Shown piece after piece: positions 1 through 49,249 of a stretch of DNA of 49,249 bases. The DNA is taken from the NCBI GenBank assembly GCA_028282645.1, contig JANQHM010000169.1, positions 1 through 49,249 on the forward strand. The letters are read 5' to 3'. Every line of letters starts with the position of its first letter. Positions within the stretch are counted from its first letter, which is position 1. The translations under genes and the position numbers were made by a program. The stretch comes from Candidatus Gastranaerophilales bacterium (lineage in GTDB: Bacteria > Cyanobacteriota > Vampirovibrionia > Gastranaerophilales > JANQFW01). The notes below the pieces were generated by a model. It was not told where the DNA came from, searched no databases, and saw only the letters and a program-made list of their open reading frames with translations.

Positions 1-10
1 TAAAATAAAA

Positions 11-66
11 TAGCAATGGTAAACTCTTTTAGCAGAAAAAGAGGAGTATTTACCATTGCTATTTTA
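11..66 (+). terminator. Long hairpin plus T-run; probable terminator of a gene upstream of the window (possibly bidirectional)
   Basis: Perfect 13-nt inverted repeat TAGCAATGGTAAA (11-23) / TTTACCATTGCTA (49-61). Inner helix CTCTTTT (24-30) / AAAAGAG (37-43). Followed by TTTT (62-65). Confidence 0.45.
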
Positions 67-142
67 GGTGATGGTAATCGCTGTAAGCTTTTGATATAAC
101 TTGAGTTTACTTGTAAGCGTCAGTACTCAACTGATCACTACC
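67..142 (-). mobile_element. MITE family A, short form (76 nt), reverse orientation
   Basis: Reverse complement matches GGTAGTGATCAGTTGAGTACTGACGCTTACAAGTAAACTCAAGTTATATCAAAAGCTTACAGCGATTACCATCACC. Lacks the internal ACATAAGAAAGGTGATG segment. No clear flanking duplication. Confidence 0.8.
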
Positions 143-239
143 TTTATTCCTTACTTAATTAAAGTCCATTATATAGTTTAGCTGTACATCAAGAGCAGAC
201 CGATGACTCAAAGGTAAAGAGAGAATATGACTTAGCCAC

Positions 240-611
240 TTAGGATAAAAAGTTTAGATTTTTATTTCTTAAAGATTTTTTACTTTGTCCGGATGATAAA
301 ATTTCTTTTAAAAACTCGGGGATTGGAAGATTATCAATTGCTTTCAGGTTTTGTTCCATATTTAGTTCTTCACCCTTGGATTCTACAAAGTTATTATTTT
401 TTGTCGGATTGTCAAACTTGAAAATGAATTCATTCTCTATGCGCTCTTTAAAGAGTTCTTCTTTTTTAGAAGCATATTTTTCCGGACTAAAAATATTTTG
501 TTCAGCCTCTTTGATGGAGTTTAAATCCATTTTATTACAGCCGCTAGAGAGCAATCCGAGTTGTCTGAGTCTTGATTTTACATCATTGTTACTGCACCAA
601 TTCATATCCAT
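240..611 (-). CDS. Hypothetical protein (123 aa)
   Basis: ORF track. K/E/N-rich composition looks genuine, whereas the overlapping + ORF 376..657 is S/L/F-rich like an antisense artefact. AGAGG lies about 10 nt upstream of the ATG. No domain recognised. Confidence 0.4.
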   Translation of the reverse strand: MDMNWCSNNDVKSRLRQLGLLSSGCNKMDLNSIKEAEQNIFSPEKYASKKEELFKERIENEFIFKFDNPTKNNNFVESKGEELNMEQNLKAIDNLPIPEFLKEILSSGQSKKSLRNKNLNFLS

Positions 612-817
612 ATATGAAATACCTCTTTTTACTAGCTCGTTACATTTAATTTGTTAAACTGGACGAAATTGTTTAAACAACTGCATTCTGTACTGATTTA
701 AGCTTTATCTGACAGCGTTTAAGTACCAAGCCCAAATTTAGTATCTTTCTTTGATACAGTATGAATTCAGGTTCTAAGTCAATTAATATTGAACAAAGAT
801 AATACAATCTCGTGTAA

Positions 818-923
818 TTATTCCGGTACTCAATTAAATTTCAGATTACTCTTTTCAGAGAATAGTGTATTTTATTAGTTTTAACACGATTGAATAATCT
901 GAAAAGTATTTTAGAGTTAGTAT
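818..923 (-). repeat. Repeat family B copy B1 (tandem with B2)
   Basis: ..CCGGTACTCAATTAAATTTCAGATTACTCTTTTCAGAG...CTGAAAAGTATTTTAGAGTTAGTAT. The 79 nt at 845-923 are identical to 951-1029. Confidence 0.8.
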
Positions 924-924
924 T

Positions 925-1030
925 TATACAGGTTCTAAATTAAATTTTAGATTACTCTTTTCAGAGAATAGTGTATTTTATTAGTTTTAACACGATTGAA
1001 TAATCTGAAAAGTATTTTAGAGTTAGTATA
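925..1030 (-). repeat. Repeat family B copy B2
   Basis: TATACAGGTTCTAAATTAAATTTTAGATTACTC...GAGTTAGTATA. Full length with TATAC/GTATA termini. Confidence 0.85.
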
Positions 1031-1195
1031 ATATTTAATTTTTCATATCTTATCTTAAAGTTAAGTAATCACTGGTATTAAAAAAATATAATAATCAAAG
1101 GCTTTTATATATTATTTAAAGTATATTTTTGTCAACAAATTGCCTTTTTTTTCGTTTTTTTTAAATTATGTAAAGTAAAATTTTTGGATTATAGT

Positions 1196-1486
1196 TTATC
1201 TGCCTAATTTACCTTTTAGTTTTCTGTAAAAATTTTCATGCGCAGCTATCAGATGAATTGTCACGGAAGAATTATCAAAGTTTATTGTATATGCAATACG
1301 AAACTCCTTGCCTTTATATTTTAAATGATGCGAATATACATCCGTTAATGGTGTTGATAATTTTTCACCGCTATTTTCCGGATTTTTCGCTATTTTTAAT
1401 AAAGAGTCCTTTACTTTTAATCTTAAAGGCTTATCCAGTTTTTTCTGCCCTTTGTCAGCTGTATTTGTTAAAAAAATGTTAAACAT
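1196..1486 (-). CDS. RelE/ParE-superfamily type II toxin; no cognate antitoxin ORF visible
   Basis: 96-aa basic protein. N-terminal F-T..A.K..KKLDK...K....L..I..NP and central G.EFRIAY.I.....V.I..I..H...Y pattern are typical of RelE/ParE/YafQ-like toxins. Confidence 0.6.
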   Translation of the reverse strand: MFNIFLTNTADKGQKKLDKPLRLKVKDSLLKIAKNPENSGEKLSTPLTDVYSHHLKYKGKEFRIAYTINFDNSSVTIHLIAAHENFYRKLKGKLGR

Positions 1487-1651
1487 ACTTAATCTTAACT
1501 ATGTATGAACTGCTTTTTATTTATATAATAAAAAAAATACAATAAAATTAAAATAAAAAAAAGAGTTGGAGAATTTGGATTTTGTTAATATTTGTTTATT
1601 TTTATATAAAAGAACACAAATAATTTTTTTTAGGCGATTTATGTAATTGGT

Positions 1652-1714
1652 TATACTATTTTACTTTTTAATCTTAAAGAGTAATCTGAAATTTAATTAA
1701 AAATCAGTAATATA
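1652..1714 (+). repeat. Repeat family B copy B3 (internally deleted short form)
   Basis: TATACTATTTTACTTTTTAATCTTAAAGAGTAATCTGAAATTTAATTAAAAATCAGTAATATA retains both family-B ends. Confidence 0.55.
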
Positions 1715-1735
1715 TATGTAAAATAAAGAAAAATT

Positions 1736-2440
1736 ATGATAGTAAATAATAGAAAAACCTTAAGTAATAGACGATATAAAGTACATAATCATAATAATAA
1801 GGCAAAAAAGACCAAAGTTGCCTTTAAAGGGCAATTGCTTTTTGATCCTTATATATTAATACCTACAATGGCAGCATATTCTTTGTTTTATAAAGCCAGT
1901 AAAATAGATAGTGAACGCTCAAGGGATACATTCATTGCTAATAATTTATTTACAGCCTCTATGTCTACTTTATTTGCCAATTTAAATAAACTTGAAGCAA
2001 TAACCGCAAGTACTTTTCCTATATTATCCTGTATAACATTGATAGCTCATGCCAATACAAAAAAAACAAAGAGAGGCAAAGCTCGTACCTTTGCTAAAGA
2101 TGCAAGTGCATTGACTTGCGGGTTAATTTCAAAAAATCTGGGAAATCGACTACTTGGAAATATACAAAGAATACCATCAGGTCCAATAGGATTTATTTAC
2201 GAAACCTGCTCGTTTCTTGTCGGGGCATTAATGGCAGCACCATTTATAAGCACATTTGTAAATGACCATATAACTGAAAGAATTTTTCCAAAGAAAAATT
2301 CTCAAATTAACTTACAAAAGCTGTATAACGATCAGTCACCTTATCCTGCAATAATAGATTCTTACAATGTAACCAGGTTTACTTCTCCACGACTCTTTGA
2401 TGTTACTAAAGAAGATGTCACCGATATAGATGAAGAATAA
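1736..2440 (+). CDS. Hypothetical protein, distant paralog of 21161..21835 and 21842..22477
   Basis: ORF track. Shares K-x-x-ARTFAK...G...L/I motif and a C-terminal hydrophobic segment with the 21842 protein (CATRTFAKMIVTTGSGVLARIAG vs KARTFAKDASALTCGLISKNLG). Weak RBS. Confidence 0.5.
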   Translation: MIVNNRKTLSNRRYKVHNHNNKAKKTKVAFKGQLLFDPYILIPTMAAYSLFYKASKIDSERSRDTFIANNLFTASMSTLFANLNKLEAITASTFPILSCITLIAHANTKKTKRGKARTFAKDASALTCGLISKNLGNRLLGNIQRIPSGPIGFIYETCSFLVGALMAAPFISTFVNDHITERIFPKKNSQINLQKLYNDQSPYPAIIDSYNVTRFTSPRLFDVTKEDVTDIDEE

Positions 2441-2548
2441 GATTAAAGCTTAACTTTTTAAAAATTTATTCTAAATTTTGTAACAAAAATGTTCCAAAAA
2501 CATAATTTAAATAAATTATTATGCTATATTTATTGTGTAGAGTTCGTA

Positions 2549-2661
2549 ATAGACTAACTCAAAAATATTTTTCAGATTAATTGGATTTTTTTATTATATT
2601 GAATTTAAATTAATTTTTAAAACTGAAAAAAGTTATAAAGATTTAATTAATAAGTTATATA
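2549..2661 (+). repeat. Repeat family B copy B4 (degenerate), tail-to-tail with B5
   Basis: ATAGACTAACTCAAAAATATTTTTCAGATTAATTGG...AACTGAAAAAAGTTATAAAGATTTAATTAATAAGTTATATA. Confidence 0.4.
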
Positions 2662-2774
2662 TCCTGGCTCAAAGTTAAATTTTAGATCATCCTTTCTTTT
2701 CAGAGTTTAGCTTATTTTACTTTTAGTTTTAACAGTATTGAGTAAGTTTGAAAAGTATTTTTGAGTAAATTATA
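2657..2774 (-). repeat. Repeat family B copy B5
   Basis: TATATCCTGGCTCAAAGTTAAATTTTAGATCATCC...TTTGAAAAGTATTTTTGAGTAAATTATA. Lies 43 nt upstream of hypF. Confidence 0.7.
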
Positions 2775-2816
2775 AGAGTTTTTTTAATTAGAGGATAAAA
2801 ATATAGAGAGAATAAA

Positions 2817-5105
2817 ATGAGAGTTAGGAAAAATATTAGATTAAAAGGCGTGGTTAGTACGGACATATTTAAAACATATGTTTTTGATCTGGCTAAAGAT
2901 TTAAAGCTTAGTGGCTGGTTAAAAGCCGACAATGATATTACAAGCATGGAAGTAGAGGGTGATAATAACTCTGTAATTGAATTTATGTCAAATATCTATG
3001 ATAAGCCACACGAAATGCCGGAAATAAAAGAAATGAACTTTGAAGATGTTCCTGTATTAAATAGTGATAACTTTTATGACATGAATGAACAGAAAAAAAA
3101 GTACAAACAATCTGTTAAATTACCATTGGACAAAGGTATATGCAGTAATTGCCAAGATAAAATTAAAAACAAAAAATTTACAAATTTTGAGTATCCGTTT
3201 ATTTTTTGTAATGATTGCGGACCTTTGTATAGTATTTTAAAATCTTTACCCTTTACCAAAGAAAATTCATCATTGACGGCTTTTGATTTTTGTGATAATT
3301 GTAAAAATGCTATTGAAAAAGGTTTTTTAGAAGTCAGCTTGAGCAACTGCAAAAATTGCGGACCAAAGTTATGGTATGAAAATGATAAGACTGTTATTAA
3401 GGATCAATCAAAAATTTATGAGATAGCAGGAAAAGTGTTTAAAAATAACGGAGTTTTATTGTTTAAAAGTACTAATTGCTTTTATTTGTGTACTGATGCT
3501 TATTCTAAAAGGGGAATAGGAAAGATTAGAGAGATAAAATCAAGGATTGATAAACCACTTTATTTAATGGCAAAAGATTTGCATACAATTGAAAAATTTG
3601 CCTACGTTTCAGATAAAGAAAAAGAACTATTGCTATCGCAGCAACGACCTGTTGTTATTTTAAATCTGAAAAAAGATAATAAAATTCCCGACGAGGTTAC
3701 ATCCGGTCTTGATAAAGTTGGTGTAATGCTGCCTTATAATGGCATGCAAGTTTTATTGCTTGAAAAAATTAAACCGGATTTGCTGGTTATGAGTAGTGCA
3801 AATAAAAGAGGTACTGCTATTGAGGTGAACAATGAAAATGCAAAGGATATTTTTGGCTCACAGGTTGACGGTATGCTTTTGCATAATATGAAAATACATA
3901 ATGCATCTGACGATAGCGTCTTAAAAATTAACAGGGGTGATAGTCAATTTTTACGTATAGCCAGGGGCTTTGCTCCAAAAGAATTTAAACTGCAGGTAAG
4001 CCTTCCTTATACCCCGGTGGTTTTGGCCTGTGGCGCACTGCATAATTCAACTGTTGCAGTTTCTACATCTGATGGAAAATTAATAGTTAGACCCTATTCC
4101 GGTGTATTTGATTCATCATTTATGTATGAGTCTTATCAACAGAATACCAAATTATTTTGTAATCTACTGGGACAAAAGCCTGAGTATGCTATTTGCGATT
4201 TAAACCCTGATTATCTTTCTACAAGGTACGCAAGAGAATTAAAGATACCTTATTATCAAATTCAACATCACTATGCGCACTTGTTAAGTTGCTTATTAGA
4301 TAATGATATGCCAATAGAAACACCTGTAATAGGTGCAATTTTTGATGGTTCCGGATTAGGTAATGATCAAACTATCTGGGGTGGCGAGTTTTTGATATCA
4401 AAAGAATTTAATTTTGAAAGGTTCACCCATATTCCGGTTTTCAAAATGATTGGCATGCTTGGTAAAGAAAATCAAATATACAGATTGGGTTACAGCTTAC
4501 TACAAAGATCCGGAATTTCAACGGATCATCCTATTTATAAAAATTTGGGAATTTCTGAAGAAGAAGAAAAAATGCTCTCAAACCTGATAAACAGAGGTGT
4601 AAGCTCTCCTCTTACATCTTCAGCAGGAAAATTATTTGATGCAGTTGCATCTATATTAGGTGTATTAAAATATTCTTATCATGAAGAATATTCCGCCCTG
4701 TACCTAGAAACTATATGTGATTCTAATTGTGCTGATATATTTACATTGTCTGAATATAAAATTAAAAATACTAATGAATTAATTAGAGCTTTAGCTAATG
4801 ATGCTATCGAGAATAAAGATATTTCCGCTACATCAACAAAATTTCATAATACACTTGCACTTATGATAGCAAATACTTGTTTTGATATTAGCCAAAAAAC
4901 TGATATAAGACAAGTTATACTATCAGGTTCTGTATGGATGAACAACTTATTGTTGAATAAAACTGTTGAAGAACTTGATGAGTTAGGATTAAAACCAATT
5001 ACCCATAAAAATATATCTCCAAGTGATGAAAATTTAAGCCTTGGCCAGATATATTATTTGGTGAATAAAATAGCAAAAACCAAAAAAACAATCTCAACAT
5101 TTTAA
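2817..5105 (+). CDS. hypF: HypF-family carbamoyltransferase (divergent)
   Basis: Four-part architecture. N-terminal acylphosphatase-like region. Two CxxC-x(n)-CxxCGP zinc fingers (CSNC..CNDCGP; CDNC..CKNCGP). YrdC-like block (IDKPLYLM, RPVVIL, LPYNGMQ, MSSANKRG, DDSV, RGFAP). Kae1-like block (DLNPDYLST, QHHYAH, DGSGLGNDQTIWGGE, LSGSVWMNNLL). Confidence 0.8.
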   Translation: MRVRKNIRLKGVVSTDIFKTYVFDLAKDLKLSGWLKADNDITSMEVEGDNNSVIEFMSNIYDKPHEMPEIKEMNFEDVPVLNSDNFYDMNEQKKKYKQSVKLPLDKGICSNCQDKIKNKKFTNFEYPFIFCNDCGPLYSILKSLPFTKENSSLTAFDFCDNCKNAIEKGFLEVSLSNCKNCGPKLWYENDKTVIKDQSKIYEIAGKVFKNNGVLLFKSTNCFYLCTDAYSKRGIGKIREIKSRIDKPLYLMAKDLHTIEKFAYVSDKEKELLLSQQRPVVILNLKKDNKIPDEVTSGLDKVGVMLPYNGMQVLLLEKIKPDLLVMSSANKRGTAIEVNNENAKDIFGSQVDGMLLHNMKIHNASDDSVLKINRGDSQFLRIARGFAPKEFKLQVSLPYTPVVLACGALHNSTVAVSTSDGKLIVRPYSGVFDSSFMYESYQQNTKLFCNLLGQKPEYAICDLNPDYLSTRYARELKIPYYQIQHHYAHLLSCLLDNDMPIETPVIGAIFDGSGLGNDQTIWGGEFLISKEFNFERFTHIPVFKMIGMLGKENQIYRLGYSLLQRSGISTDHPIYKNLGISEEEEKMLSNLINRGVSSPLTSSAGKLFDAVASILGVLKYSYHEEYSALYLETICDSNCADIFTLSEYKIKNTNELIRALANDAIENKDISATSTKFHNTLALMIANTCFDISQKTDIRQVILSGSVWMNNLLLNKTVEELDELGLKPITHKNISPSDENLSLGQIYYLVNKIAKTKKTISTF

Positions 5106-5140
5106 AATACTCTAATGATAACTAGTTTAAGGAGTATTTT
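5104..5140 (+). terminator. Weak hairpin after hypF
   Basis: AAAATACTC (5104-5112) / GAGTATTTT (5132-5140) with a 19-nt loop. No strong downstream U-run. Confidence 0.25.
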
Positions 5141-5164
5141 AAAATTATACGGCATAAAAATTAG

Positions 5165-5257
5165 GGTAGTGGTCAGTTGAGTATTGATGCTTACAAGTAA
5201 ACTCAAGTTATATCAAAAGCTTACAGCGATGACATAAGGAAGGTGATGGACATCACC
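5165..5257 (+). mobile_element. MITE family A copy (long form)
   Basis: GGTAGTGGTCAG...GGTGATGGACATCACC. Exact 8-bp direct repeat AAAATTAG at 5157-5164 and 5258-5265. Confidence 0.9.
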
Positions 5258-5428
5258 AAAATTAGATCTTGAATAAAAAGTTTGTTTTGGATAATATTAT
5301 TGATATTAACTGATAAATTTCAGGGGTAGTCGTAAAGGGTCTTGATTATTTTCTAAAAATAGTTCTTTTAAATTTATTTTAAATTAGTTGTATACTTTAG
5401 TTATATTAATATATAAAAGGGAAAAACA

Positions 5429-5779
5429 ATGAAACCATTAGTAAAAAAATTAGAATCAGAATTTCTAAAAAATGATTTGCCGGATTTACAACCTGGTTGT
5501 ACAGTAAAAGTTTTTGTTCGTATTAAAGAGGGAAACAAGGAAAGAACGCAGGGGTTTGAAGGTGTTATTATTAAAAAACGCGGCTCCGGCATTAATACTA
5601 CAATAACTGTAAGAAGAATTTTTCAAGGTATCGGAGTGGAAAGAGTATTTCCTGTTCACTCTCCAAGAATTGAAAAAATTACCGTACTTAGGAGAGGTCA
5701 GGTAAGAAGGGCTAAACTTTATTATTTACGTGAGCGTTCAGGTAAAGCAACAAGGCTTAAAGAAAAAATAAGAAAATAA
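5429..5779 (+). CDS. rplS: 50S ribosomal protein L19
   Basis: 116 aa. [32 protein letters not shown]...[12 protein letters not shown] is the canonical L19 sequence pattern. AAGGGA RBS. Confidence 0.95.
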
Positions 5780-5783
5780 AAAA

Positions 5784-6641
5784 ATGGCCAATATACACTG
5801 GTATCCAGGACATATAGCAAAGGCTGAAAAAAAACTTAGAGAACAGAGCAACCTTGTAGACGTTATTTTGGAAGTTATAGATGCAAGAATACCAATTAGC
5901 AGCAGATATGACAATCTAGACAAAATAACCAATCAAAAACCAAGGTTGCTTGTTTTAAATAAGGCTGATATTGCAGATCCTTTTTTAACATCTCAGTGGA
6001 TGAATTATTTAAAACAAAATATTGGGATGCCGTCAATTGCTACTTCTGCAAGTTCATCTAAAGATTTATCAGTGTTGATAAAAGAAGCTGTACAGCTAGG
6101 AAAGCCTAAAATAGACAATATGGTCGCAAAGGGAATGAGACCCCGTGCCATTAGGGCAATGGTTGTAGGTATGCCTAATGTAGGAAAGTCAAGTATCATT
6201 AATAAATTAATACGCAAAGGCAAAGCTAAGGTAGGTCCGAAAGCAGGAGTTACCAAGGCTGCACAATGGGTACGAATAAATCCTAAATTAGAATTGCTGG
6301 ATACTCCAGGTATTATTCCTATGAGATTAGAAGATCAAAGCCGAGCAGAAAAACTGGCGATGGTAAATTCTATCAGTGAAAACGCTTATGATCAAGTTGA
6401 AATATCTAAAGAACTAATTGAATTATTATACAAAAAATATCCTGAATTTTTAAAAAAGCATTATAAATTAGATGAGATGACAGAAATTCCTGGATTAGAG
6501 GATATAGCATTATCAAGAAAATGGCTTAAACCTGGTAAAGAAGCTGATATTAAAAGATGTGCTTCTGTTGTTTTATCAGATTTTAGAAATGGAAGAATAG
6601 GAAGAATTACTCTTGAAAGTGTTGCGCAAGTCCAAGATTAA
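5784..6641 (+). CDS. rbgA: Ribosome biogenesis GTPase A (YlqF/RbgA, circularly permuted GTPase)
   Basis: WYPGHIAKA start motif. G4 NKAD precedes G1 GMPNVGKSSIIN and DTPGI, the permuted order typical of YlqF. Confidence 0.9.
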   Translation: MANIHWYPGHIAKAEKKLREQSNLVDVILEVIDARIPISSRYDNLDKITNQKPRLLVLNKADIADPFLTSQWMNYLKQNIGMPSIATSASSSKDLSVLIKEAVQLGKPKIDNMVAKGMRPRAIRAMVVGMPNVGKSSIINKLIRKGKAKVGPKAGVTKAAQWVRINPKLELLDTPGIIPMRLEDQSRAEKLAMVNSISENAYDQVEISKELIELLYKKYPEFLKKHYKLDEMTEIPGLEDIALSRKWLKPGKEADIKRCASVVLSDFRNGRIGRITLESVAQVQD

Positions 6642-7293
6642 TGACTTGGTTGACTTTGACAAAAATATATCAGAAGATTTATTTATAATTGGCTTGGATG
6701 AGGCAGGAAGGGGACCTGTTGCCGGGCCGGTTATGGCCGGAGCAGTTTGCTTGGATATTGATAATAAAGAAGCAGCAAAATTTTTGAAATATTTGGATGA
6801 TTCAAAAAAATTTTCATCTAATCCAAAATTAAGAAAAAAAATTTCTGATGAAATAAAACAGAACTCAATATATAGCATACAAGAATGCAGTTTAAAAGAA
6901 ATTCAAAAATATAATATTTTACAAGCTTCTTTGCTGGCTATGAAAAAAGCGGCTCTGGAAGTTATAAGTCAATTAGGAGAGAAAAAAAAAGAAAAATTAT
7001 TATTTCTTGTTGATGGCAAAATTTCTATTCCTCATTTTAAATACAGACAAAAAACGGTTGTAAAAGGTGATTCGCTTTCTGCATCTATTGCTGCTGCCAG
7101 TATACTGGCTAAAGTTCATAGAGATGAATTTATGATAAAACTCTCAGAAGAGTTTCCTATATATGAATGGCAAAAAAATAAGGGCTATGGAACTAAAGCT
7201 CATTTAGACGCAATACGCGAGCATGGAATTTGCAAATGGCATAGAAAAAGTTTTTTAGAAAAGGTTTTAACGCCTCAATTAAAATTACTATAA
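6613..7293 (+). CDS. rnhB: Ribonuclease HII
   Basis: GLDEAGRGPVAGPV catalytic motif, DDSKK, KGDS...IAAASILAKV, GYGT..H. The start overlaps rbgA by 29 nt and is uncertain. Confidence 0.9.
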   Translation: MKVLRKSKINDLVDFDKNISEDLFIIGLDEAGRGPVAGPVMAGAVCLDIDNKEAAKFLKYLDDSKKFSSNPKLRKKISDEIKQNSIYSIQECSLKEIQKYNILQASLLAMKKAALEVISQLGEKKKEKLLFLVDGKISIPHFKYRQKTVVKGDSLSASIAAASILAKVHRDEFMIKLSEEFPIYEWQKNKGYGTKAHLDAIREHGICKWHRKSFLEKVLTPQLKLL

Positions 7294-7312
7294 ATTTAAT
7301 AATAATATTTTT

Positions 7313-7424
7313 TATTCTGCTTCAAAGTTAAATTTTTTTAGAGTACTCTTTTCAGGGAGATTAGCTTATTTTATTAGTTTTTACCTGATTAAAGAATCTG
7401 AAAAGTATTTTTGAGTTAGGTATA
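7313..7424 (-). repeat. Repeat family B copy B6
   Basis: TATTCTGCTTCAAAGTTAAATTT...CTGAAAAGTATTTTTGAGTTAGGTATA. Same subfamily as B7 (shared CAGATTCTTTAATCA[A/G]GTAAAAACTAATAAAATAAGCTA core). Confidence 0.8.
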
Positions 7425-7529
7425 TTTGTAAAATTTTTTAATAATTCTATAAATGAAATAACACATTTTATTCTTTACATGTTTTTAAGCAAATAAAGAT
7501 AACTTTATATCACCAAAGGAGTATTTATT

Positions 7530-7916
7530 ATGACTATAGGAAGCGTGAATAATACAAGTATAAAATTTCAGGGAGCAGAACCACAAATACTAAGTAGTAA
7601 CGATGAATTTTTAAAACTTATTGCTCAAAATCAAGCTTTTAGAACTGATACAAGTTTATCACAACCCGATACAGATACTCTAGATACTTCAAACGAACAA
7701 AAACCTAAAAAGAAAGGCGGTTTTTTGAGGAAATGTTTTGGAGTTCTCTTTTTAACAGCAGGTATTGCTACCATTGCCACAGCAGGTACTGCGTTATACA
7801 AAACAAACGGGAAATCTCAAGAAGCCTGCGATAAAATCGGTAATTGGGCAAAGCAGGCATGGGGATCCGTAAAAAATAATTGGAATAAGATGACTGGTAA
7901 AGCGGAAGCATCTTAA
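7530..7916 (+). CDS. Hypothetical small protein with one predicted TM helix
   Basis: AAGGAG RBS 8 nt upstream. Hydrophobic stretch GVLFLTAGIATIATAGTALY after a basic KPKKKGGFLRK patch. No domain recognised. Confidence 0.55.
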   Translation: MTIGSVNNTSIKFQGAEPQILSSNDEFLKLIAQNQAFRTDTSLSQPDTDTLDTSNEQKPKKKGGFLRKCFGVLFLTAGIATIATAGTALYKTNGKSQEACDKIGNWAKQAWGSVKNNWNKMTGKAEAS

Positions 7917-7939
7917 GTTTTTAAATTTATTTAGAGTGG

Positions 7940-8045
7940 TATACTAACTCTAAAATACTTTTCAGATTCTTTAATCAAGTAAAAACTAATAAAATAAGCT
8001 ATTCTCTGAAAAGAGAAATCTGAAATTTAATTTGGAACCTGTATA
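7940..8045 (+). repeat. Repeat family B copy B7
   Basis: TATACTAACTCTAAAATACTTTTCAGATTC...CTGAAAAGAGAAATCTGAAATTTAATTTGGAACCTGTATA. Inverted relative to B6. Confidence 0.85.
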
Positions 8046-8217
8046 TAAAAAGTAATTTTAAAAATATGCTGTCTTGAACTACTATCCTGCTCATCAATAG
8101 GGAGTATATTTCAGGACAGTATATTTTATTTTTTTATTTATAATTTTTAAATATAAAATAAATAATTAAAAAAAATTTACGAGCGGCTAATTTTCTATAT
8201 ATGATTATTGTATAATA

Positions 8218-8291
8218 TATACTGGTCATCAATTAAATTTCAGATTACTCTTTAGATTGAATAATCTGAAAAGTATTTTAGAGTTAGTATA
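8218..8291 (-). repeat. Repeat family B copy B8 (74-nt internally deleted form)
   Basis: TATACTGGTCATCAATTAAATTTCAGATTACTCTTTAGATTGAATAATCTGAAAAGTATTTTAGAGTTAGTATA. Lies 47 nt upstream of htrA. Confidence 0.8.
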
Positions 8292-8337
8292 CTAGTATTG
8301 GACTATTTAAATAAATAAATTGGGATGGAGAGATATT

Positions 8338-9462
8338 ATGGATAACAAAACTTTACCAATAATTTTAGCAGTTTGTGTCTCTATATTTTTAAGCTCCTTA
8401 GCATGTTTTTTAATTGGTGTAAACCTTGCTCAAAATACAACAATTAAAGAAAGCGTTGTGATAGAGCAACCCAAGCTAAAAGTCTTATCCACTCCTATCA
8501 ATACAAATGTAATTGCAGACGTGGCAGAGCGTAGCATGCCTTGGGTTGTAAACATAAAGCTTAAAGGCTATGTTTCTCCAAGGATAAGTGTGTTTGATTT
8601 CTTTGGTTTTTCACATTACAAAGCCAGACCAAGGCATAAAATTAAAATTGGCGGAGGTTCCGGATTTATTATAAGTAAAGACGGTTATATTTTAACAAAT
8701 GGCCACGTTGTAAAAAAAACAAGTGATATAGAAGTAAATTTATATAACAATAAAACTTACAAAGCAAGAGTTATAGGCATCGATGAAGTGACAGACCTGG
8801 CCGTACTTAAGATTGAAGAGGAAACCCAAGACTTACCTGTTGCAAATATAGGAGACTCTTCCGCATTAAGAATCGGTGAATGGGTTATTGCAGTAGGTAG
8901 CCCATTAGGCTTTGAACAGACCGTTACACAAGGAATTATTAGTGCAAAAAACAGAAGAGTTCAAGATTTGCAAACCAGCGTAGATTTTATACAAACCGAT
9001 GCAGCAATTAATCCTGGAAATTCCGGCGGGCCATTAATTAATTTAAAAGGAGAAGTAATAGGTATTAATACTGCAATCAGAGCAGATGCCCAGAATATAG
9101 GATTTGCAATTCCGATAAATACTGCTAAAAATATCTATACTCAAATAATAAAAAACGGCAAAGTATCGCGTCCGTGGATTGGTATAGAAATGAGAGAGGT
9201 GCGTACAAAAGATGGTTCCGCAGTTAGAGTTGAAAGGGTTTGGCCGGGTAGTCCCGGTAATAAAGCGGGTTTAAGAAGAAAAGATATTATTACAAAAGTT
9301 GACGGTAAAAAGGTTGATGATGGTAAAGATATACAGATAGCCGTGAGAAAACATGCCATTGGCGAAAGTATAAAATTTGATATTCTTAGAAATGGTCGAA
9401 GAATACAGTTAGATATACTTACTGAAAAATTACCTGATTTTAGCTCAAGACCAAGAAGCTAA
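8338..9462 (+). CDS. htrA: HtrA/DegP-family serine protease with one PDZ domain
   Basis: N-terminal TM anchor. Catalytic triad contexts TNGHVV, DLAVLKI, GNSGGPLINL. C-terminal PDZ-like segment (VWPGSPGNKAGLRRKDIITKVDG). ATG at 8338 with a GGAGAG RBS is preferred over TTG at 8320. Confidence 0.88.
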   Translation: MDNKTLPIILAVCVSIFLSSLACFLIGVNLAQNTTIKESVVIEQPKLKVLSTPINTNVIADVAERSMPWVVNIKLKGYVSPRISVFDFFGFSHYKARPRHKIKIGGGSGFIISKDGYILTNGHVVKKTSDIEVNLYNNKTYKARVIGIDEVTDLAVLKIEEETQDLPVANIGDSSALRIGEWVIAVGSPLGFEQTVTQGIISAKNRRVQDLQTSVDFIQTDAAINPGNSGGPLINLKGEVIGINTAIRADAQNIGFAIPINTAKNIYTQIIKNGKVSRPWIGIEMREVRTKDGSAVRVERVWPGSPGNKAGLRRKDIITKVDGKKVDDGKDIQIAVRKHAIGESIKFDILRNGRRIQLDILTEKLPDFSSRPRS

Positions 9463-9530
9463 GTTATTTATTTTGGCTGAGTTATCATAAATAAAGCTAT
9501 CGATTAATTGCTTTAATATAAATAAAGATG

Positions 9531-9567
9531 TTAACCTGTTAGTTATATAACAGGTTAAATCGTTTTA
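9531..9567 (+). terminator. Hairpin terminator after htrA
   Basis: TTAACCTGTTA (9531-9541) / TAACAGGTTAA (9548-9558), perfect 11 bp, followed by ATCGTTTT. Confidence 0.5.
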
Positions 9568-9601
9568 GTTAGGTTATTAGGTTAATTGATTAGGTGAAAA
9601 T

Positions 9602-10366
9602 ATGAAAAGAATAATTATTTGTTTATTGACTATATTTATTGTATTTAGCTATTTTGCCGTACCATCATCAGCTTTTTGGCCGTTTAAAAGTAAAGCTGCA
9701 AAAATAAATGCAGAAGAATTAAAAGTATTAGCATACACCCAAGATACATTAGATAGCAGATCAGCAAAAGCAGGAGATAAACTCTGCTTTATCACACTGG
9801 AAGACGTGTTGATTAACGAAAAAGTAATATTACCTTCCGGCTCTTTATTAAATGGCAATATTCATAAGGTAAAAAAAATAGGAAGGCTAAGCAACCATGC
9901 TAAAGTTGACATAAAAATATCATTAATAAAGCTTAAAAACGGTAAAACATTAGAAATTGATGAAAATGGATGGATAATATCTTTTAAAAATCCGAATATT
10001 AAAACCATGAAGAAAAAAATTTGGGAGAAAGCACCAATCCTGGCAGCCGGTTATGCAACAACCATACCTCTGGGCGCGTTTACTGAATTAGGAACCGGAG
10101 TTATCTACCTGATTGGTTCAGCAGCCTCAGTTACCGCAGGAGGAGTCTCAGGAGCAATGTATCCTAATCCGGGACAAACACGCTACCAAAGTTGTTTAAA
10201 CAGAGCTTATAATTCCACTGCCATGGGCTACGCAAACACAGTTTTCGGCAAAGGCAAAAACGTAATAATGAAGTCAGGTGTCAGTGTAATGTTGGTTATT
10301 AGCAAAGATGCGCTAAATTTGCTAATGGAAGAAGCACAAAGCAAAATTACTAAAGCAAAAAAATAA
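9602..10366 (+). CDS. Secreted or membrane-anchored hypothetical protein sharing a module with the C-terminus of the SLH protein
   Basis: Signal-peptide-like N-terminus (MKRIIICLLTIFIVFSYFAVPSSA). LDSRSAKAGDK..TLEDVLIN....LPSGSLLNG resembles LSARSSQVGDK..TLEAITIN....FPKGSRVNG in 41425..43863. AGGTGA RBS. Confidence 0.6.
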   Translation: MKRIIICLLTIFIVFSYFAVPSSAFWPFKSKAAKINAEELKVLAYTQDTLDSRSAKAGDKLCFITLEDVLINEKVILPSGSLLNGNIHKVKKIGRLSNHAKVDIKISLIKLKNGKTLEIDENGWIISFKNPNIKTMKKKIWEKAPILAAGYATTIPLGAFTELGTGVIYLIGSAASVTAGGVSGAMYPNPGQTRYQSCLNRAYNSTAMGYANTVFGKGKNVIMKSGVSVMLVISKDALNLLMEEAQSKITKAKK

Positions 10367-10399
10367 ATAATTTTAAAAAAAAGTATTGAATAAATGATA

Positions 10400-10446
10400 A
10401 CACATCTGTATAGTAGATTAAGTATACAGGTGTGTTTTGCTTTTAA
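10400..10446 (+). terminator. Rho-independent terminator
   Basis: 13-bp stem ACACATCTGTATA / TATACAGGTGTGT (one G:U) followed by TTTTGCTTTT. Confidence 0.7.
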
Positions 10447-10492
10447 AAAAATCGAATGAATCTGTTCAAAAGTTGGTTAGGAGTTAATCAAT

Positions 10493-11392
10493 ATGCTTGA
10501 AAAGGTGTTAAAAGAGTTTTTTATATTACTTTCTGAATTAACAATATTATTCTTGGGGATTAGCTTTTTTGTGGCTTTTTTACAGAATAAACTTTCTAAT
10601 GATCGCCTAAAAAAAATTTTAAGTAGAGGTAACACCGTAATAAATTCTTTAATAGGTGCTACTATTGGCTTAATTACCCCATTTTGTACGTGTTCTACAA
10701 TTCCTTTATTAATAGGTTTATTTAAATCTAATGCACCTTTTGGCGGGGCTATGTCTTTTTTGTTTGCGTCTCCTCTTTTAAATCCGGCAGTAGTAATACT
10801 TTTTATTACATTCTTTGGGCCGAAGGCAACAATTATATATGTATCAATAATATTTGGATTTTCTGTAATTGCAGGAATTTTACTGGAAAAACTAGGATTT
10901 AGAAAATATATACGACCGATTGCTGCCCCAAAAGCTTGCTGTAGTGGTTGCGGATGCGATAATCATTCCGTTGAGTCTCCTTCTATAATGAAATCTTCTA
11001 TATTAAGCTCATTTGATATGTTAAAAAAAATATTTCCGTTTTTACTCCTTGTAGCCACTATTGGAGCATTAATACAAGGTTTTCTTCCTGATAATTATCT
11101 TTCGATATTATCATCAGGCTATAATGAGTTTATATCAGTTCCAATGGCAGCAATATTAGGTATACCTATGTATATCAGAACAGAAACCATGATTCCGATA
11201 GGTTTGTTTTTAGCCAAAAAGGGCTTAGGAATGGGTACTATAATTGCATTGTTAATAGGTGGAGCTGGTCTAAGCGTACCGGAATTAGTGCTTTTAAACA
11301 CTATTTTCAAAAAAAAATTGGCTTTTACTATTATATTATGTATATTTACTGTTGCCGTGGGGTCGGGAATTATTTTCAATATTTTGTATTAA
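10493..11392 (+). CDS. Predicted permease (ArsP/UPF0718-like family)
   Basis: Polytopic membrane protein with the family-typical TPFCTCSTIPL motif and a Cys-rich loop (ACCSGCGCD). AGGAG RBS. Confidence 0.7.
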   Translation: MLEKVLKEFFILLSELTILFLGISFFVAFLQNKLSNDRLKKILSRGNTVINSLIGATIGLITPFCTCSTIPLLIGLFKSNAPFGGAMSFLFASPLLNPAVVILFITFFGPKATIIYVSIIFGFSVIAGILLEKLGFRKYIRPIAAPKACCSGCGCDNHSVESPSIMKSSILSSFDMLKKIFPFLLLVATIGALIQGFLPDNYLSILSSGYNEFISVPMAAILGIPMYIRTETMIPIGLFLAKKGLGMGTIIALLIGGAGLSVPELVLLNTIFKKKLAFTIILCIFTVAVGSGIIFNILY

Positions 11393-11394
11393 AA

Positions 11395-11430
11395 ATAAAC
11401 TGTACTATAAAAAGTACAGTTTATTTTTGT
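11395..11430 (+). terminator. Rho-independent terminator after the permease gene
   Basis: ATAAACTGTACT (11395-11406) / AGTACAGTTTAT (11413-11424), perfect 12 bp, then TTTTTG. Confidence 0.75.
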
Positions 11431-11444
11431 GAATTCTTGCTTAT

Positions 11445-11595
11445 TATACTAACTCAAAAATTGGTAGTGGTCCGTTTTGAGTACTGATGCTTACAAGTAA
11501 ACTTAAGCTATATCAAAAGCTTACAGCACTGACATAAGAAAGGTGATTACCATCACCCAAAAATTTAATCTGAAATTTAATTGAGTGCCAGTATA
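11445..11595 (+). repeat. Repeat family B copy B9 (short form) interrupted by MITE A
   Basis: TATACTAACTCAAAAATT [A insertion] CAAAAATTTAATCTGAAATTTAATTGAGTGCCAGTATA. Removing A and one TSD copy restores a contiguous short B. Confidence 0.75.
11463..11557 (+). mobile_element. MITE family A copy nested in B9
   Basis: GGTAGTGGTCCG...GGTGATTACCATCACC. Exact 8-bp TSD CAAAAATT at 11455-11462 and 11558-11565. Confidence 0.9.
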
Positions 11596-11596
11596 A

Positions 11597-11788
11597 CTAG
11601 CTTGCTTTAGTTATTTTATTTGCTTTTATACAAGATGTACAAACATTAATTCTTTTAGCAACACCGTTAAAGTTAACCTTTATCTTTTGTAGATTAGGTT
11701 TTTGCCTGTATGTATGTGCTTTATGTGAAAAGCATATTTTATTAGCTTTTAACTTTGTTTTACCACAAACTTCACAAATTTTAGCCAT
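11597..11788 (-). CDS. rpmB: 50S ribosomal protein L28 (Cys-containing, zinc-ribbon type)
   Basis: MAKICEVCGK....N..SH......R...PNLQK..V..NG..KR..VC..C matches L28. CxxC pairs at both ends. ATG at 11788 with a GAGG RBS is preferred over the longer track ORF. Confidence 0.85.
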   Translation of the reverse strand: MAKICEVCGKTKLKANKICFSHKAHTYRQKPNLQKIKVNFNGVAKRINVCTSCIKANKITKAS

Positions 11789-11975
11789 TATAAATACCTC
11801 TATATAATAATATATTAACAAATTTTGATTTTAATCAGATATTATAAATAATACTCAAAGTAGAGCTATATATCAAGTAAAAAGTTCATTTGATAAGGAT
11901 TTTAAAAAAAATAAAAACCGGTAAATATTTTACCGGTGTGAGGATTTTGGGTTAATGAGGAGTTATAAAAATTCT

Positions 11976-12069
11976 GGATAGTGGTCAGTTGAGTACTGGT
12001 GCTTACAAGTAAACTCAAGTCATATCAAAAGCTTACAGCGATGACATAAGAAAGGTGATGACCATCACC
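11976..12069 (+). mobile_element. MITE family A copy
   Basis: GGATAGTGGTCAG...GGTGATGACCATCACC. AAATTCTG direct repeat at 11969-11976 and 12070-12077; the last G overlaps the element end. Confidence 0.88.
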
Positions 12070-12077
12070 AAATTCTG

Positions 12078-12135
12078 TATACTAACTTAAAAGTACTTTT
12101 TAAATTATTCAAGTTTGTTAAAACTTTTAAAGTAC
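12078..12135 (+). repeat. Repeat family B fragment B10 (degenerate)
   Basis: TATACTAACTTAAAAGTACTTTTTAAATTATTCAAGTTTGTTAAAAC resembles the TATACTAACTC end of B only. Confidence 0.35.
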
Positions 12136-12156
12136 ACAATTTTTAATAGCAAAAAA

Positions 12157-12915
12157 TTAGAAGGCCATTGAATATGGATAATATGATGTAGCCATTGCAC
12201 CATTCAATCTTCCAATATAATTATTTTGTGTATTACCAAAATCTAAAACTGCGGGATAAGTTTCTCTAATTTTTCCGGTAAGGCTGCTACCATATCTTTT
12301 TTTATAATCTTTAATCACAGCAGCAACAAAGTGATTGTTTGGATTTCTTAAAAGTACTTCATCAACTGTTGATCTGTCAGAACGCGCGAATTTTAAAGCA
12401 TCATGTAGCGCAGCTGATGCATTTGGCACACTAACCTTTGCAGCTTGGTTTAATAGTTTTATTTCTTCAGGCGGTCCTCCTACTCTAAAGAAATTTAACC
12501 TGTCAAAATTTCTTCTTAAATCTCTTCTTAACTTAGTCAGATCACCGCCGCCGTATTTTTGTGCATAAACTATTTCAACAGCAGCAAGCTTCATTGGGTT
12601 TGTTGCAGCTAAATTTTGAAGAATAATTTTTGCCTGCCCTCTGTTAAAAATACCTTTTAAGCCCATTGTAGAGCGTAAGTTTGATGCTAAAATATCGAGT
12701 TGAGGCCTTAGCGCAGGATTGTTTAGCATTGCATTTACACCATATCCACTACCGGCATACCCTGGTCCCATTCCTGCATTTGCAGGTGTCAGCGGTCTTT
12801 GCCTGCTTAAAAAAATATTATTAAATTCAGATTCTATTACACGGCTATCACTAACAGCTCCATATATTGATGCCATTCGTGCCGGACCATATTCATTGTA
12901 AATTCCAGGATACAT
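12157..12915 (-). CDS. Annexin-repeat-like protein (two repeats)
   Basis: Strong GGAGGAAGGA RBS. Two segments fit the annexin repeat pattern (x..L...M/K.....x(4-6)..I/L L.....N.....V/I...Y...YG..L...I/L): LASNLRSTMGLKGIFNRGQAKIILQNLAATNPMKLAAVEIVYAQKYGGGDLTKLRRDL and ALHDALKFARSDRSTVDEVLLRNPNNHFVAAVIKDYKKRYGSSLTGKIRE. Confidence 0.5.
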   Translation of the reverse strand: MYPGIYNEYGPARMASIYGAVSDSRVIESEFNNIFLSRQRPLTPANAGMGPGYAGSGYGVNAMLNNPALRPQLDILASNLRSTMGLKGIFNRGQAKIILQNLAATNPMKLAAVEIVYAQKYGGGDLTKLRRDLRRNFDRLNFFRVGGPPEEIKLLNQAAKVSVPNASAALHDALKFARSDRSTVDEVLLRNPNNHFVAAVIKDYKKRYGSSLTGKIRETYPAVLDFGNTQNNYIGRLNGAMATSYYPYSMAF

Positions 12916-13122
12916 ACATCCTTCCTCCTCTGAACTTCCCCTAATTTAAAAGTATACTTTTACAGAATTAAATATTATTTCTATTAAATTTTTATATAGG
13001 CTTGTTTTCCCCAGTTTCCCTTTTTAGTTTACAAGTTTATTCCCTATTTATATAAAAACAAATAAATATTTAAAATTTACAAATTAAATAAACTTATTAA
13101 ATTATATTAAGACACAAAGTTT

Positions 13123-13215
13123 GGTAGTAGTCAGCTGAGTACTGATGCTTACAAACAAACTCAAGTTATATCAAAAGCTTACAGCAATGACATAAAAAAG
13201 GTGATGACCATCACC
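13123..13215 (+). mobile_element. MITE family A copy
   Basis: GGTAGTAGTCAGCTGAG...GGTGATGACCATCACC. Flanks are CAAAGTTT (13115-13122) and CAAAATTT (13216-13223), 7/8 identical. Confidence 0.88.
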
Positions 13216-13228
13216 CAAAATTTTATCT

Positions 13229-13262
13229 TAAAAAAATAGACTGCTAAATAAATGCAGTCTAT
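13229..13262 (-). terminator. Terminator after rex (bidirectional hairpin)
   Basis: ATAGACTGC (13236-13244) / GCAGTCTAT (13254-13262), flanked by an A-run on one side and a T-run on the other. Confidence 0.6.
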
Positions 13263-13298
13263 CTATTTTTAAAGAAAGGAAAAATTATTTTAATTTTG

Positions 13299-13922
13299 TT
13301 AATTAGTATTTAATAAATGCACAAGAGTTACAAAGCTAGTAGCTAAATCCTGATTCAGAACTATAATATCTTTGTTAACTTTTAAATTAACAGGAGAAAA
13401 ATTCCAAATCGCTTTTATTTGAGAACTTTCTACTATTTCTATAATATTACTAACAGCACTAGCAGGGATGGTAATAATAACAAACTTAACATTATTTTTA
13501 CTAACCATATCCTGAAACCTAGAAATACAATAAATTTGTTTATTTTGAACTTTCGTCCCTATTTTTGCAGGATTATTATCAAAAATAGCAGTAATATCCA
13601 GGCCAAATTTTTTAAAACCTTCATATTTAGCAAGAGCAACACCAAGATTTCCCGCTCCGATAAGATAGGCTTCCTTAAGCTTGTTAAATCCCAAAAATTG
13701 TTCAAGATGTAGTTTTAACTCAAAGGTATCGAAACCAACCTTTGGTTTACCAACATAACCTGTTGCCGCTATATCTTTTCTGACTTGAGTGTCGTCGATA
13801 TTTAGCTCCTTGGCAATTTTAGAACTGGAAATATATTTTTTGCCATAATTAACAATTGCCGCGGAAATTATATTATAGTAGCTTGGCAGCCGTTTTAAGG
13901 TTGGAATCGATACTTGTTTCAT
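13299..13922 (-). CDS. rex: Redox-sensing transcriptional repressor Rex
   Basis: IP..T.KRLP.YY N-terminal winged-helix motif. ISS..IA..L.I...QVRKD. Rossmann GAGNLG...Y. C-terminal ..NF.P..L. Confidence 0.9.
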   Translation of the reverse strand: MKQVSIPTLKRLPSYYNIISAAIVNYGKKYISSSKIAKELNIDDTQVRKDIAATGYVGKPKVGFDTFELKLHLEQFLGFNKLKEAYLIGAGNLGVALAKYEGFKKFGLDITAIFDNNPAKIGTKVQNKQIYCISRFQDMVSKNNVKFVIITIPASAVSNIIEIVESSQIKAIWNFSPVNLKVNKDIIVLNQDLATSFVTLVHLLNTN

Positions 13923-13982
13923 ATCTATAAATCCACCGATTATTATTTATAATTACTAAAGTACTACTTGTTGTTATCTACT

Positions 13983-15731
13983 CTAGTCTTCTACGTTCCA
14001 GATATCTCTTTCTTCGTATTCTGTATGTAATAAGTGGTGAGCTTTTTTACTATTTGGTTCGCCTAAGTGCTTTTCATATAGAGTCTTCACTGATGGATTT
14101 TCATGAGATTTTTGAAGCTTCATCTTCGCATCAGCTTTATATAACCCATCTTTTCTGTTGCCCTTAATTAAACGGTCTTTACAGCTAACAGGCTGACCGG
14201 CTCCACCAATACATCCGCCGGGACATGCCATAACTTCAATTACGTCATAGTGAGCTTCGCCTTTATTGATTTTCTCAATAACTCTGTCAGCTTCAGCTAA
14301 AGTATTGATAATTGCAAGTCTAATCTTTTTACCATCAATATCAACAGTAAACTCTTTTAAAGTATCAAGCCCGCGAGCCTCTTCAAAGTTAACATTTTCA
14401 AGAGTTTTTCCGGTGATTACTTCATAAGCGGTTCTTAAAGCAGCTTCTGCAACACCGCCGGAAGCCCCGAATATAACACCTGCACCGGAATATTCACCAA
14501 ACGGCATATCCATTTCTTCAGACTCTAAATTACTGATATTAACACCGGCTGATTGTATTAACTTAAATACTTCTTGAGTAGTTAATACAATATCAACTTC
14601 TTGTACGCCATTCTTACTGAATTCAGGTCTTACAGCTTCAGCTTTTTTAGCAGTACAAGGCATAATTGATACAACAACCAAGTCTTTAGACTCAATTTTG
14701 TACTCTTTACAAAGAACATCTTTAGCTAAAGCACCGAACATTTGCTGTGGAGACTTGGCAGAAGAAAGGTTATTCAAAAAGTTCTTGTGGTTCTGCTCGG
14801 CATGTCTTACCCAGGCAGGACAACAACTTGTGAATAAAGGTAGTCTTTCATTATTTTTAAGCCTGCCAATAAGCTCAGTACCTTCTTCCATAATCGTAAC
14901 GTCTGCAGAAAAACTAGTATCAAATACTTTATTAATACCCACTCTCCTAAGCGCAGCAGCCATAATGCCAATAATATTTTCCCCTGGTGGTATACTAAAC
15001 TGTTCTCCAAGTGCAACCCTTACAGCAGGAGCTATTTGAACAATAACAGTTTTACTGTCATCATTAATAGCTTCAAATACTTTATCTACATCAGACTTAA
15101 TAGATAAAGCACCGGTTGGACAAACCGCAGCACACTGACCGCAATATACACAATCAACATCTTCAAGTTTACAGCCATATGCAGGAGCACAAACTGTTTT
15201 AGAACCTCTGTTAGAGAAGCTTAAAACGCTCTTGCCCTGAACTTCAGTACAAGCTCTAATGCAAGCACCACAAAGTATACATTTATTAGAATCTCTTACA
15301 AGACTAGGGTTAGAATCATCAATTTCAGCCTTTTCTTGTAATTTTTCAAATCTTAAGTCTTTTATATCATATTTATTTGATAATATTTGAAGTTCGCAAT
15401 CACTGCTTCTTTCGCAGGTTGTACATTCTCTGTCATGATTTGATAACAAGAGTTCAAGAGAAACCTTTCTAACTCTTCTAACTCTTTCAGAATTTGTTTT
15501 AATCTTAAGACCAGGTTCAGGAGGCATAGTACAACTAGCTTGGATTCCTCTGCCTTCAATTTCTACAACACACATACGGCATGCGCCATATAGTGTTAAA
15601 TCAGGTCTATAACAAAATGTAGGAACATCGATTCCAATTTTTTGAATTACTTCTAGCAAGTTTCTTTCATTGCTAAATTCAACTTCTTTGCCGTTTATAA
15701 ATATTGTATTTTTCACTTTAGTTTTTACCAT
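13983..15731 (-). CDS. hydA: [FeFe]-hydrogenase catalytic subunit (M3-type, HydA)
   Basis: N-terminal 2Fe-2S ferredoxin-like fold plus His-ligated and 2x[4Fe-4S] Cys clusters. H-cluster motifs TSCCPAW, MPCTAKK, EVMACPGGCIGGAGQP. Confidence 0.92.
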   Translation of the reverse strand: MVKTKVKNTIFINGKEVEFSNERNLLEVIQKIGIDVPTFCYRPDLTLYGACRMCVVEIEGRGIQASCTMPPEPGLKIKTNSERVRRVRKVSLELLLSNHDRECTTCERSSDCELQILSNKYDIKDLRFEKLQEKAEIDDSNPSLVRDSNKCILCGACIRACTEVQGKSVLSFSNRGSKTVCAPAYGCKLEDVDCVYCGQCAAVCPTGALSIKSDVDKVFEAINDDSKTVIVQIAPAVRVALGEQFSIPPGENIIGIMAAALRRVGINKVFDTSFSADVTIMEEGTELIGRLKNNERLPLFTSCCPAWVRHAEQNHKNFLNNLSSAKSPQQMFGALAKDVLCKEYKIESKDLVVVSIMPCTAKKAEAVRPEFSKNGVQEVDIVLTTQEVFKLIQSAGVNISNLESEEMDMPFGEYSGAGVIFGASGGVAEAALRTAYEVITGKTLENVNFEEARGLDTLKEFTVDIDGKKIRLAIINTLAEADRVIEKINKGEAHYDVIEVMACPGGCIGGAGQPVSCKDRLIKGNRKDGLYKADAKMKLQKSHENPSVKTLYEKHLGEPNSKKAHHLLHTEYEERDIWNVED

Positions 15732-15736
15732 TATTA

Positions 15737-17590
15737 CTAGACCTCCTTAGTAGCGTTGAATGGGCAAGAACTTAAACAAGCACCACATTTAATACACTTG
15801 TTCTGATCGATTTTATAAGGTTGCTTAACTTTACCTTCAATAGCATCAACAGGACATGATCTTGCACACTTTGAACAACCTTTACAAAGGTCTTCCGCTA
15901 TTACAATTTTTTTAAATGCTTCACAAACACCCGCAGGGCACCTCTTGCCTTCAATATGAGCCAGATATTCATCTTTAAAGTATTTTAACGTAGAAAGCAC
16001 CGGATTCGGAGCTGTTTTACCAAGACCGCAAAGAGAACCATCTTTAACTGCAAGTGCAAGCTCTTCAAGTATATCAAGATCACTAAGCTCAGCTTTGCCT
16101 GCAACTAGTTTTTCAAGGATTCTAAGCATATTTTTAGTACCTTCTCTACAAGGCACACACTTGCCACAAGACTCATTTTGTGTAAAGTTCATAAAGAATC
16201 TTGCAACTTCAACAATACAAGTATCTTCATTTAATACAACAAGCCCGCCGGATCCTACCATAGCACCTGCTTTAAGTAAAGAAGCATAGTCCAGTGGTAA
16301 ATCAAGATGCTCTTCTGTCAAACAACCGCCTGACGGACCGCCAATTTGAACAGCTTTAAATTTCTTGTTGTTTCTTATACCACCGCCTATATCAAAAATA
16401 ATTTTTCTTAAAGAAGTACCCATAGGAACTTCAATAAGACCTGTATTATTAACTTCTCCGGTTAAAGCAAAGGTTTTAGTGCCTGCACTGCCTTCCGTAC
16501 CAAGGGATTGAAACCATTCAGCACCGTTAATCATAATACCGGGTACGTTAGCAAAGGTTTCTACGTTATTAATTAAGGTTGGTTTTCCGAATAAACCTTT
16601 ATTTGCAGGGAATGGAGGTTTGGGTCTTGGCATACCTCTTTCACCTTCAATAGAAGCAATAAGAGCAGTTTCTTCACCGCAAACAAACGCACCGGCACCC
16701 TCTTTGATATGTAACTTAAAGTTAAATTTAGTTCCTAATATTTTAGAACCGAGGAAACCGTATTTTTCAGCATCAGTAATAGCTTTTCTTAATCTTTCAA
16801 TAGCTAAAGGGTATTCTGCACGTACATAGATGTATCCTTCGTCTGCACCAACCGCATAAGCAGCAAGTGCCATACCTTCTATAACTCTGTGAGGATCACC
16901 TTCCATAAGTGATCTATCCATAAATGCTCCGGGGTCACCTTCGTCACCATTGCAAATTACATATTTTTTATCGCCTTGAGCAGTTCTAACGAAAGTCCAC
17001 TTTCTCCCTGTTGGGAAACCACCGCCACCACGACCTTTTAGACCACTATCAGTAATAATATCGCATACTTCTTCAGGAGAAAGCTCTTTTAAAGCATTGC
17101 TAAGAGCTAAATATGTAGAATTTGCAATACTTTCTCTGATATCTTCAGGGTTTAGATGACCGCAATTTGATAAAGATGTTCTGGTTTGCTGTGCATAAAA
17201 GTTTATATCAGAGTTTCCTTGTTGAATATGACCATTTTGAGGATCTCTATATAATAATCTTTCTACTATTTCACCATTTTTAAGATGCTTTTCAACTATT
17301 TCTTCAACATCATCGCCTTTTACTTTGACGTAAGTAACATTTTTATCCGGTATCATAACGAGAACACCATTCTCACAGAAACCGTGGCAGCCGGTTTTAA
17401 TAGTTGTTACTCTTTCTTTTTTCATAGAAACATTAGCGCCAAGCTCTTCGAATCTTTTCACAACATCCAAAGATCCGTTTGCAACGCAGCCAGTACCTGC
17501 ACAAACAAGAACTCTTGTTCCCATTTGTTTAATATATTCTTTAGATTTTTCTTGTTCTTTTATCATGTCTACTGCAATTCCATTAATCAT
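15737..17590 (-). CDS. hydB: NuoF-like NAD(P)H-binding flavoprotein subunit of the trimeric hydrogenase (HydB)
   Basis: Thioredoxin-like [2Fe-2S] N-terminus. GRGGGGFPTGRKW and CNGDEGDPGAF (NuoF FMN/NADH site). CGKCVPCREG. C-terminal 2x CxxCxxCxxxCP ferredoxin motifs. Confidence 0.92.
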   Translation of the reverse strand: MINGIAVDMIKEQEKSKEYIKQMGTRVLVCAGTGCVANGSLDVVKRFEELGANVSMKKERVTTIKTGCHGFCENGVLVMIPDKNVTYVKVKGDDVEEIVEKHLKNGEIVERLLYRDPQNGHIQQGNSDINFYAQQTRTSLSNCGHLNPEDIRESIANSTYLALSNALKELSPEEVCDIITDSGLKGRGGGGFPTGRKWTFVRTAQGDKKYVICNGDEGDPGAFMDRSLMEGDPHRVIEGMALAAYAVGADEGYIYVRAEYPLAIERLRKAITDAEKYGFLGSKILGTKFNFKLHIKEGAGAFVCGEETALIASIEGERGMPRPKPPFPANKGLFGKPTLINNVETFANVPGIMINGAEWFQSLGTEGSAGTKTFALTGEVNNTGLIEVPMGTSLRKIIFDIGGGIRNNKKFKAVQIGGPSGGCLTEEHLDLPLDYASLLKAGAMVGSGGLVVLNEDTCIVEVARFFMNFTQNESCGKCVPCREGTKNMLRILEKLVAGKAELSDLDILEELALAVKDGSLCGLGKTAPNPVLSTLKYFKDEYLAHIEGKRCPAGVCEAFKKIVIAEDLCKGCSKCARSCPVDAIEGKVKQPYKIDQNKCIKCGACLSSCPFNATKEV

Positions 17591-17649
17591 ATATTTATTT
17601 CTCCTAACAGCTTTATTTTTTGTTTTGCCGAATTAAATCTTTAATATTC

Positions 17650-18147
17650 TTACACATGTTTCTTCATCAGCTCATCAAGAACTATAGACATGGCTTCAGA
17701 TGTCATTTTAGGATACACTTTATCATTAATCATCACAACAGGAGCTAATCCACACGCACCTAAACAACTAACTGTTTCCACACTAAATCTTAAGCAATCC
17801 GTTGTAATTTTTTCGCCTGTCAATCCGAGCTTCTTTTTAATTGCATTAAACACAGGCATACTGCCTCTAACGTGACAAGCAGTACCATCGCAAACTTTAA
17901 TTTCAAACTTACCTTTCGGGTTCAAACTAAATTGACTGTAAAAAGTAGCCACACCAAAAACACTGGCAGGTGAAAGTCCCATTTTTACAGAAACATAAGT
18001 AAGAGCTTCTTCCGGCAAGTATCGATAAACTTCCTGAATTTGTTGTAATATTGCAATTAAGTTGGATTTTTTATAATCATATTTTTTCAAAATACCATTA
18101 AGTTTACTTTGTTTTTCACTGGTTAAGCCTTGCTTTGTTGCTACCAT
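17650..18147 (-). CDS. hydC: NuoE-like [2Fe-2S] subunit of the trimeric hydrogenase (HydC)
   Basis: VCDGTACHVRG...SCLGACGLAP four-Cys NuoE/HoxE signature. AAAGGAGA RBS. Confidence 0.9.
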   Translation of the reverse strand: MVATKQGLTSEKQSKLNGILKKYDYKKSNLIAILQQIQEVYRYLPEEALTYVSVKMGLSPASVFGVATFYSQFSLNPKGKFEIKVCDGTACHVRGSMPVFNAIKKKLGLTGEKITTDCLRFSVETVSCLGACGLAPVVMINDKVYPKMTSEAMSIVLDELMKKHV

Positions 18148-18211
18148 AATTTCTCCTTTATCTAAAAAGTCTATTTATAATTTATGGACGATTAAAATGT
18201 TTAGTGGTTTC

Positions 18212-18229
18212 TTGTTATTAAAACTTCAA
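18212..18229 (-). promoter_or_regulatory. Candidate Rex operator (weak)
   Basis: Minus strand TTGAAGTTTTAATAACAA vs the clostridial-type Rex consensus TTGTTAA-N4-TTAACAA (about 9-10 of 14 specified positions). Lies 65-80 nt upstream of the hydC ATG. Confidence 0.25.
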
Positions 18230-18277
18230 AAAAAATTAATTCCAGCTATAGTTCCACGTTTCTTTGCATAAAATATT

Positions 18278-18295
18278 TTGTTAATAAATTTAAAA
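18278..18295 (-). promoter_or_regulatory. Candidate Rex operator
   Basis: Minus strand TTTTAAATTTATTAACAA vs TTGTTAA-N4-TTAACAA (12 of 14 specified positions; right half-site perfect). Lies about 130 nt upstream of hydC. Confidence 0.35.
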
Positions 18296-18321
18296 TGCGA
18301 ACCCTGTAGGCCAAGGTTCGC
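18283..18321 (-). terminator. Hairpin (GCGAACC/GGTTCGC) plus U-rich tail downstream of the candidate sORF
   Basis: 7-bp GC-rich stem at 18297-18303 / 18315-18321 with an 11-nt loop. The minus strand continues AUUUUAAAUUUAUU. Confidence 0.4.
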
Positions 18322-18325
18322 TAAG

Positions 18326-18490
18326 TTATAGGTTAGTTTTGCTTAAATTTATCTTGAAAGTAGCTAAAATCTTAATCATAATGACGAATAATTTAACTAT
18401 ACAGGATCGCAAGTTAAGGAAATAATTAATAATTGCCTTGTTAATTCCCTCTCCTGCTCCTGTTTCTTTCATTAGTACTCTTGCAGTCAT
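18326..18490 (-). CDS. Candidate small ORF (54 aa), below the ORF-track cutoff
   Basis: My own translation: MTARVLMKETGAGEGINKAIINYFLNLRSCIVKLFVIMIKILATFKINLSKTNL. AAGGA lies 8 nt upstream of the ATG. The stop is followed directly by the hairpin at 18297-18321. Confidence 0.25.
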   Translation of the reverse strand: MTARVLMKETGAGEGINKAIINYFLNLRSCIVKLFVIMIKILATFKINLSKTNL

Positions 18491-18520
18491 TTTACATTCC
18501 TTTTATGATTTAGAGCTAAA

Positions 18521-18538
18521 CGTGATTTTTTTCACTAT
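18521..18538 (-). promoter_or_regulatory. Palindromic GTGA-N6-TCAC site (Rex-like core) upstream of the candidate sORF
   Basis: ACGTGATTTTTTTCACTA matches TTGTGAA-N4-TTCACAA at 10 of 14 specified positions. Lies 31-48 nt upstream of the sORF ATG. Confidence 0.2.
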
Positions 18539-18617
18539 TTATTGTACAACAAAAGTATAACACTTAAAACTTTTATTTCAACAGTGTATTTTTGTAACTA
18601 ATTTTTAAGCTTTTTTT

Positions 18618-19097
18618 TTAAAAATAGTCCTGACTATTTGAGTTCTCGGCCTTTATCTTAAATTTTTTCTTTTTTTGTTTACTCGCAAAATTATTTGATA
18701 ATTTAAGTGCAAAATACACTATAATTGCTTGTATTGCTATAACTGAGAGTGTAATCACAGCATAACGGACAGAGAATTGTAGACCGCCCTGAGCGGCAGC
18801 AGGTTTTATAAAGTGAATTAAAACAAAGAGACAAATTTTAGGCATAAAAGTCAAAAATAAATAATACAGCATTGTCTTTTCAAGAATAGATTTTGGCATA
18901 GCCTTATTTTGTACTGCAGTATAATGTATACCGATAAATACAGCTAAAATAAATTCATATAATACATATTCTATCTGTATAGGCAGAAAAAAGATTTTCC
19001 ATCTCATCAGTGAATAAAATAAAACAGCTGTTATTATATTAAGAAAAAAAGCACCCGGTCCCAATATTAATGCAATTAAAAACGGATAATTGGTCAT
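18618..19097 (-). CDS. Hypothetical polytopic membrane protein
   Basis: Four or five hydrophobic segments and a basic C-terminal tail. ATG at 19097 with an AGGTGA RBS is preferred over TTG at 19124. Confidence 0.55.
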   Translation of the reverse strand: MTNYPFLIALILGPGAFFLNIITAVLFYSLMRWKIFFLPIQIEYVLYEFILAVFIGIHYTAVQNKAMPKSILEKTMLYYLFLTFMPKICLFVLIHFIKPAAAQGGLQFSVRYAVITLSVIAIQAIIVYFALKLSNNFASKQKKKKFKIKAENSNSQDYF

Positions 19098-19234
19098 TAA
19101 ATTCACCTTTTTGTAAAATAGCAATTAAGTATATTTTATAAAAAAGCATTTGAAATTTATTCATTCTTTTATTTGAATTTATTAAAAATATACTTTTAGT
19201 TAGCTCAAGATATTGAGTAGCAATATAATAATTA

Positions 19235-19951
19235 TTAATTTAACAAAGCTAGCGATGCATAGAAATTATTAAGCAAATGAGCAAACATGCCAGGCATCAC
19301 AGACTTTGAATAATATCTTGTTAAACCAAGAATAAGCCCAATAGTTAAAATAGCGGCCATTGCCGTAGAAAATCCGATATACTGGGTATGCGATATAGCA
19401 AAAACCATAGCAGTCAAAAATATACCGGCAATAGGCCCAAATGTTTTAATAAACGCAGGTTGCATAAAACCCCTGAAAAATATTTCCTCAACAATAGGAG
19501 CAACAAATATAGCTAATACAGAAATTACACGCATTTTTTCCGGAGAAAAATCTTCATAAGGATTTTCCTTCACACCACCTGCAGAGGTAGAAAATATTAA
19601 AGAAACTAAAGAGGTAGATATGACAATTATTAAAGAAATAAAAACCCCATTATAAAAAGATTTAGGAATAGCAGCCAGGTTTATCCCAAAGGTTTCAAAA
19701 AAAGGCAAATGATATTTTTGCTTAACAACAAGATAAATCAACGCAAGCGTAGCAATAGAAATCAAAAGCTGCATAAATACAACAAAGTATACAGACTCAG
19801 CAGTTAATCCGCTGTAATAAAAAATACCGGCGGTAAAAATAGATAACGCAATGACAAACATATAAACAAAAGCAACATCATAAAGATGCCAGGGGATATT
19901 CAGGTTATATCTAAAAGCATTGTTTTGCTCTTTAAGAATTTTCTGCGACAT
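19235..19951 (-). CDS. CPBP-family intramembrane glutamic endopeptidase (CAAX protease/Abi-like)
   Basis: EEIFFRGF motif 1, FAISH motif 2, FAHLLNN motif 3, in a polytopic membrane protein. ATG at 19951 preferred. Confidence 0.8.
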   Translation of the reverse strand: MSQKILKEQNNAFRYNLNIPWHLYDVAFVYMFVIALSIFTAGIFYYSGLTAESVYFVVFMQLLISIATLALIYLVVKQKYHLPFFETFGINLAAIPKSFYNGVFISLIIVISTSLVSLIFSTSAGGVKENPYEDFSPEKMRVISVLAIFVAPIVEEIFFRGFMQPAFIKTFGPIAGIFLTAMVFAISHTQYIGFSTAMAAILTIGLILGLTRYYSKSVMPGMFAHLLNNFYASLALLN

Positions 19952-20065
19952 AAAAACCCCCAAGAAATTTTAAAATAATTAACAAATTTAGAGAATTAAC
20001 AAATTTAGGTTAATATATTATTGTATTATTTATAAGGTAAATAAGTATTAAAGTTTTGAGAAAAG

Positions 20066-21061
20066 ATGAGAAAAAAGAACTATTTTTTTTATATAGAATT
20101 TCTGCTCTGGTTTATGTTAGTTGGCAGCATTACATTATTTTTAATTAACTACTCAGATAAAATTACAATCCTAAATCAAGAACATGAAGTAACATTTAAA
20201 GACGTTGACAGTCTTGCTGTAGGCTCTCCGGTAAGGCTAATGGGCATAAAAGTCGGGCATGTAAAAAAACTAATAATCGATAAAGATAATATAAAAGTCA
20301 GATTCATAATAACAAAGCGTAATGTGAAAATACCCAAAGGTGCTAATGTCAGTATAGAATTTACGGGCCTTGCCGGCTCGAAATCTTTGGAAATTTTGCC
20401 ACCGAACACATCCGGTAAAGCAAAGAATCAATATGTAGTGCACGAACCAATAAGAGTAAATTCATTGACAAAGATTCAGCTTGAGATTATGGAATCTATA
20501 CTGGGCTTTTCCAAAAGTATAAAAGATAGCTTCGGTGATAAATCTCACGCCCAGATTATTAAAGAAATCAGCAATATAAATACTGTAGCAAAAAATATAC
20601 AAGTAAGTTTCAGCAACCTAAGAGTTAAGACAGAAAGCATTAATAACAACTTAACTATAAAATTTACAAATATAAACAATTTTTTAGATAGTAAAAATGC
20701 TAATTTAGAAGGTATAAATACTTTTTTAGAAAAAAATATCTTTCAAATAAAGTCACATGATATTATTCAAATGATAATTCAAGGTGATAAAGCTTTAAAT
20801 AAAAAATTAGAAAAAATTGATTATCCAAAATTTAATAATAAGTTAAAAAATTTTAACAAACAAACCTCAAACCTTAAAACTGTAATAAAAAAGCAATGCC
20901 ATGAGCAAAATTTCTTTCGCCAAATAATTCAAAAGCTAAAAGATGTTTCAAAGTCACTATCAAATCTAAAAAACTTTATTAAAAAGCAAGATTTAAGCAA
21001 AACACAAGCCGACACTAAAAAGTTAAAGCAGATTTCAGAACAACTCTCCAAATTTGATTAA
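20066..21061 (+). CDS. MlaD/MCE-domain protein with a long Asn/Lys-rich coiled-coil tail
   Basis: N-terminal TM helix then an MCE fold pattern (F.DV..L.VGSPVR..G..VG.V..L........V.F.I.....IP.GA...I...GL.G...LEI.P). Confidence 0.7.
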   Translation: MRKKNYFFYIEFLLWFMLVGSITLFLINYSDKITILNQEHEVTFKDVDSLAVGSPVRLMGIKVGHVKKLIIDKDNIKVRFIITKRNVKIPKGANVSIEFTGLAGSKSLEILPPNTSGKAKNQYVVHEPIRVNSLTKIQLEIMESILGFSKSIKDSFGDKSHAQIIKEISNINTVAKNIQVSFSNLRVKTESINNNLTIKFTNINNFLDSKNANLEGINTFLEKNIFQIKSHDIIQMIIQGDKALNKKLEKIDYPKFNNKLKNFNKQTSNLKTVIKKQCHEQNFFRQIIQKLKDVSKSLSNLKNFIKKQDLSKTQADTKKLKQISEQLSKFD

Positions 21062-21067
21062 TTATTG

Positions 21068-21143
21068 GGTAGTGGTCAGTTGAGTACTGATGCTTACAAG
21101 TAAACTCAAGTTATATCAAAAGCTTACAGTGATGGCCATCATC
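21068..21143 (+). mobile_element. MITE family A, short form (76 nt)
   Basis: GGTAGTGGTCAG...CTTACAGTGATGGCCATCATC. Exact 8-bp TSD AATTATTG at 21060-21067 and 21144-21151. The left TSD overlaps the stop codon of the MlaD-like gene. Confidence 0.88.
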
Positions 21144-21160
21144 AATTATTGGTTTTATCT

Positions 21161-21835
21161 TTAATTGAATAATTCTTTTACGTTTTTACTTGGGTCATCT
21201 GTAAAAGATTCAAACATATCTTTTGATTTAGCAGAATGCAACGTTGATGTAAACATAGTAACAGGTATTTGATCCTGCCTGATAGGTGTAGTTGGCAATA
21301 CTGGCGAATGTATAAATTTTTCTTTATTTTTGCATTTTTTACTACACCTGTCAGCACATCCGGCCAACAGGTTCCTTACAATAGGAGCAACGATATTTAG
21401 CGCAACAATTTGACCTAATATAGTTGCAGCAACTCCGGTTGCTTTTATATGGGTGGCGATTTTACTATCAACGTCCGTCATTTTTGCTCCGCTTTGACCA
21501 AGCTTTTTTATATATTCCTTAACTTGGCCAGCCTTAACACCATTGGGCAGAAATCTGCCTGCTTTTGCCCAATTTTCTCCCCATTGGCCAAACTTCAATG
21601 AAAATGCAAGCAATGCAGCAAGATTAAGCCCCATAGTTCCCATTTCCTGGTAAAAAATATATTTTTTATGGTCTTTTGACAGTTTTTTGTTATTTAATAC
21701 ACTAAGTCCCTGCCCTAATCCGCTTACTGTAAAAGTTAGCGCAGATGTATAAGTTAAAAAACCTTTGTTATTTTTTATAACATACCTAGGTACAGCCGTC
21801 TTGAAAAATTGTCCTGCCTTCATCATATCTGCCAC
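21161..21835 (-). CDS. Hypothetical protein, paralog of 21842..22477
   Basis: Shared motif G[QE]W.G.N...K.G.F...P.G (KFGQWGENWAKAGRFLPNG vs AGEWLGKNGIEKGLFKIPKG) and a shared C-terminal hydrophobic helix. The start (GTG 21835 or ATG 21826/21823) is uncertain. Confidence 0.55.
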   Translation of the reverse strand: MADMMKAGQFFKTAVPRYVIKNNKGFLTYTSALTFTVSGLGQGLSVLNNKKLSKDHKKYIFYQEMGTMGLNLAALLAFSLKFGQWGENWAKAGRFLPNGVKAGQVKEYIKKLGQSGAKMTDVDSKIATHIKATGVAATILGQIVALNIVAPIVRNLLAGCADRCSKKCKNKEKFIHSPVLPTTPIRQDQIPVTMFTSTLHSAKSKDMFESFTDDPSKNVKELFN

Positions 21836-21841
21836 CCTTTG

Positions 21842-22477
21842 CTATTTTTTTTCGTACTGTTGCTTATTATCAATGTCTTTAGCTTTCTTATTTTTGTTTA
21901 GCCAAGGACATTTATCCAGCATCCAATTAGTTATGGGGTCAATAAACAACATATCCGCCACAAATACCGAAACAACGGCCATTGCAACACCTGCTACAGC
22001 TCCTATAGCTGTTGGGTATTTTTTCTTTGTTAAGGTATCCAGTATCTCTTTTGGGTTTTTACCTGCAATTCGCTCCAGCTTCATTCCCAAAGATATAAGT
22101 TCATTTTTTTGAGCTGCAGTGGTCTTGTAGGTGGCTTTTATAACTTCTTCAAATCCTTTAGGGATTTTAAATAAACCTTTTTCAATGCCATTCTTGCCGA
22201 GCCATTCACCAGCGATCCTTGCTAGGACTCCGCTTCCGGTAGTTACTATCATTTTTGCAAAGGTTCTGGTGGCACAATTTTTACGAGTTTCATCGTCCGC
22301 AAATGGATTTGTCCATTTAGCATAATCTAAAGCTGTTTGGGTAACTAAAGCAGTTGCACCAATATACAGCCGCTGCATAGACGGTTTTGTATTTGCTAAA
22401 TTAGCAGCTTTATTAGTAAAACATTTTGAAGCATTAAATCCAAATGCTACTTTCCTGGACCTGGGGATGGTGACCAA
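21842..22477 (-). CDS. Hypothetical protein, paralog of 21161..21835 (and distantly of 1736..2440)
   Basis: TTG start supported by an AAGGAAG RBS 6 nt upstream. See the paralog motifs above. Confidence 0.55.
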   Translation of the reverse strand: MVTIPRSRKVAFGFNASKCFTNKAANLANTKPSMQRLYIGATALVTQTALDYAKWTNPFADDETRKNCATRTFAKMIVTTGSGVLARIAGEWLGKNGIEKGLFKIPKGFEEVIKATYKTTAAQKNELISLGMKLERIAGKNPKEILDTLTKKKYPTAIGAVAGVAMAVVSVFVADMLFIDPITNWMLDKCPWLNKNKKAKDIDNKQQYEKK

Positions 22478-22495
22478 AATATTCTTCCTTTTTTT

Positions 22496-22572
22496 TATAC
22501 TGCTTCAAAAATAAACTATTATAAGACTACTCTTTCTTGAATAATCTGAAAAGTATTTTTGAAGATATTATA
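22496..22572 (-). repeat. Repeat family B copy B11 (internally deleted)
   Basis: TATACTGCTTCAAAAATAAAC...CTTGAATAATCTGAAAAGTATTTTTGAAGATATTATA. Confidence 0.65.
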
Positions 22573-22667
22573 ACTTCCCAAATTTTCAACATATAACATA
22601 TAAATTAAAACAAACAAGATACAAAGTTTACTATTTTATCTATAAAATTTACAAAATTTAAAATACT

Positions 22668-25106
22668 CTACACGCTGGCCAACTCTGCCATAGCAGAAAA
22701 CTTATAAGCAGATGTACTAATAATGCTACATCCCTGCTCTTCGTCATACTCAACTTTGATAACATTATCAATGCTCTCTTTGATATCTTCTATGTGAGTA
22801 ATTAATATAACCTGCTCAAAGCTGTGAGAAAGCCTGTTTAAAAGATTTACAACATTGTTACGTCTATTCTCATCCAAAGATCCAAATACTTCATCAAGTA
22901 TAAGCAATGATAAAGATCGTCCGGTACGCTGTGCAATCATCTTGGATATAGCAAGCCTCAAGCATAAATTAGCAACATCCTCTTCCCCACCGGATATCAC
23001 TGGCTTAATTTCACCCTCGTCATACAAGTTGATTTCATACTTGTCATTTAGCTCCAATTGTGAATACCGATCATCCGTAAGTTCTTTTAAAAAATCACTG
23101 GCTATATACGATAACTCAGGACGCGCAAGGTTATTAAGCTTTTCCAAAAACTTCCCGTAGAATCTGTCCAACTCAATTAAATAATTGTGTTCAACTTCTT
23201 TATTTTTAATAGCTTCCAGCTTTTTTTTGTATTCTTGTTCGTGCTTTAAGCAATTTTCCAAATTATTTTGTGCGTTTTTAACTTCAGCTTCAGATTTTAC
23301 AATACTATTTTGGGCATTATAAAATCCATCTTTAACTTTCAAAAACTTTTCCTCTGCCTGCTTAAAGCTCTCCGGCGAAAACTCAAGCTTTTTAATTTTT
23401 TCTTCGTTTTCATCATAAACCTTTTGAGCATCATCAAGTGATTTTTTATGTTCGCTTAAGTCTTTCTTAACTGCTTCAAGTTTTGCAACCGTCTCCTTAA
23501 GGGAAATTAACTCTTCATATTTTTCTCTCAAAGGCTTAATTTCAACCCTTAGCTTTTCCATTAATTCCTTGTCATAACCGGACGGTAGTTCACTTAAAGT
23601 TTTCTTAATTTTTTCCACTTCAGATTTATTTATGTCCAGCTCTTTTTTAACCTTTTTATAACGATCCTGTTCCGCCTTATATTCTCCTTGGACCTTGATA
23701 AAATCGCTATACTCCTTTTCTTTAAGTTGTTTTTGCTTATTTAATTCTTCACTGACTGTAGGAATAATTTTTAATTCATTTAATTCATTTGTAAGTGCTT
23801 TTATATCATTATCAATAGCAATTTTATTAATTTCAAAATCAGAAATAACTTTTTTAAACTCATTTTTTAAAGGTCTTTCACAAGTAGGACAGGCTCCACT
23901 TTCGCCCTTATCCTCTATTAATTTTTGCTGTTTATTAATTTTTTGAAATTCTTTTTGCTTTTGGCTTATTAATACTTCTTTTTCTCGCATAGCAGCTTGC
24001 TGCCTTGCAGCTAAATCCTGTATTTTTTTATTTAATAATTCAATATCTTTTTTAAGGTCAGAGATCTTATCAACCTGCTCTTTTTTAGACTTACCTGACT
24101 CAATAACAGCTTTAATTTCTTCATTTAGCTTGCCGGAGTCTTTTTCTAATCCTTCAAGCTTGGATATAAGTGTTTGTTTGGTAATTTCATGAGCCTGTAA
24201 TTTTTCCTGTTCTTTTAATTGCTTTTCTATATCTTTGTATTTAAACTCATACTCTTTAAGTTCAGTATATTTTTTATTTTTTTCTTCTAAATCTTTAAAC
24301 TCTAAATCTAATTTTTTCAAATTTTCAGAAACATACTTAAGTTTTTGCCCTGTAGCTTCCTGTTCTCTGGTCAGTTTATCAAACTCGTCTTTAACTTTTT
24401 TAGATTTTTCCCACTCAGGCTCAATTTCAGCCAATTGCTTAGATATATCAGTAAATTCTTTTTGTGTAGCCTCAAGCTGCTTTTTAGAATTATCCAAAGC
24501 CTCTTGATGCTTTTTTTTCTCTTCTTCAATTACATTAGCATCTTGCAAACCCAGCTTAAAGCCTTCAATTTCTCTCTTAAGGTTGTTTTTATCCTCTCTA
24601 ATTTTTTTTAAAGCGTCGCCTATCTTTTCATAATTCAAAACTTTACTGATAAAATTCCGTCTTTCCGTGGCAGACTTCACATTGCTTAAAAATGATAATT
24701 CTTTTTGCCCTGTAAAATATGTATTAAAAAACTCGTTCTTAGTCATCCCGATTTTTTCAACCAAGTACTTGGTCACCTCGGTTTGACTGTTAACAATAGG
24801 AGTATCAACTCTACCCAGATAGACTTCAGCCCTGTCAAGATATCTTTTAACCTTGTATATTTCCTTTTCCAATTGAAAAACAACTTCCACAAGCACTTTA
24901 GTACGAGCTTTAGCCTTATTCCATTTTATAGAATCCCTTGTACCACGAGCCGCATCATTGCCGTAAATAGCCCAACAAATAGCCTCAAGTACCGTACTTT
25001 TTCCGGAACCGTTTACACCGTTAATAATAGTAATTCCCTCAGAAAATTCAATATGCGAATTACAGTGCTGCCTAAAGTTTTCCATCTTAAGCGAAATTAA
25101 TCGCAT
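22668..25106 (-). CDS. sbcC: SbcC/Rad50-family ATPase with a zinc hook
   Basis: MRLISLKMENFRQH start. Walker A GVNGSGKST. Long coiled coils flanking a CPTC hook. Signature SGGEEDVANLCLRLA. Walker B LLILDEVF. ATG at 25106 overlaps the sbcD stop by 10 nt. Confidence 0.92.
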   Translation of the reverse strand: MRLISLKMENFRQHCNSHIEFSEGITIINGVNGSGKSTVLEAICWAIYGNDAARGTRDSIKWNKAKARTKVLVEVVFQLEKEIYKVKRYLDRAEVYLGRVDTPIVNSQTEVTKYLVEKIGMTKNEFFNTYFTGQKELSFLSNVKSATERRNFISKVLNYEKIGDALKKIREDKNNLKREIEGFKLGLQDANVIEEEKKKHQEALDNSKKQLEATQKEFTDISKQLAEIEPEWEKSKKVKDEFDKLTREQEATGQKLKYVSENLKKLDLEFKDLEEKNKKYTELKEYEFKYKDIEKQLKEQEKLQAHEITKQTLISKLEGLEKDSGKLNEEIKAVIESGKSKKEQVDKISDLKKDIELLNKKIQDLAARQQAAMREKEVLISQKQKEFQKINKQQKLIEDKGESGACPTCERPLKNEFKKVISDFEINKIAIDNDIKALTNELNELKIIPTVSEELNKQKQLKEKEYSDFIKVQGEYKAEQDRYKKVKKELDINKSEVEKIKKTLSELPSGYDKELMEKLRVEIKPLREKYEELISLKETVAKLEAVKKDLSEHKKSLDDAQKVYDENEEKIKKLEFSPESFKQAEEKFLKVKDGFYNAQNSIVKSEAEVKNAQNNLENCLKHEQEYKKKLEAIKNKEVEHNYLIELDRFYGKFLEKLNNLARPELSYIASDFLKELTDDRYSQLELNDKYEINLYDEGEIKPVISGGEEDVANLCLRLAISKMIAQRTGRSLSLLILDEVFGSLDENRRNNVVNLLNRLSHSFEQVILITHIEDIKESIDNVIKVEYDEEQGCSIISTSAYKFSAMAELASV

Positions 25107-26248
25107 TTTGCCATACTCCAATCTAGATACTGACGTGCTTTATCCTTAAATACATCTTTTTCCAATGTTTGAGACAGGTCAAAGTCTTTTATTTCTTCTT
25201 TTAAATACTCTTGAATACTTTTTTGCTTTGCTTCTTCTTCATTTCCATTTTCTTTATATTTTAAAGAATCCTTTTTAATAATATTTAGTCTAAAATGAAC
25301 AGCTTTTTTCTTTAATTCACGTATTTTTTTATAATCTAAACTTTTAATAATAATATCATCAACGTTTTTAAGGGTTAACCTGATTATAGACTTATCAAGT
25401 TTTGTAATTTTATCAACCTCATCGATAAATTTTTGGTTAATCTCCTCAACGCTCATGCCCTCAACGTCAATCCAAGGGATGTCAATAACTTTGCGGGTCT
25501 TTTTCAAAGTGTGAAACTTACATATTTTCTGCTCAAGGTCATATTCTATAAAACCTTTTTCCTGCTTGGCTTCCTGCCATATATTGGTTGAAGTCCGCTC
25601 AATCGCCCCTGAATAATAAATATTATCCGCAATGTCCACAAACTTGTGGTAATGCCCGAGCGCGACATAATTCCACTCATCCTTGGCAATATCGTTTTCT
25701 TCAATAATAGCGGATTCATTTTTGGTAATCTCGGCACACTTAGGACTGTTAAAAGATCCGTGCATCATTAAAATATTGTATTTATAATCCTTATCCGGCT
25801 TTATTGAGTACTCTTTAAATTTACTCAAACTGTTATAAGGAACACACATAACATTCAAGCTTAAATTATCAAGAGTAACGTTTTCAATATCAATATCAAC
25901 GACTTTTACTCGAGGAATAATGGCTTCCAGTATCTGTAAAACACTTCCTGATTCATACGATTTAACCCCTTCATGATTACCAGAAATAATAACAATAGGT
26001 ATATCGCATTGCTCTCTAAATTTTTGCAAAAGCACAACCGTATGATACATAGTGTTATTAGTAGGCCGTGGACGATGAAAAACGTCTCCTGCAATTAAAA
26101 CAGCAGCAGGATTAAGCTCAATAATCTTATCAAGAGCTTCTTTAAAAACTTTTAAAACATCTTTTTCCCTAATGTTAAAGCCATTTTTGTCAAGTCTGTT
26201 ATAAGCCCTGTATCCCAGATGTAAATCTCCAAGATGTACTATTTTCAT
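25097..26248 (-). CDS. sbcD: SbcD/Mre11-family nuclease
   Basis: Calcineurin-like phosphoesterase motifs HLGDLHLG, GDVFH, GNHE, MMHG, GHYH. Confidence 0.92.
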   Translation of the reverse strand: MKIVHLGDLHLGYRAYNRLDKNGFNIREKDVLKVFKEALDKIIELNPAAVLIAGDVFHRPRPTNNTMYHTVVLLQKFREQCDIPIVIISGNHEGVKSYESGSVLQILEAIIPRVKVVDIDIENVTLDNLSLNVMCVPYNSLSKFKEYSIKPDKDYKYNILMMHGSFNSPKCAEITKNESAIIEENDIAKDEWNYVALGHYHKFVDIADNIYYSGAIERTSTNIWQEAKQEKGFIEYDLEQKICKFHTLKKTRKVIDIPWIDVEGMSVEEINQKFIDEVDKITKLDKSIIRLTLKNVDDIIIKSLDYKKIRELKKKAVHFRLNIIKKDSLKYKENGNEEEAKQKSIQEYLKEEIKDFDLSQTLEKDVFKDKARQYLDWSMAKCD

Positions 26249-26278
26249 TGCTTTTTCCCAATTTTTCTAAAATATTGC

Positions 26279-28312
26279 TTAATCATCATCGTCATCACTT
26301 AATAAGTCATCAATCGTGGCCTTTTTTGGAGAAGGTGAATAGCTGTCTTCAAAGCTTGAACGTGGTGCTTTCTGTGTCAACTTGCTCTTAAAATACCCTA
26401 ATGCACCTTGCTTACCCCAGTTTTTAGCGTTTAATTCTGTTTTGCAAAGTGTTTTTCTTGCAATATCCTGGTCAACGTCATAAATAGCTTCTTTCACGTC
26501 ATTAGCTTTTATATTTTTATCTAGTCGTTTTAAATTATAAACCATAGCATCCTCAAAGCTGCGCTCAGGCACAGAAGGAAATTTGTCAATACCGTCTTGG
26601 CTGGTCATAATAGGCGGACGAGGAAACTTAACAAAAATATACTGGTTAAAATGCGGATGTCTAATAAGCAGCTTACCCTTTTCAAGGGTAGTAAGCTCGG
26701 CTTTAATACTCGAAGGCATTACACTATAACCTTGAGTAGATAGCTCATCCATATCCATACGTCCATAGACGCTAGTACCACAGTTACCAACGATTCTTTT
26801 GTTAACCTGAGACTTGAACTGTTGCGCGGAAAACAACACTAGGCCGAGATATCTTCCCCTCTCAGATATTTCAAGCAAGGTTTGCTTTAGATACGAGTTA
26901 CCACAATCATTAGAAGCATATTTATTAAGCTCATCCACAAACACAACAACTTTTTTAACCCCAAGTGCCTTTTTCTCGAGTAGTTCTCTAAGCTTTTCAA
27001 CCGCTCTTGTAAATACCAGGTCCTGTCCCAGGGGACTAACACCTGCAACGTCGATAACATAGATAGTCCTGTCTTTAAATTCACCCCAGGGTAAATCACT
27101 ACTGTCAGAATCATTCCCAACAAGGCCTTCGCACCTGTAAGTAATGTTCGTCAGCCTATTGTGGACTTTCCTAATGGTTGGTATAGCGTGTCCTCTCCAA
27201 CTGGATTTGCCTTCACCTTCCTCTGTATCATTTAAAACCCGCTGGAACCACTCGTTAAGATCGTTAAAATTCTGTATTTTTTTATGCAGCAAATAATGAG
27301 AGTCAAGCTTGTCCTGATTAATAATTTTTTCTTTCATAAACTGCAAAAACCCATCCGCTTTTGCATCTACATCATCTTTATTCATTAAAACATTTACATA
27401 ATCGAAAATATCAGTTAAGTTCCAGCTCAAAGGCTTAACATTATAGCTGATTTCCTCGTTTGTTCTTAAGGTATTCAAGTTAATTTTATCAGCTTTATAT
27501 GGTGCATAATATTCAACATTTTCAAAGGGTTTTGGTTCCAGTTTAAGTTTTCTGTACATTTCCAGCTCTTCTTGGGATAATTCAACAGCCGGCTGATCTA
27601 AAAACAATAAGTCAGGCCCTTTTACGTTGAATAAAACAGCAGCCACGCCCTCGTCATCCTTATCGTCTTTATGGTATTGGAAGATACTGGTTAACAAGAA
27701 TTGTACAATACTGGTCTTAGTTGCCAAGCCCGATACACCCGTAACATTAAGGTGAGCAGCTTCAGGGCCTAGTAAAAACCTGGAATCAAGATATACAGGA
27801 GAATAATTATCACCGTTAGTATAAAGCCCGACCGGTATGCCTGTTTTATCCGCATAACCGTCCATTCGTAGGGACTCTTTAATATCAGCATCGTCCGCCA
27901 AATAAATATTACCTATAGATACCGGCTGAATAGGCTCTTCAGGTATCATTTTAAGCGTTGAAGCCGTATAATATCTTATTTCAGGACGCTCCGTCTGTGC
28001 GCTGTCACTATATTGCGGGTTCCCCTCAGAACTTATAAAGTCGTGTATAGGTGCAGCCAAGTCAGTATAACTAATGCCTTCCGTTACAATACCGTAGACA
28101 ATGCGGTCAACTTTATTTCCTTTTTTATCAACGACTTGCCTGTCCGCAACAACTTTAACAATCGTGCCTATACCCACAGGCGAATCTAAATTTGTCCAAA
28201 AGCTAAAAGACTGTGCCGTATTAGGATTTTTTTCCGTAGCAATTACTCTGCCTACAGCTTTATTATGTACATATTTAAGTTGATCCTCTATTGATTCTAA
28301 ACTTGGATGCAT
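26279..28312 (-). CDS. herA: HerA-like hexameric ATPase/translocase (FtsK-HerA superfamily) with a non-canonical P-loop
   Basis: N-terminal HAS-barrel-like segment (GRVIATEKNP..FSFW......VGIGTIVKV). P-loop position reads VTGVSGLATKTS. Walker B VVVFVDELNKYA. Genomic pairing with nurA. Acidic tail DDLLSDDDDD. Confidence 0.75.
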   Translation of the reverse strand: MHPSLESIEDQLKYVHNKAVGRVIATEKNPNTAQSFSFWTNLDSPVGIGTIVKVVADRQVVDKKGNKVDRIVYGIVTEGISYTDLAAPIHDFISSEGNPQYSDSAQTERPEIRYYTASTLKMIPEEPIQPVSIGNIYLADDADIKESLRMDGYADKTGIPVGLYTNGDNYSPVYLDSRFLLGPEAAHLNVTGVSGLATKTSIVQFLLTSIFQYHKDDKDDEGVAAVLFNVKGPDLLFLDQPAVELSQEELEMYRKLKLEPKPFENVEYYAPYKADKINLNTLRTNEEISYNVKPLSWNLTDIFDYVNVLMNKDDVDAKADGFLQFMKEKIINQDKLDSHYLLHKKIQNFNDLNEWFQRVLNDTEEGEGKSSWRGHAIPTIRKVHNRLTNITYRCEGLVGNDSDSSDLPWGEFKDRTIYVIDVAGVSPLGQDLVFTRAVEKLRELLEKKALGVKKVVVFVDELNKYASNDCGNSYLKQTLLEISERGRYLGLVLFSAQQFKSQVNKRIVGNCGTSVYGRMDMDELSTQGYSVMPSSIKAELTTLEKGKLLIRHPHFNQYIFVKFPRPPIMTSQDGIDKFPSVPERSFEDAMVYNLKRLDKNIKANDVKEAIYDVDQDIARKTLCKTELNAKNWGKQGALGYFKSKLTQKAPRSSFEDSYSPSPKKATIDDLLSDDDDD

Positions 28313-28325
28313 ATATTACCTCACT

Positions 28326-29378
28326 TTAAGCAAATGCAAGACTTTCAAGTAAAGTCCAGCTTGGAGCTTTACATTTTAAATAATCTTCACAATATTTAAT
28401 AGGATAAATCATCCTGTCCCATCGAGATTCAGGAAATGCAATCGGGTTAGCTTCCAGCAATATCCAGCTGCTGATTTCGTCCACTTTGGATAGTAAGTCT
28501 GCCCTGTCAGGTATTTCAACCCGTATAATACCAAAGTCCATCTTGCCGTAGTTTTTATCCGAATGCAATCTTAAATACCAGCTAAAAACCTTTTCAGGAG
28601 TATTTTTAAATCTTCTTTTGGGCCTAAAAGCACAAGAACGCTCACCCTTTTTTATATTATAGATGCGGCATAGTTTTTCATAATCAAAGTACTGTACGTT
28701 ATGAGACTTAATAACACCTACTACATTAGCTTTTTTCATTAATTCACTGCTAATATTAGTAAGCCCGCCGTCAACATATAGCCAATCATCAGAGTTTTTA
28801 AACTCCAGTGCCCACTCATTAGCCATTGTTGACTCCATATGCCTTCTGTTCTCCTGAATTGCACTGTGCGCTTTTTTCTCAAACTCTTCCGGCATTAAAG
28901 GATAGTCAGATTCCCCCTTTGCTTTTATGCCTATATTTATAGGATTTATATTATAATCTTTAAAATCTTCAGCTTCTAAATAAAACTCAGGCTCGTCCCC
29001 GTTGAATTTAAACGGTAAATAAATATTCTCTTCCGCTCTTTTCAGACCTATTGAGTGCATTTTTTTATCAGTACGCTTCATTATTACAGCAGACATATAG
29101 CCGTAAGTAAAGGGAATAAAGTTATAATACATCAAAATACGCTTTTTTTCTATTCCATCCAAAAAATAATTGAACTTCGACCCACTTGCACTGACCTTAA
29201 TTTTTTTTGTACAAAATGCCCCATTATCTTCTACTATCTGAGCCTCCACATACTCAGTCTCTTGAGGTTGATATTTGGCAAAATCAAAATCTTGGTTACC
29301 ATTCGCACGATTAACACGAATATTTTTCCCCGCTTGCCTTTGCTCCTTTATATATTGAGAAAATTTTTTTAGTAGCAC
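28326..29378 (-). CDS. nurA: NurA-family 5'-3' nuclease
   Basis: NurA-like landmarks FLDGIEK (first catalytic Asp context), WLYVDGGL, VVGVIKSH, FSWYLRL, IIRVEIP, YPIKYCEDYLK. GTG start; exact start uncertain. Confidence 0.7.
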   Translation of the reverse strand: MLLKKFSQYIKEQRQAGKNIRVNRANGNQDFDFAKYQPQETEYVEAQIVEDNGAFCTKKIKVSASGSKFNYFLDGIEKKRILMYYNFIPFTYGYMSAVIMKRTDKKMHSIGLKRAEENIYLPFKFNGDEPEFYLEAEDFKDYNINPINIGIKAKGESDYPLMPEEFEKKAHSAIQENRRHMESTMANEWALEFKNSDDWLYVDGGLTNISSELMKKANVVGVIKSHNVQYFDYEKLCRIYNIKKGERSCAFRPKRRFKNTPEKVFSWYLRLHSDKNYGKMDFGIIRVEIPDRADLLSKVDEISSWILLEANPIAFPESRWDRMIYPIKYCEDYLKCKAPSWTLLESLAFA

Positions 29379-29511
29379 TTGTTCAACACCAAATTTTACC
29401 CCTTATTTATTTAACTACGAATTTAAAAATAAGTCAATTGAAGAGCCAAGCAGTAAATATTTTCCCGGTACCAAAGGTTATGAGGAAGAAGCCAAAAAAT
29501 TAAACCAAAAA

Positions 29512-32500
29512 TTATTTATGGATTCTAAGGTCGTAAGCTTCTTGATTTACAGGTATCTCAACAGAAAATGTACTCCCTTTGCCCAGTATACTTTCAACTT
29601 TTATTGTACCATTATGCAATCCTATAATTGTTTTTGCGATAGACAGACCCAGTCCCGAGCCTTTTATATTTTCATTTTTTCCGACTTGTCCTCTATGAAA
29701 CCTTTCAAATATTTTTGCAAGAGATTCCTTTTCAATACCCCAACCTTTATCAATAATGTTTATTTGTAGCAAATCTTCATTCAGCTTTGTTTTTATATTT
29801 ATAACTTTATTGTTGTCACTGTATAGTATTGAATTTTTTAATAAATTCGTGAACACTTGCTGGATAGAGATTGGGCTAACAACTATATCAATATCTTTTT
29901 TATCATATTTTATTTTTATATTTTTTTCTTGAGCGATTGGGGTTAAAAATTCAATAGAATCTTCAATTAAATTTTTTATATTAATTTTAAAAAAAATTAA
30001 TTTTTCATTTTTATCTTCTAATTTACTCAAAGAAAGCAAATTATTAATAATTTCTTCCATTTGTATACTATAGTTGTATATTGTTTGATGGGCCTGTTTA
30101 ATGCCTTTACCTTCAAAACAGTTTGTCAACAATGCTTCAGAATAGCCTTTTATAACTGCGACCGGCGTTTTTAATTCGTGTGAAACATTTGATATGAATT
30201 GAGCCTGATTATATAAATTAGAATTATGAAGTGCTAATAGCAGATTTTCGGCTATTTTATCCAATAAATAAATATCTTCTTCTTCCCAGCTAATGTTGCC
30301 CCTGTTATATACGCAAAAGACAGCCACTCTTTGGTCATTTAAATATAAATTTTTGCATAACAATTGTTTAAAAAAACTATTATCTTTTTGTCTATTCATT
30401 AATAATTTAAAATCTGAATTATTAAACTTAAAACATTCTGATTTTGAGCTTTTATTAAATAATTTTAGCCTTGCTCCGTTATCAACGCTTAGTATATTAT
30501 TTTTTGAGCTTGAATATATACTACATTTTATATCATCAAATTTTCTAAGCTGAATAAAGTCAAGGTCAAAATACTGCTGTACGGAGGATATTATTAATGT
30601 AAATATTTCATCCGGATTATAGCTGCTTTTAACAATTGACGTTATTTTAGATAAAAATTGTTCTCTTTTATGCCTGTTTTTTTCCAGTTCGTATAATTTG
30701 GCTTGATAAAGTGCTGTTCCCACTTGTTCCATCAAGTGTTTTATAAAATTTTTATCATTATCAGAAAATTCTTTTTCTTTAGTAAAGTGAATCGATAATG
30801 TTCCCATAAATTCATTTTTATGCCAGATAAATGCTAATACAATAGCTTTTAAGCTATTATCAGCTATATAATGATCAGTAAATGTGTTTTTTAAACTATG
30901 ATATTGAGCATAATTATTTAAACTTGGCATAAAAATTATATTGTTTTCTTTATCGGAATATCTTAAAAACCATTTAAGATGTTCTTGTTCAAGCTCTTCT
31001 TCAATATTATAAATATAATTATCATTTGTAGTTTTGCTATATATCGACATAGAGTCAATAGGTTTTATAATTTTTAAGTTAAGATTAGCTTCTCTTATAA
31101 TACATCTGTCTGCATTTAAATATTTGCCTATTGCATCAACAACTTTTTTTTGGGTTTCCTTTAAATTTAAAGAACTTCTAATTGTATTAAATATCTCTCT
31201 AAGAATTATTTCTCTTTCAGCTGTTCTTTTTTCTTTTTCATATTGTTTGGCTTGATAAAGGGCTATAGCTGATTGATTGGCGACTGTTTGCACCAAGTTA
31301 ATTAAATCAGAGGTTATTATTTTATTTTCTTTTGTATAATGAAGCACAAGTCTGCCCAGCACTAAATCTCTATAAATAATTGGTACGCCTATATTTGATT
31401 TTACATTGAATGTTTTATAATGATCTTCCATATCAGTATCATATAAATTTTCGGCTTTAAGATATTCATCCAGATCGGAAAAAATTTTTATTTTTTTTGC
31501 GTCCTCCATGCTGGCAAAGAATGAATACCTGGAATTGTTTTCATTAAGGTTTGTAACACTTTTTTCATCATCAGAATTAAGATATTCGGAATTTTTATCA
31601 ATTCTTTGGAAATGTTTTGTATTTTGATCATAATTAACAATAAAAACCCTATCAGCTTCAAGAGCTTTACCAATAGTAGTTACAATAGTTTTTTTCACCT
31701 CAGAAATATTCAAAGTGCTTCTTACTGAAGTGATTATCTCTCTTAATAACTTTTCCCTCTCTTCCGACTGTTTTGTTTCATTAAAAAGCTTTGCTTGATG
31801 CAGAGCAATTCCGGTTTGTCCGGCTAGTACCCTTATAAAATTTACATCTTCTTCTGTATATTCAGATTTTTGTTTGGTGTAGGCAATTCCAAGTATTCCC
31901 AAAACCTGGCTGGCATAATAAATTGGTATATTTATGCTTGATTTAACCTCTAAATCCACTAAAAGCTTTTTTACAGAACTATTTTCAAGGTTATTTTTTT
32001 TAAGGAAAATATCTGTATCTTTCCAGTTTGTTTCTTTTTTTAACTCAAAGAGATTAAAAAAATATTTTGCGCCTTCACTATAAGGATCTAAAGTCTTTAA
32101 ACTGATTTCATCAGGACCGGATAAGTATTCCGAATTTTCATCTATAGGTAAAAAAGTTTCGCTTTGTGTGTCTACTTCAAAAATATAACATCTGTTAGCT
32201 CCAAAAACTTTGCCTGTTTCATTAACAATATTCTGTTTAACCTTATTAATATCAAGAGATCCCTTTACAACAGCAATTATATTTCTTAGAGCTGTTTCTC
32301 TATCGGCTATATTTTTTAATTTATTTTTATAAATTTCTTTTTCAATTTGAATAAATAATCTTTCTGCTGTTGTTTTTATAATTTGCAAATCTTCTGGTGC
32401 AAGTATCTTTTTTTCTTTTGTATAATGACAAACAATTGCACCTATTAAATTTTCACCGTTAAATATGGAAAAACAATAATTTGATTTAATATTTAATAAT

Positions 32501-32922
32501 TCGACAAAAGTTTTTTTTATTTCTTTATCATTTATTTCGTAAAGAAAATTTTCAATATCCGGAATTATAAAAACGCCTCCGTTTTTATAATTTTTTAGTA
32601 TTAATTCATTTAAAGAACCTTTAAAGTTATAGTCAATCATAGAAAATTCATCTTTTGAAGAAAGATATTCTGAAAAAGGATCAACTAATTCAAAGCCGTC
32701 TATATTTTTATTAAAAATTCTGAGAAAGCACCTGTTAAGTCCGAAAGTCTGCCCGACTAAGTTTACTATTTCCTTTTTCAATGTGCATATGTCATTATTA
32801 TATTTAATAAAAATATCCGTAATATTTTTTAACAGGTTAATTTCTTGATCTTTATCCAATACCGATGCAGTATTTTTAATTAATTTGTGATTACTTAATT
32901 CATTAAAGTTTAATATAGCCAA
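29512..32922 (-). CDS. Cytoplasmic sensor histidine kinase with five tandem GAF-like domains
   Basis: No TM segments. Five repeats of the pattern (coiled linker ..ALYQAK.Y..E...ERE..LREI...IRSSL.....K..V..IG..L.ADRC.I) then H-box SHELKTPVAVIKGYSE, N-box LLKNSILYS, G1 DKGWGI, G2 GSGLGLSI. TTG start with an AAGGA RBS. Confidence 0.85.
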   Translation of the reverse strand: MAILNFNELSNHKLIKNTASVLDKDQEINLLKNITDIFIKYNNDICTLKKEIVNLVGQTFGLNRCFLRIFNKNIDGFELVDPFSEYLSSKDEFSMIDYNFKGSLNELILKNYKNGGVFIIPDIENFLYEINDKEIKKTFVELLNIKSNYCFSIFNGENLIGAIVCHYTKEKKILAPEDLQIIKTTAERLFIQIEKEIYKNKLKNIADRETALRNIIAVVKGSLDINKVKQNIVNETGKVFGANRCYIFEVDTQSETFLPIDENSEYLSGPDEISLKTLDPYSEGAKYFFNLFELKKETNWKDTDIFLKKNNLENSSVKKLLVDLEVKSSINIPIYYASQVLGILGIAYTKQKSEYTEEDVNFIRVLAGQTGIALHQAKLFNETKQSEEREKLLREIITSVRSTLNISEVKKTIVTTIGKALEADRVFIVNYDQNTKHFQRIDKNSEYLNSDDEKSVTNLNENNSRYSFFASMEDAKKIKIFSDLDEYLKAENLYDTDMEDHYKTFNVKSNIGVPIIYRDLVLGRLVLHYTKENKIITSDLINLVQTVANQSAIALYQAKQYEKEKRTAEREIILREIFNTIRSSLNLKETQKKVVDAIGKYLNADRCIIREANLNLKIIKPIDSMSIYSKTTNDNYIYNIEEELEQEHLKWFLRYSDKENNIIFMPSLNNYAQYHSLKNTFTDHYIADNSLKAIVLAFIWHKNEFMGTLSIHFTKEKEFSDNDKNFIKHLMEQVGTALYQAKLYELEKNRHKREQFLSKITSIVKSSYNPDEIFTLIISSVQQYFDLDFIQLRKFDDIKCSIYSSSKNNILSVDNGARLKLFNKSSKSECFKFNNSDFKLLMNRQKDNSFFKQLLCKNLYLNDQRVAVFCVYNRGNISWEEEDIYLLDKIAENLLLALHNSNLYNQAQFISNVSHELKTPVAVIKGYSEALLTNCFEGKGIKQAHQTIYNYSIQMEEIINNLLSLSKLEDKNEKLIFFKINIKNLIEDSIEFLTPIAQEKNIKIKYDKKDIDIVVSPISIQQVFTNLLKNSILYSDNNKVINIKTKLNEDLLQINIIDKGWGIEKESLAKIFERFHRGQVGKNENIKGSGLGLSIAKTIIGLHNGTIKVESILGKGSTFSVEIPVNQEAYDLRIHK

Positions 32923-32933
32923 TATTACAATCC

Positions 32934-33614
32934 TTATTTACACCTAAACATGTATCCTGCTCCATATACTGATACAATAAGTTTAGCATAAGATTTTAAC
33001 TTTTTTCTGATTTTTGCTATAACAGTATCAATAGCCCTGTCACCCACATTATCAGAATGTTCATTAGTTGCCTCAAGTATTTGCTCTCTTGATAAAACTT
33101 TATTTTTATTATTAATCAAATATAGTAATGTTTTAAACTCATGACTGCTTAAATTGCTATCAATTCCATCTACAAAAACTTGCAAAGAGTCTTCGTTTAT
33201 TTCTAATCCTTCGATATTTATTTTTTCTGCGTCATTTAGGTAATCATATTTTCTTAATGCTGCTTTTACTCTTGCCAATAATATATTTTGACTAAATGGT
33301 TTTGTTATATAATCATCAAATCCAATATTTAAACCATTTACTATATCAAATTCATTATCCCTTGCTGTCAATGCTATTATAGGTTTTTGACGATAAATCA
33401 GGTTTGATTTCAATATTTTACATATTTCAATGCCGCTAATAGTTGGCAATTGTAAATCTAATAAAATAAGATCAATGTTTATTTTTAAATATATATCTAA
33501 AAACTCATCACCATTGTTGAATAAATATGTTTCAAATCCGGCTTTATTTAATAAAATTTTTAAAAGATTACTTAATTCTAAATTATCTTCTACTATAGCT
33601 ATTGAATAACTCAT
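32934..33614 (-). CDS. OmpR/PhoB-family response regulator
   Basis: Receiver domain (IAIVEDN...LILLDLQLP..SG......K) plus a winged-helix output (LS..EF.TLLYL..N.N.VLSREQIL.....DRAIDT.I.KIRKKL). Confidence 0.9.
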   Translation of the reverse strand: MSYSIAIVEDNLELSNLLKILLNKAGFETYLFNNGDEFLDIYLKINIDLILLDLQLPTISGIEICKILKSNLIYRQKPIIALTARDNEFDIVNGLNIGFDDYITKPFSQNILLARVKAALRKYDYLNDAEKINIEGLEINEDSLQVFVDGIDSNLSSHEFKTLLYLINNKNKVLSREQILEATNEHSDNVGDRAIDTVIAKIRKKLKSYAKLIVSVYGAGYMFRCK

Positions 33615-33925
33615 TTTAAAATCCCAGGTACAACTTATCTAAAAAACGTTTAATTTAAAAATTATTTTTATTCGAAATATAAAAACTACTCTCACTAAAT
33701 AAATTTAAAGATTATCAGTTATTTTAAAATATTCATACATACATTATAGTACAATTAAACTATTTAGACTACTTAAAAAATTTAAAGTTTTATCGATAGG
33801 TTTTTAAGGATTATTACCTACTTAAAACTTATTTTTACTTCTTAAATGTTTTTATGATTTGCTTAAACTTATTTTATATTTTATAATTTATTCAGGTATA
33901 TATAATTAGATTGGAGGATTGAGTA

Positions 33926-34273
33926 GTGAAGGGATATAACTTTCATAAAATGTTAAAGCAAGCGCAGGATATGCAAAAGCAAATGGAAAGCACTCAACAA
34001 GAATTAGAAGGTATAGAAGTTGAGGGTGTTGCAGGTGGTGGAGTTATAAATATTAAATTTAACGCGAAAAACGATCCTTTATCCGTAAAAATAAAGCCTG
34101 AAGCAATTAACCCGGAGGCTCCCGAAAGTGTGGATGAAGAAACAATAGAAATGCTTGAGGATTTATTCCTGAGTGCTTTAAAAGATGCAAAAATAAAGAT
34201 TGACGGACTAGTTGAAGAAAAAATGTCATCAGTAACCGGAGGCTTAAATCTTAATATACCCGGATTATTTTAA
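33926..34273 (+). CDS. ybaB: YbaB/EbfC nucleoid-associated protein
   Basis: MLKQAQ.MQ..M...Q.EL....VEG.AGGG...I......D.L.V.I.PE start. Classic ybaB-recR pairing. GTG start with a GGAGG RBS. Confidence 0.85.
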
Positions 34274-34275
34274 AT

Positions 34276-34872
34276 ATGAACCTTACCAGACCTTTAGCAA
34301 AGCTAATAGAAGAATTTCAAAAACTACCGGGAATTGGTCCGAAATCAGCGCAGAGAATGGCATTTCACCTGTTAAAAATGCCATACGACGATGTTAAAGC
34401 TTTTTCTCAAGCTGTGATTGATGCCAAAGAAAATATTAAATATTGCAATATATGTTTTAATTTATCATCCATAGCTCCTTGTGAAATATGCTCTGATAAA
34501 TCTAAAACCGACAATATAATATGTGTGGTTTCAGAATCTAAAGATATTATTCCAATTGAAAAAACAAAGGAATTTAACGGAAAATATCACGTATTGCAAG
34601 GGTTGATCTCTCCATTAGATGGCATCGGACCGGAAGAATTAAAAATAAGAGAAATGGTCGAACGCATTGGCAAGGAAAATACACAAGAAGTTATTTTAGC
34701 CTTAAATCCTTCTGTAGAGGGAGAAGCAACCAGCTTATATATAAGTAAGCTTTTAAAGCCTATTGGAGTAAAAGTATCCAGAATAGCATTTGGTTTACCT
34801 GTTGGCGGAGACCTTGAATATGCAGATGAAATGACTCTAGCTAAAGCAATAGAAGGTCGAAGAGAAATATAA
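34276..34872 (+). CDS. recR: Recombination protein RecR
   Basis: [24 protein letters not shown] helix-hairpin-helix. C4 zinc finger CNICFNLSS...CEIC. Toprim VVSESKDI. C-terminal [13 protein letters not shown]. Confidence 0.95.
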
Positions 34873-34936
34873 TTATAAGTAAGGGAAAAGTTCAAATAAA
34901 TACTTTTTTTACTTTGCTATATCTCTACCGATTTAC

Positions 34937-35854
34937 TTATTTACTTAAAATAATACCAACCCAGCCATCAGCTTCTAAGGTTTCGACAGGAGTAAAGCCA
35001 ATATCATTAGCAGCCTTAATAACCTCCGCCTCTTGTTTTTTGATAATACCACTCAAAACAGTAATACCACCCGAGCTGCAAATATTATATATCTCAGGCA
35101 GAATCTGCATAATTATACGCGCAAGTATATTAACCGTAACAATATCAAAAGTATCTTCAATATCTAGTGCGCTACCCTCGTAGAAAGTCAGGTTTTCGGC
35201 CTTGTTTTTAACAGCGTTTTCTTTAGCAATATCAATAACAGAAGCATCATTATCAACCCCCACACCGAATTTTATTCCAAATTTAGACGCAACTATCGCA
35301 AGTATCCCCGAGCCAGTACCAATATCAGCTAATGTTTTATTCTTAGTCACATATTTTTCCAAAGCTTTAACACATAATTGGCTGGTAGGATGATTTCCCG
35401 CTCCAAAAGCAGTACCGGGATCCAAATAAATTACTATATCATTTTCTTTAGGGGTGTATTTTTCCCAACTGGGACAAACAACTATTCTTTCGCTGATTTT
35501 CTGCACATGCCAGTATTTTTTCCAGTTATGCGCCCAATCTTCATCGGCGATTTCCTTGAAGCTAACATCCCAGCTACCAAGGCTGTAAGGATTGATGCCA
35601 TTATTAATAAGGGCTTCACGTTCTTTCTTAATGATGCTGATAATTTCTTCAAAGTTCGAATTGTACGCCTGATTTTTATCAAACCATATATAGCCCCTAA
35701 GAAGGCCTTTACTCGTTTTAACCACTTTTTCATCTTCAAAATCTTTCTCTTCCGAGACTATGCCGGCACAACCGATTTTTTCTATCAAAACATTGCTTAC
35801 ATACTCACCCCAAACACAGGCTGCATCAACAGCTATCTCAAGATGTTTACCCAT
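34937..35854 (-). CDS. prmA: Ribosomal protein L11 methyltransferase
   Basis: PrmA layout: W...WK.Y......I.V.PSWE, LDPGTAFG.G.HPT, SAM motif DIGTGSGILAI. Confidence 0.85.
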   Translation of the reverse strand: MGKHLEIAVDAACVWGEYVSNVLIEKIGCAGIVSEEKDFEDEKVVKTSKGLLRGYIWFDKNQAYNSNFEEIISIIKKEREALINNGINPYSLGSWDVSFKEIADEDWAHNWKKYWHVQKISERIVVCPSWEKYTPKENDIVIYLDPGTAFGAGNHPTSQLCVKALEKYVTKNKTLADIGTGSGILAIVASKFGIKFGVGVDNDASVIDIAKENAVKNKAENLTFYEGSALDIEDTFDIVTVNILARIIMQILPEIYNICSSGGITVLSGIIKKQEAEVIKAANDIGFTPVETLEADGWVGIILSK

Positions 35855-35862
35855 ACATACAG

Positions 35863-36825
35863 CTACTCCACAAACACGCCCATATTACGGAACTTATCAT
35901 ATCTGGAGTTTTTAATAAATTCTTTACCCTTGGTGCTGAATATATTAATACAGTTTATTATGGTTTCTTTTAATTGTTTAGCAGTATATTCGGGGTCGTA
36001 ATGCGCACCGCCTAAAGGTTCTTTAATAACGCCGTCAACAATATCAAACTTCATCAAATCAGTGGCAGTAATTTTCAACGCTTCAGCCGCAGTGGAAGTA
36101 TGCTCAGGGCTTCTCCATAAAATAGAAGCACACCCTTCAGGCGAAATAACCGTATAATAAGCATGTTCAAGCATAAATACTTTGTTAGCCACCCCAAGAC
36201 CCAAAGCCCCGCCAGAACAGCCTTCACCGGTAATAACTGCAATAATAGGCACGGTTAACTTTGCCATTTCTCTGAGATTAGTGGCAATAGCAACACCTTG
36301 ACCGGTTTGTTCGGCTTTTATGCCGGGATAAGCACCGGGTGTATCAATTAAGGTAATAATAGGCAAGCCAAAACGCTCAGCGTGATAGAAAAGTCTTAGT
36401 GCTTTTCTGTAACCTTCGGGTTGTGGCATACCAAAGTTGCATTTTAGATTTTCTTTGGTGTTCTTGCCTTTTTGCGTACCGACCACCACAGCAGAATGCC
36501 CGTCAATACAGGCAACCCCGCCGATGATTGCTCTGTCATCAGTACCGGCTCTGTCTCCGTGTAATTCAACCCAATCATTAGCTAATAAGGATATATAATC
36601 AGTAAAATTAGGACGATTAGGATGTCTGGCAATCTGGATTTTTTGTGATGGTGTTAAGCTTGAATATAATTCTTCTTTAAATTCTTTTGCCTGTACTGTC
36701 AGTGTCTCTATTTGATCACTTAAATCAATTCCGGTTTCACCGCTTAAAGCTTTTAATTCTTCTATTTTAGCTTCTATCTGAAAAATTGATTTCTCAAACT
36801 CAAGAGGTTTAATATCTTTAATCAT
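35863..36825 (-). CDS. accA: Acetyl-CoA carboxylase carboxyltransferase alpha subunit
   Basis: ARHPNRP...DYI, GGVA.IDG..V.V.G.QKG, FGMP.PEGYRKALR, IDTPGAYPG..AE..GQ, GEG.SGGAL. Confidence 0.95.
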   Translation of the reverse strand: MIKDIKPLEFEKSIFQIEAKIEELKALSGETGIDLSDQIETLTVQAKEFKEELYSSLTPSQKIQIARHPNRPNFTDYISLLANDWVELHGDRAGTDDRAIIGGVACIDGHSAVVVGTQKGKNTKENLKCNFGMPQPEGYRKALRLFYHAERFGLPIITLIDTPGAYPGIKAEQTGQGVAIATNLREMAKLTVPIIAVITGEGCSGGALGLGVANKVFMLEHAYYTVISPEGCASILWRSPEHTSTAAEALKITATDLMKFDIVDGVIKEPLGGAHYDPEYTAKQLKETIINCINIFSTKGKEFIKNSRYDKFRNMGVFVE

Positions 36826-37732
36826 TTACCGCTACCTCTTCCTGTATTTCTATTTTACAATTATTTTTACAAGAATGTATTCTGATTAACTTAGCAACAG
36901 TATTTTTAAGATCTTTTCTGTGGCTTACAAGATCAACCTGGCCGTATTTTAAAAGGTATTCAGCAGTCTGAAAGTTAGCAGGCAACTTCTGTCTGATAGT
37001 TTGCTCAATAACCCTTCTTCCCGCAAAGCCTATTCTAGCACCCTGTTCTGCAATAATAATATCACCAAGAGTTCCATAACTTGCAGTTACACCTCCAAAT
37101 GTAGGCTCCGCAAGAACTGTCATATAAAGTACGCCAGCCTCATTTGCTCTAGCAATTGCACAACTGGTTTTAGCCATCTGCATCAAGCTCAAAGCACTTT
37201 CCTGCATTCTGGCCCCACCGGAAGATGTAATAACAACAATAGGTATATGCCTTCTAACGCCTTCTTCAATAAGCCTGGTAATTTTTTCACCAACAACACT
37301 GCCCATACTGCCGCCCATATAAGCGAAATCCATAACTGCAACCGCTGTTTTGTAACCTTTAATTTGACCGATACCGGTAATAACAGCATCATTTAAGCTT
37401 GACTGAACTTTAGCCTTTTTTTGTCTTACTTTGTAGCTAACAGTATCAATAAATTCAAGAGGATCAGACGGTAACATGCCGGAATTTATTTCATCAAAAG
37501 TATTTTCATCCAAAAACTGCTCAACTCTGGTGCGCGCATCAATTCTGAAATGATAATCGCATTTAGGGCATATAAACAGATTTTTTTCTAAATCTTTAGA
37601 TGGCAAACTAGCATTGCAGTTATAGCATTTTGTCCACAATTTCGACAAATCATCACAACTCATTCTTGATTCTACTTTAGTGCTATCAAGATTTTTTTTG
37701 ACTCTTTGCGAAAACCAATCTCGTAAACTCAT
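36818..37732 (-). CDS. accD: Acetyl-CoA carboxylase carboxyltransferase beta subunit
   Basis: N-terminal zinc ribbon C.NC.....L......CPKCDYH, then MGGSMGSVVGEK and SGGARMQE. Overlaps accA by 8 nt. Confidence 0.95.
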   Translation of the reverse strand: MSLRDWFSQRVKKNLDSTKVESRMSCDDLSKLWTKCYNCNASLPSKDLEKNLFICPKCDYHFRIDARTRVEQFLDENTFDEINSGMLPSDPLEFIDTVSYKVRQKKAKVQSSLNDAVITGIGQIKGYKTAVAVMDFAYMGGSMGSVVGEKITRLIEEGVRRHIPIVVITSSGGARMQESALSLMQMAKTSCAIARANEAGVLYMTVLAEPTFGGVTASYGTLGDIIIAEQGARIGFAGRRVIEQTIRQKLPANFQTAEYLLKYGQVDLVSHRKDLKNTVAKLIRIHSCKNNCKIEIQEEVAVND

Positions 37733-37807
37733 TTATTATTCCTCTTAACGATTATTTTTTATTATAGAATATTAATTATAATGTAGCACAAACATTTTAA
37801 GCAGTAA

Positions 37808-39493
37808 TTATTTTTTATCTACCAGCTTCAGCTTGTCAAACTCCACACCTGTTCGACCTGAACCCATTAGCATGTCAAATCCGAAGAGCGAACGCCTTCT
37901 AACAATATCATAGCCCATTTTAAACTTAAAATCTTCTGAGCCAACTTTAACATAAAACTGGTTTTCGGTAGCAAATCGACTTTCCCAGTTATCTTCGGTA
38001 ATGTTAAAGTGGGCCAAGTGGCCAAGACTAAAGGATTTATTTATATCAACTTCTTCTCTGATTATGACGCTGCTTTTACCTTGATTATACCTGTCAAATA
38101 AAAACGGCGAATCACCATAAGTAGCGGCCTGAAAGTAAGTAGTAGATAACCTTAGCCTGTCAGCTAAATTGCTTCTAAGATTAGGGCCTACTCTAACCAG
38201 GCCAAAAGTGTCACCATTGCCGTAAGCCGCTATTTGTCCTTGTGAGACCAACCTGAATTCCAAAAATTCATCTTTTATCTTAAAAATAGGTTTGTCATTA
38301 ATCAATGTAGATTGCATCTGAAACCTGCCGGTCCCAAAGTCCCTTGCATAATCTTGAGCATAGCCCGCGCTTGATCTTAAAAACAAGTTAAAGTTCAAAG
38401 CTGCGCTCAAGAGCCTGTCATCGACTATTTCAGCAATATACTTAGGTTTTTTCTTTCCAAAAAATCCGTTATCAATATAAGAATTAGATCCGTAAAGGAT
38501 TTTAGTATTTTTGCCCCACAGATCCTGCTCACCCTCAACAACAACTTTATCACCGGAAGTTGTATAAGCAACTTCTGTTTGGTTAGTTGCATTCATAAAT
38601 CGTGCATATCCGCCAAGGCCGATAGCTTCATTGCCTGCAAATCCAAACAAAGGAGCTAGTTTAAGCGTAGAGGCAAAAGGCGTGCTAAAAACATAGCTTG
38701 GTCCCACATATCCTCCAAGTTCTTTAGAACGCCCAATAACGGGCAGCATTGTTTCAACTCTTTTTAACTCTTTGTCAGTTGACAGTTTTAAAGAAGGAAC
38801 TGTAGCAAGGTTAAACTTTCCAAATTTAAATTTTGTCCTTTTTAAAGTTATTTGGTTTTTATTAGCGTAACAAGTTATATTTACTTCTTTTGCGCTAATC
38901 TTATAACTTGGCACTTCCTGCTTTTCAGGTGCTGTCAAGACTTTTTCAGTACCTAAATTAGTTAAAGGTTCAGGTACATATACATTAGAAGTTAAAGTTA
39001 ATTTTAAGTCTTCGTTATTTACAAGCAGTTTACCATTGCTAAGAATTAAACTTTTAGGATAAATATCCGCTTTTTCCGCACTTATTTTTACTTTTAAAAT
39101 AACAGTATCAGGATGATCGATAAGTGCAGACTCTTTAGTTAAGTCCACTTTTGCAAAATTACCATGAATAACGTTGCCGTTCTTAATTATTTTCACTTTA
39201 TCTTCAGCAACCAACGTGTTTTTATCCTGGTCAAAAGTAATTTTTCCTGCTTCCAGGCTTGCATCCTTATCCTTTAAATATATTTTTGCATTGCCTGTAG
39301 CTACAAACAAATTTTTTTCTTCAAAGTATTCCAGCTTATCGCTTTTCATATTTACAATTACTGCTTTTTTATTAATTGCAGTTTGATTGTTATTAGCTTT
39401 ACCTAACTTCAATCCAAGTGCCTGAGGCGAATTTAACCCTGATAAAACAACCCCCAAGATAATAAAACAACTTAATAATTTAAGATTATGCAT
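37808..39493 (-). CDS. OstA/LptD-like outer-membrane protein
   Basis: Signal peptide. N-terminal OstA-like beta-jellyroll pattern (SDKLEY.....L.VATGNAKIY......L.AGKITFDQ....LVAEDKVKI..NG....G). About 400-aa beta-rich C-terminal region. Confidence 0.5.
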   Translation of the reverse strand: MHNLKLLSCFIILGVVLSGLNSPQALGLKLGKANNNQTAINKKAVIVNMKSDKLEYFEEKNLFVATGNAKIYLKDKDASLEAGKITFDQDKNTLVAEDKVKIIKNGNVIHGNFAKVDLTKESALIDHPDTVILKVKISAEKADIYPKSLILSNGKLLVNNEDLKLTLTSNVYVPEPLTNLGTEKVLTAPEKQEVPSYKISAKEVNITCYANKNQITLKRTKFKFGKFNLATVPSLKLSTDKELKRVETMLPVIGRSKELGGYVGPSYVFSTPFASTLKLAPLFGFAGNEAIGLGGYARFMNATNQTEVAYTTSGDKVVVEGEQDLWGKNTKILYGSNSYIDNGFFGKKKPKYIAEIVDDRLLSAALNFNLFLRSSAGYAQDYARDFGTGRFQMQSTLINDKPIFKIKDEFLEFRLVSQGQIAAYGNGDTFGLVRVGPNLRSNLADRLRLSTTYFQAATYGDSPFLFDRYNQGKSSVIIREEVDINKSFSLGHLAHFNITEDNWESRFATENQFYVKVGSEDFKFKMGYDIVRRRSLFGFDMLMGSGRTGVEFDKLKLVDKK

Positions 39494-39626
39494 AGCCTTC
39501 CCAATTCTCTATAACACAGAATATAATATAACTCAACACAAATATAAAAGAAAACCATCAAAAATACCAGTATTTTTTATTAAACATTTATTACAATAAA
39601 GTTTTTGTTCATTATTTTAATCTTTA

Positions 39627-39700
39627 TATTCTGCTTCAAAATTAAATAATAACAATTTTTTTTATTTTTAGTTTTAATAAAAATGTAAAAAATTTTTAAC
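39627..39700 (-). repeat. Repeat family B fragment B12 (degenerate)
   Basis: TATTCTGCTTCAAAATTAAAT matches the B6 end (TATTCTGCTTCAAAGTTAAAT). The remainder matches only loosely. Confidence 0.3.
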
Positions 39701-39719
39701 ATAGGGAAAGAATGTAAAA

Positions 39720-40325
39720 ATGATTATAAATAAATTAATATCTACTCATGGCTTTCAAATAAATAGAAATAAAAATAATATGGCGTCACAAACAACTAAA
39801 CATGATATTTTTGAGTTTAGTAAAAATTCTGTTTTAAAAAGAGATTTAGTAAACTTTAGAGGGGCAAGCTCTTCACAAATTAATGTAGATGATTTAATAG
39901 CCAAGCTTAAAAATGAAGATAATAGAGAAAATACAGCAGAACAACTGGCTAATATTAAAGATCCGAAATTACAAAAAGAAGTTGTAGAAAAATTAACCGG
40001 CAATAAAAATGGTCTTGAGCATCCTTATATACAAGTAATAAGACTATCAGCAGAAGTACTTGGCAATATAGGAGTTGCTACTGATGATCAGAAGCTGGTA
40101 AAACAAATTATAACAGCCTTAACAAAAAAGGGGCAAGGGATTCACTCCTGTTATCAAATAATAGCTAACGCCTCTAAAGAAGCTTTAGAGAAGTTAAAAA
40201 ATAAAAAAGGCAATTTGAATTTTGAAAATACGACTATTTCTGAAGAAATAACAAAAGTACTTGAACAAGCAGAAGTAGGTGAACAAAATTTTTATAATGG
40301 TAAAAAAATATTAAGTAAGGAATAA
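39720..40325 (+). CDS. Hypothetical protein with HEAT/ARM-like helical repeats
   Basis: DDLIAKLKNEDNRENTAEQLANIKDPK....VE.L and IRLSAEVLGNIG resemble HEAT_2/PBS-lyase-type repeats. Start uncertain (alternative Met 21). Confidence 0.45.
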   Translation: MIINKLISTHGFQINRNKNNMASQTTKHDIFEFSKNSVLKRDLVNFRGASSSQINVDDLIAKLKNEDNRENTAEQLANIKDPKLQKEVVEKLTGNKNGLEHPYIQVIRLSAEVLGNIGVATDDQKLVKQIITALTKKGQGIHSCYQIIANASKEALEKLKNKKGNLNFENTTISEEITKVLEQAEVGEQNFYNGKKILSKE

Positions 40326-40337
40326 AAAATTTTTTAC

Positions 40338-41006
40338 TTAATTTTGTTTATTATTTTTGTTTATTGTGTTTTTGTAAACTTTTGCTAAAGCAAGAGCAGC
40401 AGAGCTTCTTACTACAGGTTGGGGGTCTTCCAGTTTATTAATAATTGACTCTAAAATTTTATGGGGATCAAGAGGGTGTAATTCTGATATTTCTCCAATG
40501 CAGGTAAGTGCGGCATTGCGCTTTATCCAGTTTTCATCGTTAATCGAAGCAAGAAGAGGATTAATTGCGGGTAATCCAATTTTAGCCAAAGACTGAATAA
40601 CTTTGTCCCTAACTGTATTATCATCCTTTTCCAGCAGATTTATCAATGGTGTTATAGCTTCTTTACAATTGATTTCTCCTAGTGCAAAAATAGCTGATAA
40701 CACAACCGAAGAGCTTTTATCATTTAATAAGCTTATTAAAGGCTGTTTTATATCTACTAAGCCTGTAGTATCAATTGCACGTGGCATAACAATCCGGCCA
40801 CCGTCACGATATCGATAGCCGGCTAATTGTATTGCATTTATAGCTTTTTCCAGGGTAGAAAAAGACATAGTGCTGTTACCATTGGGATGAGGAACTTTTT
40901 TAGCGACTTTATCAGATAAATTTATGCTTAGCGCAGGAATTGTGTAGACTTCTATTTCACTGCCATTCTTTTTAACTTTATTTTTCTTTATTGGTATTAT
41001 GTCCAT
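40338..41006 (-). CDS. HEAT-repeat (PBS-lyase-type) protein
   Basis: Three or four repeats of the ..L..LL.D....VR..A..ALG.IG...AI.PL type (LISLLNDKSSSVVLSAIFALGEI..KEAITPLINLLEKDDNTVRDKVIQSLAKIG..AINPLLASINDENWIKRNAALTCIGEI). Confidence 0.7.
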   Translation of the reverse strand: MDIIPIKKNKVKKNGSEIEVYTIPALSINLSDKVAKKVPHPNGNSTMSFSTLEKAINAIQLAGYRYRDGGRIVMPRAIDTTGLVDIKQPLISLLNDKSSSVVLSAIFALGEINCKEAITPLINLLEKDDNTVRDKVIQSLAKIGLPAINPLLASINDENWIKRNAALTCIGEISELHPLDPHKILESIINKLEDPQPVVRSSAALALAKVYKNTINKNNKQN

Positions 41007-41047
41007 ATTATAACTTTATTATTTTTTTTACCAGTATAAATATATTT

Positions 41048-41140
41048 GGTAGTGGTCAGTTGAGTACTGATGCTTACAAGTAAATTTAAGTTGTATCAAA
41101 AGCTTACAGCGATAACATAAGAAAGGTGATGACCATCACC
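41048..41140 (+). mobile_element. MITE family A copy
   Basis: Exact 8-bp TSD ATATATTT at 41040-41047 and 41141-41148. Carries the subfamily variants TAAATTTAAGTTGTATC and GCGATAAC, shared only with 41210-41303. Confidence 0.9.
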
Positions 41141-41209
41141 ATATATTTTACTTATAATTCAATTTCATAGTAACAAATTCAAATTTTTTGTACAACTATT
41201 TTATTTTTT

Positions 41210-41303
41210 GGTAGTGGTCAGTTGAGTACTGATGCTTACAAGTAAATTTAAGTTGTATCAAAAGCTTACAGCGATAACATAAGAAAGGTGATGACCATCT
41301 ACC
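41210..41303 (+). mobile_element. MITE family A copy
   Basis: Exact 8-bp TSD TATTTTTT at 41202-41209 and 41304-41311. Same subfamily variants as 41048-41140. One extra T in the right TIR (CATCTACC). Confidence 0.9.
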
Positions 41304-41318
41304 TATTTTTTATAATTT

Positions 41319-41350
41319 TATACTGGTACTCAATTAAATTTCCGATTTTT
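41319..41350 (-). repeat. Repeat family B end fragment B13
   Basis: TATACTGGTACTCAATTAAATTTCCGATTTTT matches the TATACTGGT..CAATTAAATTTCAG end. Confidence 0.5.
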
Positions 41351-41357
41351 CGTTAGG

Positions 41358-41397
41358 AATAAAAATTTGGCCGGAGGGTATATAACCTCCGACCAAA
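41358..41397 (-). terminator. Rho-independent terminator of the SLH-protein gene
   Basis: Minus strand TTTGGTCGGAGG-TTATATA-CCCTCCGGCCAAA followed by TTTTTATT. Confidence 0.75.
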
Positions 41398-41424
41398 CTT
41401 AGGGAACCAGGATATGTGTGAGAA

Positions 41425-43863
41425 TTATTGACAACCAAACGCTATGGATATGATTTCGTTAGGATTCACACTGGATATTAAACTTCCTTTAGGGTTAACT
41501 AAGTAAGCAACTTCTGTCACAGGAACTGCAACGATACCGCCAGCGCCACTGAATACTGTTCTAGCCATATTGAAAGGACCTTTCACCAAGCCGGCTGTAC
41601 CTTCTATAACACTTCTTCCCATAGCTCTGAATTTACCCTGGAATAGTTCACTTCCTCCGGTACCTACGCCATTAAAGAATTGCTCAGTTGCGTTACCTGC
41701 AATGATTGTTGCTCCACCAACCGTTCTTCCTGCAATACCTAAAACTCTACCGGCCAAGTTAAATGGCATTTGAACTGTTCTTGCCACAAAGTTAGGCTTG
41801 TGAGTTTCTTGTACTACTGCAGAAAGAATTTCTTGAGGTAAAACAGCTTTTTGTTTTTCTGCCTTAACTTCTGTGAATGCAACTTTTAAAGCACCTTTAC
41901 TTCTGCCTTTAGGACGAATTACTTCTACAACTTTACCGTTTACACGAGAACCTTTAGGGAATGACATGTTGTTTATTGTAATTGCTTCTAAAGTTTTGCC
42001 TGCAAATTTGTCGCCAACTTGACTGCTTCTGGCTGATAGTTGGTCTTCGATTTTAACGCTTAATGTAGGAGCATTCATTGTTACTTTTTGCGGCACATAA
42101 GCTGCTGCACCGGTTACTTGAGGTTCAGGCTCTTCCAGCGCTAAATCTTGCCTGATTTGAGCTGCCATTTTTGTTACTTCTGCTCTGGTTATATTGTCAT
42201 CAGGTCTGATTTGATTACCGTCAGGTAATTCACAATATAAACCGGCTTTTAATGCTTCTGCAACAGATTTTTCTGCCCATTCAGGAACTTGATAGCCATC
42301 AGGATACTGACTTAGAACTTTTTTAGCTTCTGTACTGTCAAGTTTACCAGGGATAGCTTTTGCTAATACGTTTAGAGCTTCAGCTTTTGTTATGGTTTCT
42401 TGTGGTCTGAATGTATTGTCGGGGAAACCAGCAATTAAGCCTTCATCAAAAGCTATTTCGATATCTTGCTTAGCCCAGTGGTTAGTACTGACGTCTCTAA
42501 ACTTTTTAGCAGGATTTCTTAATTTGCCGTTGTCTAAATTTAAAGCAGATACTAATAAACTTGCAAATTCAGCCCTTGTGATTGCATCACAAGCTCTAAA
42601 CGAGTTATCAGGGTAACCTGCAACTATGCCTTTACATGCAAGTTTTTCGATATCGCACTTTGCCCATAGATTTGAAGGCACATCATTAAAGTTTCTTGCA
42701 AGACAAGCAGCCGCACCTGTAATCTGAGGGGCGCAAGGTACTAAAGCCACTATTTCATAACATGTGCTTTGTTCTGATTGGATTGATATACATTGTTCTG
42801 CTCTGTTTGTTTCGCATTTAGGTACTTTTGAAACCTGTACACCATGTCTCTTCTCTCCGGATTTTGCGCCTAATGATACGCTTGAACCGATGATTTTTTC
42901 AGGGTCGCCGCACAATTGGGCTGCTGCGCCGGTAATGTTTGTAATTGGCTCGGATGAGATTATTTTGTTACAATCTGTTCCAAGTTGTACAATTTCACTT
43001 GAAGCAGGCATTACTATACTTTTACCGCCTATATAAGGATATGCATAAACTTGTCTTTTGATATAGTCGTTGTTTGTGGCTAAGTTAGGACAGTTTACAC
43101 AAACAGGCATATTAGATAATGATTGACAAGTCGGATTTAAGTTTGCAGGTGCCTGAATTACAGGAGTCATCTGCATTGGAGGTACTGCTGCACCTGTGAT
43201 AGGAGCATATGATGTATATGGGTTACATGGATCACATGGCGCAGGGCAAGGTGCCGGACATGTTTGGTATTGATATTGGTAAACAGGAGCCATTTGTATA
43301 GGTTGAGCTGCTGCACCGGTTGGGCACGTTGGGCATGCAGTAGGACAAACCGGTGCAAATTGAGTTATTGGTAATGCTGCTGTAGGACATGGGGTTGGAC
43401 AAGTTTGTTGCGGACATACAGGAACACACTGAGGACATACAGGAGCTGCTGCGCCGGTTGGGCATACAGGACATTGTTGTACTTGCTGTGTCGGGCAATA
43501 TTGTATAGGTGGGCATGGGCATACAGGAGCTGCTGCACCGGTTGGACATACAGGACATTGTTGTACTTGCTGTGTCGGGCAATATTGAACAGGTGGGCAT
43601 GGATATATAGGAGCAGCCGCACCGGTTGGACATACCGGACAGTGTTGCACTTGTTGTGTCGGACAATATTGAACGGGTGGACAATATTGCGCACATGGCT
43701 GTGGACATACCGGTTCACACGGACATGGCTGAGGACACTGAACCTGCTGCGGACAAGGTTGCGGGCATTGCTGCGGACATATACCTTGTGCATTTGTTGC
43801 CGGATTTAATGTAAACATTGAAATTGTTAATACTGCTGCTAATGATAATTTTTTTAAACTCAT
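41425..43863 (-). CDS. Secreted SLH-domain envelope protein with an N-terminal Cys/Pro/Gln-rich repeat region
   Basis: Signal peptide MSLKKLSLAAVLTISMFTLNPATNAQG. About 190 aa of CPQ-type repeats. Three SLH-like segments (FNDVPSNLWAKCDIEKLACKGIVAGYPDNSFR....ITRAEFA; FRDVSTNHWAKQDIEIAFDEGLIAGFPDNTFRP...ITKAEA; VPEWAEKSVAEALKAGL........IRPDDNITRAEV). GGAGG-type RBS. Confidence 0.85.
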   Translation of the reverse strand: MSLKKLSLAAVLTISMFTLNPATNAQGICPQQCPQPCPQQVQCPQPCPCEPVCPQPCAQYCPPVQYCPTQQVQHCPVCPTGAAAPIYPCPPVQYCPTQQVQQCPVCPTGAAAPVCPCPPIQYCPTQQVQQCPVCPTGAAAPVCPQCVPVCPQQTCPTPCPTAALPITQFAPVCPTACPTCPTGAAAQPIQMAPVYQYQYQTCPAPCPAPCDPCNPYTSYAPITGAAVPPMQMTPVIQAPANLNPTCQSLSNMPVCVNCPNLATNNDYIKRQVYAYPYIGGKSIVMPASSEIVQLGTDCNKIISSEPITNITGAAAQLCGDPEKIIGSSVSLGAKSGEKRHGVQVSKVPKCETNRAEQCISIQSEQSTCYEIVALVPCAPQITGAAACLARNFNDVPSNLWAKCDIEKLACKGIVAGYPDNSFRACDAITRAEFASLLVSALNLDNGKLRNPAKKFRDVSTNHWAKQDIEIAFDEGLIAGFPDNTFRPQETITKAEALNVLAKAIPGKLDSTEAKKVLSQYPDGYQVPEWAEKSVAEALKAGLYCELPDGNQIRPDDNITRAEVTKMAAQIRQDLALEEPEPQVTGAAAYVPQKVTMNAPTLSVKIEDQLSARSSQVGDKFAGKTLEAITINNMSFPKGSRVNGKVVEVIRPKGRSKGALKVAFTEVKAEKQKAVLPQEILSAVVQETHKPNFVARTVQMPFNLAGRVLGIAGRTVGGATIIAGNATEQFFNGVGTGGSELFQGKFRAMGRSVIEGTAGLVKGPFNMARTVFSGAGGIVAVPVTEVAYLVNPKGSLISSVNPNEIISIAFGCQ
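43432..43683 (-). repeat. Three tandem 84-nt (28-aa) in-frame repeats inside the SLH-protein gene
   Basis: CPP[VI]QYCPTQQVQ[HQ]CPVCPTGAAAP[IV][YC]P x3. On the + strand, GCTGCTGC[GA]CCGG recurs at 43445, 43529 and 43613 (84-nt period). Confidence 0.9.
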
Positions 43864-44148
43864 TCTTTTTCCTCCCTATTTTGATGCATATATTGTTTTA
43901 TCAAACAAAAGCGGAGTTCTTTTAATAATTTATTTTAATTGCGTTTGAGTTATTTAAATTCCCCCATCGATTATTTTTACTTATTTTTTTACCAGGAAAA
44001 TTTTTTCTTTAGTTAATTGAATTTATGAAGTTATGAAAATTTAATAATTTAATAAACTTTTGAATTATGATTGCTAAACTAACCTAAATTCATTACCCGG
44101 TTAGCTATTTCCTATTTTTTTTATCAGACAAGCTTTAAAAGAAATCAA

Positions 44149-44179
44149 GCAATTATTAAAAAGGAAAATTGTTTATATA
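44149..44179 (+). promoter_or_regulatory. Conserved promoter-like module GCAATTATT-N9-AATTGTTTATATA (upstream of 44307 gene)
   Basis: Same 31-nt module with identical spacing at 45428 and 46667. Ends in a TATATA -10-like hexamer. Lies 128 nt upstream of the ATG. Confidence 0.5.
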
Positions 44180-44306
44180 TATAAAAGATGAGAGAAAAAT
44201 TTAGCTGTTTAATTTTATTTAAAAGAAAAATAAAGAAGAGAATTTTTTTGCTTTTTAATTTTATTTAATGAGAGAGATACAAGATATTTGAGAGGAGAGA
44301 ACGAAT

Positions 44307-45143
44307 ATGGCTAGAGTCGGAGGCAGATCTAAAGGTCGGTCTAGAAGCAGATCTAAAAGCAGATCCAAAAGCAGACCTAAAAGTAGATCAAAAGCGGCAC
44401 CTAGAAAAGCGGCACCTAAAAAAGCGGCACCTAAACAAGCAGCAGCTAAAAAAGCAGCACATAAACAAGCAGCACCTAAAAGATCAGCAGCAAGCGGAGG
44501 AACTCAACCTAAAAAAGGAAGTCCTTTAGCAGCAAAGGATAAAGGTATTTTTAACAGTGCGAAACCTGGAAGTTTTGGAAAAAAGTCAGATCTTGCAAAT
44601 CCGCAATCTCAACTTTCTGATGCATTTAAGCCGGGTATGCCCGGAAGTGCCGCTTCAGGAAGTGGACCGCTTGCTGCAAGCGGAGCACCAGCCGGAGGAA
44701 GCGGACCACTTGCTGCAAACGAAGCTCCAGCCGGAGGAGCAGCACCTGCTGAAGAAGGAGGTGCAGGCGGCGGCTTTGGAGATATATTAGGCGGCTTGGC
44801 TGATGCTGCAATGGGTGCATTAGGATCACTTGGCGGCATGTTTGGCGGCGGCGGCGGTGGTGAAGAAGCCGCACCGACTGAAGGAGGCGGCGGAGCAGGA
44901 GCAGCTCCTCCGGCAGCTGCAGAAGAAACTCCACCACCTGCTGAAGGAGAAGTTCCGCCTGAAGAGGAAATACCTCCTGAATTACTTGACCTGCTTCAAA
45001 CAATAGATCCTGAATTATATGAACAATATATGAATGGAGAAGTTACTGCACAAGAGGTTAAAAGCCTGTATCCCGGAGTGTTTGAAAAAACAGGGGACGG
45101 CGCAGCAGCTGAAGGGGAAGTACCTCCTGTACCCGTCACTTAG
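44307..45143 (+). CDS. Low-complexity protein P1: basic RS/KAAP-repeat N-terminus, Gly/Ala-rich core, acidic Pro/Glu C-terminus
   Basis: GAGAGGAGAG RBS. RSKGRSRSRSKSRSKSRPKSRSK then AAPRKAAPKKAAPKQAAAKKAAHKQAAPK (histone-H1/AlgP-like). No hydrophobic signal sequence. Confidence 0.7.
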   Translation: MARVGGRSKGRSRSRSKSRSKSRPKSRSKAAPRKAAPKKAAPKQAAAKKAAHKQAAPKRSAASGGTQPKKGSPLAAKDKGIFNSAKPGSFGKKSDLANPQSQLSDAFKPGMPGSAASGSGPLAASGAPAGGSGPLAANEAPAGGAAPAEEGGAGGGFGDILGGLADAAMGALGSLGGMFGGGGGGEEAAPTEGGGGAGAAPPAAAEETPPPAEGEVPPEEEIPPELLDLLQTIDPELYEQYMNGEVTAQEVKSLYPGVFEKTGDGAAAEGEVPPVPVT

Positions 45144-45162
45144 AACCGGTATATAAAAGCAA

Positions 45163-45330
45163 TATATTAACTCTAAAATACTTTTCAGATTATTCAATCG
45201 TGTAAAAACTAATAAAAATAAGCTATTCTCTGAATTGCGAAGCGGGAGCGTTAAAAAGTGAAATGGTCAATTTTACTTTTTATAAGCTCATTCCAAAGAG
45301 TAACCTGAAATTTAATTTTGTACCAATATA
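45163..45330 (+). repeat. Repeat family B copy B14 carrying the ~60-nt insert C
   Basis: TATATTAACTCTAAAATACTTTTCAGATTATTC...CTCTGAA [insert] AAGAGTAACCTGAAATTTAATTTTGTACCAATATA. Confidence 0.8.
45235..45295 (+). repeat. Insert C nested in B14
   Basis: TTGCGAAGCGGGAGCGTTAAAAAGTGAAATGGTCAATTTTACTTTTTATAAGCTCATTCC. Internal 12-bp hairpin AAAAAGTGAAAT/ATTTTACTTTTT. Its first 27 nt recur at 49223-49249, at the same position in B17. Confidence 0.7.
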
Positions 45331-45427
45331 AAGTAAAAAACTCACTTTAGCAAAACTAATACTAAAGTGAGTTTTTTAATGAATTATATATTTTTAAAAG
45401 AATTTTTTATTATTTCTTAAGTAAATG

Positions 45428-45458
45428 GCAATTATTGAATAAATAAATTGTTTATATA
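45428..45458 (+). promoter_or_regulatory. Conserved promoter-like module GCAATTATT-N9-AATTGTTTATATA (upstream of 45538 gene)
   Basis: Exact match to both conserved halves. Lies 80 nt upstream of the ATG. Confidence 0.5.
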
Positions 45459-45537
45459 AACATACGGTTTAAAAGATAAAAGTTGCTTGATTTTTTTGAG
45501 AGAGTTAGAGAAAACTTAGAAAAAGAGAGGATTTAAT

Positions 45538-46419
45538 ATGGGTTTACTTGGAGGCTTAGGCAAAGGCCTAAGTAATGGCATCGGTAAAGGCCTGCCTAAA
45601 AGCGCAGGCAACGGATTAACCAATGGCATCGGCAAAGGCCTGCCTAAAAGTGTAGGCAGCGGATTAACCAATGGCATCGGCAAAGGCCTGCCTAAAAGCG
45701 CAGGCAATGGATTAAATTCAATTTTTGGAGGAGGAGCGGGCTTGGCCCAGGGCATTACTGGTAATGTATTAGGCAGTATTCCGCCTAAAGGTACTCAAAA
45801 CGCTGCCCAAAATCCGCCGGCAACAGCTCAAAATAATACAACTCAACAAAAAGAAGGAGGTACTTCTAAAGATCAATTATTAGAATTATTAATGACTTTA
45901 CTCACAAAAATAATGGGTAAAAATGGCCAGGCAGCTCCTAAAGGACAAACTGTTGCCGCACCAAAACAAGCTGCGTCTGCACCTAAAGGACAGACCGCTG
46001 AAGTGGCACCTGCTCCTAAAGGGCAGACTACTACAACGGTTAAACAAGCTCCACCTGCTCCTAAAAAGGAAATCATTACAACCGATAAACCAAGCCAACC
46101 GGTTACTGACGGCAAAACTGCCGCAACTACCTCTCCGGGGCAACCAGCCGCTGATGGCAAAACTACCACCACTACCGCTCCGGAACAATCCGTCACTAAA
46201 GGCAACACTGCCACTACAACTGCTAAAAAAGGCGAAAAATCGGATGATGATGAAAAAACTACCAAAAACGTAAAAAAGACAACTACAACAACTACTAGCC
46301 AACCTGACGAGGGACAAGCCGCTACAATTACTAACCAGGGCCAACAACCTGACGGAGGTGAAAATACTACAGTTACTACCCAAGGCCAGCAAACTGCCGA
46401 GGGTGAAAAGAAAGACTAA
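45538..46419 (+). CDS. Low-complexity protein P2: three GL[ST]NGIGKGLPKS[AV]G[NS] repeats then a Thr/Gln/Pro/Lys-rich tail
   Basis: AGAGAGGA RBS. Nucleotide-level 48-nt repeats at 45570-45715. No signal peptide. Confidence 0.7.
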   Translation: MGLLGGLGKGLSNGIGKGLPKSAGNGLTNGIGKGLPKSVGSGLTNGIGKGLPKSAGNGLNSIFGGGAGLAQGITGNVLGSIPPKGTQNAAQNPPATAQNNTTQQKEGGTSKDQLLELLMTLLTKIMGKNGQAAPKGQTVAAPKQAASAPKGQTAEVAPAPKGQTTTTVKQAPPAPKKEIITTDKPSQPVTDGKTAATTSPGQPAADGKTTTTTAPEQSVTKGNTATTTAKKGEKSDDDEKTTKNVKKTTTTTTSQPDEGQAATITNQGQQPDGGENTTVTTQGQQTAEGEKKD

Positions 46420-46490
46420 AAATTTGGAAAATTCTTTAAGAAAAAGGATATCCAGGCTAAAAAGCCAGGCAACAAAATAATTATACTACT

Positions 46491-46589
46491 TATACAAATA
46501 AATTTCAGGTTACTCTTTCCGGATAAACTCTATTTTTTATTAGCTTTAATATTATTAAATAACCTGAAAAATATTTTAGAGTTAGTATA
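46491..46589 (-). repeat. Repeat family B copy B15
   Basis: TATACAAATAAATTTCAGGTTACTCTTTCCGG...ACCTGAAAAATATTTTAGAGTTAGTATA. Confidence 0.8.
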
Positions 46590-46666
46590 ATACAAAAAAT
46601 TCTCCCTTTAATTTAGGTAAAGGGGGGATTTTTTTATTAATTATATATATTTTTTAAAAATAAATA

Positions 46667-46697
46667 GCAATTATTTAAGAGATAAATTGTTTATATA
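46667..46697 (+). promoter_or_regulatory. Conserved promoter-like module GCAATTATT-N9-AATTGTTTATATA (upstream of 46906 gene)
   Basis: Exact match to both conserved halves. Lies 209 nt upstream of the ATG. Confidence 0.5.
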
Positions 46698-46736
46698 TAT
46701 AGACGTAAGTTAGATATACTCCCTTAAAAATACTTA

Positions 46737-46861
46737 GAGCCTGTCTGGTTAAAAAAATAAAAGCTGGTTATATCAATAATAAAGGCTCATTTACGGACTG
46801 CGATGTTAAAGCTGAAGCGGCTTGCCAGGCAAGGCGATGCAAGCTTTAACAAGACAGCTTC
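46737..46861 (+). other. Candidate structured leader RNA (locally GC-rich) in the 5' region of the 46906 gene
   Basis: Perfect 9-bp helix GTTAAAGCT (46805-46813) / AGCTTTAAC (46842-46850) encloses a GC-rich 28-mer. Outer pairing CTGTCT (46741-46746) / AGACAG (46852-46857). Confidence 0.3.
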
Positions 46862-46905
46862 TTACAGAGAGAGAAATGCAAAATTTTTTAGAGAAGAGGT
46901 TTTAA

Positions 46906-47412
46906 ATGGCTTTAAATGACATAAATGGAACAAAAGGATCAAAAAGACCTTTTAAAGGCTCTGGAAAAAATTCTAGGAAGAATGATAAAACAGACACGCC
47001 GGTTTTTGATAAAAACAGAACTCCGGATGCCAGGTTAAAAGCACTGTTAAACTCGCTTGAAAAAAAGCTTGATAGCGGAGATATCGGTAAAGAAGCTAAC
47101 AACAAGATACTTGAGGCCTTGAAGGAGATTAAAACAGGTATTGACCAAGGGGAAACACCAAAGAATAAAGGACAAAATACAGACAAAATTTTTAATCCGG
47201 GTAAAAGCATACCAAGCTCGCCTTACGGACCTATTACCGGTGTGCCTATGGGTAGAATATCAAATAATTTTTTTCCGGGCGTGCCCGAGTTAAAACCGGC
47301 CGGTACTACGCCAACAGGGATTAAAGACTTAAGCGGAATGGGAGCAATAACCGGTGTTCCTTTAGGAGAGCTTCCGCAAGGGCTTGCTCCTGGAGTACCT
47401 AAAATGGAATAA
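46906..47412 (+). CDS. Low-complexity protein P3 (Lys/Asn/Gly/Pro-rich; ITGVP[ML]G repeated)
   Basis: AGAAGAGG RBS. GPITGVPMGRI and GAITGVPLGEL repeats. Followed by a terminator. No signal peptide. Confidence 0.65.
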   Translation: MALNDINGTKGSKRPFKGSGKNSRKNDKTDTPVFDKNRTPDARLKALLNSLEKKLDSGDIGKEANNKILEALKEIKTGIDQGETPKNKGQNTDKIFNPGKSIPSSPYGPITGVPMGRISNNFFPGVPELKPAGTTPTGIKDLSGMGAITGVPLGELPQGLAPGVPKME

Positions 47413-47446
47413 CTTTAAACCAATGACTGTAATATACACTCAAGCA

Positions 47447-47477
47447 AAAGCCTCTATTCCTTTATAGGGGCTTTTTG
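47447..47477 (+). terminator. Rho-independent terminator after P3
   Basis: AAAGCCTCTAT / ATAGGGGCTTT (11 bp, one G:U) followed by TTTGTCT. Confidence 0.7.
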
Positions 47478-47501
47478 TCTAAAATACTTCAATAAAAAAA
47501 A

Positions 47502-47594
47502 GCTAGTGCTCAGGTGAGTACTTATGCTTACAAGTAAACTTAACTTATATCAAAAGCTTACAGCGATGCCATAAGAAAGGTGATGACCATCACC
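47502..47594 (+). mobile_element. MITE family A copy (divergent left end)
   Basis: GCTAGTGCTCAGGTGAG...GGTGATGACCATCACC. Flanked by A-runs on both sides (AAAAAAAA / AAAAAAAT). Confidence 0.8.
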
Positions 47595-47615
47595 AAAAAA
47601 ATATAAAATAATTAA

Positions 47616-47646
47616 GCAATTTTCAGACTTATTTTGTTTTTATAAT
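47616..47646 (+). promoter_or_regulatory. Promoter-like module GCAATT-N19-TATAAT (variant; about 50 nt duplicated at 49001-49054)
   Basis: GCAATTTTCAGACTTATTTTGTTTTTATAAT has the same GCAATT-to-hexamer spacing (19 nt) as the three modules above. Confidence 0.4.
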
Positions 47647-47878
47647 AATAAGAATATATAAGTAGAAAACAACAACTTTAAGCATCTTACAAGTTTATTT
47701 AATAACTTAAATTAAAAATTAACAATTAGTAGGTTAACGTAGAAACGTAGAAAAGATTTATTTTATATATTTATCTATTAGTAGGTAATACACTAAAAAT
47801 TTTTAATATTTATTTTATCTATAAATAGATTTATGTAATGAGCTACAATATCTATATTTATCTGCAAGTAGATTTTTA

Positions 47879-47993
47879 TATACTATTTCTAAAATAGTTT
47901 TCAGATTATTCAATCGTTTTAAATCTAATAAAATAAACTAAATTCTGAAAAGAGTAATCTAAGATTTATAAGATTTAATTGATGAGCAGTATA
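47879..47993 (+). repeat. Repeat family B copy B16
   Basis: TATACTATTTCTAAAATAGTTTTCAGATTATTCAATCG...CTGAAAAGAGTAATCTAAGATTTATAAGATTTAATTGATGAGCAGTATA. Confidence 0.8.
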
Positions 47994-48111
47994 AAAATTA
48001 TCAGTATTTTTTATTTTATTATTCTTTTACCTTTTACCCAAAATAAGTTTGTAACTTATATATTAAATTAAAATCGAGAGATAAGCATATTATTAATGAG
48101 GAGGATTCATT

Positions 48112-48864
48112 ATGGCAGCAGTAAATAATAGACCAAAACCACAGGCGGCAAAAGCAGCAGGACCAAAAGCAGCAGGACCAAAGGCAGCAGGACCAAAGGC
48201 AGCAGCAAAAGCAAAAGCAGCAGGATCTATAGGAGCTTCTAAGGGTCCTAAAACTCCTAAAGGAGCTCAAGGAATATTTAATAAGCTTCAAGGAGCAAAA
48301 GGAGCTCAAGGAGCTCAAGGGGCAGAAAAATCAAAAGGACCACAAGGGCCACAAGGGGCAAAACCGGAAGGAGGACAAGAACTAAAAGATAAAAATAATC
48401 CTAAAGGTGATCTTAAGGATAAAGGCCTTCAAGACGTATTTAAAAATGGTTTTAAAGACATAATGAATGCCTTGCAACAAGGCGGTGGTAAAGACGGTAA
48501 TTCTCCTAAAAAAGCTGAAGGCGGCGGCGGATGTGAAGGTGGCAACTGCGGCGGCGGTGGAGCACAAAAAGCCGAAGGTGGCGGCGGCTGTCAAGGTGGT
48601 CAATGCGGCGGTGGCGGCGGCGGCGATATGCAAAAAGCCGTAAAAGATGTTAAAAAGGCAGAGCAAGAAGGGACCTCAAGAGAAGAGGCTATCCCTCCAG
48701 CAGCACAAAAGAACAGCGTAGAAGAGCCTGAGTTAAAGCAAGCAGTAGAGCAAAGCGATCAACAAGGCCAGAAAGGCCAAGGTAAAGGCCAAAGCAAAGG
48801 CAAAGGATGCGGCGGTCCGGGGCAACCACCATGTCCTGGTACCCAAAAAGCTAAAAAGAAGTAA
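48112..48864 (+). CDS. Low-complexity protein P4: KAAGP repeats, short collagen-like GXY run, two GGGGC.GG.CGGGG boxes, Gln/Lys/Gly tail
   Basis: GAGGAGGA RBS. AAKAAGPKAAGPKAAGPKAAAKAKAAG. GAKGAQGAQGAEKSKGPQGPQGAKPEG. GGGGCEGGNCGGGG / GGGGCQGGQCGGGGGG. Followed by a terminator. Confidence 0.7.
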   Translation: MAAVNNRPKPQAAKAAGPKAAGPKAAGPKAAAKAKAAGSIGASKGPKTPKGAQGIFNKLQGAKGAQGAQGAEKSKGPQGPQGAKPEGGQELKDKNNPKGDLKDKGLQDVFKNGFKDIMNALQQGGGKDGNSPKKAEGGGGCEGGNCGGGGAQKAEGGGGCQGGQCGGGGGGDMQKAVKDVKKAEQEGTSREEAIPPAAQKNSVEEPELKQAVEQSDQQGQKGQGKGQSKGKGCGGPGQPPCPGTQKAKKK

Positions 48865-48916
48865 ATTAAAAGAGCCGCATAAGTAAAAAATAATACACAT
48901 AATAAAATCATAATAG

Positions 48917-48952
48917 AAAAAAGAGGTTATCCAACGGACAGCCTCTTTTTTT
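48917..48952 (+). terminator. Rho-independent terminator after P4
   Basis: AAGAGG..(loop)..CCTCTT followed by a run of eight T. Confidence 0.65.
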
Positions 48953-48984
48953 TAAAGTTTTTGGAAATAATAAAAGCGTCTTTA

Positions 48985-49005
48985 GTTTAATCGAATACCA
49001 GTATA
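48985..49005 (+). repeat. Repeat family B end fragment
   Basis: GTTTAATCGAATACCAGTATA resembles ...ATTTAATTGAGTACCAGTATA. Confidence 0.35.
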
Positions 49006-49019
49006 ATATAAAAAATAAA

Positions 49020-49050
49020 GCAATTTTATATACTTTTTTGTTTTTATAAT
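49020..49050 (+). promoter_or_regulatory. Promoter-like module GCAATT-N19-TATAAT (second variant copy)
   Basis: GCAATTTTATATACTTTTTTGTTTTTATAAT. The flanks ATATAAAA..ATAA and TTTTGTTTTTATAATAATAA are shared with 47601-47651. Confidence 0.4.
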
Positions 49051-49151
49051 AATAACAGTCCTAAAAAATAAAAATTCCAAACCAATTACCAACTTATTCC
49101 TATTACATTTTACAAAAAGCAGATTATCAATAAAAAATAAGATTTTATTAT

Positions 49152-49249
49152 TATACTAACTCAAAAATACTTTTCAGATTATTCAATCCTGTTAAATCTA
49201 ATAAAATAAGCTAAACTCTGAATTGCGAAGCGGGAGCGTTAAAAAATGA
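49152..49249 (+). repeat. Repeat family B copy B17 with insert C, truncated by the window end
   Basis: TATACTAACTCAAAAATACTTTTCAGATTATTCAATCC...AACTCTGAA then TTGCGAAGCGGGAGCGTTAAAAAATGA from 49223. Confidence 0.8.

Follow-up and report, generated by a model that had tools for sequence, protein, structure and literature searches.

The Correia/NEMIS elements of Neisseria and the RUP elements of Streptococcus pneumoniae are MITEs of about 100–150 nt that reach hundreds of copies, lie mostly between genes and can affect transcription of the genes next to them. They differ from the repeat described here, Family A, in that they duplicate TA, have longer terminal repeats and are tied to different transposase types, RUP being IS630-like. 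From the same cyanobacterial lineage as Family A, a 187-nt MITE has been described in Microcystis aeruginosa PCC 7806 which is non-coding and mostly intergenic and, like Family A, has terminal repeats that are short and imperfect and duplicates 8 nt (PMC11448079). This Microcystis element has the ends GGCTCTTCG, is present in 31–33 copies and has its parent IS in the genome (PMC11448079), whereas Family A has different ends, half the length and about 10 times as many copies. ISfinder also records two IS6-derived MITEs of 227 and 336 bp, which share with Family A the GG tips, the GGnnnTG motif and the 8-bp duplications, but are larger and rare, and Family A lacks their inner caaa (PMC7986276). 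Members of the IS1 family (IS1, ISAba3, ISMae3) and their deletion derivatives resemble Family A in carrying GGnnnTG at both tips and in making simple insertions into AT-rich DNA. The hallmarks of IS1 are GGnnnTG ends and duplications of 8–9 bp (PMC10425158; PMC6807381), and IS1-like elements occur in cyanobacteria (PMC11448079); Family A, with its 93 nt, is however about eight times shorter than any autonomous IS1. Family A is real and new as a family, while the kind of element it belongs to is already well known. We read it, with a probability of about 0.9, as a MITE, that is, a 93-nt non-coding DNA transposon accompanied by a 76-nt deletion derivative.

The DNA analyzed is a stretch of 49 kb, referred to here as the window, from coral metagenomes; its host looks like an uncultured, low-GC (~32%), anaerobic Melainabacteria/Gastranaerophilales-like bacterium. 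Nine copies of the element had been located in an earlier note on this DNA, and all nine were recovered by pattern search, by repeat finding and with a profile HMM derived from these sequences, the latter detecting no additional copy in the window (Table 1). Eight of the starts given at that time stand; the fourth copy starts one position later, at 11977 and not at 11976, given the duplication that flanks it. All nine copies are intergenic, and that at 21068 is inserted 6 nt past the stop codon of an MlaD-domain ORF (20066–21061). Pairwise identity among them averages 91% (range 87–100%). Seven copies are 93–95 nt long, the one at 11463 having a 2-nt insertion in its left arm, and alignment of the two short copies shows that they correspond to the long form minus the 17 nt ACATAAGAAAGGTGATG, in agreement with the segment loss given in the earlier note. 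Eight of the nine copies share one strand (two-sided p ~0.04, for a small sample), a bias that a palindromic target leaves unexplained and that speaks against the MITE reading. A second repeat family, of 106 nt and equally abundant, is found alongside Family A, and the terminus of a Family B repeat at 11566 directly abuts the right-hand duplication of the copy at 11463.

Table 1. Family A copies in the 49-kb window and the duplications that flank them.
Feature	Position	Strand	Flanking duplication and remarks
Short form, 76 nt	67..142	-	No detectable duplication; HMM E=4.8e-21
Long form, 93 nt	5165..5257	+	AAAATTAG, exact, at 5157-5164 and 5258-5265
95 nt	11463..11557	+	CAAAAATT, exact, at 11455-11462 and 11558-11565
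93 nt	11977..12069	+	AAATTCTG, exact, at 11969-11976 and 12070-12077
93 nt	13123..13215	+	CAAAGTTT / CAAAATTT, 7/8
Short form, 76 nt	21068..21143	+	AATTATTG, exact, at 21060-21067 and 21144-21151
93 nt	41048..41140	+	ATATATTT, exact
94 nt	41210..41303	+	TATTTTTT, exact; sister of the 41048 copy, 69 nt apart
93 nt, most diverged in the window	47502..47594	+	AAAAAAAA / AAAAAAAT, 7/8, low information

The ends of Family A form the imperfect 11-bp terminal inverted repeat that had been proposed, GGTAGTGGTCA / TGACCATCACC (GGTAGTGGTCA versus GGTGATGGTCA), complementary at 9 of 11 positions. In the long form only, an inner block (TACTGATG versus TTCTTATG) lengthens this inverted repeat with 6 complementary positions out of 8. 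The left tip reads GGTAGTG and the right one GGTGATG, both fitting GGnnnTG. As the earlier note had claimed, eight of the window copies are flanked by direct 8-mers, six of them exact and two matching at 7/8. Two further copies are known outside the window, one flanked by the exact duplication CAAAGAAG (in record L001) and the other matching at 7/8 (L009), which brings the figures to 7/11 exact, 3/11 at 7/8 and 1/11 without duplication. At the same spacing, chance alone would give an exact 8-mer match in ~0.014% of cases across the window and in ~0.12% in AT-rich context. The targets are AT-rich and shaped like AAAATTTT. As an exact duplication flanks the 76-nt copy at 21068, the short form has itself transposed. 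The copy at 67–142 has mismatched flanks (CTATTTTA versus TTTATTCC, 3/8 identical), which counts against the MITE reading; a long palindrome, at positions 3–66, adjoins this copy.

Orthologous sites were compared, as had been recommended, in two relatives whose proteins are 75–80% identical to those of the window and whose gene order is the same. Clean empty sites were found at two loci. In the HypF–L19 spacer, which holds the copy at 5165, both relatives (L002 and L003) have a single AAAATTAG and lack the element, and the empty site reconstructed at 5165 aligns with their spacer over the junction without gaps. The L28/P0001 spacer, occupied in the window by the copy at 11977, contains in both a single (A/G)AATTCTG and again no element. 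These empty sites with one 8-mer show directly that Family A is mobile. The spacer orthologous to the copy at 11463 is too diverged for such a call, the four coral samples themselves showed no empty allele, and the element has no conserved synteny.

The genome-wide burst that the earlier note had deduced from the density of copies is borne out by contig depth in four coral metagenome runs, which shows a high copy number. Family A is present on about 230 contigs per run, and in 4/4 runs Logan contigs break at every copy. The summed depth of the element amounts to 10–59 thousand versus 55–70 for single-copy sequence in X1, and to 3–20 thousand versus ~22 in X3, although the estimate of copy number is rough, as overlapping assembly contigs may be counted twice. 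These depth ratios, together with the density in the window, suggest that each genome has a few hundred copies. Against the nine copies in 49 kb of the window, GCA_028280605.1 has one diverged copy in 56 kb and GCA_028277625.1 none in 41 kb; since relatives hold one diverged copy or none, the expansion is lineage-specific. L001, a record labelled Chlamydiales, is the only other one with a near-consensus copy. The copies at 41048 and 41210 are identical except for one inserted base and share a T at 41085 and a G at 41093, each of which accounts for less than 2% of genome-wide summed depth. Rare variants common to both copies indicate at least one recent local hop.

As the earlier note had it, the element is non-autonomous: no ORF fits inside its 76–95 nt, a length within the ~500-bp limit of bacterial MITEs, and no transposase domain was found among the window ORFs. 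The search of Rfam that it had advised yielded no match at the gathering threshold across the whole window; the sole hit, MIR827, is a chance match (23 bits versus a 65-bit threshold). The fold of the element is not significant (z = -1.1 to -2.0). Minus-strand reading of the right end of the long form gives GGTGATGGTCATCACC and then TTTCTTAT, a sequence that the consensus scan scores as terminator-like, and 6/9 long-form copies lie 36–122 nt downstream of a gene transcribed into that end. Both features would suit a selected functional cis element, be it a terminator, a regulatory site or a small RNA. We nevertheless consider such a function very unlikely: the downstream placement is no different from chance, the hairpin is weak (~-8 kcal/mol, z = -1.2 to -1.5), and the short form, which is devoid of it, has transposed all the same. 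Moreover, the copy at 11977 separates a stop codon from a native terminator, which is stronger and conserved in the relatives, no Rfam family matches, and the orthologous sites of the relatives lack the element. Being short, intergenic, partly palindromic and present at high copy number, Family A also has traits of REP/BIME-like sequences moved by RAYT (IS200/IS605-type), or it might be a duplicated sequence that does not move. REP elements, however, create no fixed-length target duplications, whereas 10/11 copies of Family A have 8-bp ones, the empty sites are precise, and the whole element forms no strong hairpin. The duplications and the insignificant fold led us to reject REP/BIME membership, defined by a palindromic unit and the absence of target duplication, and the probability left to either of these two origins is close to nil.

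If Family A is a MITE, a DDE transposase encoded elsewhere and acting in trans would bind and cut its imperfect terminal inverted repeats. In the target, AT-rich and of the type AAAATTTT, the enzyme would make cuts with a stagger of 8 bp, and repair of the resulting gaps would leave the 8-bp direct duplications beside the element. As a side effect, transcripts coming from the right could end at the hairpin and T-tract that the long form has on that side. Most likely, Family A is selfish, near-neutral and tolerated in intergenic DNA.

With respect to the origin of the transposase, the candidates put forward in the earlier note (IS6, IS256, ISL3 and IS66) did not include IS1, which fits best; IS6/IS26 comes second, and ISL3 is a poor fit by its ends. 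The search for the parent IS was negative: no autonomous IS with Family A ends, of IS1 type or other, was found in the window, plasmid, phage and viral collections and JGI metagenomes gave none, and among the matches listed no X1 contig shares 48 nt of the left or right end before diverging into an IS interior. An IS1-family transposase is our best guess, a lead rather than a result and slightly short of an even chance, since GGnnnTG is found at both tips and IS1 insertions are simple and duplicate 8–9 bp, a range that includes the 8 bp of Family A. GGTGATG equals the first 7 nt of the E. coli IS1 IRL. Beyond the GGnnnTG tip, the ends of Family A align to the E. coli IS1 IRL and IRR no better than shuffled sequence does (for the IRL, alignment score 4.0 versus 3.4 +/- 1.5 for shuffles). 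An ISAba3-like repeat of the IS1 family, GGTGGTG..., which makes 8-bp duplications (PMC6382973), matches the Family A end at 12/24 positions in a comparison made by eye. A parent in another family with 8-bp duplications (ISL3, IS256, IS1595 or IS66), or in an undescribed one, is possible though doubtful. Duplications of 8 bp are made by families other than IS1 and IS6 too, and the parent was not found in the sequences searched, so that direct evidence does not distinguish the families. IS66 ends reportedly start with GTAA, which speaks against an IS66 parent. The Microcystis MITE is ISL3-derived (PMC11448079), but ISL3 ends (GGCTCTTCG, of GGCTCTT type) are unlike those of Family A (GGTAGTGGT and GGTGATGGT), and the GGnnnTG tip is described in the literature as the mark of IS1 and IS6 rather than of ISL3, IS256, IS1595 or IS66 (PMC10425158; PMC6807381). 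That motif being common to IS1 and IS6/IS26 (PMC6807381), Family A might instead derive from, and be mobilised by, an IS6/IS26-family element. Members of this family make 8-bp duplications, as found for Family A, and have GG tips, mostly GGnnnTG (PMC6807381; PMC7986276), and MITEs derived from it are on record, as noted above. The ~14-bp repeat consensus of IS6, however, keeps the inner motifs cTGTt and caaa (PMC7986276), whereas positions 5–9 of Family A read GTGGT or ATGGT, positions 8–14 read GTCAGTT or GTCATCA, and caaa follows at neither end. IS6 also moves mainly via cointegrates that need homologous resolution (PMC7986276), a route that would be awkward for hundreds of simple 93-bp insertions, and we regard an IS6/IS26 parent as unlikely.

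Family A represents a clean, well-documented MITE burst in the Melainabacteria, non-photosynthetic relatives of the cyanobacteria, from a coral microbiome, and no description of a MITE in Melainabacteria was found in the literature searched. It does not change how MITEs work. Since short-read assemblies are broken at every copy, the element lowers the quality of metagenome-assembled genomes, and these breaks probably lead to mis-binning, of which the Chlamydiales label of L001 may be an instance. The presence, absence and density of Family A provide a fine-scale marker that separates related coral-associated lineages, and dense insertions beside gene ends could alter transcription. A more far-reaching version, which we hold to be distinctly improbable, would place Family A among the densest MITE invasions known from any bacterium (~180 copies per Mb, beside the equally abundant 106-nt family), with a transposase that is lost or of a lineage so far unlinked to GGnnnTG ends and with the hairpin and T-tract recruited at the 3′ ends of genes as a portable terminator. 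If this were true, transcription across the whole genome of a host-associated, non-photosynthetic relative of the cyanobacteria would have been rewired by the burst.

The nine intergenic copies that the earlier note had assigned to Family A in the window were borne out by pattern searches, by extraction and by a profile HMM. Searching with the left-arm pattern returned seven copies at three or fewer mismatches, where zero were expected, and the right-tip pattern returned seven element ends together with one inner palindrome arm and one stray match, where 0.3 were expected. Extraction of the nine proposed intervals gave plainly homologous units, and the profile HMM built from them regained the same nine in the window (E-values of 1e-21 to 1e-30), with no further copy above noise. 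Mean pairwise identity among the window copies is 91%, with a star-like pattern. Seven copies are of the long form (93-95 nt); the short form resembles the product of a slippage deletion in it, because GATG borders the missing segment on both sides in the long form. In degenerate form the termini read GGTRRTGGTCA / TGACCATCACC. The outer inverted repeat matches at 9/11 positions, and the inner block of the long form, TACTGATG vs TTCTTATG, adds 6/8. Coordinates are collected in the table.

Coordinates of repeat copies in the window and in loci of relatives
Feature	Location	Strand	Remark
Family A, short form (76 nt)	window 67-142	-	without ACATAAGAAAGGTGATG
Family A, short form (76 nt)	window 21068-21143		without ACATAAGAAAGGTGATG
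Family A	L001 (JANQFC010000070.1) 745-837	-	exact duplication CAAAGAAG
Family A, diverged	L009 14938-15031		flanks AAAAAATT / AAAAATTT
Family B	window 819-923		tandem
Family B	window 925-1030		tandem
Family B	window 2668-2766
Family B	window 7336-7424
Family B	window 7940-8045
Family B	window 8218-8291
Family B	window 11566-11595
Family B	window 12078-12141
Family B	window 22537-22572
Family B	window 41319-41347
Family B	window 45163-45234
Family B	window 46495-46589
Family B	window 47879-47968
Family B	window 49152-49222
Family B	L001 2814-2947
Family B	L006 14404-14487

Target-site duplications of 8 bp had also been proposed. Read in element orientation, the flanking 8-mers are identical at six window copies and differ by one base at two, so that the proposal stands for these eight; none was found in the 8-mers flanking 67-142. 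By chance, 8-mers spaced 93 nt apart would be identical at 0.014% of positions window-wide, rising to 0.12% where the sequence is AT-richest. In the duplicated 8-mers, A predominates in the 5′ half and T in the 3′ half (e.g., AAAATTAG, CAAAAATT, CAAAATTT, ATATATTT), and the target is thus roughly palindromic, AAAWWTTT-like, which fits the expectation for a symmetric transposase complex. A near-perfect long palindrome, AAAATAGCAATGGTAAA...TTTACCATTGCTATTTT, occupies window positions 3-66 and adjoins the sole copy lacking a duplication. The + strand holds eight of the nine copies though the flanking genes switch strand (two-sided binomial p ~0.04), a bias that a roughly palindromic target leaves unexplained.

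Comparison of orthologous sites, filled against empty in the classical manner, had been listed in the earlier note as a check that could refute its reading, and it came out in favour of insertion at two loci. Through homologues of the window protein at 12157-12915 we reached two contigs of relatives, L002 (GCA_028280605.1) and L003 (GCA_028277625.1), which are syntenic with the window at 75-80% protein identity; Family A is absent from the 20-kb syntenic stretches of both. When the window, minus the element and one 8-mer, was aligned to these contigs, the alignments ran unbroken across the junction for copies 5165 and 11977. At copy 5165 the emptied window reads ...CATAAAAATTAGATCTTGAATAAAAAG... 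vs ...CACAAAAATTAGCTCTTGAATAAAAAA... in L002 and ...CTTAAAAATTAGCTCTTGAATAAAAAG... in L003; at copy 11977 it reads ...GGAGTTATAAAAATTCTGTATA... vs ...GGAGTTAT-AGAATTCTGTA... in L002 and ...GGAGT--TAGAAATTCTGTATA... in L003. Among the joints listed for the four coral samples, mostly cross-matches between repeats, there was no polymorphic empty allele.

The genome-wide burst that had been suggested is supported by metagenome data. The coral runs include SRR20820733, SRR20820735 and SRR20820739, alongside sister runs. Four coral metagenome runs contain 94-97% of the sampled words of the window, and in all four the assembly breaks at every Family A copy. Two runs each yield about 230 assembly contigs with a match to the element at 85% identity or more. 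Over the element, contig depths add up to 10-59 thousand in one run (X1), against 55-70 for single-copy sequence, and to 3-20 thousand in another (X3), against about 22. These ratios give about 150-290 copies from the terminal positions and up to about 900 from the core, whose depth values may be inflated because contigs overlap by k-1 bases; extrapolating the window density of 9 in 49 kb gives about 180 copies per Mb. From depth and density together, the copy number is, as a rough estimate, a few hundred per genome.

Copies 41048 and 41210, 69 nt apart, differ solely by one inserted base. Both carry the variants T41085 and G41093, which make up less than 2% of genome-wide depth, and each has an exact duplication of its own. 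The best reading is that one of them arose recently from the other by a local hop. Separately, a joint of the type 41140->41048, linking the end of one copy to the start of another, is present in five contigs of X1 and two of X3; since contigs join copy end to copy start, close or head-to-tail pairs recur elsewhere in the genome.

Beyond the coral runs, the exact core pattern had zero matches in the GTDB genome set, and a degenerate version had one among 185,579 species-representative genomes, in L001. This contig is titled "Chlamydiales bacterium" and is the sole core-pattern match in that genome; as it also has both repeat families in common with the window, it is probably a mis-binned contig from the window's Melainabacteria-like lineage. 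The core and terminal-repeat patterns had no match in JGI metagenomes, nor the terminal-repeat pattern in viral contigs, and the consensus gave chance matches or none when compared by blastn with plasmids and phages. As to the host, both the window AccA, at 70-73% identity, and the kinase have their best named relatives in Melainabacteria, Gastranaerophilales or "Cyanobacteria bacterium UBA" genomes. Besides HypF and a group A6 [FeFe] hydrogenase accompanied by NuoE/NuoF-like partners, the window has genes for Rex, Rad50/Mre11, HtrA, AccA/AccD, PrmA, RecR, YbaB, a protein with an SLH domain, proteins resembling MlaD and LptC, and a GAF histidine kinase. An exact-sequence look-up of the hydrogenase matched no record, and a tRNA/tmRNA scan returned nothing. 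The SLH-domain gene contains three tandem 84-nt repeats (43433-43684), and three ORFs (44307-45143, 45538-46419 and 48112-48864) encode low-complexity Ala/Pro/Lys/Gly-rich proteins. Similar 50-nt AT-rich segments at 44134, 45413 and 46652 precede ORFs that begin at 44307, 45538 and 46906.

Family B, the second repeat family, is MITE-like and about 106 nt long, with roughly 33-nt imperfect terminal repeats that begin with TATAC and contain TTTCAGATTA. Its window copies, full or partial, number at least 18, and in the coral runs its depth sums to a very high value. At 11558-11566 and 12070-12078 a Family A duplication lies directly against a Family B terminus, and a gap of 1-7 nt separates them at 41304-41319 and 41030-41047 (the match at 41030-41038 was made by eye); in run contigs, ends of the two families also occur 12-30 nt from each other at other places in the genome. 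Possible reasons for this adjacency are a common target preference, nesting or crowded intergenic space.

A role as structured RNA or regulator was also considered. Rfam, at gathering and permissive thresholds, returned no family and only a chance match to MIR827, and folding of Family A as DNA or RNA gave no significant structure. A consensus scan found the right end of the long form, on the minus strand, to be terminator-like, a hairpin followed by TTTCTTAT; this hairpin is weak (about -8 kcal/mol), and a native terminator just beyond copy 11977 is stronger and conserved in relatives. Of nine long copies, six have an upstream gene whose transcription runs into the right end, a number that does not differ from chance. 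We treat any regulatory effect as incidental.

As for the transposase, no transposase domain was found in the window, and an IS110-type gene in the relative's locus L006 was ruled out because its chemistry is different. IS1-family ends are tabulated as GGnnnTG with duplications of 8-9 bp (PMC10425158), and both Family A tips, GGTAGTG and GGTGATG, fit; a published ISAba3-like repeat of the IS1 family, GGTGGTGTTTCAAAAAGTATGCTG, likewise makes 8-bp duplications (PMC6382973). Direct alignment of the Family A ends with those of E. coli IS1 was no better than shuffles. The GGnnnTG tip is also common in IS6/IS26, again with 8-bp duplications as at Family A (PMC6807381), but the IS6 repeat consensus has inner motifs cTGTt and caaa and the family uses a cointegrate pathway (PMC7986276); caaa is absent from the Family A ends, and cointegrates would be ill suited to producing simple insertions by the hundred, which makes an IS6/IS26 parent unlikely. 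ISL3 ends, of the GGCTCTTCG type (PMC11448079), count against that family. On tips, duplication length and the case against IS6 and ISL3, the IS1 family would be the leading candidate parent, with a probability of roughly 0.45; another or an unknown family is a serious possibility and takes up the remainder after IS1 and IS6/IS26. Contigs retrieved with the left and right 48 nt, among those seen, held flanks and truncated or nested copies and no IS interior, and plasmid, phage, viral and JGI metagenome collections yielded no parent IS.

With small corrections, both the observation and the interpretation of the earlier note are upheld: Family A is a real, mobile, high-copy MITE. Among relatives, L002, L006 and L009 contain one diverged copy in 56 kb, and 41 kb of L003 and L011 contain none. 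Family A represents a new family within a well-known class of element. Because the relatives have one diverged copy or none, it is older than these lineages and expanded in that of the window.

Follow-up and report, generated by a model that had tools for sequence, protein, structure and literature searches.

A conserved bacterial nurA-herA-mre11-rad50 operon with a likely role in DNA-end resection in a Gastranaerophilales genome

Introduction

The genes nurA, herA, mre11 and rad50 are essential in thermophilic archaea. The archaeal operon is listed in the order herA, mre11, rad50, nurA (PMC4351679), and archaeal HerA-NurA works together with Mre11-Rad50 (PMC3326311, PMC4351679). Among bacteria, the NurA-HerA complex of Deinococcus radiodurans resects the 5' strand in a reaction that depends on translocation, and residues K175/T176 of its HerA, within the motif GISGVATKT, bind nucleotide and Mg2+ (PMC9960219). 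Deletions of nurA or herA in D. radiodurans and Thermus led to modest or even improved damage resistance (PMC9960219), which leaves the physiological function of NurA-HerA in bacteria unsettled. Thermus HerA (HepA) also influences DNA donation and transformation (PMC5448004). A bacterial cluster similar to the one described here is already known: in Oceanithermus profundus, homologs of sbcD and sbcC lie directly downstream of nurA-hepA(herA), an arrangement that has been likened to the archaeal double-strand-break repair architecture (PMC5448004).

Here, we analyzed a 49,249-nucleotide stretch of DNA (hereafter the window) from a Candidatus Gastranaerophilales bacterium, in which an archaeal-style operon of these four genes had been predicted.

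Results

Four tightly packed genes on the minus strand

Inspection of the open reading frames of the window placed four minus-strand genes at 22668-29378, each exactly where the original prediction had them (Table 1). The tight packing was likewise reproduced from the coordinates: nurA and herA lie 13 nt apart and herA is preceded by the ribosome-binding site GAGG, 30 nt separate herA from mre11, and the mre11 stop and rad50 start overlap by 10 nt, given a rad50 ATG at 25106 (MRLISLKMENFR...). The 812-aa gene call from this ATG is identical to an entry in a public protein collection, while the ORF lister also offers an in-frame TTG upstream at 25121 (ORF 22668-25121). The overlap suggests that translation of mre11 and rad50 may be coupled. 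A terminator scan returned no terminator-like sites on the minus strand within the four genes, and a possible promoter precedes nurA, although a consensus promoter scan did not flag this hexamer pair. The four genes are probably co-transcribed.

Table 1 Features of the nurA-herA-mre11-rad50 locus (window coordinates).
Feature	Position	Strand	Description
nurA	28326..29378	-	350 aa, GTG start; bacterial-type NurA-family nuclease, RNase H/PIWI-like fold
herA	26279..28312	-	677-aa HerA ATPase/translocase; HAS-barrel, RecA-like core, helical insertion, C-terminal extension
mre11 (sbcD)	25097..26248	-	383-aa Mre11 phosphoesterase
rad50 (sbcC)	22668..25106	-	812-aa Rad50 ABC ATPase with coiled coil
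Intergenic region 5' of nurA	29379..29511	-	133 nt; possible promoter TTGACT, 17 nt, TTAAAT, by eye
HerA Walker A GVSGLATKT	27713..27739	-	residues 192-200, K199/T200; aligns with D. radiodurans GISGVATKT
HerA acidic C-terminal tail	26282..26326	-	...KKATIDDLLSDDDDD; tail type conserved across clades
Rad50 zinc-hook codons C406-P-T-C409	23880..23891	-	sole CxxC of the protein, at its midpoint
Dispersed intergenic repeat family D4, weak copy	22517..22574		62% identity; directly downstream of rad50

NurA and HerA belong to a bacterial lineage

All four gene identities proposed in the original prediction were right. It had made those of NurA and HerA hinge on profile matches: as single sequences, neither protein matched any model in Pfam or NCBIfam, which, taken literally, speaks against the prediction, yet family profiles and predicted structures still identify both. 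The NurA profile, built from 34 homologs, matched D. radiodurans NurA (PDB 7f6d_H, E 8e-4) and 1zup from T. maritima (E 1e-3), and 9 of these 34 homologs matched Pfam NurA (PF09376, best 2.8e-8). With the AF2 model of NurA (pLDDT 90), Foldseek retrieved D. radiodurans NurA as best match (7f6d_G, E 7e-13), followed by TdpB (E 0.015) and Argonaute PIWI domains. Archaeal NurA was not matched by the sequence profile at E<10, nor did archaeal NurA structures occur among the 50 Foldseek matches listed, all at E<1. Residues D74, E182 and D203 are invariant in the family alignment, 90% or more of the family members share H226, and the invariance suggests a catalytic role. We thus identified the 350-aa product as a NurA of bacterial type by family profiles and the AlphaFold model.

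The same combination identified the 677-aa product as a HerA of the bacterial, Deinococcus-type lineage. Its family profile matched D. radiodurans HerA (7f6d_B) across the full length at E 6e-58, and the AF2 model (pLDDT 78) had the same protein as its first Foldseek match (E 2e-37, TM 0.66/0.76), ahead of archaeal HerA (1e-23 to 1e-19) and defense-system HerAs (~1e-17). Archaeal HerA was thus recovered by fold only and at lower rank, the sequence profile giving no match at E<10; among the structural matches, identity was 12-16% to archaeal HerA and 24-25% to Deinococcus HerA. K199 and T200 of the Walker A motif and D460/E461 of Walker B are invariant (alignment A2). The C-termini are acidic or aromatic throughout (IDDWL in Melainabacteria, DDDPYGD in cyanobacteria, ISEEPY in Gemmatimonadota), and this tail may serve as a docking peptide.

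Mre11 and Rad50 carry complete motifs

The predicted Mre11/SbcD phosphoesterase and the Rad50/SbcC ATPase with a CPTC hook were confirmed directly by Pfam, NCBIfam and motifs. Mre11 matched Pfam Metallophos (1.8e-12), NCBIfam Mre11_Sulfo (6.7e-25) and TIGR00619 sbcd (76.1 bits, cutoff 77.65), and its phosphoesterase motifs I-V are complete (D8xH10, GD54-55, GNHE 91-94, H163, GHYH 198-201). The best PDB matches were Mre11 of M. jannaschii (112 profile bits) and P. furiosus (93), with 67 for SbcD 7dog, 66 for T. maritima and 38 for E. coli. Rad50 matched Pfam AAA_23, SbcC_Walker_B and SMC_N as well as NCBIfam Rad50 PRK03918 (4.9e-63), and contains Walker A (GVNGSGKS 30-37), the signature ISGGE (~704), Walker B (LLILDE 734-739) and H771. 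All four hook residues, C406, P407, T408 and C409, are invariant in the alignment of Melainabacteria and Gemmatimonadota Rad50 (A3). Here, too, the best PDB matches were archaeal, with 154 profile bits for M. jannaschii and 134 for P. furiosus, compared with 102 for T. maritima and 50 for E. coli SbcC. However, all archaeal equivalog models in NCBIfam scored far under their cutoff (213 bits vs 700), and the names given among the best 120 Rad50 homologs were exclusively bacterial, with no archaeal name.

The cluster is shared by several bacterial phyla

Of the related loci, 62 had flanking DNA long enough to show the arrangement, and 54 of these carry colinear nurA-herA-mre11-rad50, spanning Gemmatimonadota, Armatimonadota and Melainabacteria. 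Examples are three Melainabacteria loci (L083, L085, L002), one of Armatimonadota (L049) and the cultured Roseisolibacter agri (L086, Gemmatimonadota); the cluster is near-universal in the Gemmatimonadota sampled. The expectation that bacteria usually do not join nurA-herA with sbcCD is not supported. Identities to the window proteins drop roughly in step between clades, from ~70% (HerA), ~52% (NurA), ~54% (Mre11) and ~49% (Rad50) in Melainabacteria L002 and L083 to 51%, 29%, 31% and 34%, respectively, in Gemmatimonadota. In the HerA neighbor-joining tree, Melainabacteria (100%) and oxyphototrophic cyanobacteria (100%) form sister groups with 82% support, and Gemmatimonadota are supported at 85%. 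This topology is congruent with bacterial organismal phylogeny, a pattern consistent with vertical descent. The contig itself probably belongs to the Melainabacteria (Vampirovibrionia).

The four-gene linkage is not universal within the phylum. Oxyphototrophic cyanobacteria (L001, L007, L019) and three Gastranaerophilales loci (L004, L005, L006; long flanks only in L005, the other two being short contigs) have herA without linked nurA, mre11 or rad50. Melainabacteria L084 has nurA-herA adjoining Pycsar-like genes, and mre11-rad50 are absent from that locus.

The genomic surroundings look like an ordinary housekeeping chromosome in gene context and base composition. Neighboring genes include hydABC, rex, htrA, accA/D, prmA and recR, the latter ~5 kb from the operon. 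The four genes have GC3 values of 0.29-0.35, compared with 0.15-0.33 in neighboring genes, and neither base composition nor GC3 revealed an anomaly over the operon. The flanking genes of 211 and 224 aa lack a family match in Pfam and NCBIfam and a homolog in any related locus, in line with their earlier description as lineage-specific. That the operon is bounded by repeats proved weakly true: a weak copy lies downstream of rad50 (Table 1), but comparison within the window gave none upstream of nurA. This D4 family has at least seven copies scattered over the window and is not operon-specific; a second family has a copy at 21058-21133, and copies of both families lie in numerous intergenic regions across the window.

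Discussion

Our data describe a conserved, vertically inherited operon shared by several bacterial phyla rather than a rare archaeal import. The suggested horizontal acquisition is not supported by the HerA tree, the bacterial nearest relatives of Rad50 or the unremarkable GC3; a common arrangement passed on by vertical inheritance is an outcome that the original prediction had named as speaking against it. As NurA and HerA are missed by standard models, the spread of the cluster, which is widespread among mesophilic bacteria, seems to be under-recognized.

Most likely, this chromosomal operon processes and resects double-strand-break ends; homology with the D. radiodurans and archaeal systems makes the proposed resection machine the best reading. 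Mre11-Rad50, a zinc-hook-linked ABC-ATPase/nuclease, would recognize, tether and clean DNA ends. A HerA hexamer, its HAS-barrel face docked on a NurA dimer, would then load at the end, translocate along the duplex driven by ATP and pass the unwound strands into NurA, which would degrade the 5' strand and so expose a 3' tail onto which RecA could be loaded. That the four proteins cooperate physically, and what they do in vivo, is inferred.

The suggestion of a nuclease module acting on foreign DNA, with HerA feeding linear invading DNA to NurA and Rad50-Mre11 as sensor or effector, is modeled on HerA-containing and SMC-like defense systems, and we consider it unlikely. PADLOC gave weak matches of HerA to mad8 (3e-7) and to HerA models (E 0.004-0.2), and matched Rad50 to mad3 (6e-26) and LmuB/PbeC; the Rad50 matches, however, reflect generic ABC/SMC-head similarity, and NurA and Mre11 had no PADLOC match. 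Sir2-HerA and DUF4297-HerA are structurally related to the window HerA, but every defense HerA is outranked by those of Deinococcus and archaeal HerA-NurA complexes. The Pycsar-like neighbors in L084 and a RecBCD-like dual role in repair and defense proposed for archaeal HerA-NurA (PMC3326311) would fit such a function, whereas the window holds no defense island and no Sir2, DUF4297 or other effector near its operon. A distant nurA-herA subfamily, with a GHKL ATPase next in order, occurs on IMG/VR contigs; plasmid and viral collections yielded such distant relatives only (25-34% identity). Finally, near-universality in sampled Gemmatimonadota and a HerA tree that follows phylogeny differ from the patchy distribution of defense genes.

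It is quite improbable that HerA-NurA acts mainly as a DNA pump in transfer, transformation or segregation, its adjacency to mre11-rad50 reflecting loose functional coupling. In its favor, Thermus HepA mutants transform poorly and are impaired as DNA donors in transjugation (PMC5448004), DNA pumping has been linked to the FtsK-HerA superfamily (PMC2588523; reviewer comment, PMC2933680), and certain relatives hold herA or nurA-herA without mre11-rad50. Against this stand the strict colinearity with mre11-rad50 in 54 of 62 loci across three phyla, the mre11/rad50 overlap and short herA-mre11 gap, and the lack of conjugation or competence genes near the operon in the window.

Recent transfer of the block from thermophilic archaea, suggested by the equal gene content and by the best scores of Mre11 and Rad50 among solved structures and NCBIfam models, is highly improbable given archaeal HerA and NurA undetected by sequence profile, a HerA closer to Deinococcus, bacterial Rad50 relatives, equivalog scores far below cutoff, nurA at the other operon end than listed by PMC4351679, a HerA tree in agreement with bacterial phylogeny and an inconspicuous composition.

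Comparison with known systems

E. coli-type SbcCD shares with the window the Mre11/Rad50 superfamily, the overlapping sbcD-sbcC genes and the pairing of a nuclease with a zinc-hook ABC ATPase. Similarity is much weaker, however, E. coli SbcC is larger (~1,048 aa vs 812 aa), and we know of no linkage of E. coli SbcCD to nurA-herA. The anti-phage systems Sir2-HerA/Nezha, DUF4297-HerA and TdpAB have the hexameric HerA ATPase fold in common with the window; HerA anti-phage systems employ other effector partners, without Mre11/Rad50, and rank below HerAs from NurA-HerA complexes as matches.

To our knowledge, nurA-herA of Deinococcus is not adjacent to sbcCD. The D. radiodurans complex (PDB 7F6D, 7WRW/7WRX; PMC9960219) is, among solved structures, the nearest to both window proteins, although identity is only ~24% for HerA and 16% for NurA. 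Both HerAs share the deviant Walker A G-x-S-G-x-A-T-K-T-S and the conserved Walker B DE; in the window, nurA lies directly upstream of herA. The window HerA has ~100 additional C-terminal residues ending in the acidic tail, and no counterpart of the pin-like motif of D. radiodurans NurA was identified in the window NurA. HerAs of Melainabacteria, cyanobacteria, Gemmatimonadota and Armatimonadota (~50% mutual identity) constitute a subfamily of their own, set off from D. radiodurans HerA by a long branch.

The archaeal operon (Sulfolobus, Pyrococcus, Thermococcus) and the window unite the same four functions in one tight co-directional cluster with an identical herA-mre11-rad50 core and Rad50 proteins of similar size (~810-880 aa) with a CxxC hook. 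The term archaeal-style is nevertheless not supported: the lineage of HerA and NurA is bacterial and of the Deinococcus type, nurA comes first instead of last, and the host is a low-GC, probably mesophilic bacterium with fermentative genes rather than a thermophilic archaeon. Oceanithermus profundus, the described bacterial counterpart, is a thermophile with a Thermus-type HepA (66% identical to T. thermophilus HepA); judging from its description, it is set apart from the window clade, whose HerA subfamily differs and belongs to mesophilic phyla.

Four co-directional genes form a compact operon

The nurA-herA-mre11(sbcD)-rad50(sbcC) cluster had been predicted as four tightly packed minus-strand genes, and this layout was reproduced in full, both in its open reading frames (ORFs) and in its junctions. 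A spacer of 13 nt separates nurA from herA and holds a GAGG ribosome-binding site ahead of the latter, 30 nt lie between herA and mre11, and the end of mre11 overlaps the beginning of rad50 by 10 nt (MRLISLKMENFR), given that rad50 starts at ATG 25106. The 812-aa product read from this start is identical to the gene call in a public protein collection. A scan for promoters and terminators found no minus-strand terminator-like site inside the four-gene cluster; it returned 38 promoter-like sites in the window against 31 expected and is uninformative in AT-rich DNA. Close spacing on a single strand is a feature that the cluster shares with the archaeal herA-mre11-rad50-nurA operon.

Coordinates of the operon, of other features of the window and of features in three related loci
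Feature	Coordinates	Strand	Remarks
nurA	28326-29378	minus	ORF, 350 aa
herA	26279-28312	minus	ORF, 677 aa
HerA C-terminal tail	26282-26326		residues 663-677
mre11	25097-26248	minus	ORF, 383 aa
rad50	22668-25121	minus	ORF; 812 aa from ATG 25106
[FeFe]-hydrogenase trio and Rex-like redox regulator	13299-18147		HydA, HydB (NuoF-like), HydC (NuoE-like)
ybaB(ebfC)-recR	33926-34872	plus	about 4.5 kb upstream of nurA
SLH-domain protein	41425-43863		812 aa
Tandem repeats in the SLH gene	43433-43684		three repeats of 84 nt, rich in Cys/Gly/His/Thr codons
Short-repeat ORFs after the SLH gene	44307-45143, 45538-46419, 48112-48864		Ala/Pro/Lys-rich or Gly-rich
Repeat-bearing intergenic stretches	870-1033, 5121-5267, 7313-8045, 11421-12167, 13079-13225, 21058-21133, 22517-22574, 41004-41369, 45160-45252, 46535-46600, 47458-47968, 49139-49241		22517-22574: weak copy, 62% identity, just downstream of rad50
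L001 (Synechococcus PCC 7502), P-loop gene divergent from herA	7903-9903		666 aa
L084 (Melainabacteria), PycTM and nucleotide cyclase genes with nurA-herA directly downstream	5229-6484		ResIII/DEAD helicase further upstream
L086 (Roseisolibacter agri), fifth ORF	5842-6726		between herA and mre11

NurA and HerA belong to a subfamily missed by curated profiles

As a single sequence, the NurA product gave no Pfam match even at E ≤ 10 and none in NCBIfam. Likewise, the HerA product matched no Pfam family at E ≤ 0.01, with a spurious match to TRM5 (0.011) as its only one, and single-sequence matches in NCBIfam were absent. DUF87 and the HAS-barrel, which we take to be the Pfam models of HerA type, appeared in no output for this protein, and the PADLOC HerA models matched it weakly (E 0.004-0.2). 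The curated profiles do not cover the HerA clade of the window. Since Pfam and NCBIfam profiles miss this NurA/HerA subfamily, its members appear in public records as ‘ATP-binding protein’ or ‘hypothetical protein’. The direct profile matches on which the original prediction had staked both assignments were thus missing; the identities themselves hold through family profiles and through AlphaFold models searched with Foldseek.

For HerA, a profile of 24 homologues matched Deinococcus radiodurans HerA (7F6D_B) with an E-value of 6e-58 over residues 11-601 of 618. Window residues K199/T200 of Walker A and D460/E461 of Walker B align with K175/T176 and D487/E488 of the D. radiodurans protein, for which the roles of the Walker residues have been described (PMC9960219), and all four are invariant in the HerA family alignment (A2). 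When the AlphaFold model (pLDDT 78) was searched with Foldseek, D. radiodurans HerA (7wrw_A) ranked first (E 2e-37, 606 aligned columns, TM 0.66/0.76); the HerAs of the archaea Thermococcus and Sulfolobus came second (1e-23 to 1e-19), and the anti-phage HerAs of Sir2-HerA and DUF4297-HerA systems formed a third tier (about 1e-17). The profile and Foldseek alignments to D. radiodurans support a full-length HerA architecture with HAS-barrel, RecA-like core and helical insertion. Clustered at 50% identity, the broader HerA family falls into about 1,254 groups at E ≤ 1e-3, of which 259 score E ≤ 1e-30.

The D. radiodurans alignment stops short of a C-terminal extension of roughly 100 aa in the window HerA. 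An acidic/aromatic tail is conserved at the C-termini of the clade’s HerAs (homologous proteins P0002-P0119), reading IDDLLSDDDDD in the window, IDDWL in Melainabacteria, DDDPYGD in oxyphototrophic cyanobacteria and ISEEPY in Gemmatimonadota. It is similar to the C-terminal tip of SSB, DDDIPF, and as judged from this resemblance could be a partner-docking peptide.

For NurA, nine of 34 close homologues matched Pfam NurA (PF09376; best 2.8e-8), and a family profile of the 34 sequences reached D. radiodurans NurA (7f6d_H, 8e-4) and Thermotoga maritima TM1739 (1zup, 1e-3) in the PDB. The sole strong Foldseek match of the AF2 model (pLDDT 90) was D. radiodurans NurA (7f6d_G, E 7e-13, probability 1.0, TM about 0.5), after which TdpB and then Argonaute PIWI domains were listed, a pattern that points to an RNase H/PIWI-like nuclease fold. 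D74 of an LDG motif, E182 and D203 of a DG motif are invariant across the 34 sequences, H226 is nearly so, and we infer these four as candidate catalytic residues for Mn2+-dependent cleavage. In most related loci, as in the window, nurA adjoins herA.

Mre11 and Rad50 carry complete motif sets

Mre11 matched Pfam Metallophos past its cutoff (1.8e-12) and shows all five phosphoesterase motifs (D8xH10, GD at 54-55, GNHE at 91-94, H163 and GHYH at 198-201), which are largely invariant in the family alignment (A4). It scored 76.1 bits against TIGR00619 sbcd (cutoff 77.65) and 60-88 bits against the archaeal Mre11 equivalogs, whose cutoffs are 500-600.

Rad50 matched Pfam AAA_23 and SbcC_Walker_B past cutoff, and SMC_N as well. 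Its head contains a Walker A motif (GVNGSGKS, 30-37), the signature ISGGE at about residue 704, a Walker B motif (LLILDE, 734-739), a D-loop read by eye (DEVFGSLD, 738-745) and an H-loop histidine (H771). The zinc hook CPTC (406-409) is the single CxxC of the protein, lies at the exact midpoint of its 812 residues and is flanked by Lys/Glu-rich, heptad-like sequence, in keeping with a long coiled coil. Both the hook (C406-P-T-C409) and the head motifs are invariant in the family alignment of Melainabacteria and Gemmatimonadota (A3). The best NCBIfam score was 213 bits for PRK03918 Rad50 (cutoff 700), with 107 bits for TIGR00618 sbcc (cutoff 478). As judged by these scores, the window Rad50 is a member of the superfamily that falls outside all curated Rad50/SbcC equivalogs.

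The four-gene arrangement is widespread among mesophilic bacteria

The original prediction held linkage of all four genes to be unusual in bacteria. The loci surveyed here came from a HerA-profile search of the GTDB species, each represented by one genome, which yielded 80 loci, and from loci fetched for individual proteins; their gene content was determined by tblastn with the four window proteins, and the 62 loci with enough flanking DNA were counted. In 54 of these, nurA-herA-mre11-rad50 lie colinear on one strand. The carriers include dozens of Gemmatimonadota, among them the cultured Roseisolibacter agri, and an Armatimonadota MAG (L049). Within Melainabacteria, the cluster of L083 is as compact as that of the window, L002 has two opposite-strand genes between herA and mre11, and L085 is cut after mre11. 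The presence of the arrangement across Gemmatimonadota, Armatimonadota and Melainabacteria contradicts its supposed rarity.

Other loci hold part of the set. In the oxyphototrophic cyanobacteria L001 (Synechococcus PCC 7502), L007 and L019, herA stands alone with the other three genes absent nearby, and the same was seen in Gastranaerophilales L004-L006, of which L004 and L006 are short contigs. The Melainabacteria locus L084 has nurA-herA only, with mre11-rad50 missing; the PycTM and nucleotide cyclase genes directly upstream look like a Pycsar system. The P-loop gene divergent from herA in PCC 7502 encodes the N-terminal motif GGSRSGKS and has no Pfam match. We considered it as a conserved alternative herA partner and dropped it, as it is missing from all other loci.

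In 27 Gemmatimonadota loci, that of R. agri included, herA and mre11 are separated by a fifth ORF, on the same strand and about 290 aa long (L008, L023, L030, L043, L082, L086 and 21 others). The N-terminus of its product looks like a signal peptide or that of a lipoprotein, Pfam gave no match for it, and the ORF may be an unrelated insertion fixed in the phylum.

HerA, NurA and Rad50 have their nearest homologues in MAGs of Candidatus Melainabacteria and Gastranaerophilales (43-72% identity), and the window probably derives from a member of the Melainabacteria (Vampirovibrionia). Plasmid and viral collections contained distant HerA relatives only (25-34%). IMG/VR contigs that are classed as viral (L087-L095) carry a distant nurA-herA subfamily, at 31-34% identity to the window HerA, without mre11 or rad50, and in L090-L092 a GHKL-type ATPase (HATPase_c_3, 2.6e-10) follows nurA-herA. 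These genes may belong to a separate NurA-HerA module that is mobile or takes part in conflict.

The operon probably follows organismal descent

Identity to the window proteins was about 70% for HerA, 52% for NurA, 54% for Mre11 and 49% for Rad50 in the Melainabacteria loci L002 and L083, and 51%, 29%, 31% and 34%, respectively, in Gemmatimonadota. The four identities fall roughly together, as co-inheritance predicts. A neighbour-joining tree of HerA, rooted on D. radiodurans HerA (100 bootstraps), recovered Melainabacteria and oxyphototrophic cyanobacteria with 100% support each and the two as sisters with 82%; Gemmatimonadota were supported at 85% with Longimicrobiales basal, and the Armatimonadota formed a separate group. 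Judging from this recovery of groups, the HerA gene tree agrees with the relationships of the organisms. Among Rad50 homologues, the best 120 belonged to Melainabacteria and then Gemmatimonadota, and no archaeal or oxyphototrophic cyanobacterial name occurred among the named entries of these 120.

The surroundings of the operon are ordinary chromosomal genes. Upstream lie genes for a GAF histidine kinase and a response regulator, and the window further encodes MlaD, a CAAX protease, htrA, hypF, ybaB-recR, prmA, accA/accD and the SLH-domain protein. None of the flanking genes, which encode the histidine kinase, the response regulator and products of 211 aa and 224 aa, had a homologue in any related locus. 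The GC content of the window is about 32%, and the GC3 of the four genes (0.29-0.35) exceeds that of their neighbours (0.15-0.33) slightly at most; neither measure gave a compositional sign of horizontal transfer. The hydrogenase trio with its Rex-like regulator fits a fermentative, non-photosynthetic Melainabacteria lifestyle, and the ybaB-recR pair implies a RecFOR-type RecA-loading pathway in the organism. The SLH protein and the repeat ORFs after it are probably cell-envelope proteins.

At least two dispersed repeat families occur in many intergenic regions of the window, with copies in both orientations. One spans about 76-147 nt (core GGTAGTGGTCAGTTGAGTACTGATGCTTACAAG...) and the other about 58-106 nt (core AATCTGAAAAGTATTTTAGAGTTAG); both are reminiscent of MITEs or REP elements. 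An Rfam scan of the window returned no family, repeats included, and a tRNA scan returned none. The proposed bounding of the operon by MITE copies is rejected: the repeats are found window-wide, with one weak copy downstream of rad50 and none upstream of nurA, so that mobile elements do not flank the operon in any specific way.

With colinearity in 54 of 62 loci, a tree of bacterial HerAs that follows the organisms and no compositional anomaly, the suggested horizontal acquisition finds no support and no recent transfer is seen. The window operon is an ordinary housekeeping operon rather than an exotic acquisition.

A possible resection machine and its alternatives

By homology, Mre11-Rad50 would use its ATPase head and zinc hook to bind and tether the ends of DNA, and would trim blocked ends. 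A HerA hexamer would dock a NurA dimer on its HAS-barrel face and, driven by ATP, translocate on duplex DNA and feed the separated strands to NurA, which would degrade the 5' strand during translocation and leave a 3' tail. Such 5'-strand degradation leaving a 3' tail is known both from the NurA-HerA of D. radiodurans (PMC9960219) and from the archaeal complexes (PMC3326311). RecA loading would come next, with recR about 5 kb away. That the operon is conserved in several phyla provides the chief new reason to think that its four products work together in bacteria as well. Going further, we propose, as a tentative reading that we consider rather doubtful, that they form an ancient, self-contained bacterial resection machine, physically coupled, possibly via the conserved SSB-like tail of HerA, which would replace RecBCD/AddAB as the main double-strand break (DSB) pathway in these mesophilic phyla. 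If so, the partnership of Mre11-Rad50 and HerA-NurA would be neither archaeal nor specific to thermophiles, and the puzzling bacterial NurA-HerA would gain its missing functional context.

A DNA-pumping role, as for Thermus HepA, is a possible but unlikely alternative, which leaves the strict linkage to Mre11-Rad50 unexplained. Defence could be a side function, in a dual role of repair and defence like that of RecBCD. As the primary role of the operon, which had been raised as a nuclease module acting on foreign DNA, defence is disfavoured by the partners, the genomic context and the phylogeny-following distribution, given that NurA and Mre11 had no PADLOC match, HerA a weak one, and that a Sir2 or DUF4297 effector as HerA partner is absent.

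The survey places a distinct, well-conserved HerA/NurA subfamily in one operon with Mre11-Rad50 in several mesophilic bacterial phyla. This lends genomic support to a repair role of bacterial NurA-HerA, for which tractable carriers such as the cultured R. agri exist. The interest lies in the under-recognised spread of the complete operon in mesophiles and in the inability of standard profiles to annotate its NurA and HerA.

Comparison with known systems

To our knowledge, nurA-herA of Deinococcus and Thermus is not linked to SbcCD. Reviews assign DSB resection to RecBCD, AddAB or AdnAB in bacteria and to HerA-NurA with Mre11-Rad50 in archaea (PMC7752040). Work on bacterial NurA-HerA has been confined to Deinococcus and Thermus (PMC9960219, PMC4663267, PMC5448004), and its physiological role has been called uncertain or controversial (PMC9960219). 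These families were first described by Iyer et al. 2004 and Constantinesco et al. 2004. In the papers searched, to which these two do not belong, we found none linking NurA or HerA with Gemmatimonadota, and among papers mentioning NurA, HerA and cyanobacteria none appeared, in the parts of their text available, to describe this cluster. In Oceanithermus profundus, sbcD-sbcC lies downstream of nurA-hepA in an architecture likened to the archaeal DSB system (PMC5448004), so that this kind of cluster was already known.

The label ‘archaeal-style’ holds for gene content and, loosely, for the Mre11-Rad50 subtype. Rad50 profile scores were 154 bits for Methanocaldococcus jannaschii, 134 for Pyrococcus furiosus, 102 for T. 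maritima and 50 for Escherichia coli, and Mre11 scores were 112, 93, 66 and 38 bits in the same order. Mre11 and Rad50 are thus much nearer to the archaeal proteins than to E. coli SbcCD in this similarity ranking over PDB and NCBIfam, which is a proxy and not a phylogeny, and all scores lie far under the archaeal equivalog cutoffs. The label fails for the lineage of HerA-NurA and for gene order. Archaeal NurA and HerA were undetected by sequence profile, all NurA and HerA matches in the PDB being bacterial, which argues for a pair of bacterial lineage; archaeal HerA was reached by fold alone (Foldseek, 12-16% identity), and archaeal NurA structures were absent from the Foldseek list of the NurA model. 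The archaeal operon is listed in the order herA, mre11, rad50, nurA (PMC4351679). The window and all 54 colinear loci share its four tight, co-directional genes but place nurA first, where the archaeal operon has it last.

Follow-up and report, generated by a model that had tools for sequence, protein, structure and literature searches.

What are the four consecutive reading frames that lie divergently beside an envelope-protein gene in an uncultured Gastranaerophilales bacterium from coral skeleton, a non-photosynthetic relative of the cyanobacteria: chance openings in repetitive DNA, or a set of genes with a common role? All four (P1–P4; Table 1) were present, co-oriented, where the initial annotation had placed them in the window, as we call the whole stretch of 49,249 nucleotides analysed here. 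We are highly confident that they belong to an island confined to this lineage, whose genes number four here and as many as ten in a relative and are transcribed separately, each with its own strong RBS and terminator. The genes share a promoter-type module and a GAGAGA leader, are probably one co-regulated set, and encode fast-evolving, mostly disordered orphan proteins that carry no export signal.

Coding status and extent of the island

The GC richness of P1–P4 follows from their amino-acid composition: GC is 0.47–0.67 at first and 0.44–0.62 at second codon positions, and third-position GC (0.23–0.33) is like that of the rest of the window. The values for P1 (0.67, 0.62 and 0.23) represent a strong three-base signal. 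Two related genomes labelled Gastranaerophilales (L001 and L002), from Porites lutea skeleton, contain the same island genes; their order is unchanged, and the island again lies divergent from the SLH gene. Their reading frames, whose loss in relatives the initial annotation had named as a sign of fortuitous ORFs, are kept. Across the three genomes dN/dS of the island genes was 0.2–0.57, with a mean below 1, values that are rough because dS is near saturation (1.0–1.5).

It might be argued that P1–P4 are non-functional, being either decaying remnants or ORFs that arose by chance in repetitive GC-rich DNA, given that alternative frames of the same DNA are also open over 100–160 codons, that neither P1 nor P2 has an exact match in the protein collection searched and no homologues occur beyond the clade, and that no RNA run contains the island locus. 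However, this idea is largely refuted, and now barely credible: although dS is about 1 or more, all three genomes keep the frames, the start contexts and the gene order. The three-base signal, the motifs conserved within families, a dN/dS below 1, and the RBS, leader and terminator conserved at every gene also speak against it. On sequence criteria, P1–P4 are genuine, separately transcribed genes whose products are largely disordered.

In relatives the island extends beyond the four genes first described. One of the relatives' islands holds ten genes, so the one here is probably truncated; L001 has four further island genes after the P4 orthologue, and its island includes a 357-aa protein with a Lys/Arg-rich N-terminal tract. 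Module 5, downstream of P4, implies a further island gene past the contig end, which probably cuts the island. The MITE-like copy at that end probably caused the assembly to break.

Table 1. Positions of the island genes, their signals, and neighbouring features in the window
Feature	Position	Strand	Evidence or remark
SLH-domain envelope protein, 812 aa	41425..43863	-	Divergently transcribed; Pfam SLH 3e-31
Module 1 (GCAATT-N19-TATATA)	44149..44179	+	5' of P1; conserved 5' of orthologues
P1 leader, A/G-rich, unstructured	44180..44306	+	GAGAGA at 44190, 44270-44277, 44295
P1, 278 aa	44307..45143	+	Orthologues L002:4066-4956, L001:8545-9510
MITE-like copy, TIR TTTTCAGATTATTC / GAGTAACCTGAAA, nested insertion	45163..45322	+	Word depth about 7,000 vs about 55
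P1 terminator hairpin	45334..45378	+	-18.9 kcal/mol, z -6.8; A run 5', U run 3'
Module 2	45428..45458	+	5' of P2; pattern match
P2, 293 aa	45538..46419	+	Orthologues L002:3170-3814, L001:7027-7722, L001:7888-8274
MITE-like copy, inverted	46491..46598	-	Repeat comparison
P2 terminator hairpin	46594..46634	+	-20.1 kcal/mol, z -5.5
Module 3	46667..46697	+	5' of P3; pattern match
High-copy dispersed repeat in P3 leader	46736..46862	+	Word depth about 7,700
P3, 168 aa	46906..47412	+	Orthologues 56% and 37% identical
P3 terminator hairpin	47444..47478	+	-16.1 kcal/mol, z -5.0
Module 4, variant GCAATTTT-N-TTGTTTTTATAAT	47616..47644	+	About 470 nt 5' of P4; same place in L001, L002
Three operator-like sites TTATCT-N5-TAGRT	47771..47873	+	P4 upstream region, 43-44 nt apart
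MITE-like copy	47879..47995	+	P4 upstream region; repeat comparison
P4 proximal leader CGAGAGATAAGCATATTATTAATGAGGAGGATTCATT	48076..48111	+	GAGAGA motif and RBS; near-invariant across three genomes
P4, 250 aa	48112..48864	+	Orthologues L001:3928-4668, L002:287-1132; strain variant P0003
P4 terminator hairpin	48915..48953	+	-16.6 kcal/mol, z -4.5
Module 5	49020..49048	+	3' of P4; pattern match
MITE-like copy, cut by contig end	49152..49249	+	Repeat comparison, word depth

Expression signals and dispersed repeats

Every match in the window to the pattern GCAATT-N19-TATAWW (5/5, against 0.01 expected) lies in the island on the forward strand, and in L001 and L002 the matches are likewise confined to the island and kept upstream of the orthologues. 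The module, which contains the inverted repeat CAATT-N12-AATTG, is a candidate island-specific promoter/operator that stands before every gene. A promoter-like module had previously been assigned to P1–P3 alone, which holds for those three, but P4 has a variant and a fifth copy follows it. About 20 nt ahead of the SD of each gene is a GAGAGA motif, 8 of whose 20 copies in the window fall within the four leaders; together with the common module, it suggests that the island genes probably form one co-regulated set. The predicted strong RBS was found at each gene (in P1, GAGAGGAGA at about 44290–44298), start contexts are the same in the three genomes, and a search for conserved RNA structure in the P1 leader found none. 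The three matches to TTATCT-N5-TAGRT obtained in our search were all in the P4 upstream region (0.12 expected), one of them a perfect palindrome, ATCTATAAATAGAT. Terminator hairpins with U tracts follow all four genes (z -4.5 to -6.8), and not P3 and P4 only, as annotated; the P1 hairpin could act in both directions.

The repeats described as families A, B and C do separate the genes, but they are mostly genome-wide MITE-like elements rather than features of the island. Across the window an 18-mer core has 10 copies, with word depths of 5,000–12,500 compared to about 50 in unique DNA, and the short P3 leader of L002 lacks the dispersed repeat found here.

Protein features, divergence and the SLH neighbour

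In P1, P2 and P4, 68–72% of 20-aa windows had entropy below 3.0 bits, compared to 1–9% for the window's ordinary proteins. P3, which had been grouped with them as low-complexity, is not, although it is unfolded according to FoldIndex. Disorder was supported by AF2, with mean pLDDT values of 55–57 and short helices only, and composition and entropy pointed the same way. The named sequence features were also recovered. P1 begins with a basic RS/KS run and KAAPK repeats and is a charge diblock, with net +28 over its first 100 aa and about -24 thereafter; its further features are a GIFN motif, a hydrophobic helix rich in Gly (158–172), an acidic Pro/Glu/Ala tract, and a small C-terminal domain (222–262) that is helical in the AlphaFold model. 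P2 starts with MGLLGGLGKGL and three 16-aa (48-nt) repeats; after these come the motif SIFG, which holds its sole Phe, an amphipathic helix (LLELLMTLLTKIMGKNG) and a tail rich in Thr, Pro, Lys and Gln. In P3, the best-conserved family, the motif PVFD is accompanied by a helical hairpin (40–80), beyond which lie conserved Pro/Gly motifs (ITGVP.G, FFPGVP, LPQGLAPGVPK). P4 (net charge +19) combines KAAGPK repeats, GIFN, the helix FKDIMNALQQ, two GGGGCxGGxCGGGG boxes, conserved Cys pairs (CxGGxC / CKDGKC) and a C-terminal CGGPGQPPCPG. Its codons 59–85 are a hypervariable Gly/Gln/Lys segment that is mosaic between near-identical strains, and its reported collagen-like GXY run amounts to just 3+3 triplets that are not kept in orthologues or in a near-identical strain.

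The motif [ILVM]F[NSGDT], new in this analysis together with the island-specific module and the GAGAGA leader motif, occurred 22 times in 15 of 18 island proteins and 7 of 8 families, compared to 3.5 expected (0/2000 shuffles). Proteins carry 1–6 motifs, and the Phe is frequently the only one in the protein.

Island proteins are about 40–63% identical between genomes, compared to 92–95% (L001, L002) for the adjacent SLH protein, whose dN/dS is about 0.05. The low-complexity Cys/Pro part of that protein is 86% invariant; therefore low complexity alone fails to explain the island divergence. Motifs are kept within each island family, and composition rather than sequence is, by this comparison, what is conserved. 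The initial annotation had proposed a search for further paralogs; the island families, 8 in the three genomes, showed no detectable relationship to one another. No homologue outside the clade was detectable for any family, and none of known function was found.

The location beside a Cys/Pro-rich SLH protein proved constant: in all three genomes the island adjoins this gene, and the opposite flank differs in each. This adjacency favors the main rival explanation, a possible but doubtful one, that the island proteins are envelope, sheath or matrix components exported through a type I-like, flagellar-type, lysis or other pathway that needs no N-terminal signal. They would assemble on the SLH-anchored surface, perhaps with cross-linking or glycosylation, and the Phe motif or the conserved termini would act as the signal for export or docking. 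Gly-rich disordered proteins commonly serve as type I substrates, the P2 Thr-rich tail and P3 PGVP motifs resemble extracellular structural proteins in composition, and the P4 Cys pairs echo the Cys/Pro/Gln-rich N-terminal region of the SLH protein. The very fast divergence and the mosaic segment of P4 also resemble surface proteins under diversifying pressure. However, mean dN/dS is below 1, no transporter gene was present in the window and flanks examined, and no RTX, sorting or CTD motif was recognised in the island proteins. The SLH protein, which has three SLH repeats, has a canonical Sec signal, whereas none of the 18 island proteins from three genomes contains a signal-peptide-like or membrane segment, a lipobox or a membrane anchor. 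In P1–P4, where signal peptides had been reported absent, no 12-residue stretch of the first 60 aa exceeded a Kyte-Doolittle mean of 1.0, compared to a best value of 2.18 in the SLH protein, and no 19-residue mean exceeded 1.26, giving no membrane helix.

Candidate roles

Our preferred reading, to which we give a probability of roughly 35%, is that the island proteins are co-induced cytoplasmic sticker-and-spacer scaffolds that bind polyanions. They would remain in the cytoplasm, a placement suggested by the 0/18 result above. In P1, P4 and the 357-aa relative, the Lys/Arg-rich tracts at the N-terminus may bind polyanions such as nucleoid DNA, RNA or polyphosphate, a proposal based on the P1 charge diblock and the net charge of P4. 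The stickers would be the Phe motif, the single amphipathic helix of each protein and the P1 helical C-domain; through them the proteins would associate with themselves, with one another, or with a shared docking partner. Low-complexity spacers would need to keep composition only, which we propose as the reason for divergence roughly 10-fold faster than that of the neighbouring gene. A single regulator acting on the common module would switch the whole set on together, producing a condensate or a gel-like phase in response to some condition such as stress, starvation or dormancy.

Several observations run against the scaffold reading. P2 and P3 contain no strongly basic tracts; features such as the Thr-rich, mucin-like P2 tail, the P4 paired-Cys boxes and the P3 Pro/Gly motifs are met more typically in structural proteins outside the cell; and the island stays beside an envelope gene while its other flank varies. 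The likeness of P1 and P4 to histone H1 and AlgP, over-read in the initial annotation, is compositional only, with Pfam HC2 scores of 14.7–22 bits against a cutoff of 40. Like the H1-like Lys/Ala/Pro proteins (AlgP, the PhaF C-terminus, Chlamydia Hc2), P1, P4 and the 357-aa protein start with tandem KAAPK or KAAGPK and are disordered and signal-less. Unlike in those proteins, the basic repeats span only 35–90 residues, beyond which come unrelated regions that are acidic, Gly-rich or of Cys-box type; such repeats are missing from P2 and P3, and unrelated disordered proteins are clustered here under a common module. Precedents for the scaffold reading are Pseudomonas AlgP, which is associated with polyP granules (PMC9239181), and PhaF, which binds RNA through its Lys-rich disordered region (PMC12818456).

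It is also conceivable, though unlikely, that the island encodes hydrophilin or LEA-like protectants: abundant, co-induced, disordered cytoplasmic proteins with no specific polyanion binding, whose task under osmotic, redox or pH stress in the coral skeleton would be to protect proteins and membranes or to vitrify the cytoplasm. Like B. subtilis GsiB and E. coli YciG, the island proteins are small, Gly-rich, very hydrophilic, disordered and signal-less, and their genes are monocistronic with strong RBSs, terminators and a common module, as in bacterial general-stress hydrophilin genes. The amphipathic helix in each protein recalls dehydrin K-segments. However, P4 alone falls within the hydrophilin range (GRAVY -1.11, 22.8% Gly), P1–P3 (GRAVY -0.54 to -0.76, 13–17% Gly) being below the hydrophilicity threshold; no match to the LEA, KGG, CsbD or YtxH families was found, and blocky charge, Cys boxes and a common Phe motif are non-LEA features.

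We consider it very improbable that the proteins form the spore-coat or cyst-like cover of a resting stage. Synthesis in the cytoplasm would then be followed by deposition on an internal or daughter structure; the RS/KS tract would be phosphorylated, as happens in CotG/CotB, and the Cys boxes would be cross-linked in the manner of CotY or CdeC. The Gastranaerophilales are not known to sporulate, the host being a cyanobacterial relative, and no CotH kinase or sporulation gene occurred among the window ORFs scanned, nor was there homology to any coat protein. The resemblance to the Bacillus outer-coat CotG/CotB/CotH cluster (PMC7821199, PMC4130616) lies in signal-less proteins, an SR/SK-repeat disordered member (the P1 N-terminus), Cys-rich and Thr-rich partners, and clustered monocistronic genes with a common promoter type.

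Returning to polyanion-binding scaffolds, the island proteins differ from FG-nucleoporins, FUS-like low-complexity domains and CsoS2-type scaffolds in having only 1–6 Phe motifs each and no shell or pore genes nearby. They share with these sticker-and-spacer proteins sparse aromatic or hydrophobic stickers, here ΦF[NSGD] and several xFG, within Gly/Ser/Asn/Lys/Gln spacers, a composition kept while sequence drifts, and the basic, disordered character of the scaffolds.

Gene content and divergence of the island

The four co-oriented reading frames that the initial annotation had placed near the 3' end of the window (P1 to P4, together the island) were confirmed on the forward strand (see the table of features), as were the sequence features quoted for them: an RS/KS run and KAAPK pentapeptides in P1, three repeats of 48 nt (16 aa) each in P2, and KAAGPK repeats with two GGGGCxGGxCGGGG boxes in P4. 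The description of all four products as low-complexity holds for P1, P2 and P4, in which 68–72% of 20-residue windows have an entropy below 3.0 bits (1–9% in ordinary proteins of the window), and does not hold by this measure for P3, which is nevertheless predicted to be unfolded by FoldIndex. Predicted disorder extends to the AlphaFold models of P1 and P3, whose chains are mostly of low confidence or disordered. Within them, P3 is modeled with a helical hairpin at residues 40–80, and P1 with a helix at 158–172 and a confident small helical bundle at 222–262 (pLDDT 80–91). The GC richness of these genes is codon-driven, as had been proposed. The excess is confined to codon positions 1 and 2 (GC1 0.67 and GC2 0.62 in P1), while GC3 of the island genes (0.23–0.33) equals that of the other genes of this contig of about 30% GC, indicating native genes with a GC content driven by their Gly/Ala/Pro/Lys composition.

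Positions of the features discussed in the text (window coordinates unless a contig is named)
Feature	Position (strand)	Remark
P1	44307-45143 (+)	
P2	45538-46419 (+)	
P3	46906-47412 (+)	
P4	48112-48864 (+)	
P4 codons 59-85	48287-48366	80 nt
Px, 146-158 aa	L001:5159-5635 (-); L002:1583-2023 (-)	two amphipathic helices; between P3 and P4 orthologs
TTATCT-N5-TAGRT sites, three	47771-47873	spacing 43-44 nt, upstream of P4; pattern scan
Module, fifth copy	49020	
MITE-like core 18-mer, first six copies	888-905, 994-1011, 7387-7404, 7959-7976, 8255-8272, 22535-22552	
MITE-like core 18-mer, four island copies	45182-45199, 46553-46570, 47898-47915, 49171-49188	
Full MITE-like copies, examples	45163-45322, 47879-47995	
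Further dispersed repeats	46736-46862; ~47500-47600	
SLH protein	41425-43863 (-)	
ORFs without Pfam match	26279-28312 (-); 28326-29378 (-); 37808-39493 (-); 9602-10366 (+); 12157-12915 (-)	677, 350, 561, 254 and 252 aa
[FeFe]-hydrogenase cluster	13299-17590 (-)	
HypF carbamoyltransferase	2817-5105 (+)	

The 90% cluster of the neighboring SLH-domain envelope protein contains two further proteins, encoded on contigs L001 and L002, which are labeled 'MAG: Candidatus Gastranaerophilales bacterium' (isolates PL23b_bin.2 and PL25a_bin.58). On both contigs a row of co-oriented genes without Pfam matches runs divergently from the SLH gene, and its products match P1, P2, P3 and P4 in identical order, so that the syntenic clusters for which the initial annotation had proposed a search do exist in relatives. 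The island of L002 consists of P1, P2, P3, a 146-aa form of an additional gene, Px, and P4, while that of L001 comprises P1, two P2 paralogs, P3, Px, P4 and genes of 193, 91, 357 and 60 aa, followed by a TPR protein. Px is absent from the window, with no remnant between P3 and P4 (47413-48111), and this absence, together with the duplicated P2 and the four added genes of L001, indicates that the gene content of the island differs among close relatives.

The initial annotation had also held that a lack of conserved frames in related genomes would point to fortuitous ORFs in repetitive DNA. In L001 and L002 the frames are kept, and start contexts and family-specific motifs are retained with them at a synonymous divergence of about 1 or more, with dN/dS of 0.2–0.57 for the island genes. 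Conservation at this distance rules out fortuitous ORFs, and spurious gene calls are essentially excluded as an explanation. The island is a genuine, lineage-restricted set of orphan disordered-protein genes. The exact sequences of P1 and P2 were not found in a collection of 15 billion proteins that does contain those of P3, P4 and the SLH protein from this contig; the gene caller used for the deposit may have passed over P1 and P2 or picked other starts. The locus was recovered from DNA runs of coral metagenomes, at a depth of 50–90x in two runs, and from no RNA run. The sample names fit a MAG study of Porites lutea skeleton in which Vampirovibrionia are stated to dominate (PMC9868349).

Island proteins are 40–63% identical across the three genomes (dN 0.25–0.58), compared to 92–95% for the SLH protein (dN 0.03–0.04, dN/dS ~0.05), and diverge about ten times faster than the product of the adjoining gene. 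Because the low-complexity Cys/Pro region of the SLH protein is 86% invariant, low complexity as such does not explain this divergence. Conserved within each family are the composition and short motifs. The P1 family keeps the RS/KS start, GGFGD.LGGL.(E/D)A..GALGSLG.MFGGGGGGEE and EIP...L....E....MNGE.T..(E/D)VK...P..F; the P2 family M.LLGG, S.F and a helix L...L.TLL; the P3 family PVFDK, the helical hairpin and Pro/Gly motifs ending in LAPGVPK; and the P4 family the start M.AV...P.PQA.KA and the paired-Cys boxes. Variation is also seen at the strain level. A strain in one coral metagenome run (X3) has an SLH contig that differs from the window at 1 of 940 positions, and a P4 allele (protein P0003) in which 17 of 18 substitutions lie within codons 59–85, a mosaic-looking segment of 8 amino-acid changes and 8 synonymous codons. 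This allele also carries a 9-nt deletion that removes one KAAGP unit, and neither P1 nor P3 was found in the run at or above 80–85% identity. Drawn from assembled contigs only, this pattern hints at strain-level hypervariability; it could reflect recombination or hypervariability or, alternatively, assembly drop-out.

Shared regulatory signals and intergenic repeats

P1 to P4 are four monocistronic units. Each has the strong ribosome-binding site attributed to it, a purine-rich sequence 6–8 nt upstream of the ATG (4/4 genes), and downstream of each lies a hairpin with a U run (z -4.5 to -6.8 vs shuffles); terminators had been assigned to P3 and P4, correctly, but P1 and P2 also have one. A promoter-like module had likewise been credited to P1–P3, where a promoter/operator-like module, GCAATT-N19-TATAWW, does occur, although P4 is preceded by one too. 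In its strict form (GCAATT N12-22 TTGTTTWTATA) the module is found five times in the 49-kb window, exclusively on the + strand of the island, where one copy precedes each of the four genes and one lies past P4 (0.01 expected), and it is confined to the islands in L001 and L002 as well. The type found before P1–P3 has an inverted repeat, CAATT-N12-AATTG, immediately 5' of a TATATA box. The P4 copy lies about 470 nt upstream of its gene, at the same position in all three genomes, with conserved blocks downstream of it. Upstream of P4 there are also three TTATCT-N5-TAGRT sites, with the perfect palindrome ATCTATAAATAGAT among them; this pattern occurs nowhere else in the window, and related, inexact versions are present in L001. 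By inspection the module gave no good fit to sigma-54, sigma-28, CRP-type or MerR-type sites, and we regard it as an uncharacterized candidate operator/promoter. The fifth copy suggests another gene past the contig end, and the island is probably cut by the end of the window.

The leaders have a second element in common, GAGAGA about 20 nt 5' of the Shine-Dalgarno sequence, which is present in every island gene of the three genomes and accounts within the four leaders for 8 of its 20 copies in the window. The proximal leader of P4 is almost invariant in the three genomes. No conserved RNA structure was found in the P1 leader (7 invariant pairs, zero covariation), and Rfam and tRNA scans gave no match. 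The island genes are probably co-regulated, and the putative operator, the leader motif and a linear protein motif described below, all common to the island, go beyond the initial annotation.

The intergenic repeats, by comparison, had been presented as island features in three families and are mostly not specific to it. A MITE-like element (a short dispersed element), about 115 nt long and bounded by the terminal inverted repeats TATAC..TTTTCAGATTATTC / GAGTAATCTGAAA..GTATA, is present 10 times in the 49 kb, always between genes and 4 times in the island; a nested insertion of about 50 nt (CTGAATTGCGAAGCGGGAGCGTTAAAAA...) interrupts the copies at 45182 and 49171, and the contig end falls within a copy. 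Word depth in the metagenomes is 5,000–12,500 in repeat-bearing intervals vs about 50 for genes, which implies hundreds of repeat copies. Two further dispersed repeats have word depths of about 7,700 and 12,500, respectively, vs about 55 in flanking genes, and are relatively GC-rich and structured-looking (e.g. GCTGAAGCGGCTTGCCAGGCAAGGCGATGCAAGC). The first of them is inserted in the leader of P3, where L002 lacks it.

A common Phe motif and comparison with known families

The island proteins have a common layout, consisting of a conserved N-terminus, a Phe motif, a low-complexity spacer, one amphipathic helix and a low-complexity tail. The Phe motif, [ILVM]-F-[NSGDT], most often follows a Ser or Gly, and 15 of the 18 island proteins together contain 22 copies of it, a count that includes non-independent orthologs, so that its weight rests on the spread across unrelated families (7 of 8, Px being the sole family without it). 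The expectation is 3.5, and none of 2000 composition-preserving shuffles attained the observed count. The motif typically lies past the N-terminal tract, and some proteins have no Phe outside it. P1–P4 have in common only this motif and the general design. They are not detectably members of one paralogous family, as blastp gave no match below E 0.07 and hhalign probabilities were at most 3.5%; duplication is seen for P2 within L001. A candidate C-terminal 'LG[IV]P.E..L..LM.G' helix-turn-helix motif, noticed by eye in Px and the 91- and 193-aa proteins, did not extend significantly to P1–P4 with a small HMM.

No family was found in Pfam, NCBIfam or PHROGs for any island protein of the three genomes; matches to HC2, the coronavirus N SR region and TP2 in these collections were compositional and sub-threshold. 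Only three of 5.8 billion proteins belong to the P3 family, and an exhaustive search of 1.84 billion representatives with the family profile returned two of the three members used to build it plus spurious coiled coils, among them a plant myosin-like protein. An alignment of the P1 family gave no match among the 8,000 word-index candidates scored, which were probably dominated by low-complexity words, and the P1 C-terminus gave none at this database size; both P1 searches are uninformative. A genome scan for further loci recovered the two relatives and nothing else. Two metagenome scans gave nothing relevant (L005 is an unrelated SLH protein), two viral scans gave no match, PDB sequence searches returned only compositional noise such as the hinge of the ribosomal stalk protein P2, and Foldseek found no match to the P1 model. 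Phage or mobile-element proteins were rejected, given the lack of PHROGs matches, the absence of IMG/VR relatives of the P2 and P3 families and a GC3 equal to that of the host genome.

The closest known systems are analogies rather than families. The Lys/Ala/Pro repeats behind the proposed histone H1/AlgP likeness exist, but against the HC2 profile (PF07382), whose cutoff is 40, the scores are 14.7 bits for P1 (E 0.035) and 22.1 bits for the 357-aa protein of L001, and the repeats, which in that family extend across most of the protein, cover about 35 of 278 residues in P1. The collagen-like GXY run reported for P4 did not hold up. It amounts to two runs of about three triplets with no Pfam Collagen match, where proteins of the Scl/BclA type have tens of uninterrupted triplets, and it is interrupted in P0003 and missing from the L001 and L002 orthologs. 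A role as plain hydrophilins or LEA-like proteins, which require more than 6% Gly and a mean hydrophilicity index above 1 (GRAVY < -1), fits P4 (Gly 22.8%, GRAVY -1.11), whereas P1, P2 and P3, with 13–17% Gly and GRAVY of -0.54, -0.76 and -0.72, miss the hydrophilicity threshold; LEA, KGG, CsbD and YtxH profiles had no Pfam/NCBIfam match at E up to 1, and we consider this role unlikely for the island. The style of the genes also resembles that of CotG/CotB/CotH (PMC7821199). However, CotG-like proteins are defined by central Ser/Lys/Arg tandem repeats and a neighboring cotH kinase gene in a spore former, while the SR/SK run of P1 is 25 aa long and N-terminal, no CotH domain was present in the scanned ORFs of the window, and a Gastranaerophilales label without a cotH kinase gene does not provide the context, so that neither taxon nor gene content fits and a spore-coat-like role is very improbable.

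Candidate functions and the neighboring genes

The absence of signal peptides from the island proteins was borne out and extends to membrane-spanning stretches. No N-terminal signal peptide with a hydrophobic core, of Sec, Tat or lipoprotein type, was found in the 18 island proteins, whose 12-residue hydropathy maximum within the 60 N-terminal residues never exceeds 1.0, compared to 2.18 in the SLH protein, and the ORFs are already maximal at their upstream ends. The N-termini of P1, P4 and the 357-aa L001 protein are strongly basic; in P1 a charge of +28 across the 100 N-terminal residues is followed by about -24. The lack of export signals, the basic N-termini, the sparse stickers and the common putative operator lead us to propose, with a probability of roughly 35%, that P1–P4 are co-induced cytoplasmic scaffolds of the sticker-and-spacer type that bind polyanions. 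The proteins would remain in the cytoplasm and be induced together, the basic N-termini of P1, P4 and the 357-aa relative would bind DNA, RNA or polyP, and the Phe motif and helices would act as stickers for association, joined by spacers conserved in composition only. Precedents are AlgP on polyP granules (PMC9239181) and the Lys-rich disordered region of PhaF, which binds RNA (PMC12818456).

The main rival, which we hold to be possible but doubtful, is a signal-less role in the envelope or matrix together with the SLH protein. It is consistent with the SLH gene having stayed adjacent while the other flank differs in all three genomes, with a P2 tail rich in Thr and PGVP motifs in P3, with the paired Cys of P4, which echo the SLH Cys/Pro region, and with the very fast and locally mosaic evolution of the island. 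However, export signals are completely lacking and there is no transporter gene nearby. It is also conceivable, if improbable, that the island is a self-contained toolkit for an undescribed structure, in which unrelated, signal-less disordered proteins, co-induced through one dedicated operator, dock through the Phe motif to a common partner. That partner might be a new pathway by which proteins are exported to, or assembled on, the SLH-anchored envelope, or else a factor that nucleates a condensate inside the cell. If so, the product could be a matrix of several components that diversifies rapidly, in bacteria of a class dominant in the Porites skeleton community.

Disordered proteins of bacteria, such as AlgP, PopZ and CsoS2, are usually encountered singly, and the Gastranaerophilales/Vampirovibrionia of the coral skeleton are uncultured. 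Here, up to ten unrelated disordered proteins occur together, each as its own transcription unit, in Gastranaerophilales bacteria, whose class, Vampirovibrionia, counts among the dominant ones in the skeleton of Porites lutea (PMC9868349). If they are scaffolds as we propose, they would offer a small natural model in which to ask how a multi-component phase or matrix arises from composition, sparse stickers and co-regulation, while as ordinary hydrophilins or surface decoration they would be a modest addition to the known orphan low-complexity proteins. The common putative operator provides a handle for finding the regulator and the remaining regulon.

The SLH protein has a canonical signal peptide followed by a region of about 215 aa made of CPxxC / CPQPC / CPTC units; three SLH repeats come next, and the C-terminal stretch of about 220 aa has no Pfam match. 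The motif [IVP]TGAAA recurs about nine times along the protein. Elsewhere on the contig, the 561-aa ORF without Pfam match begins with a hydrophobic segment resembling a signal peptide and is a possible outer-membrane protein. The [FeFe]-hydrogenase cluster encodes a HydA-like protein (582 aa), a NuoF-like protein (617 aa) and a Rex-like regulator (207 aa), and HypF carbamoyltransferase is a maturase for [NiFe]-hydrogenases. This hydrogenase gene content fits a fermentative anaerobe.
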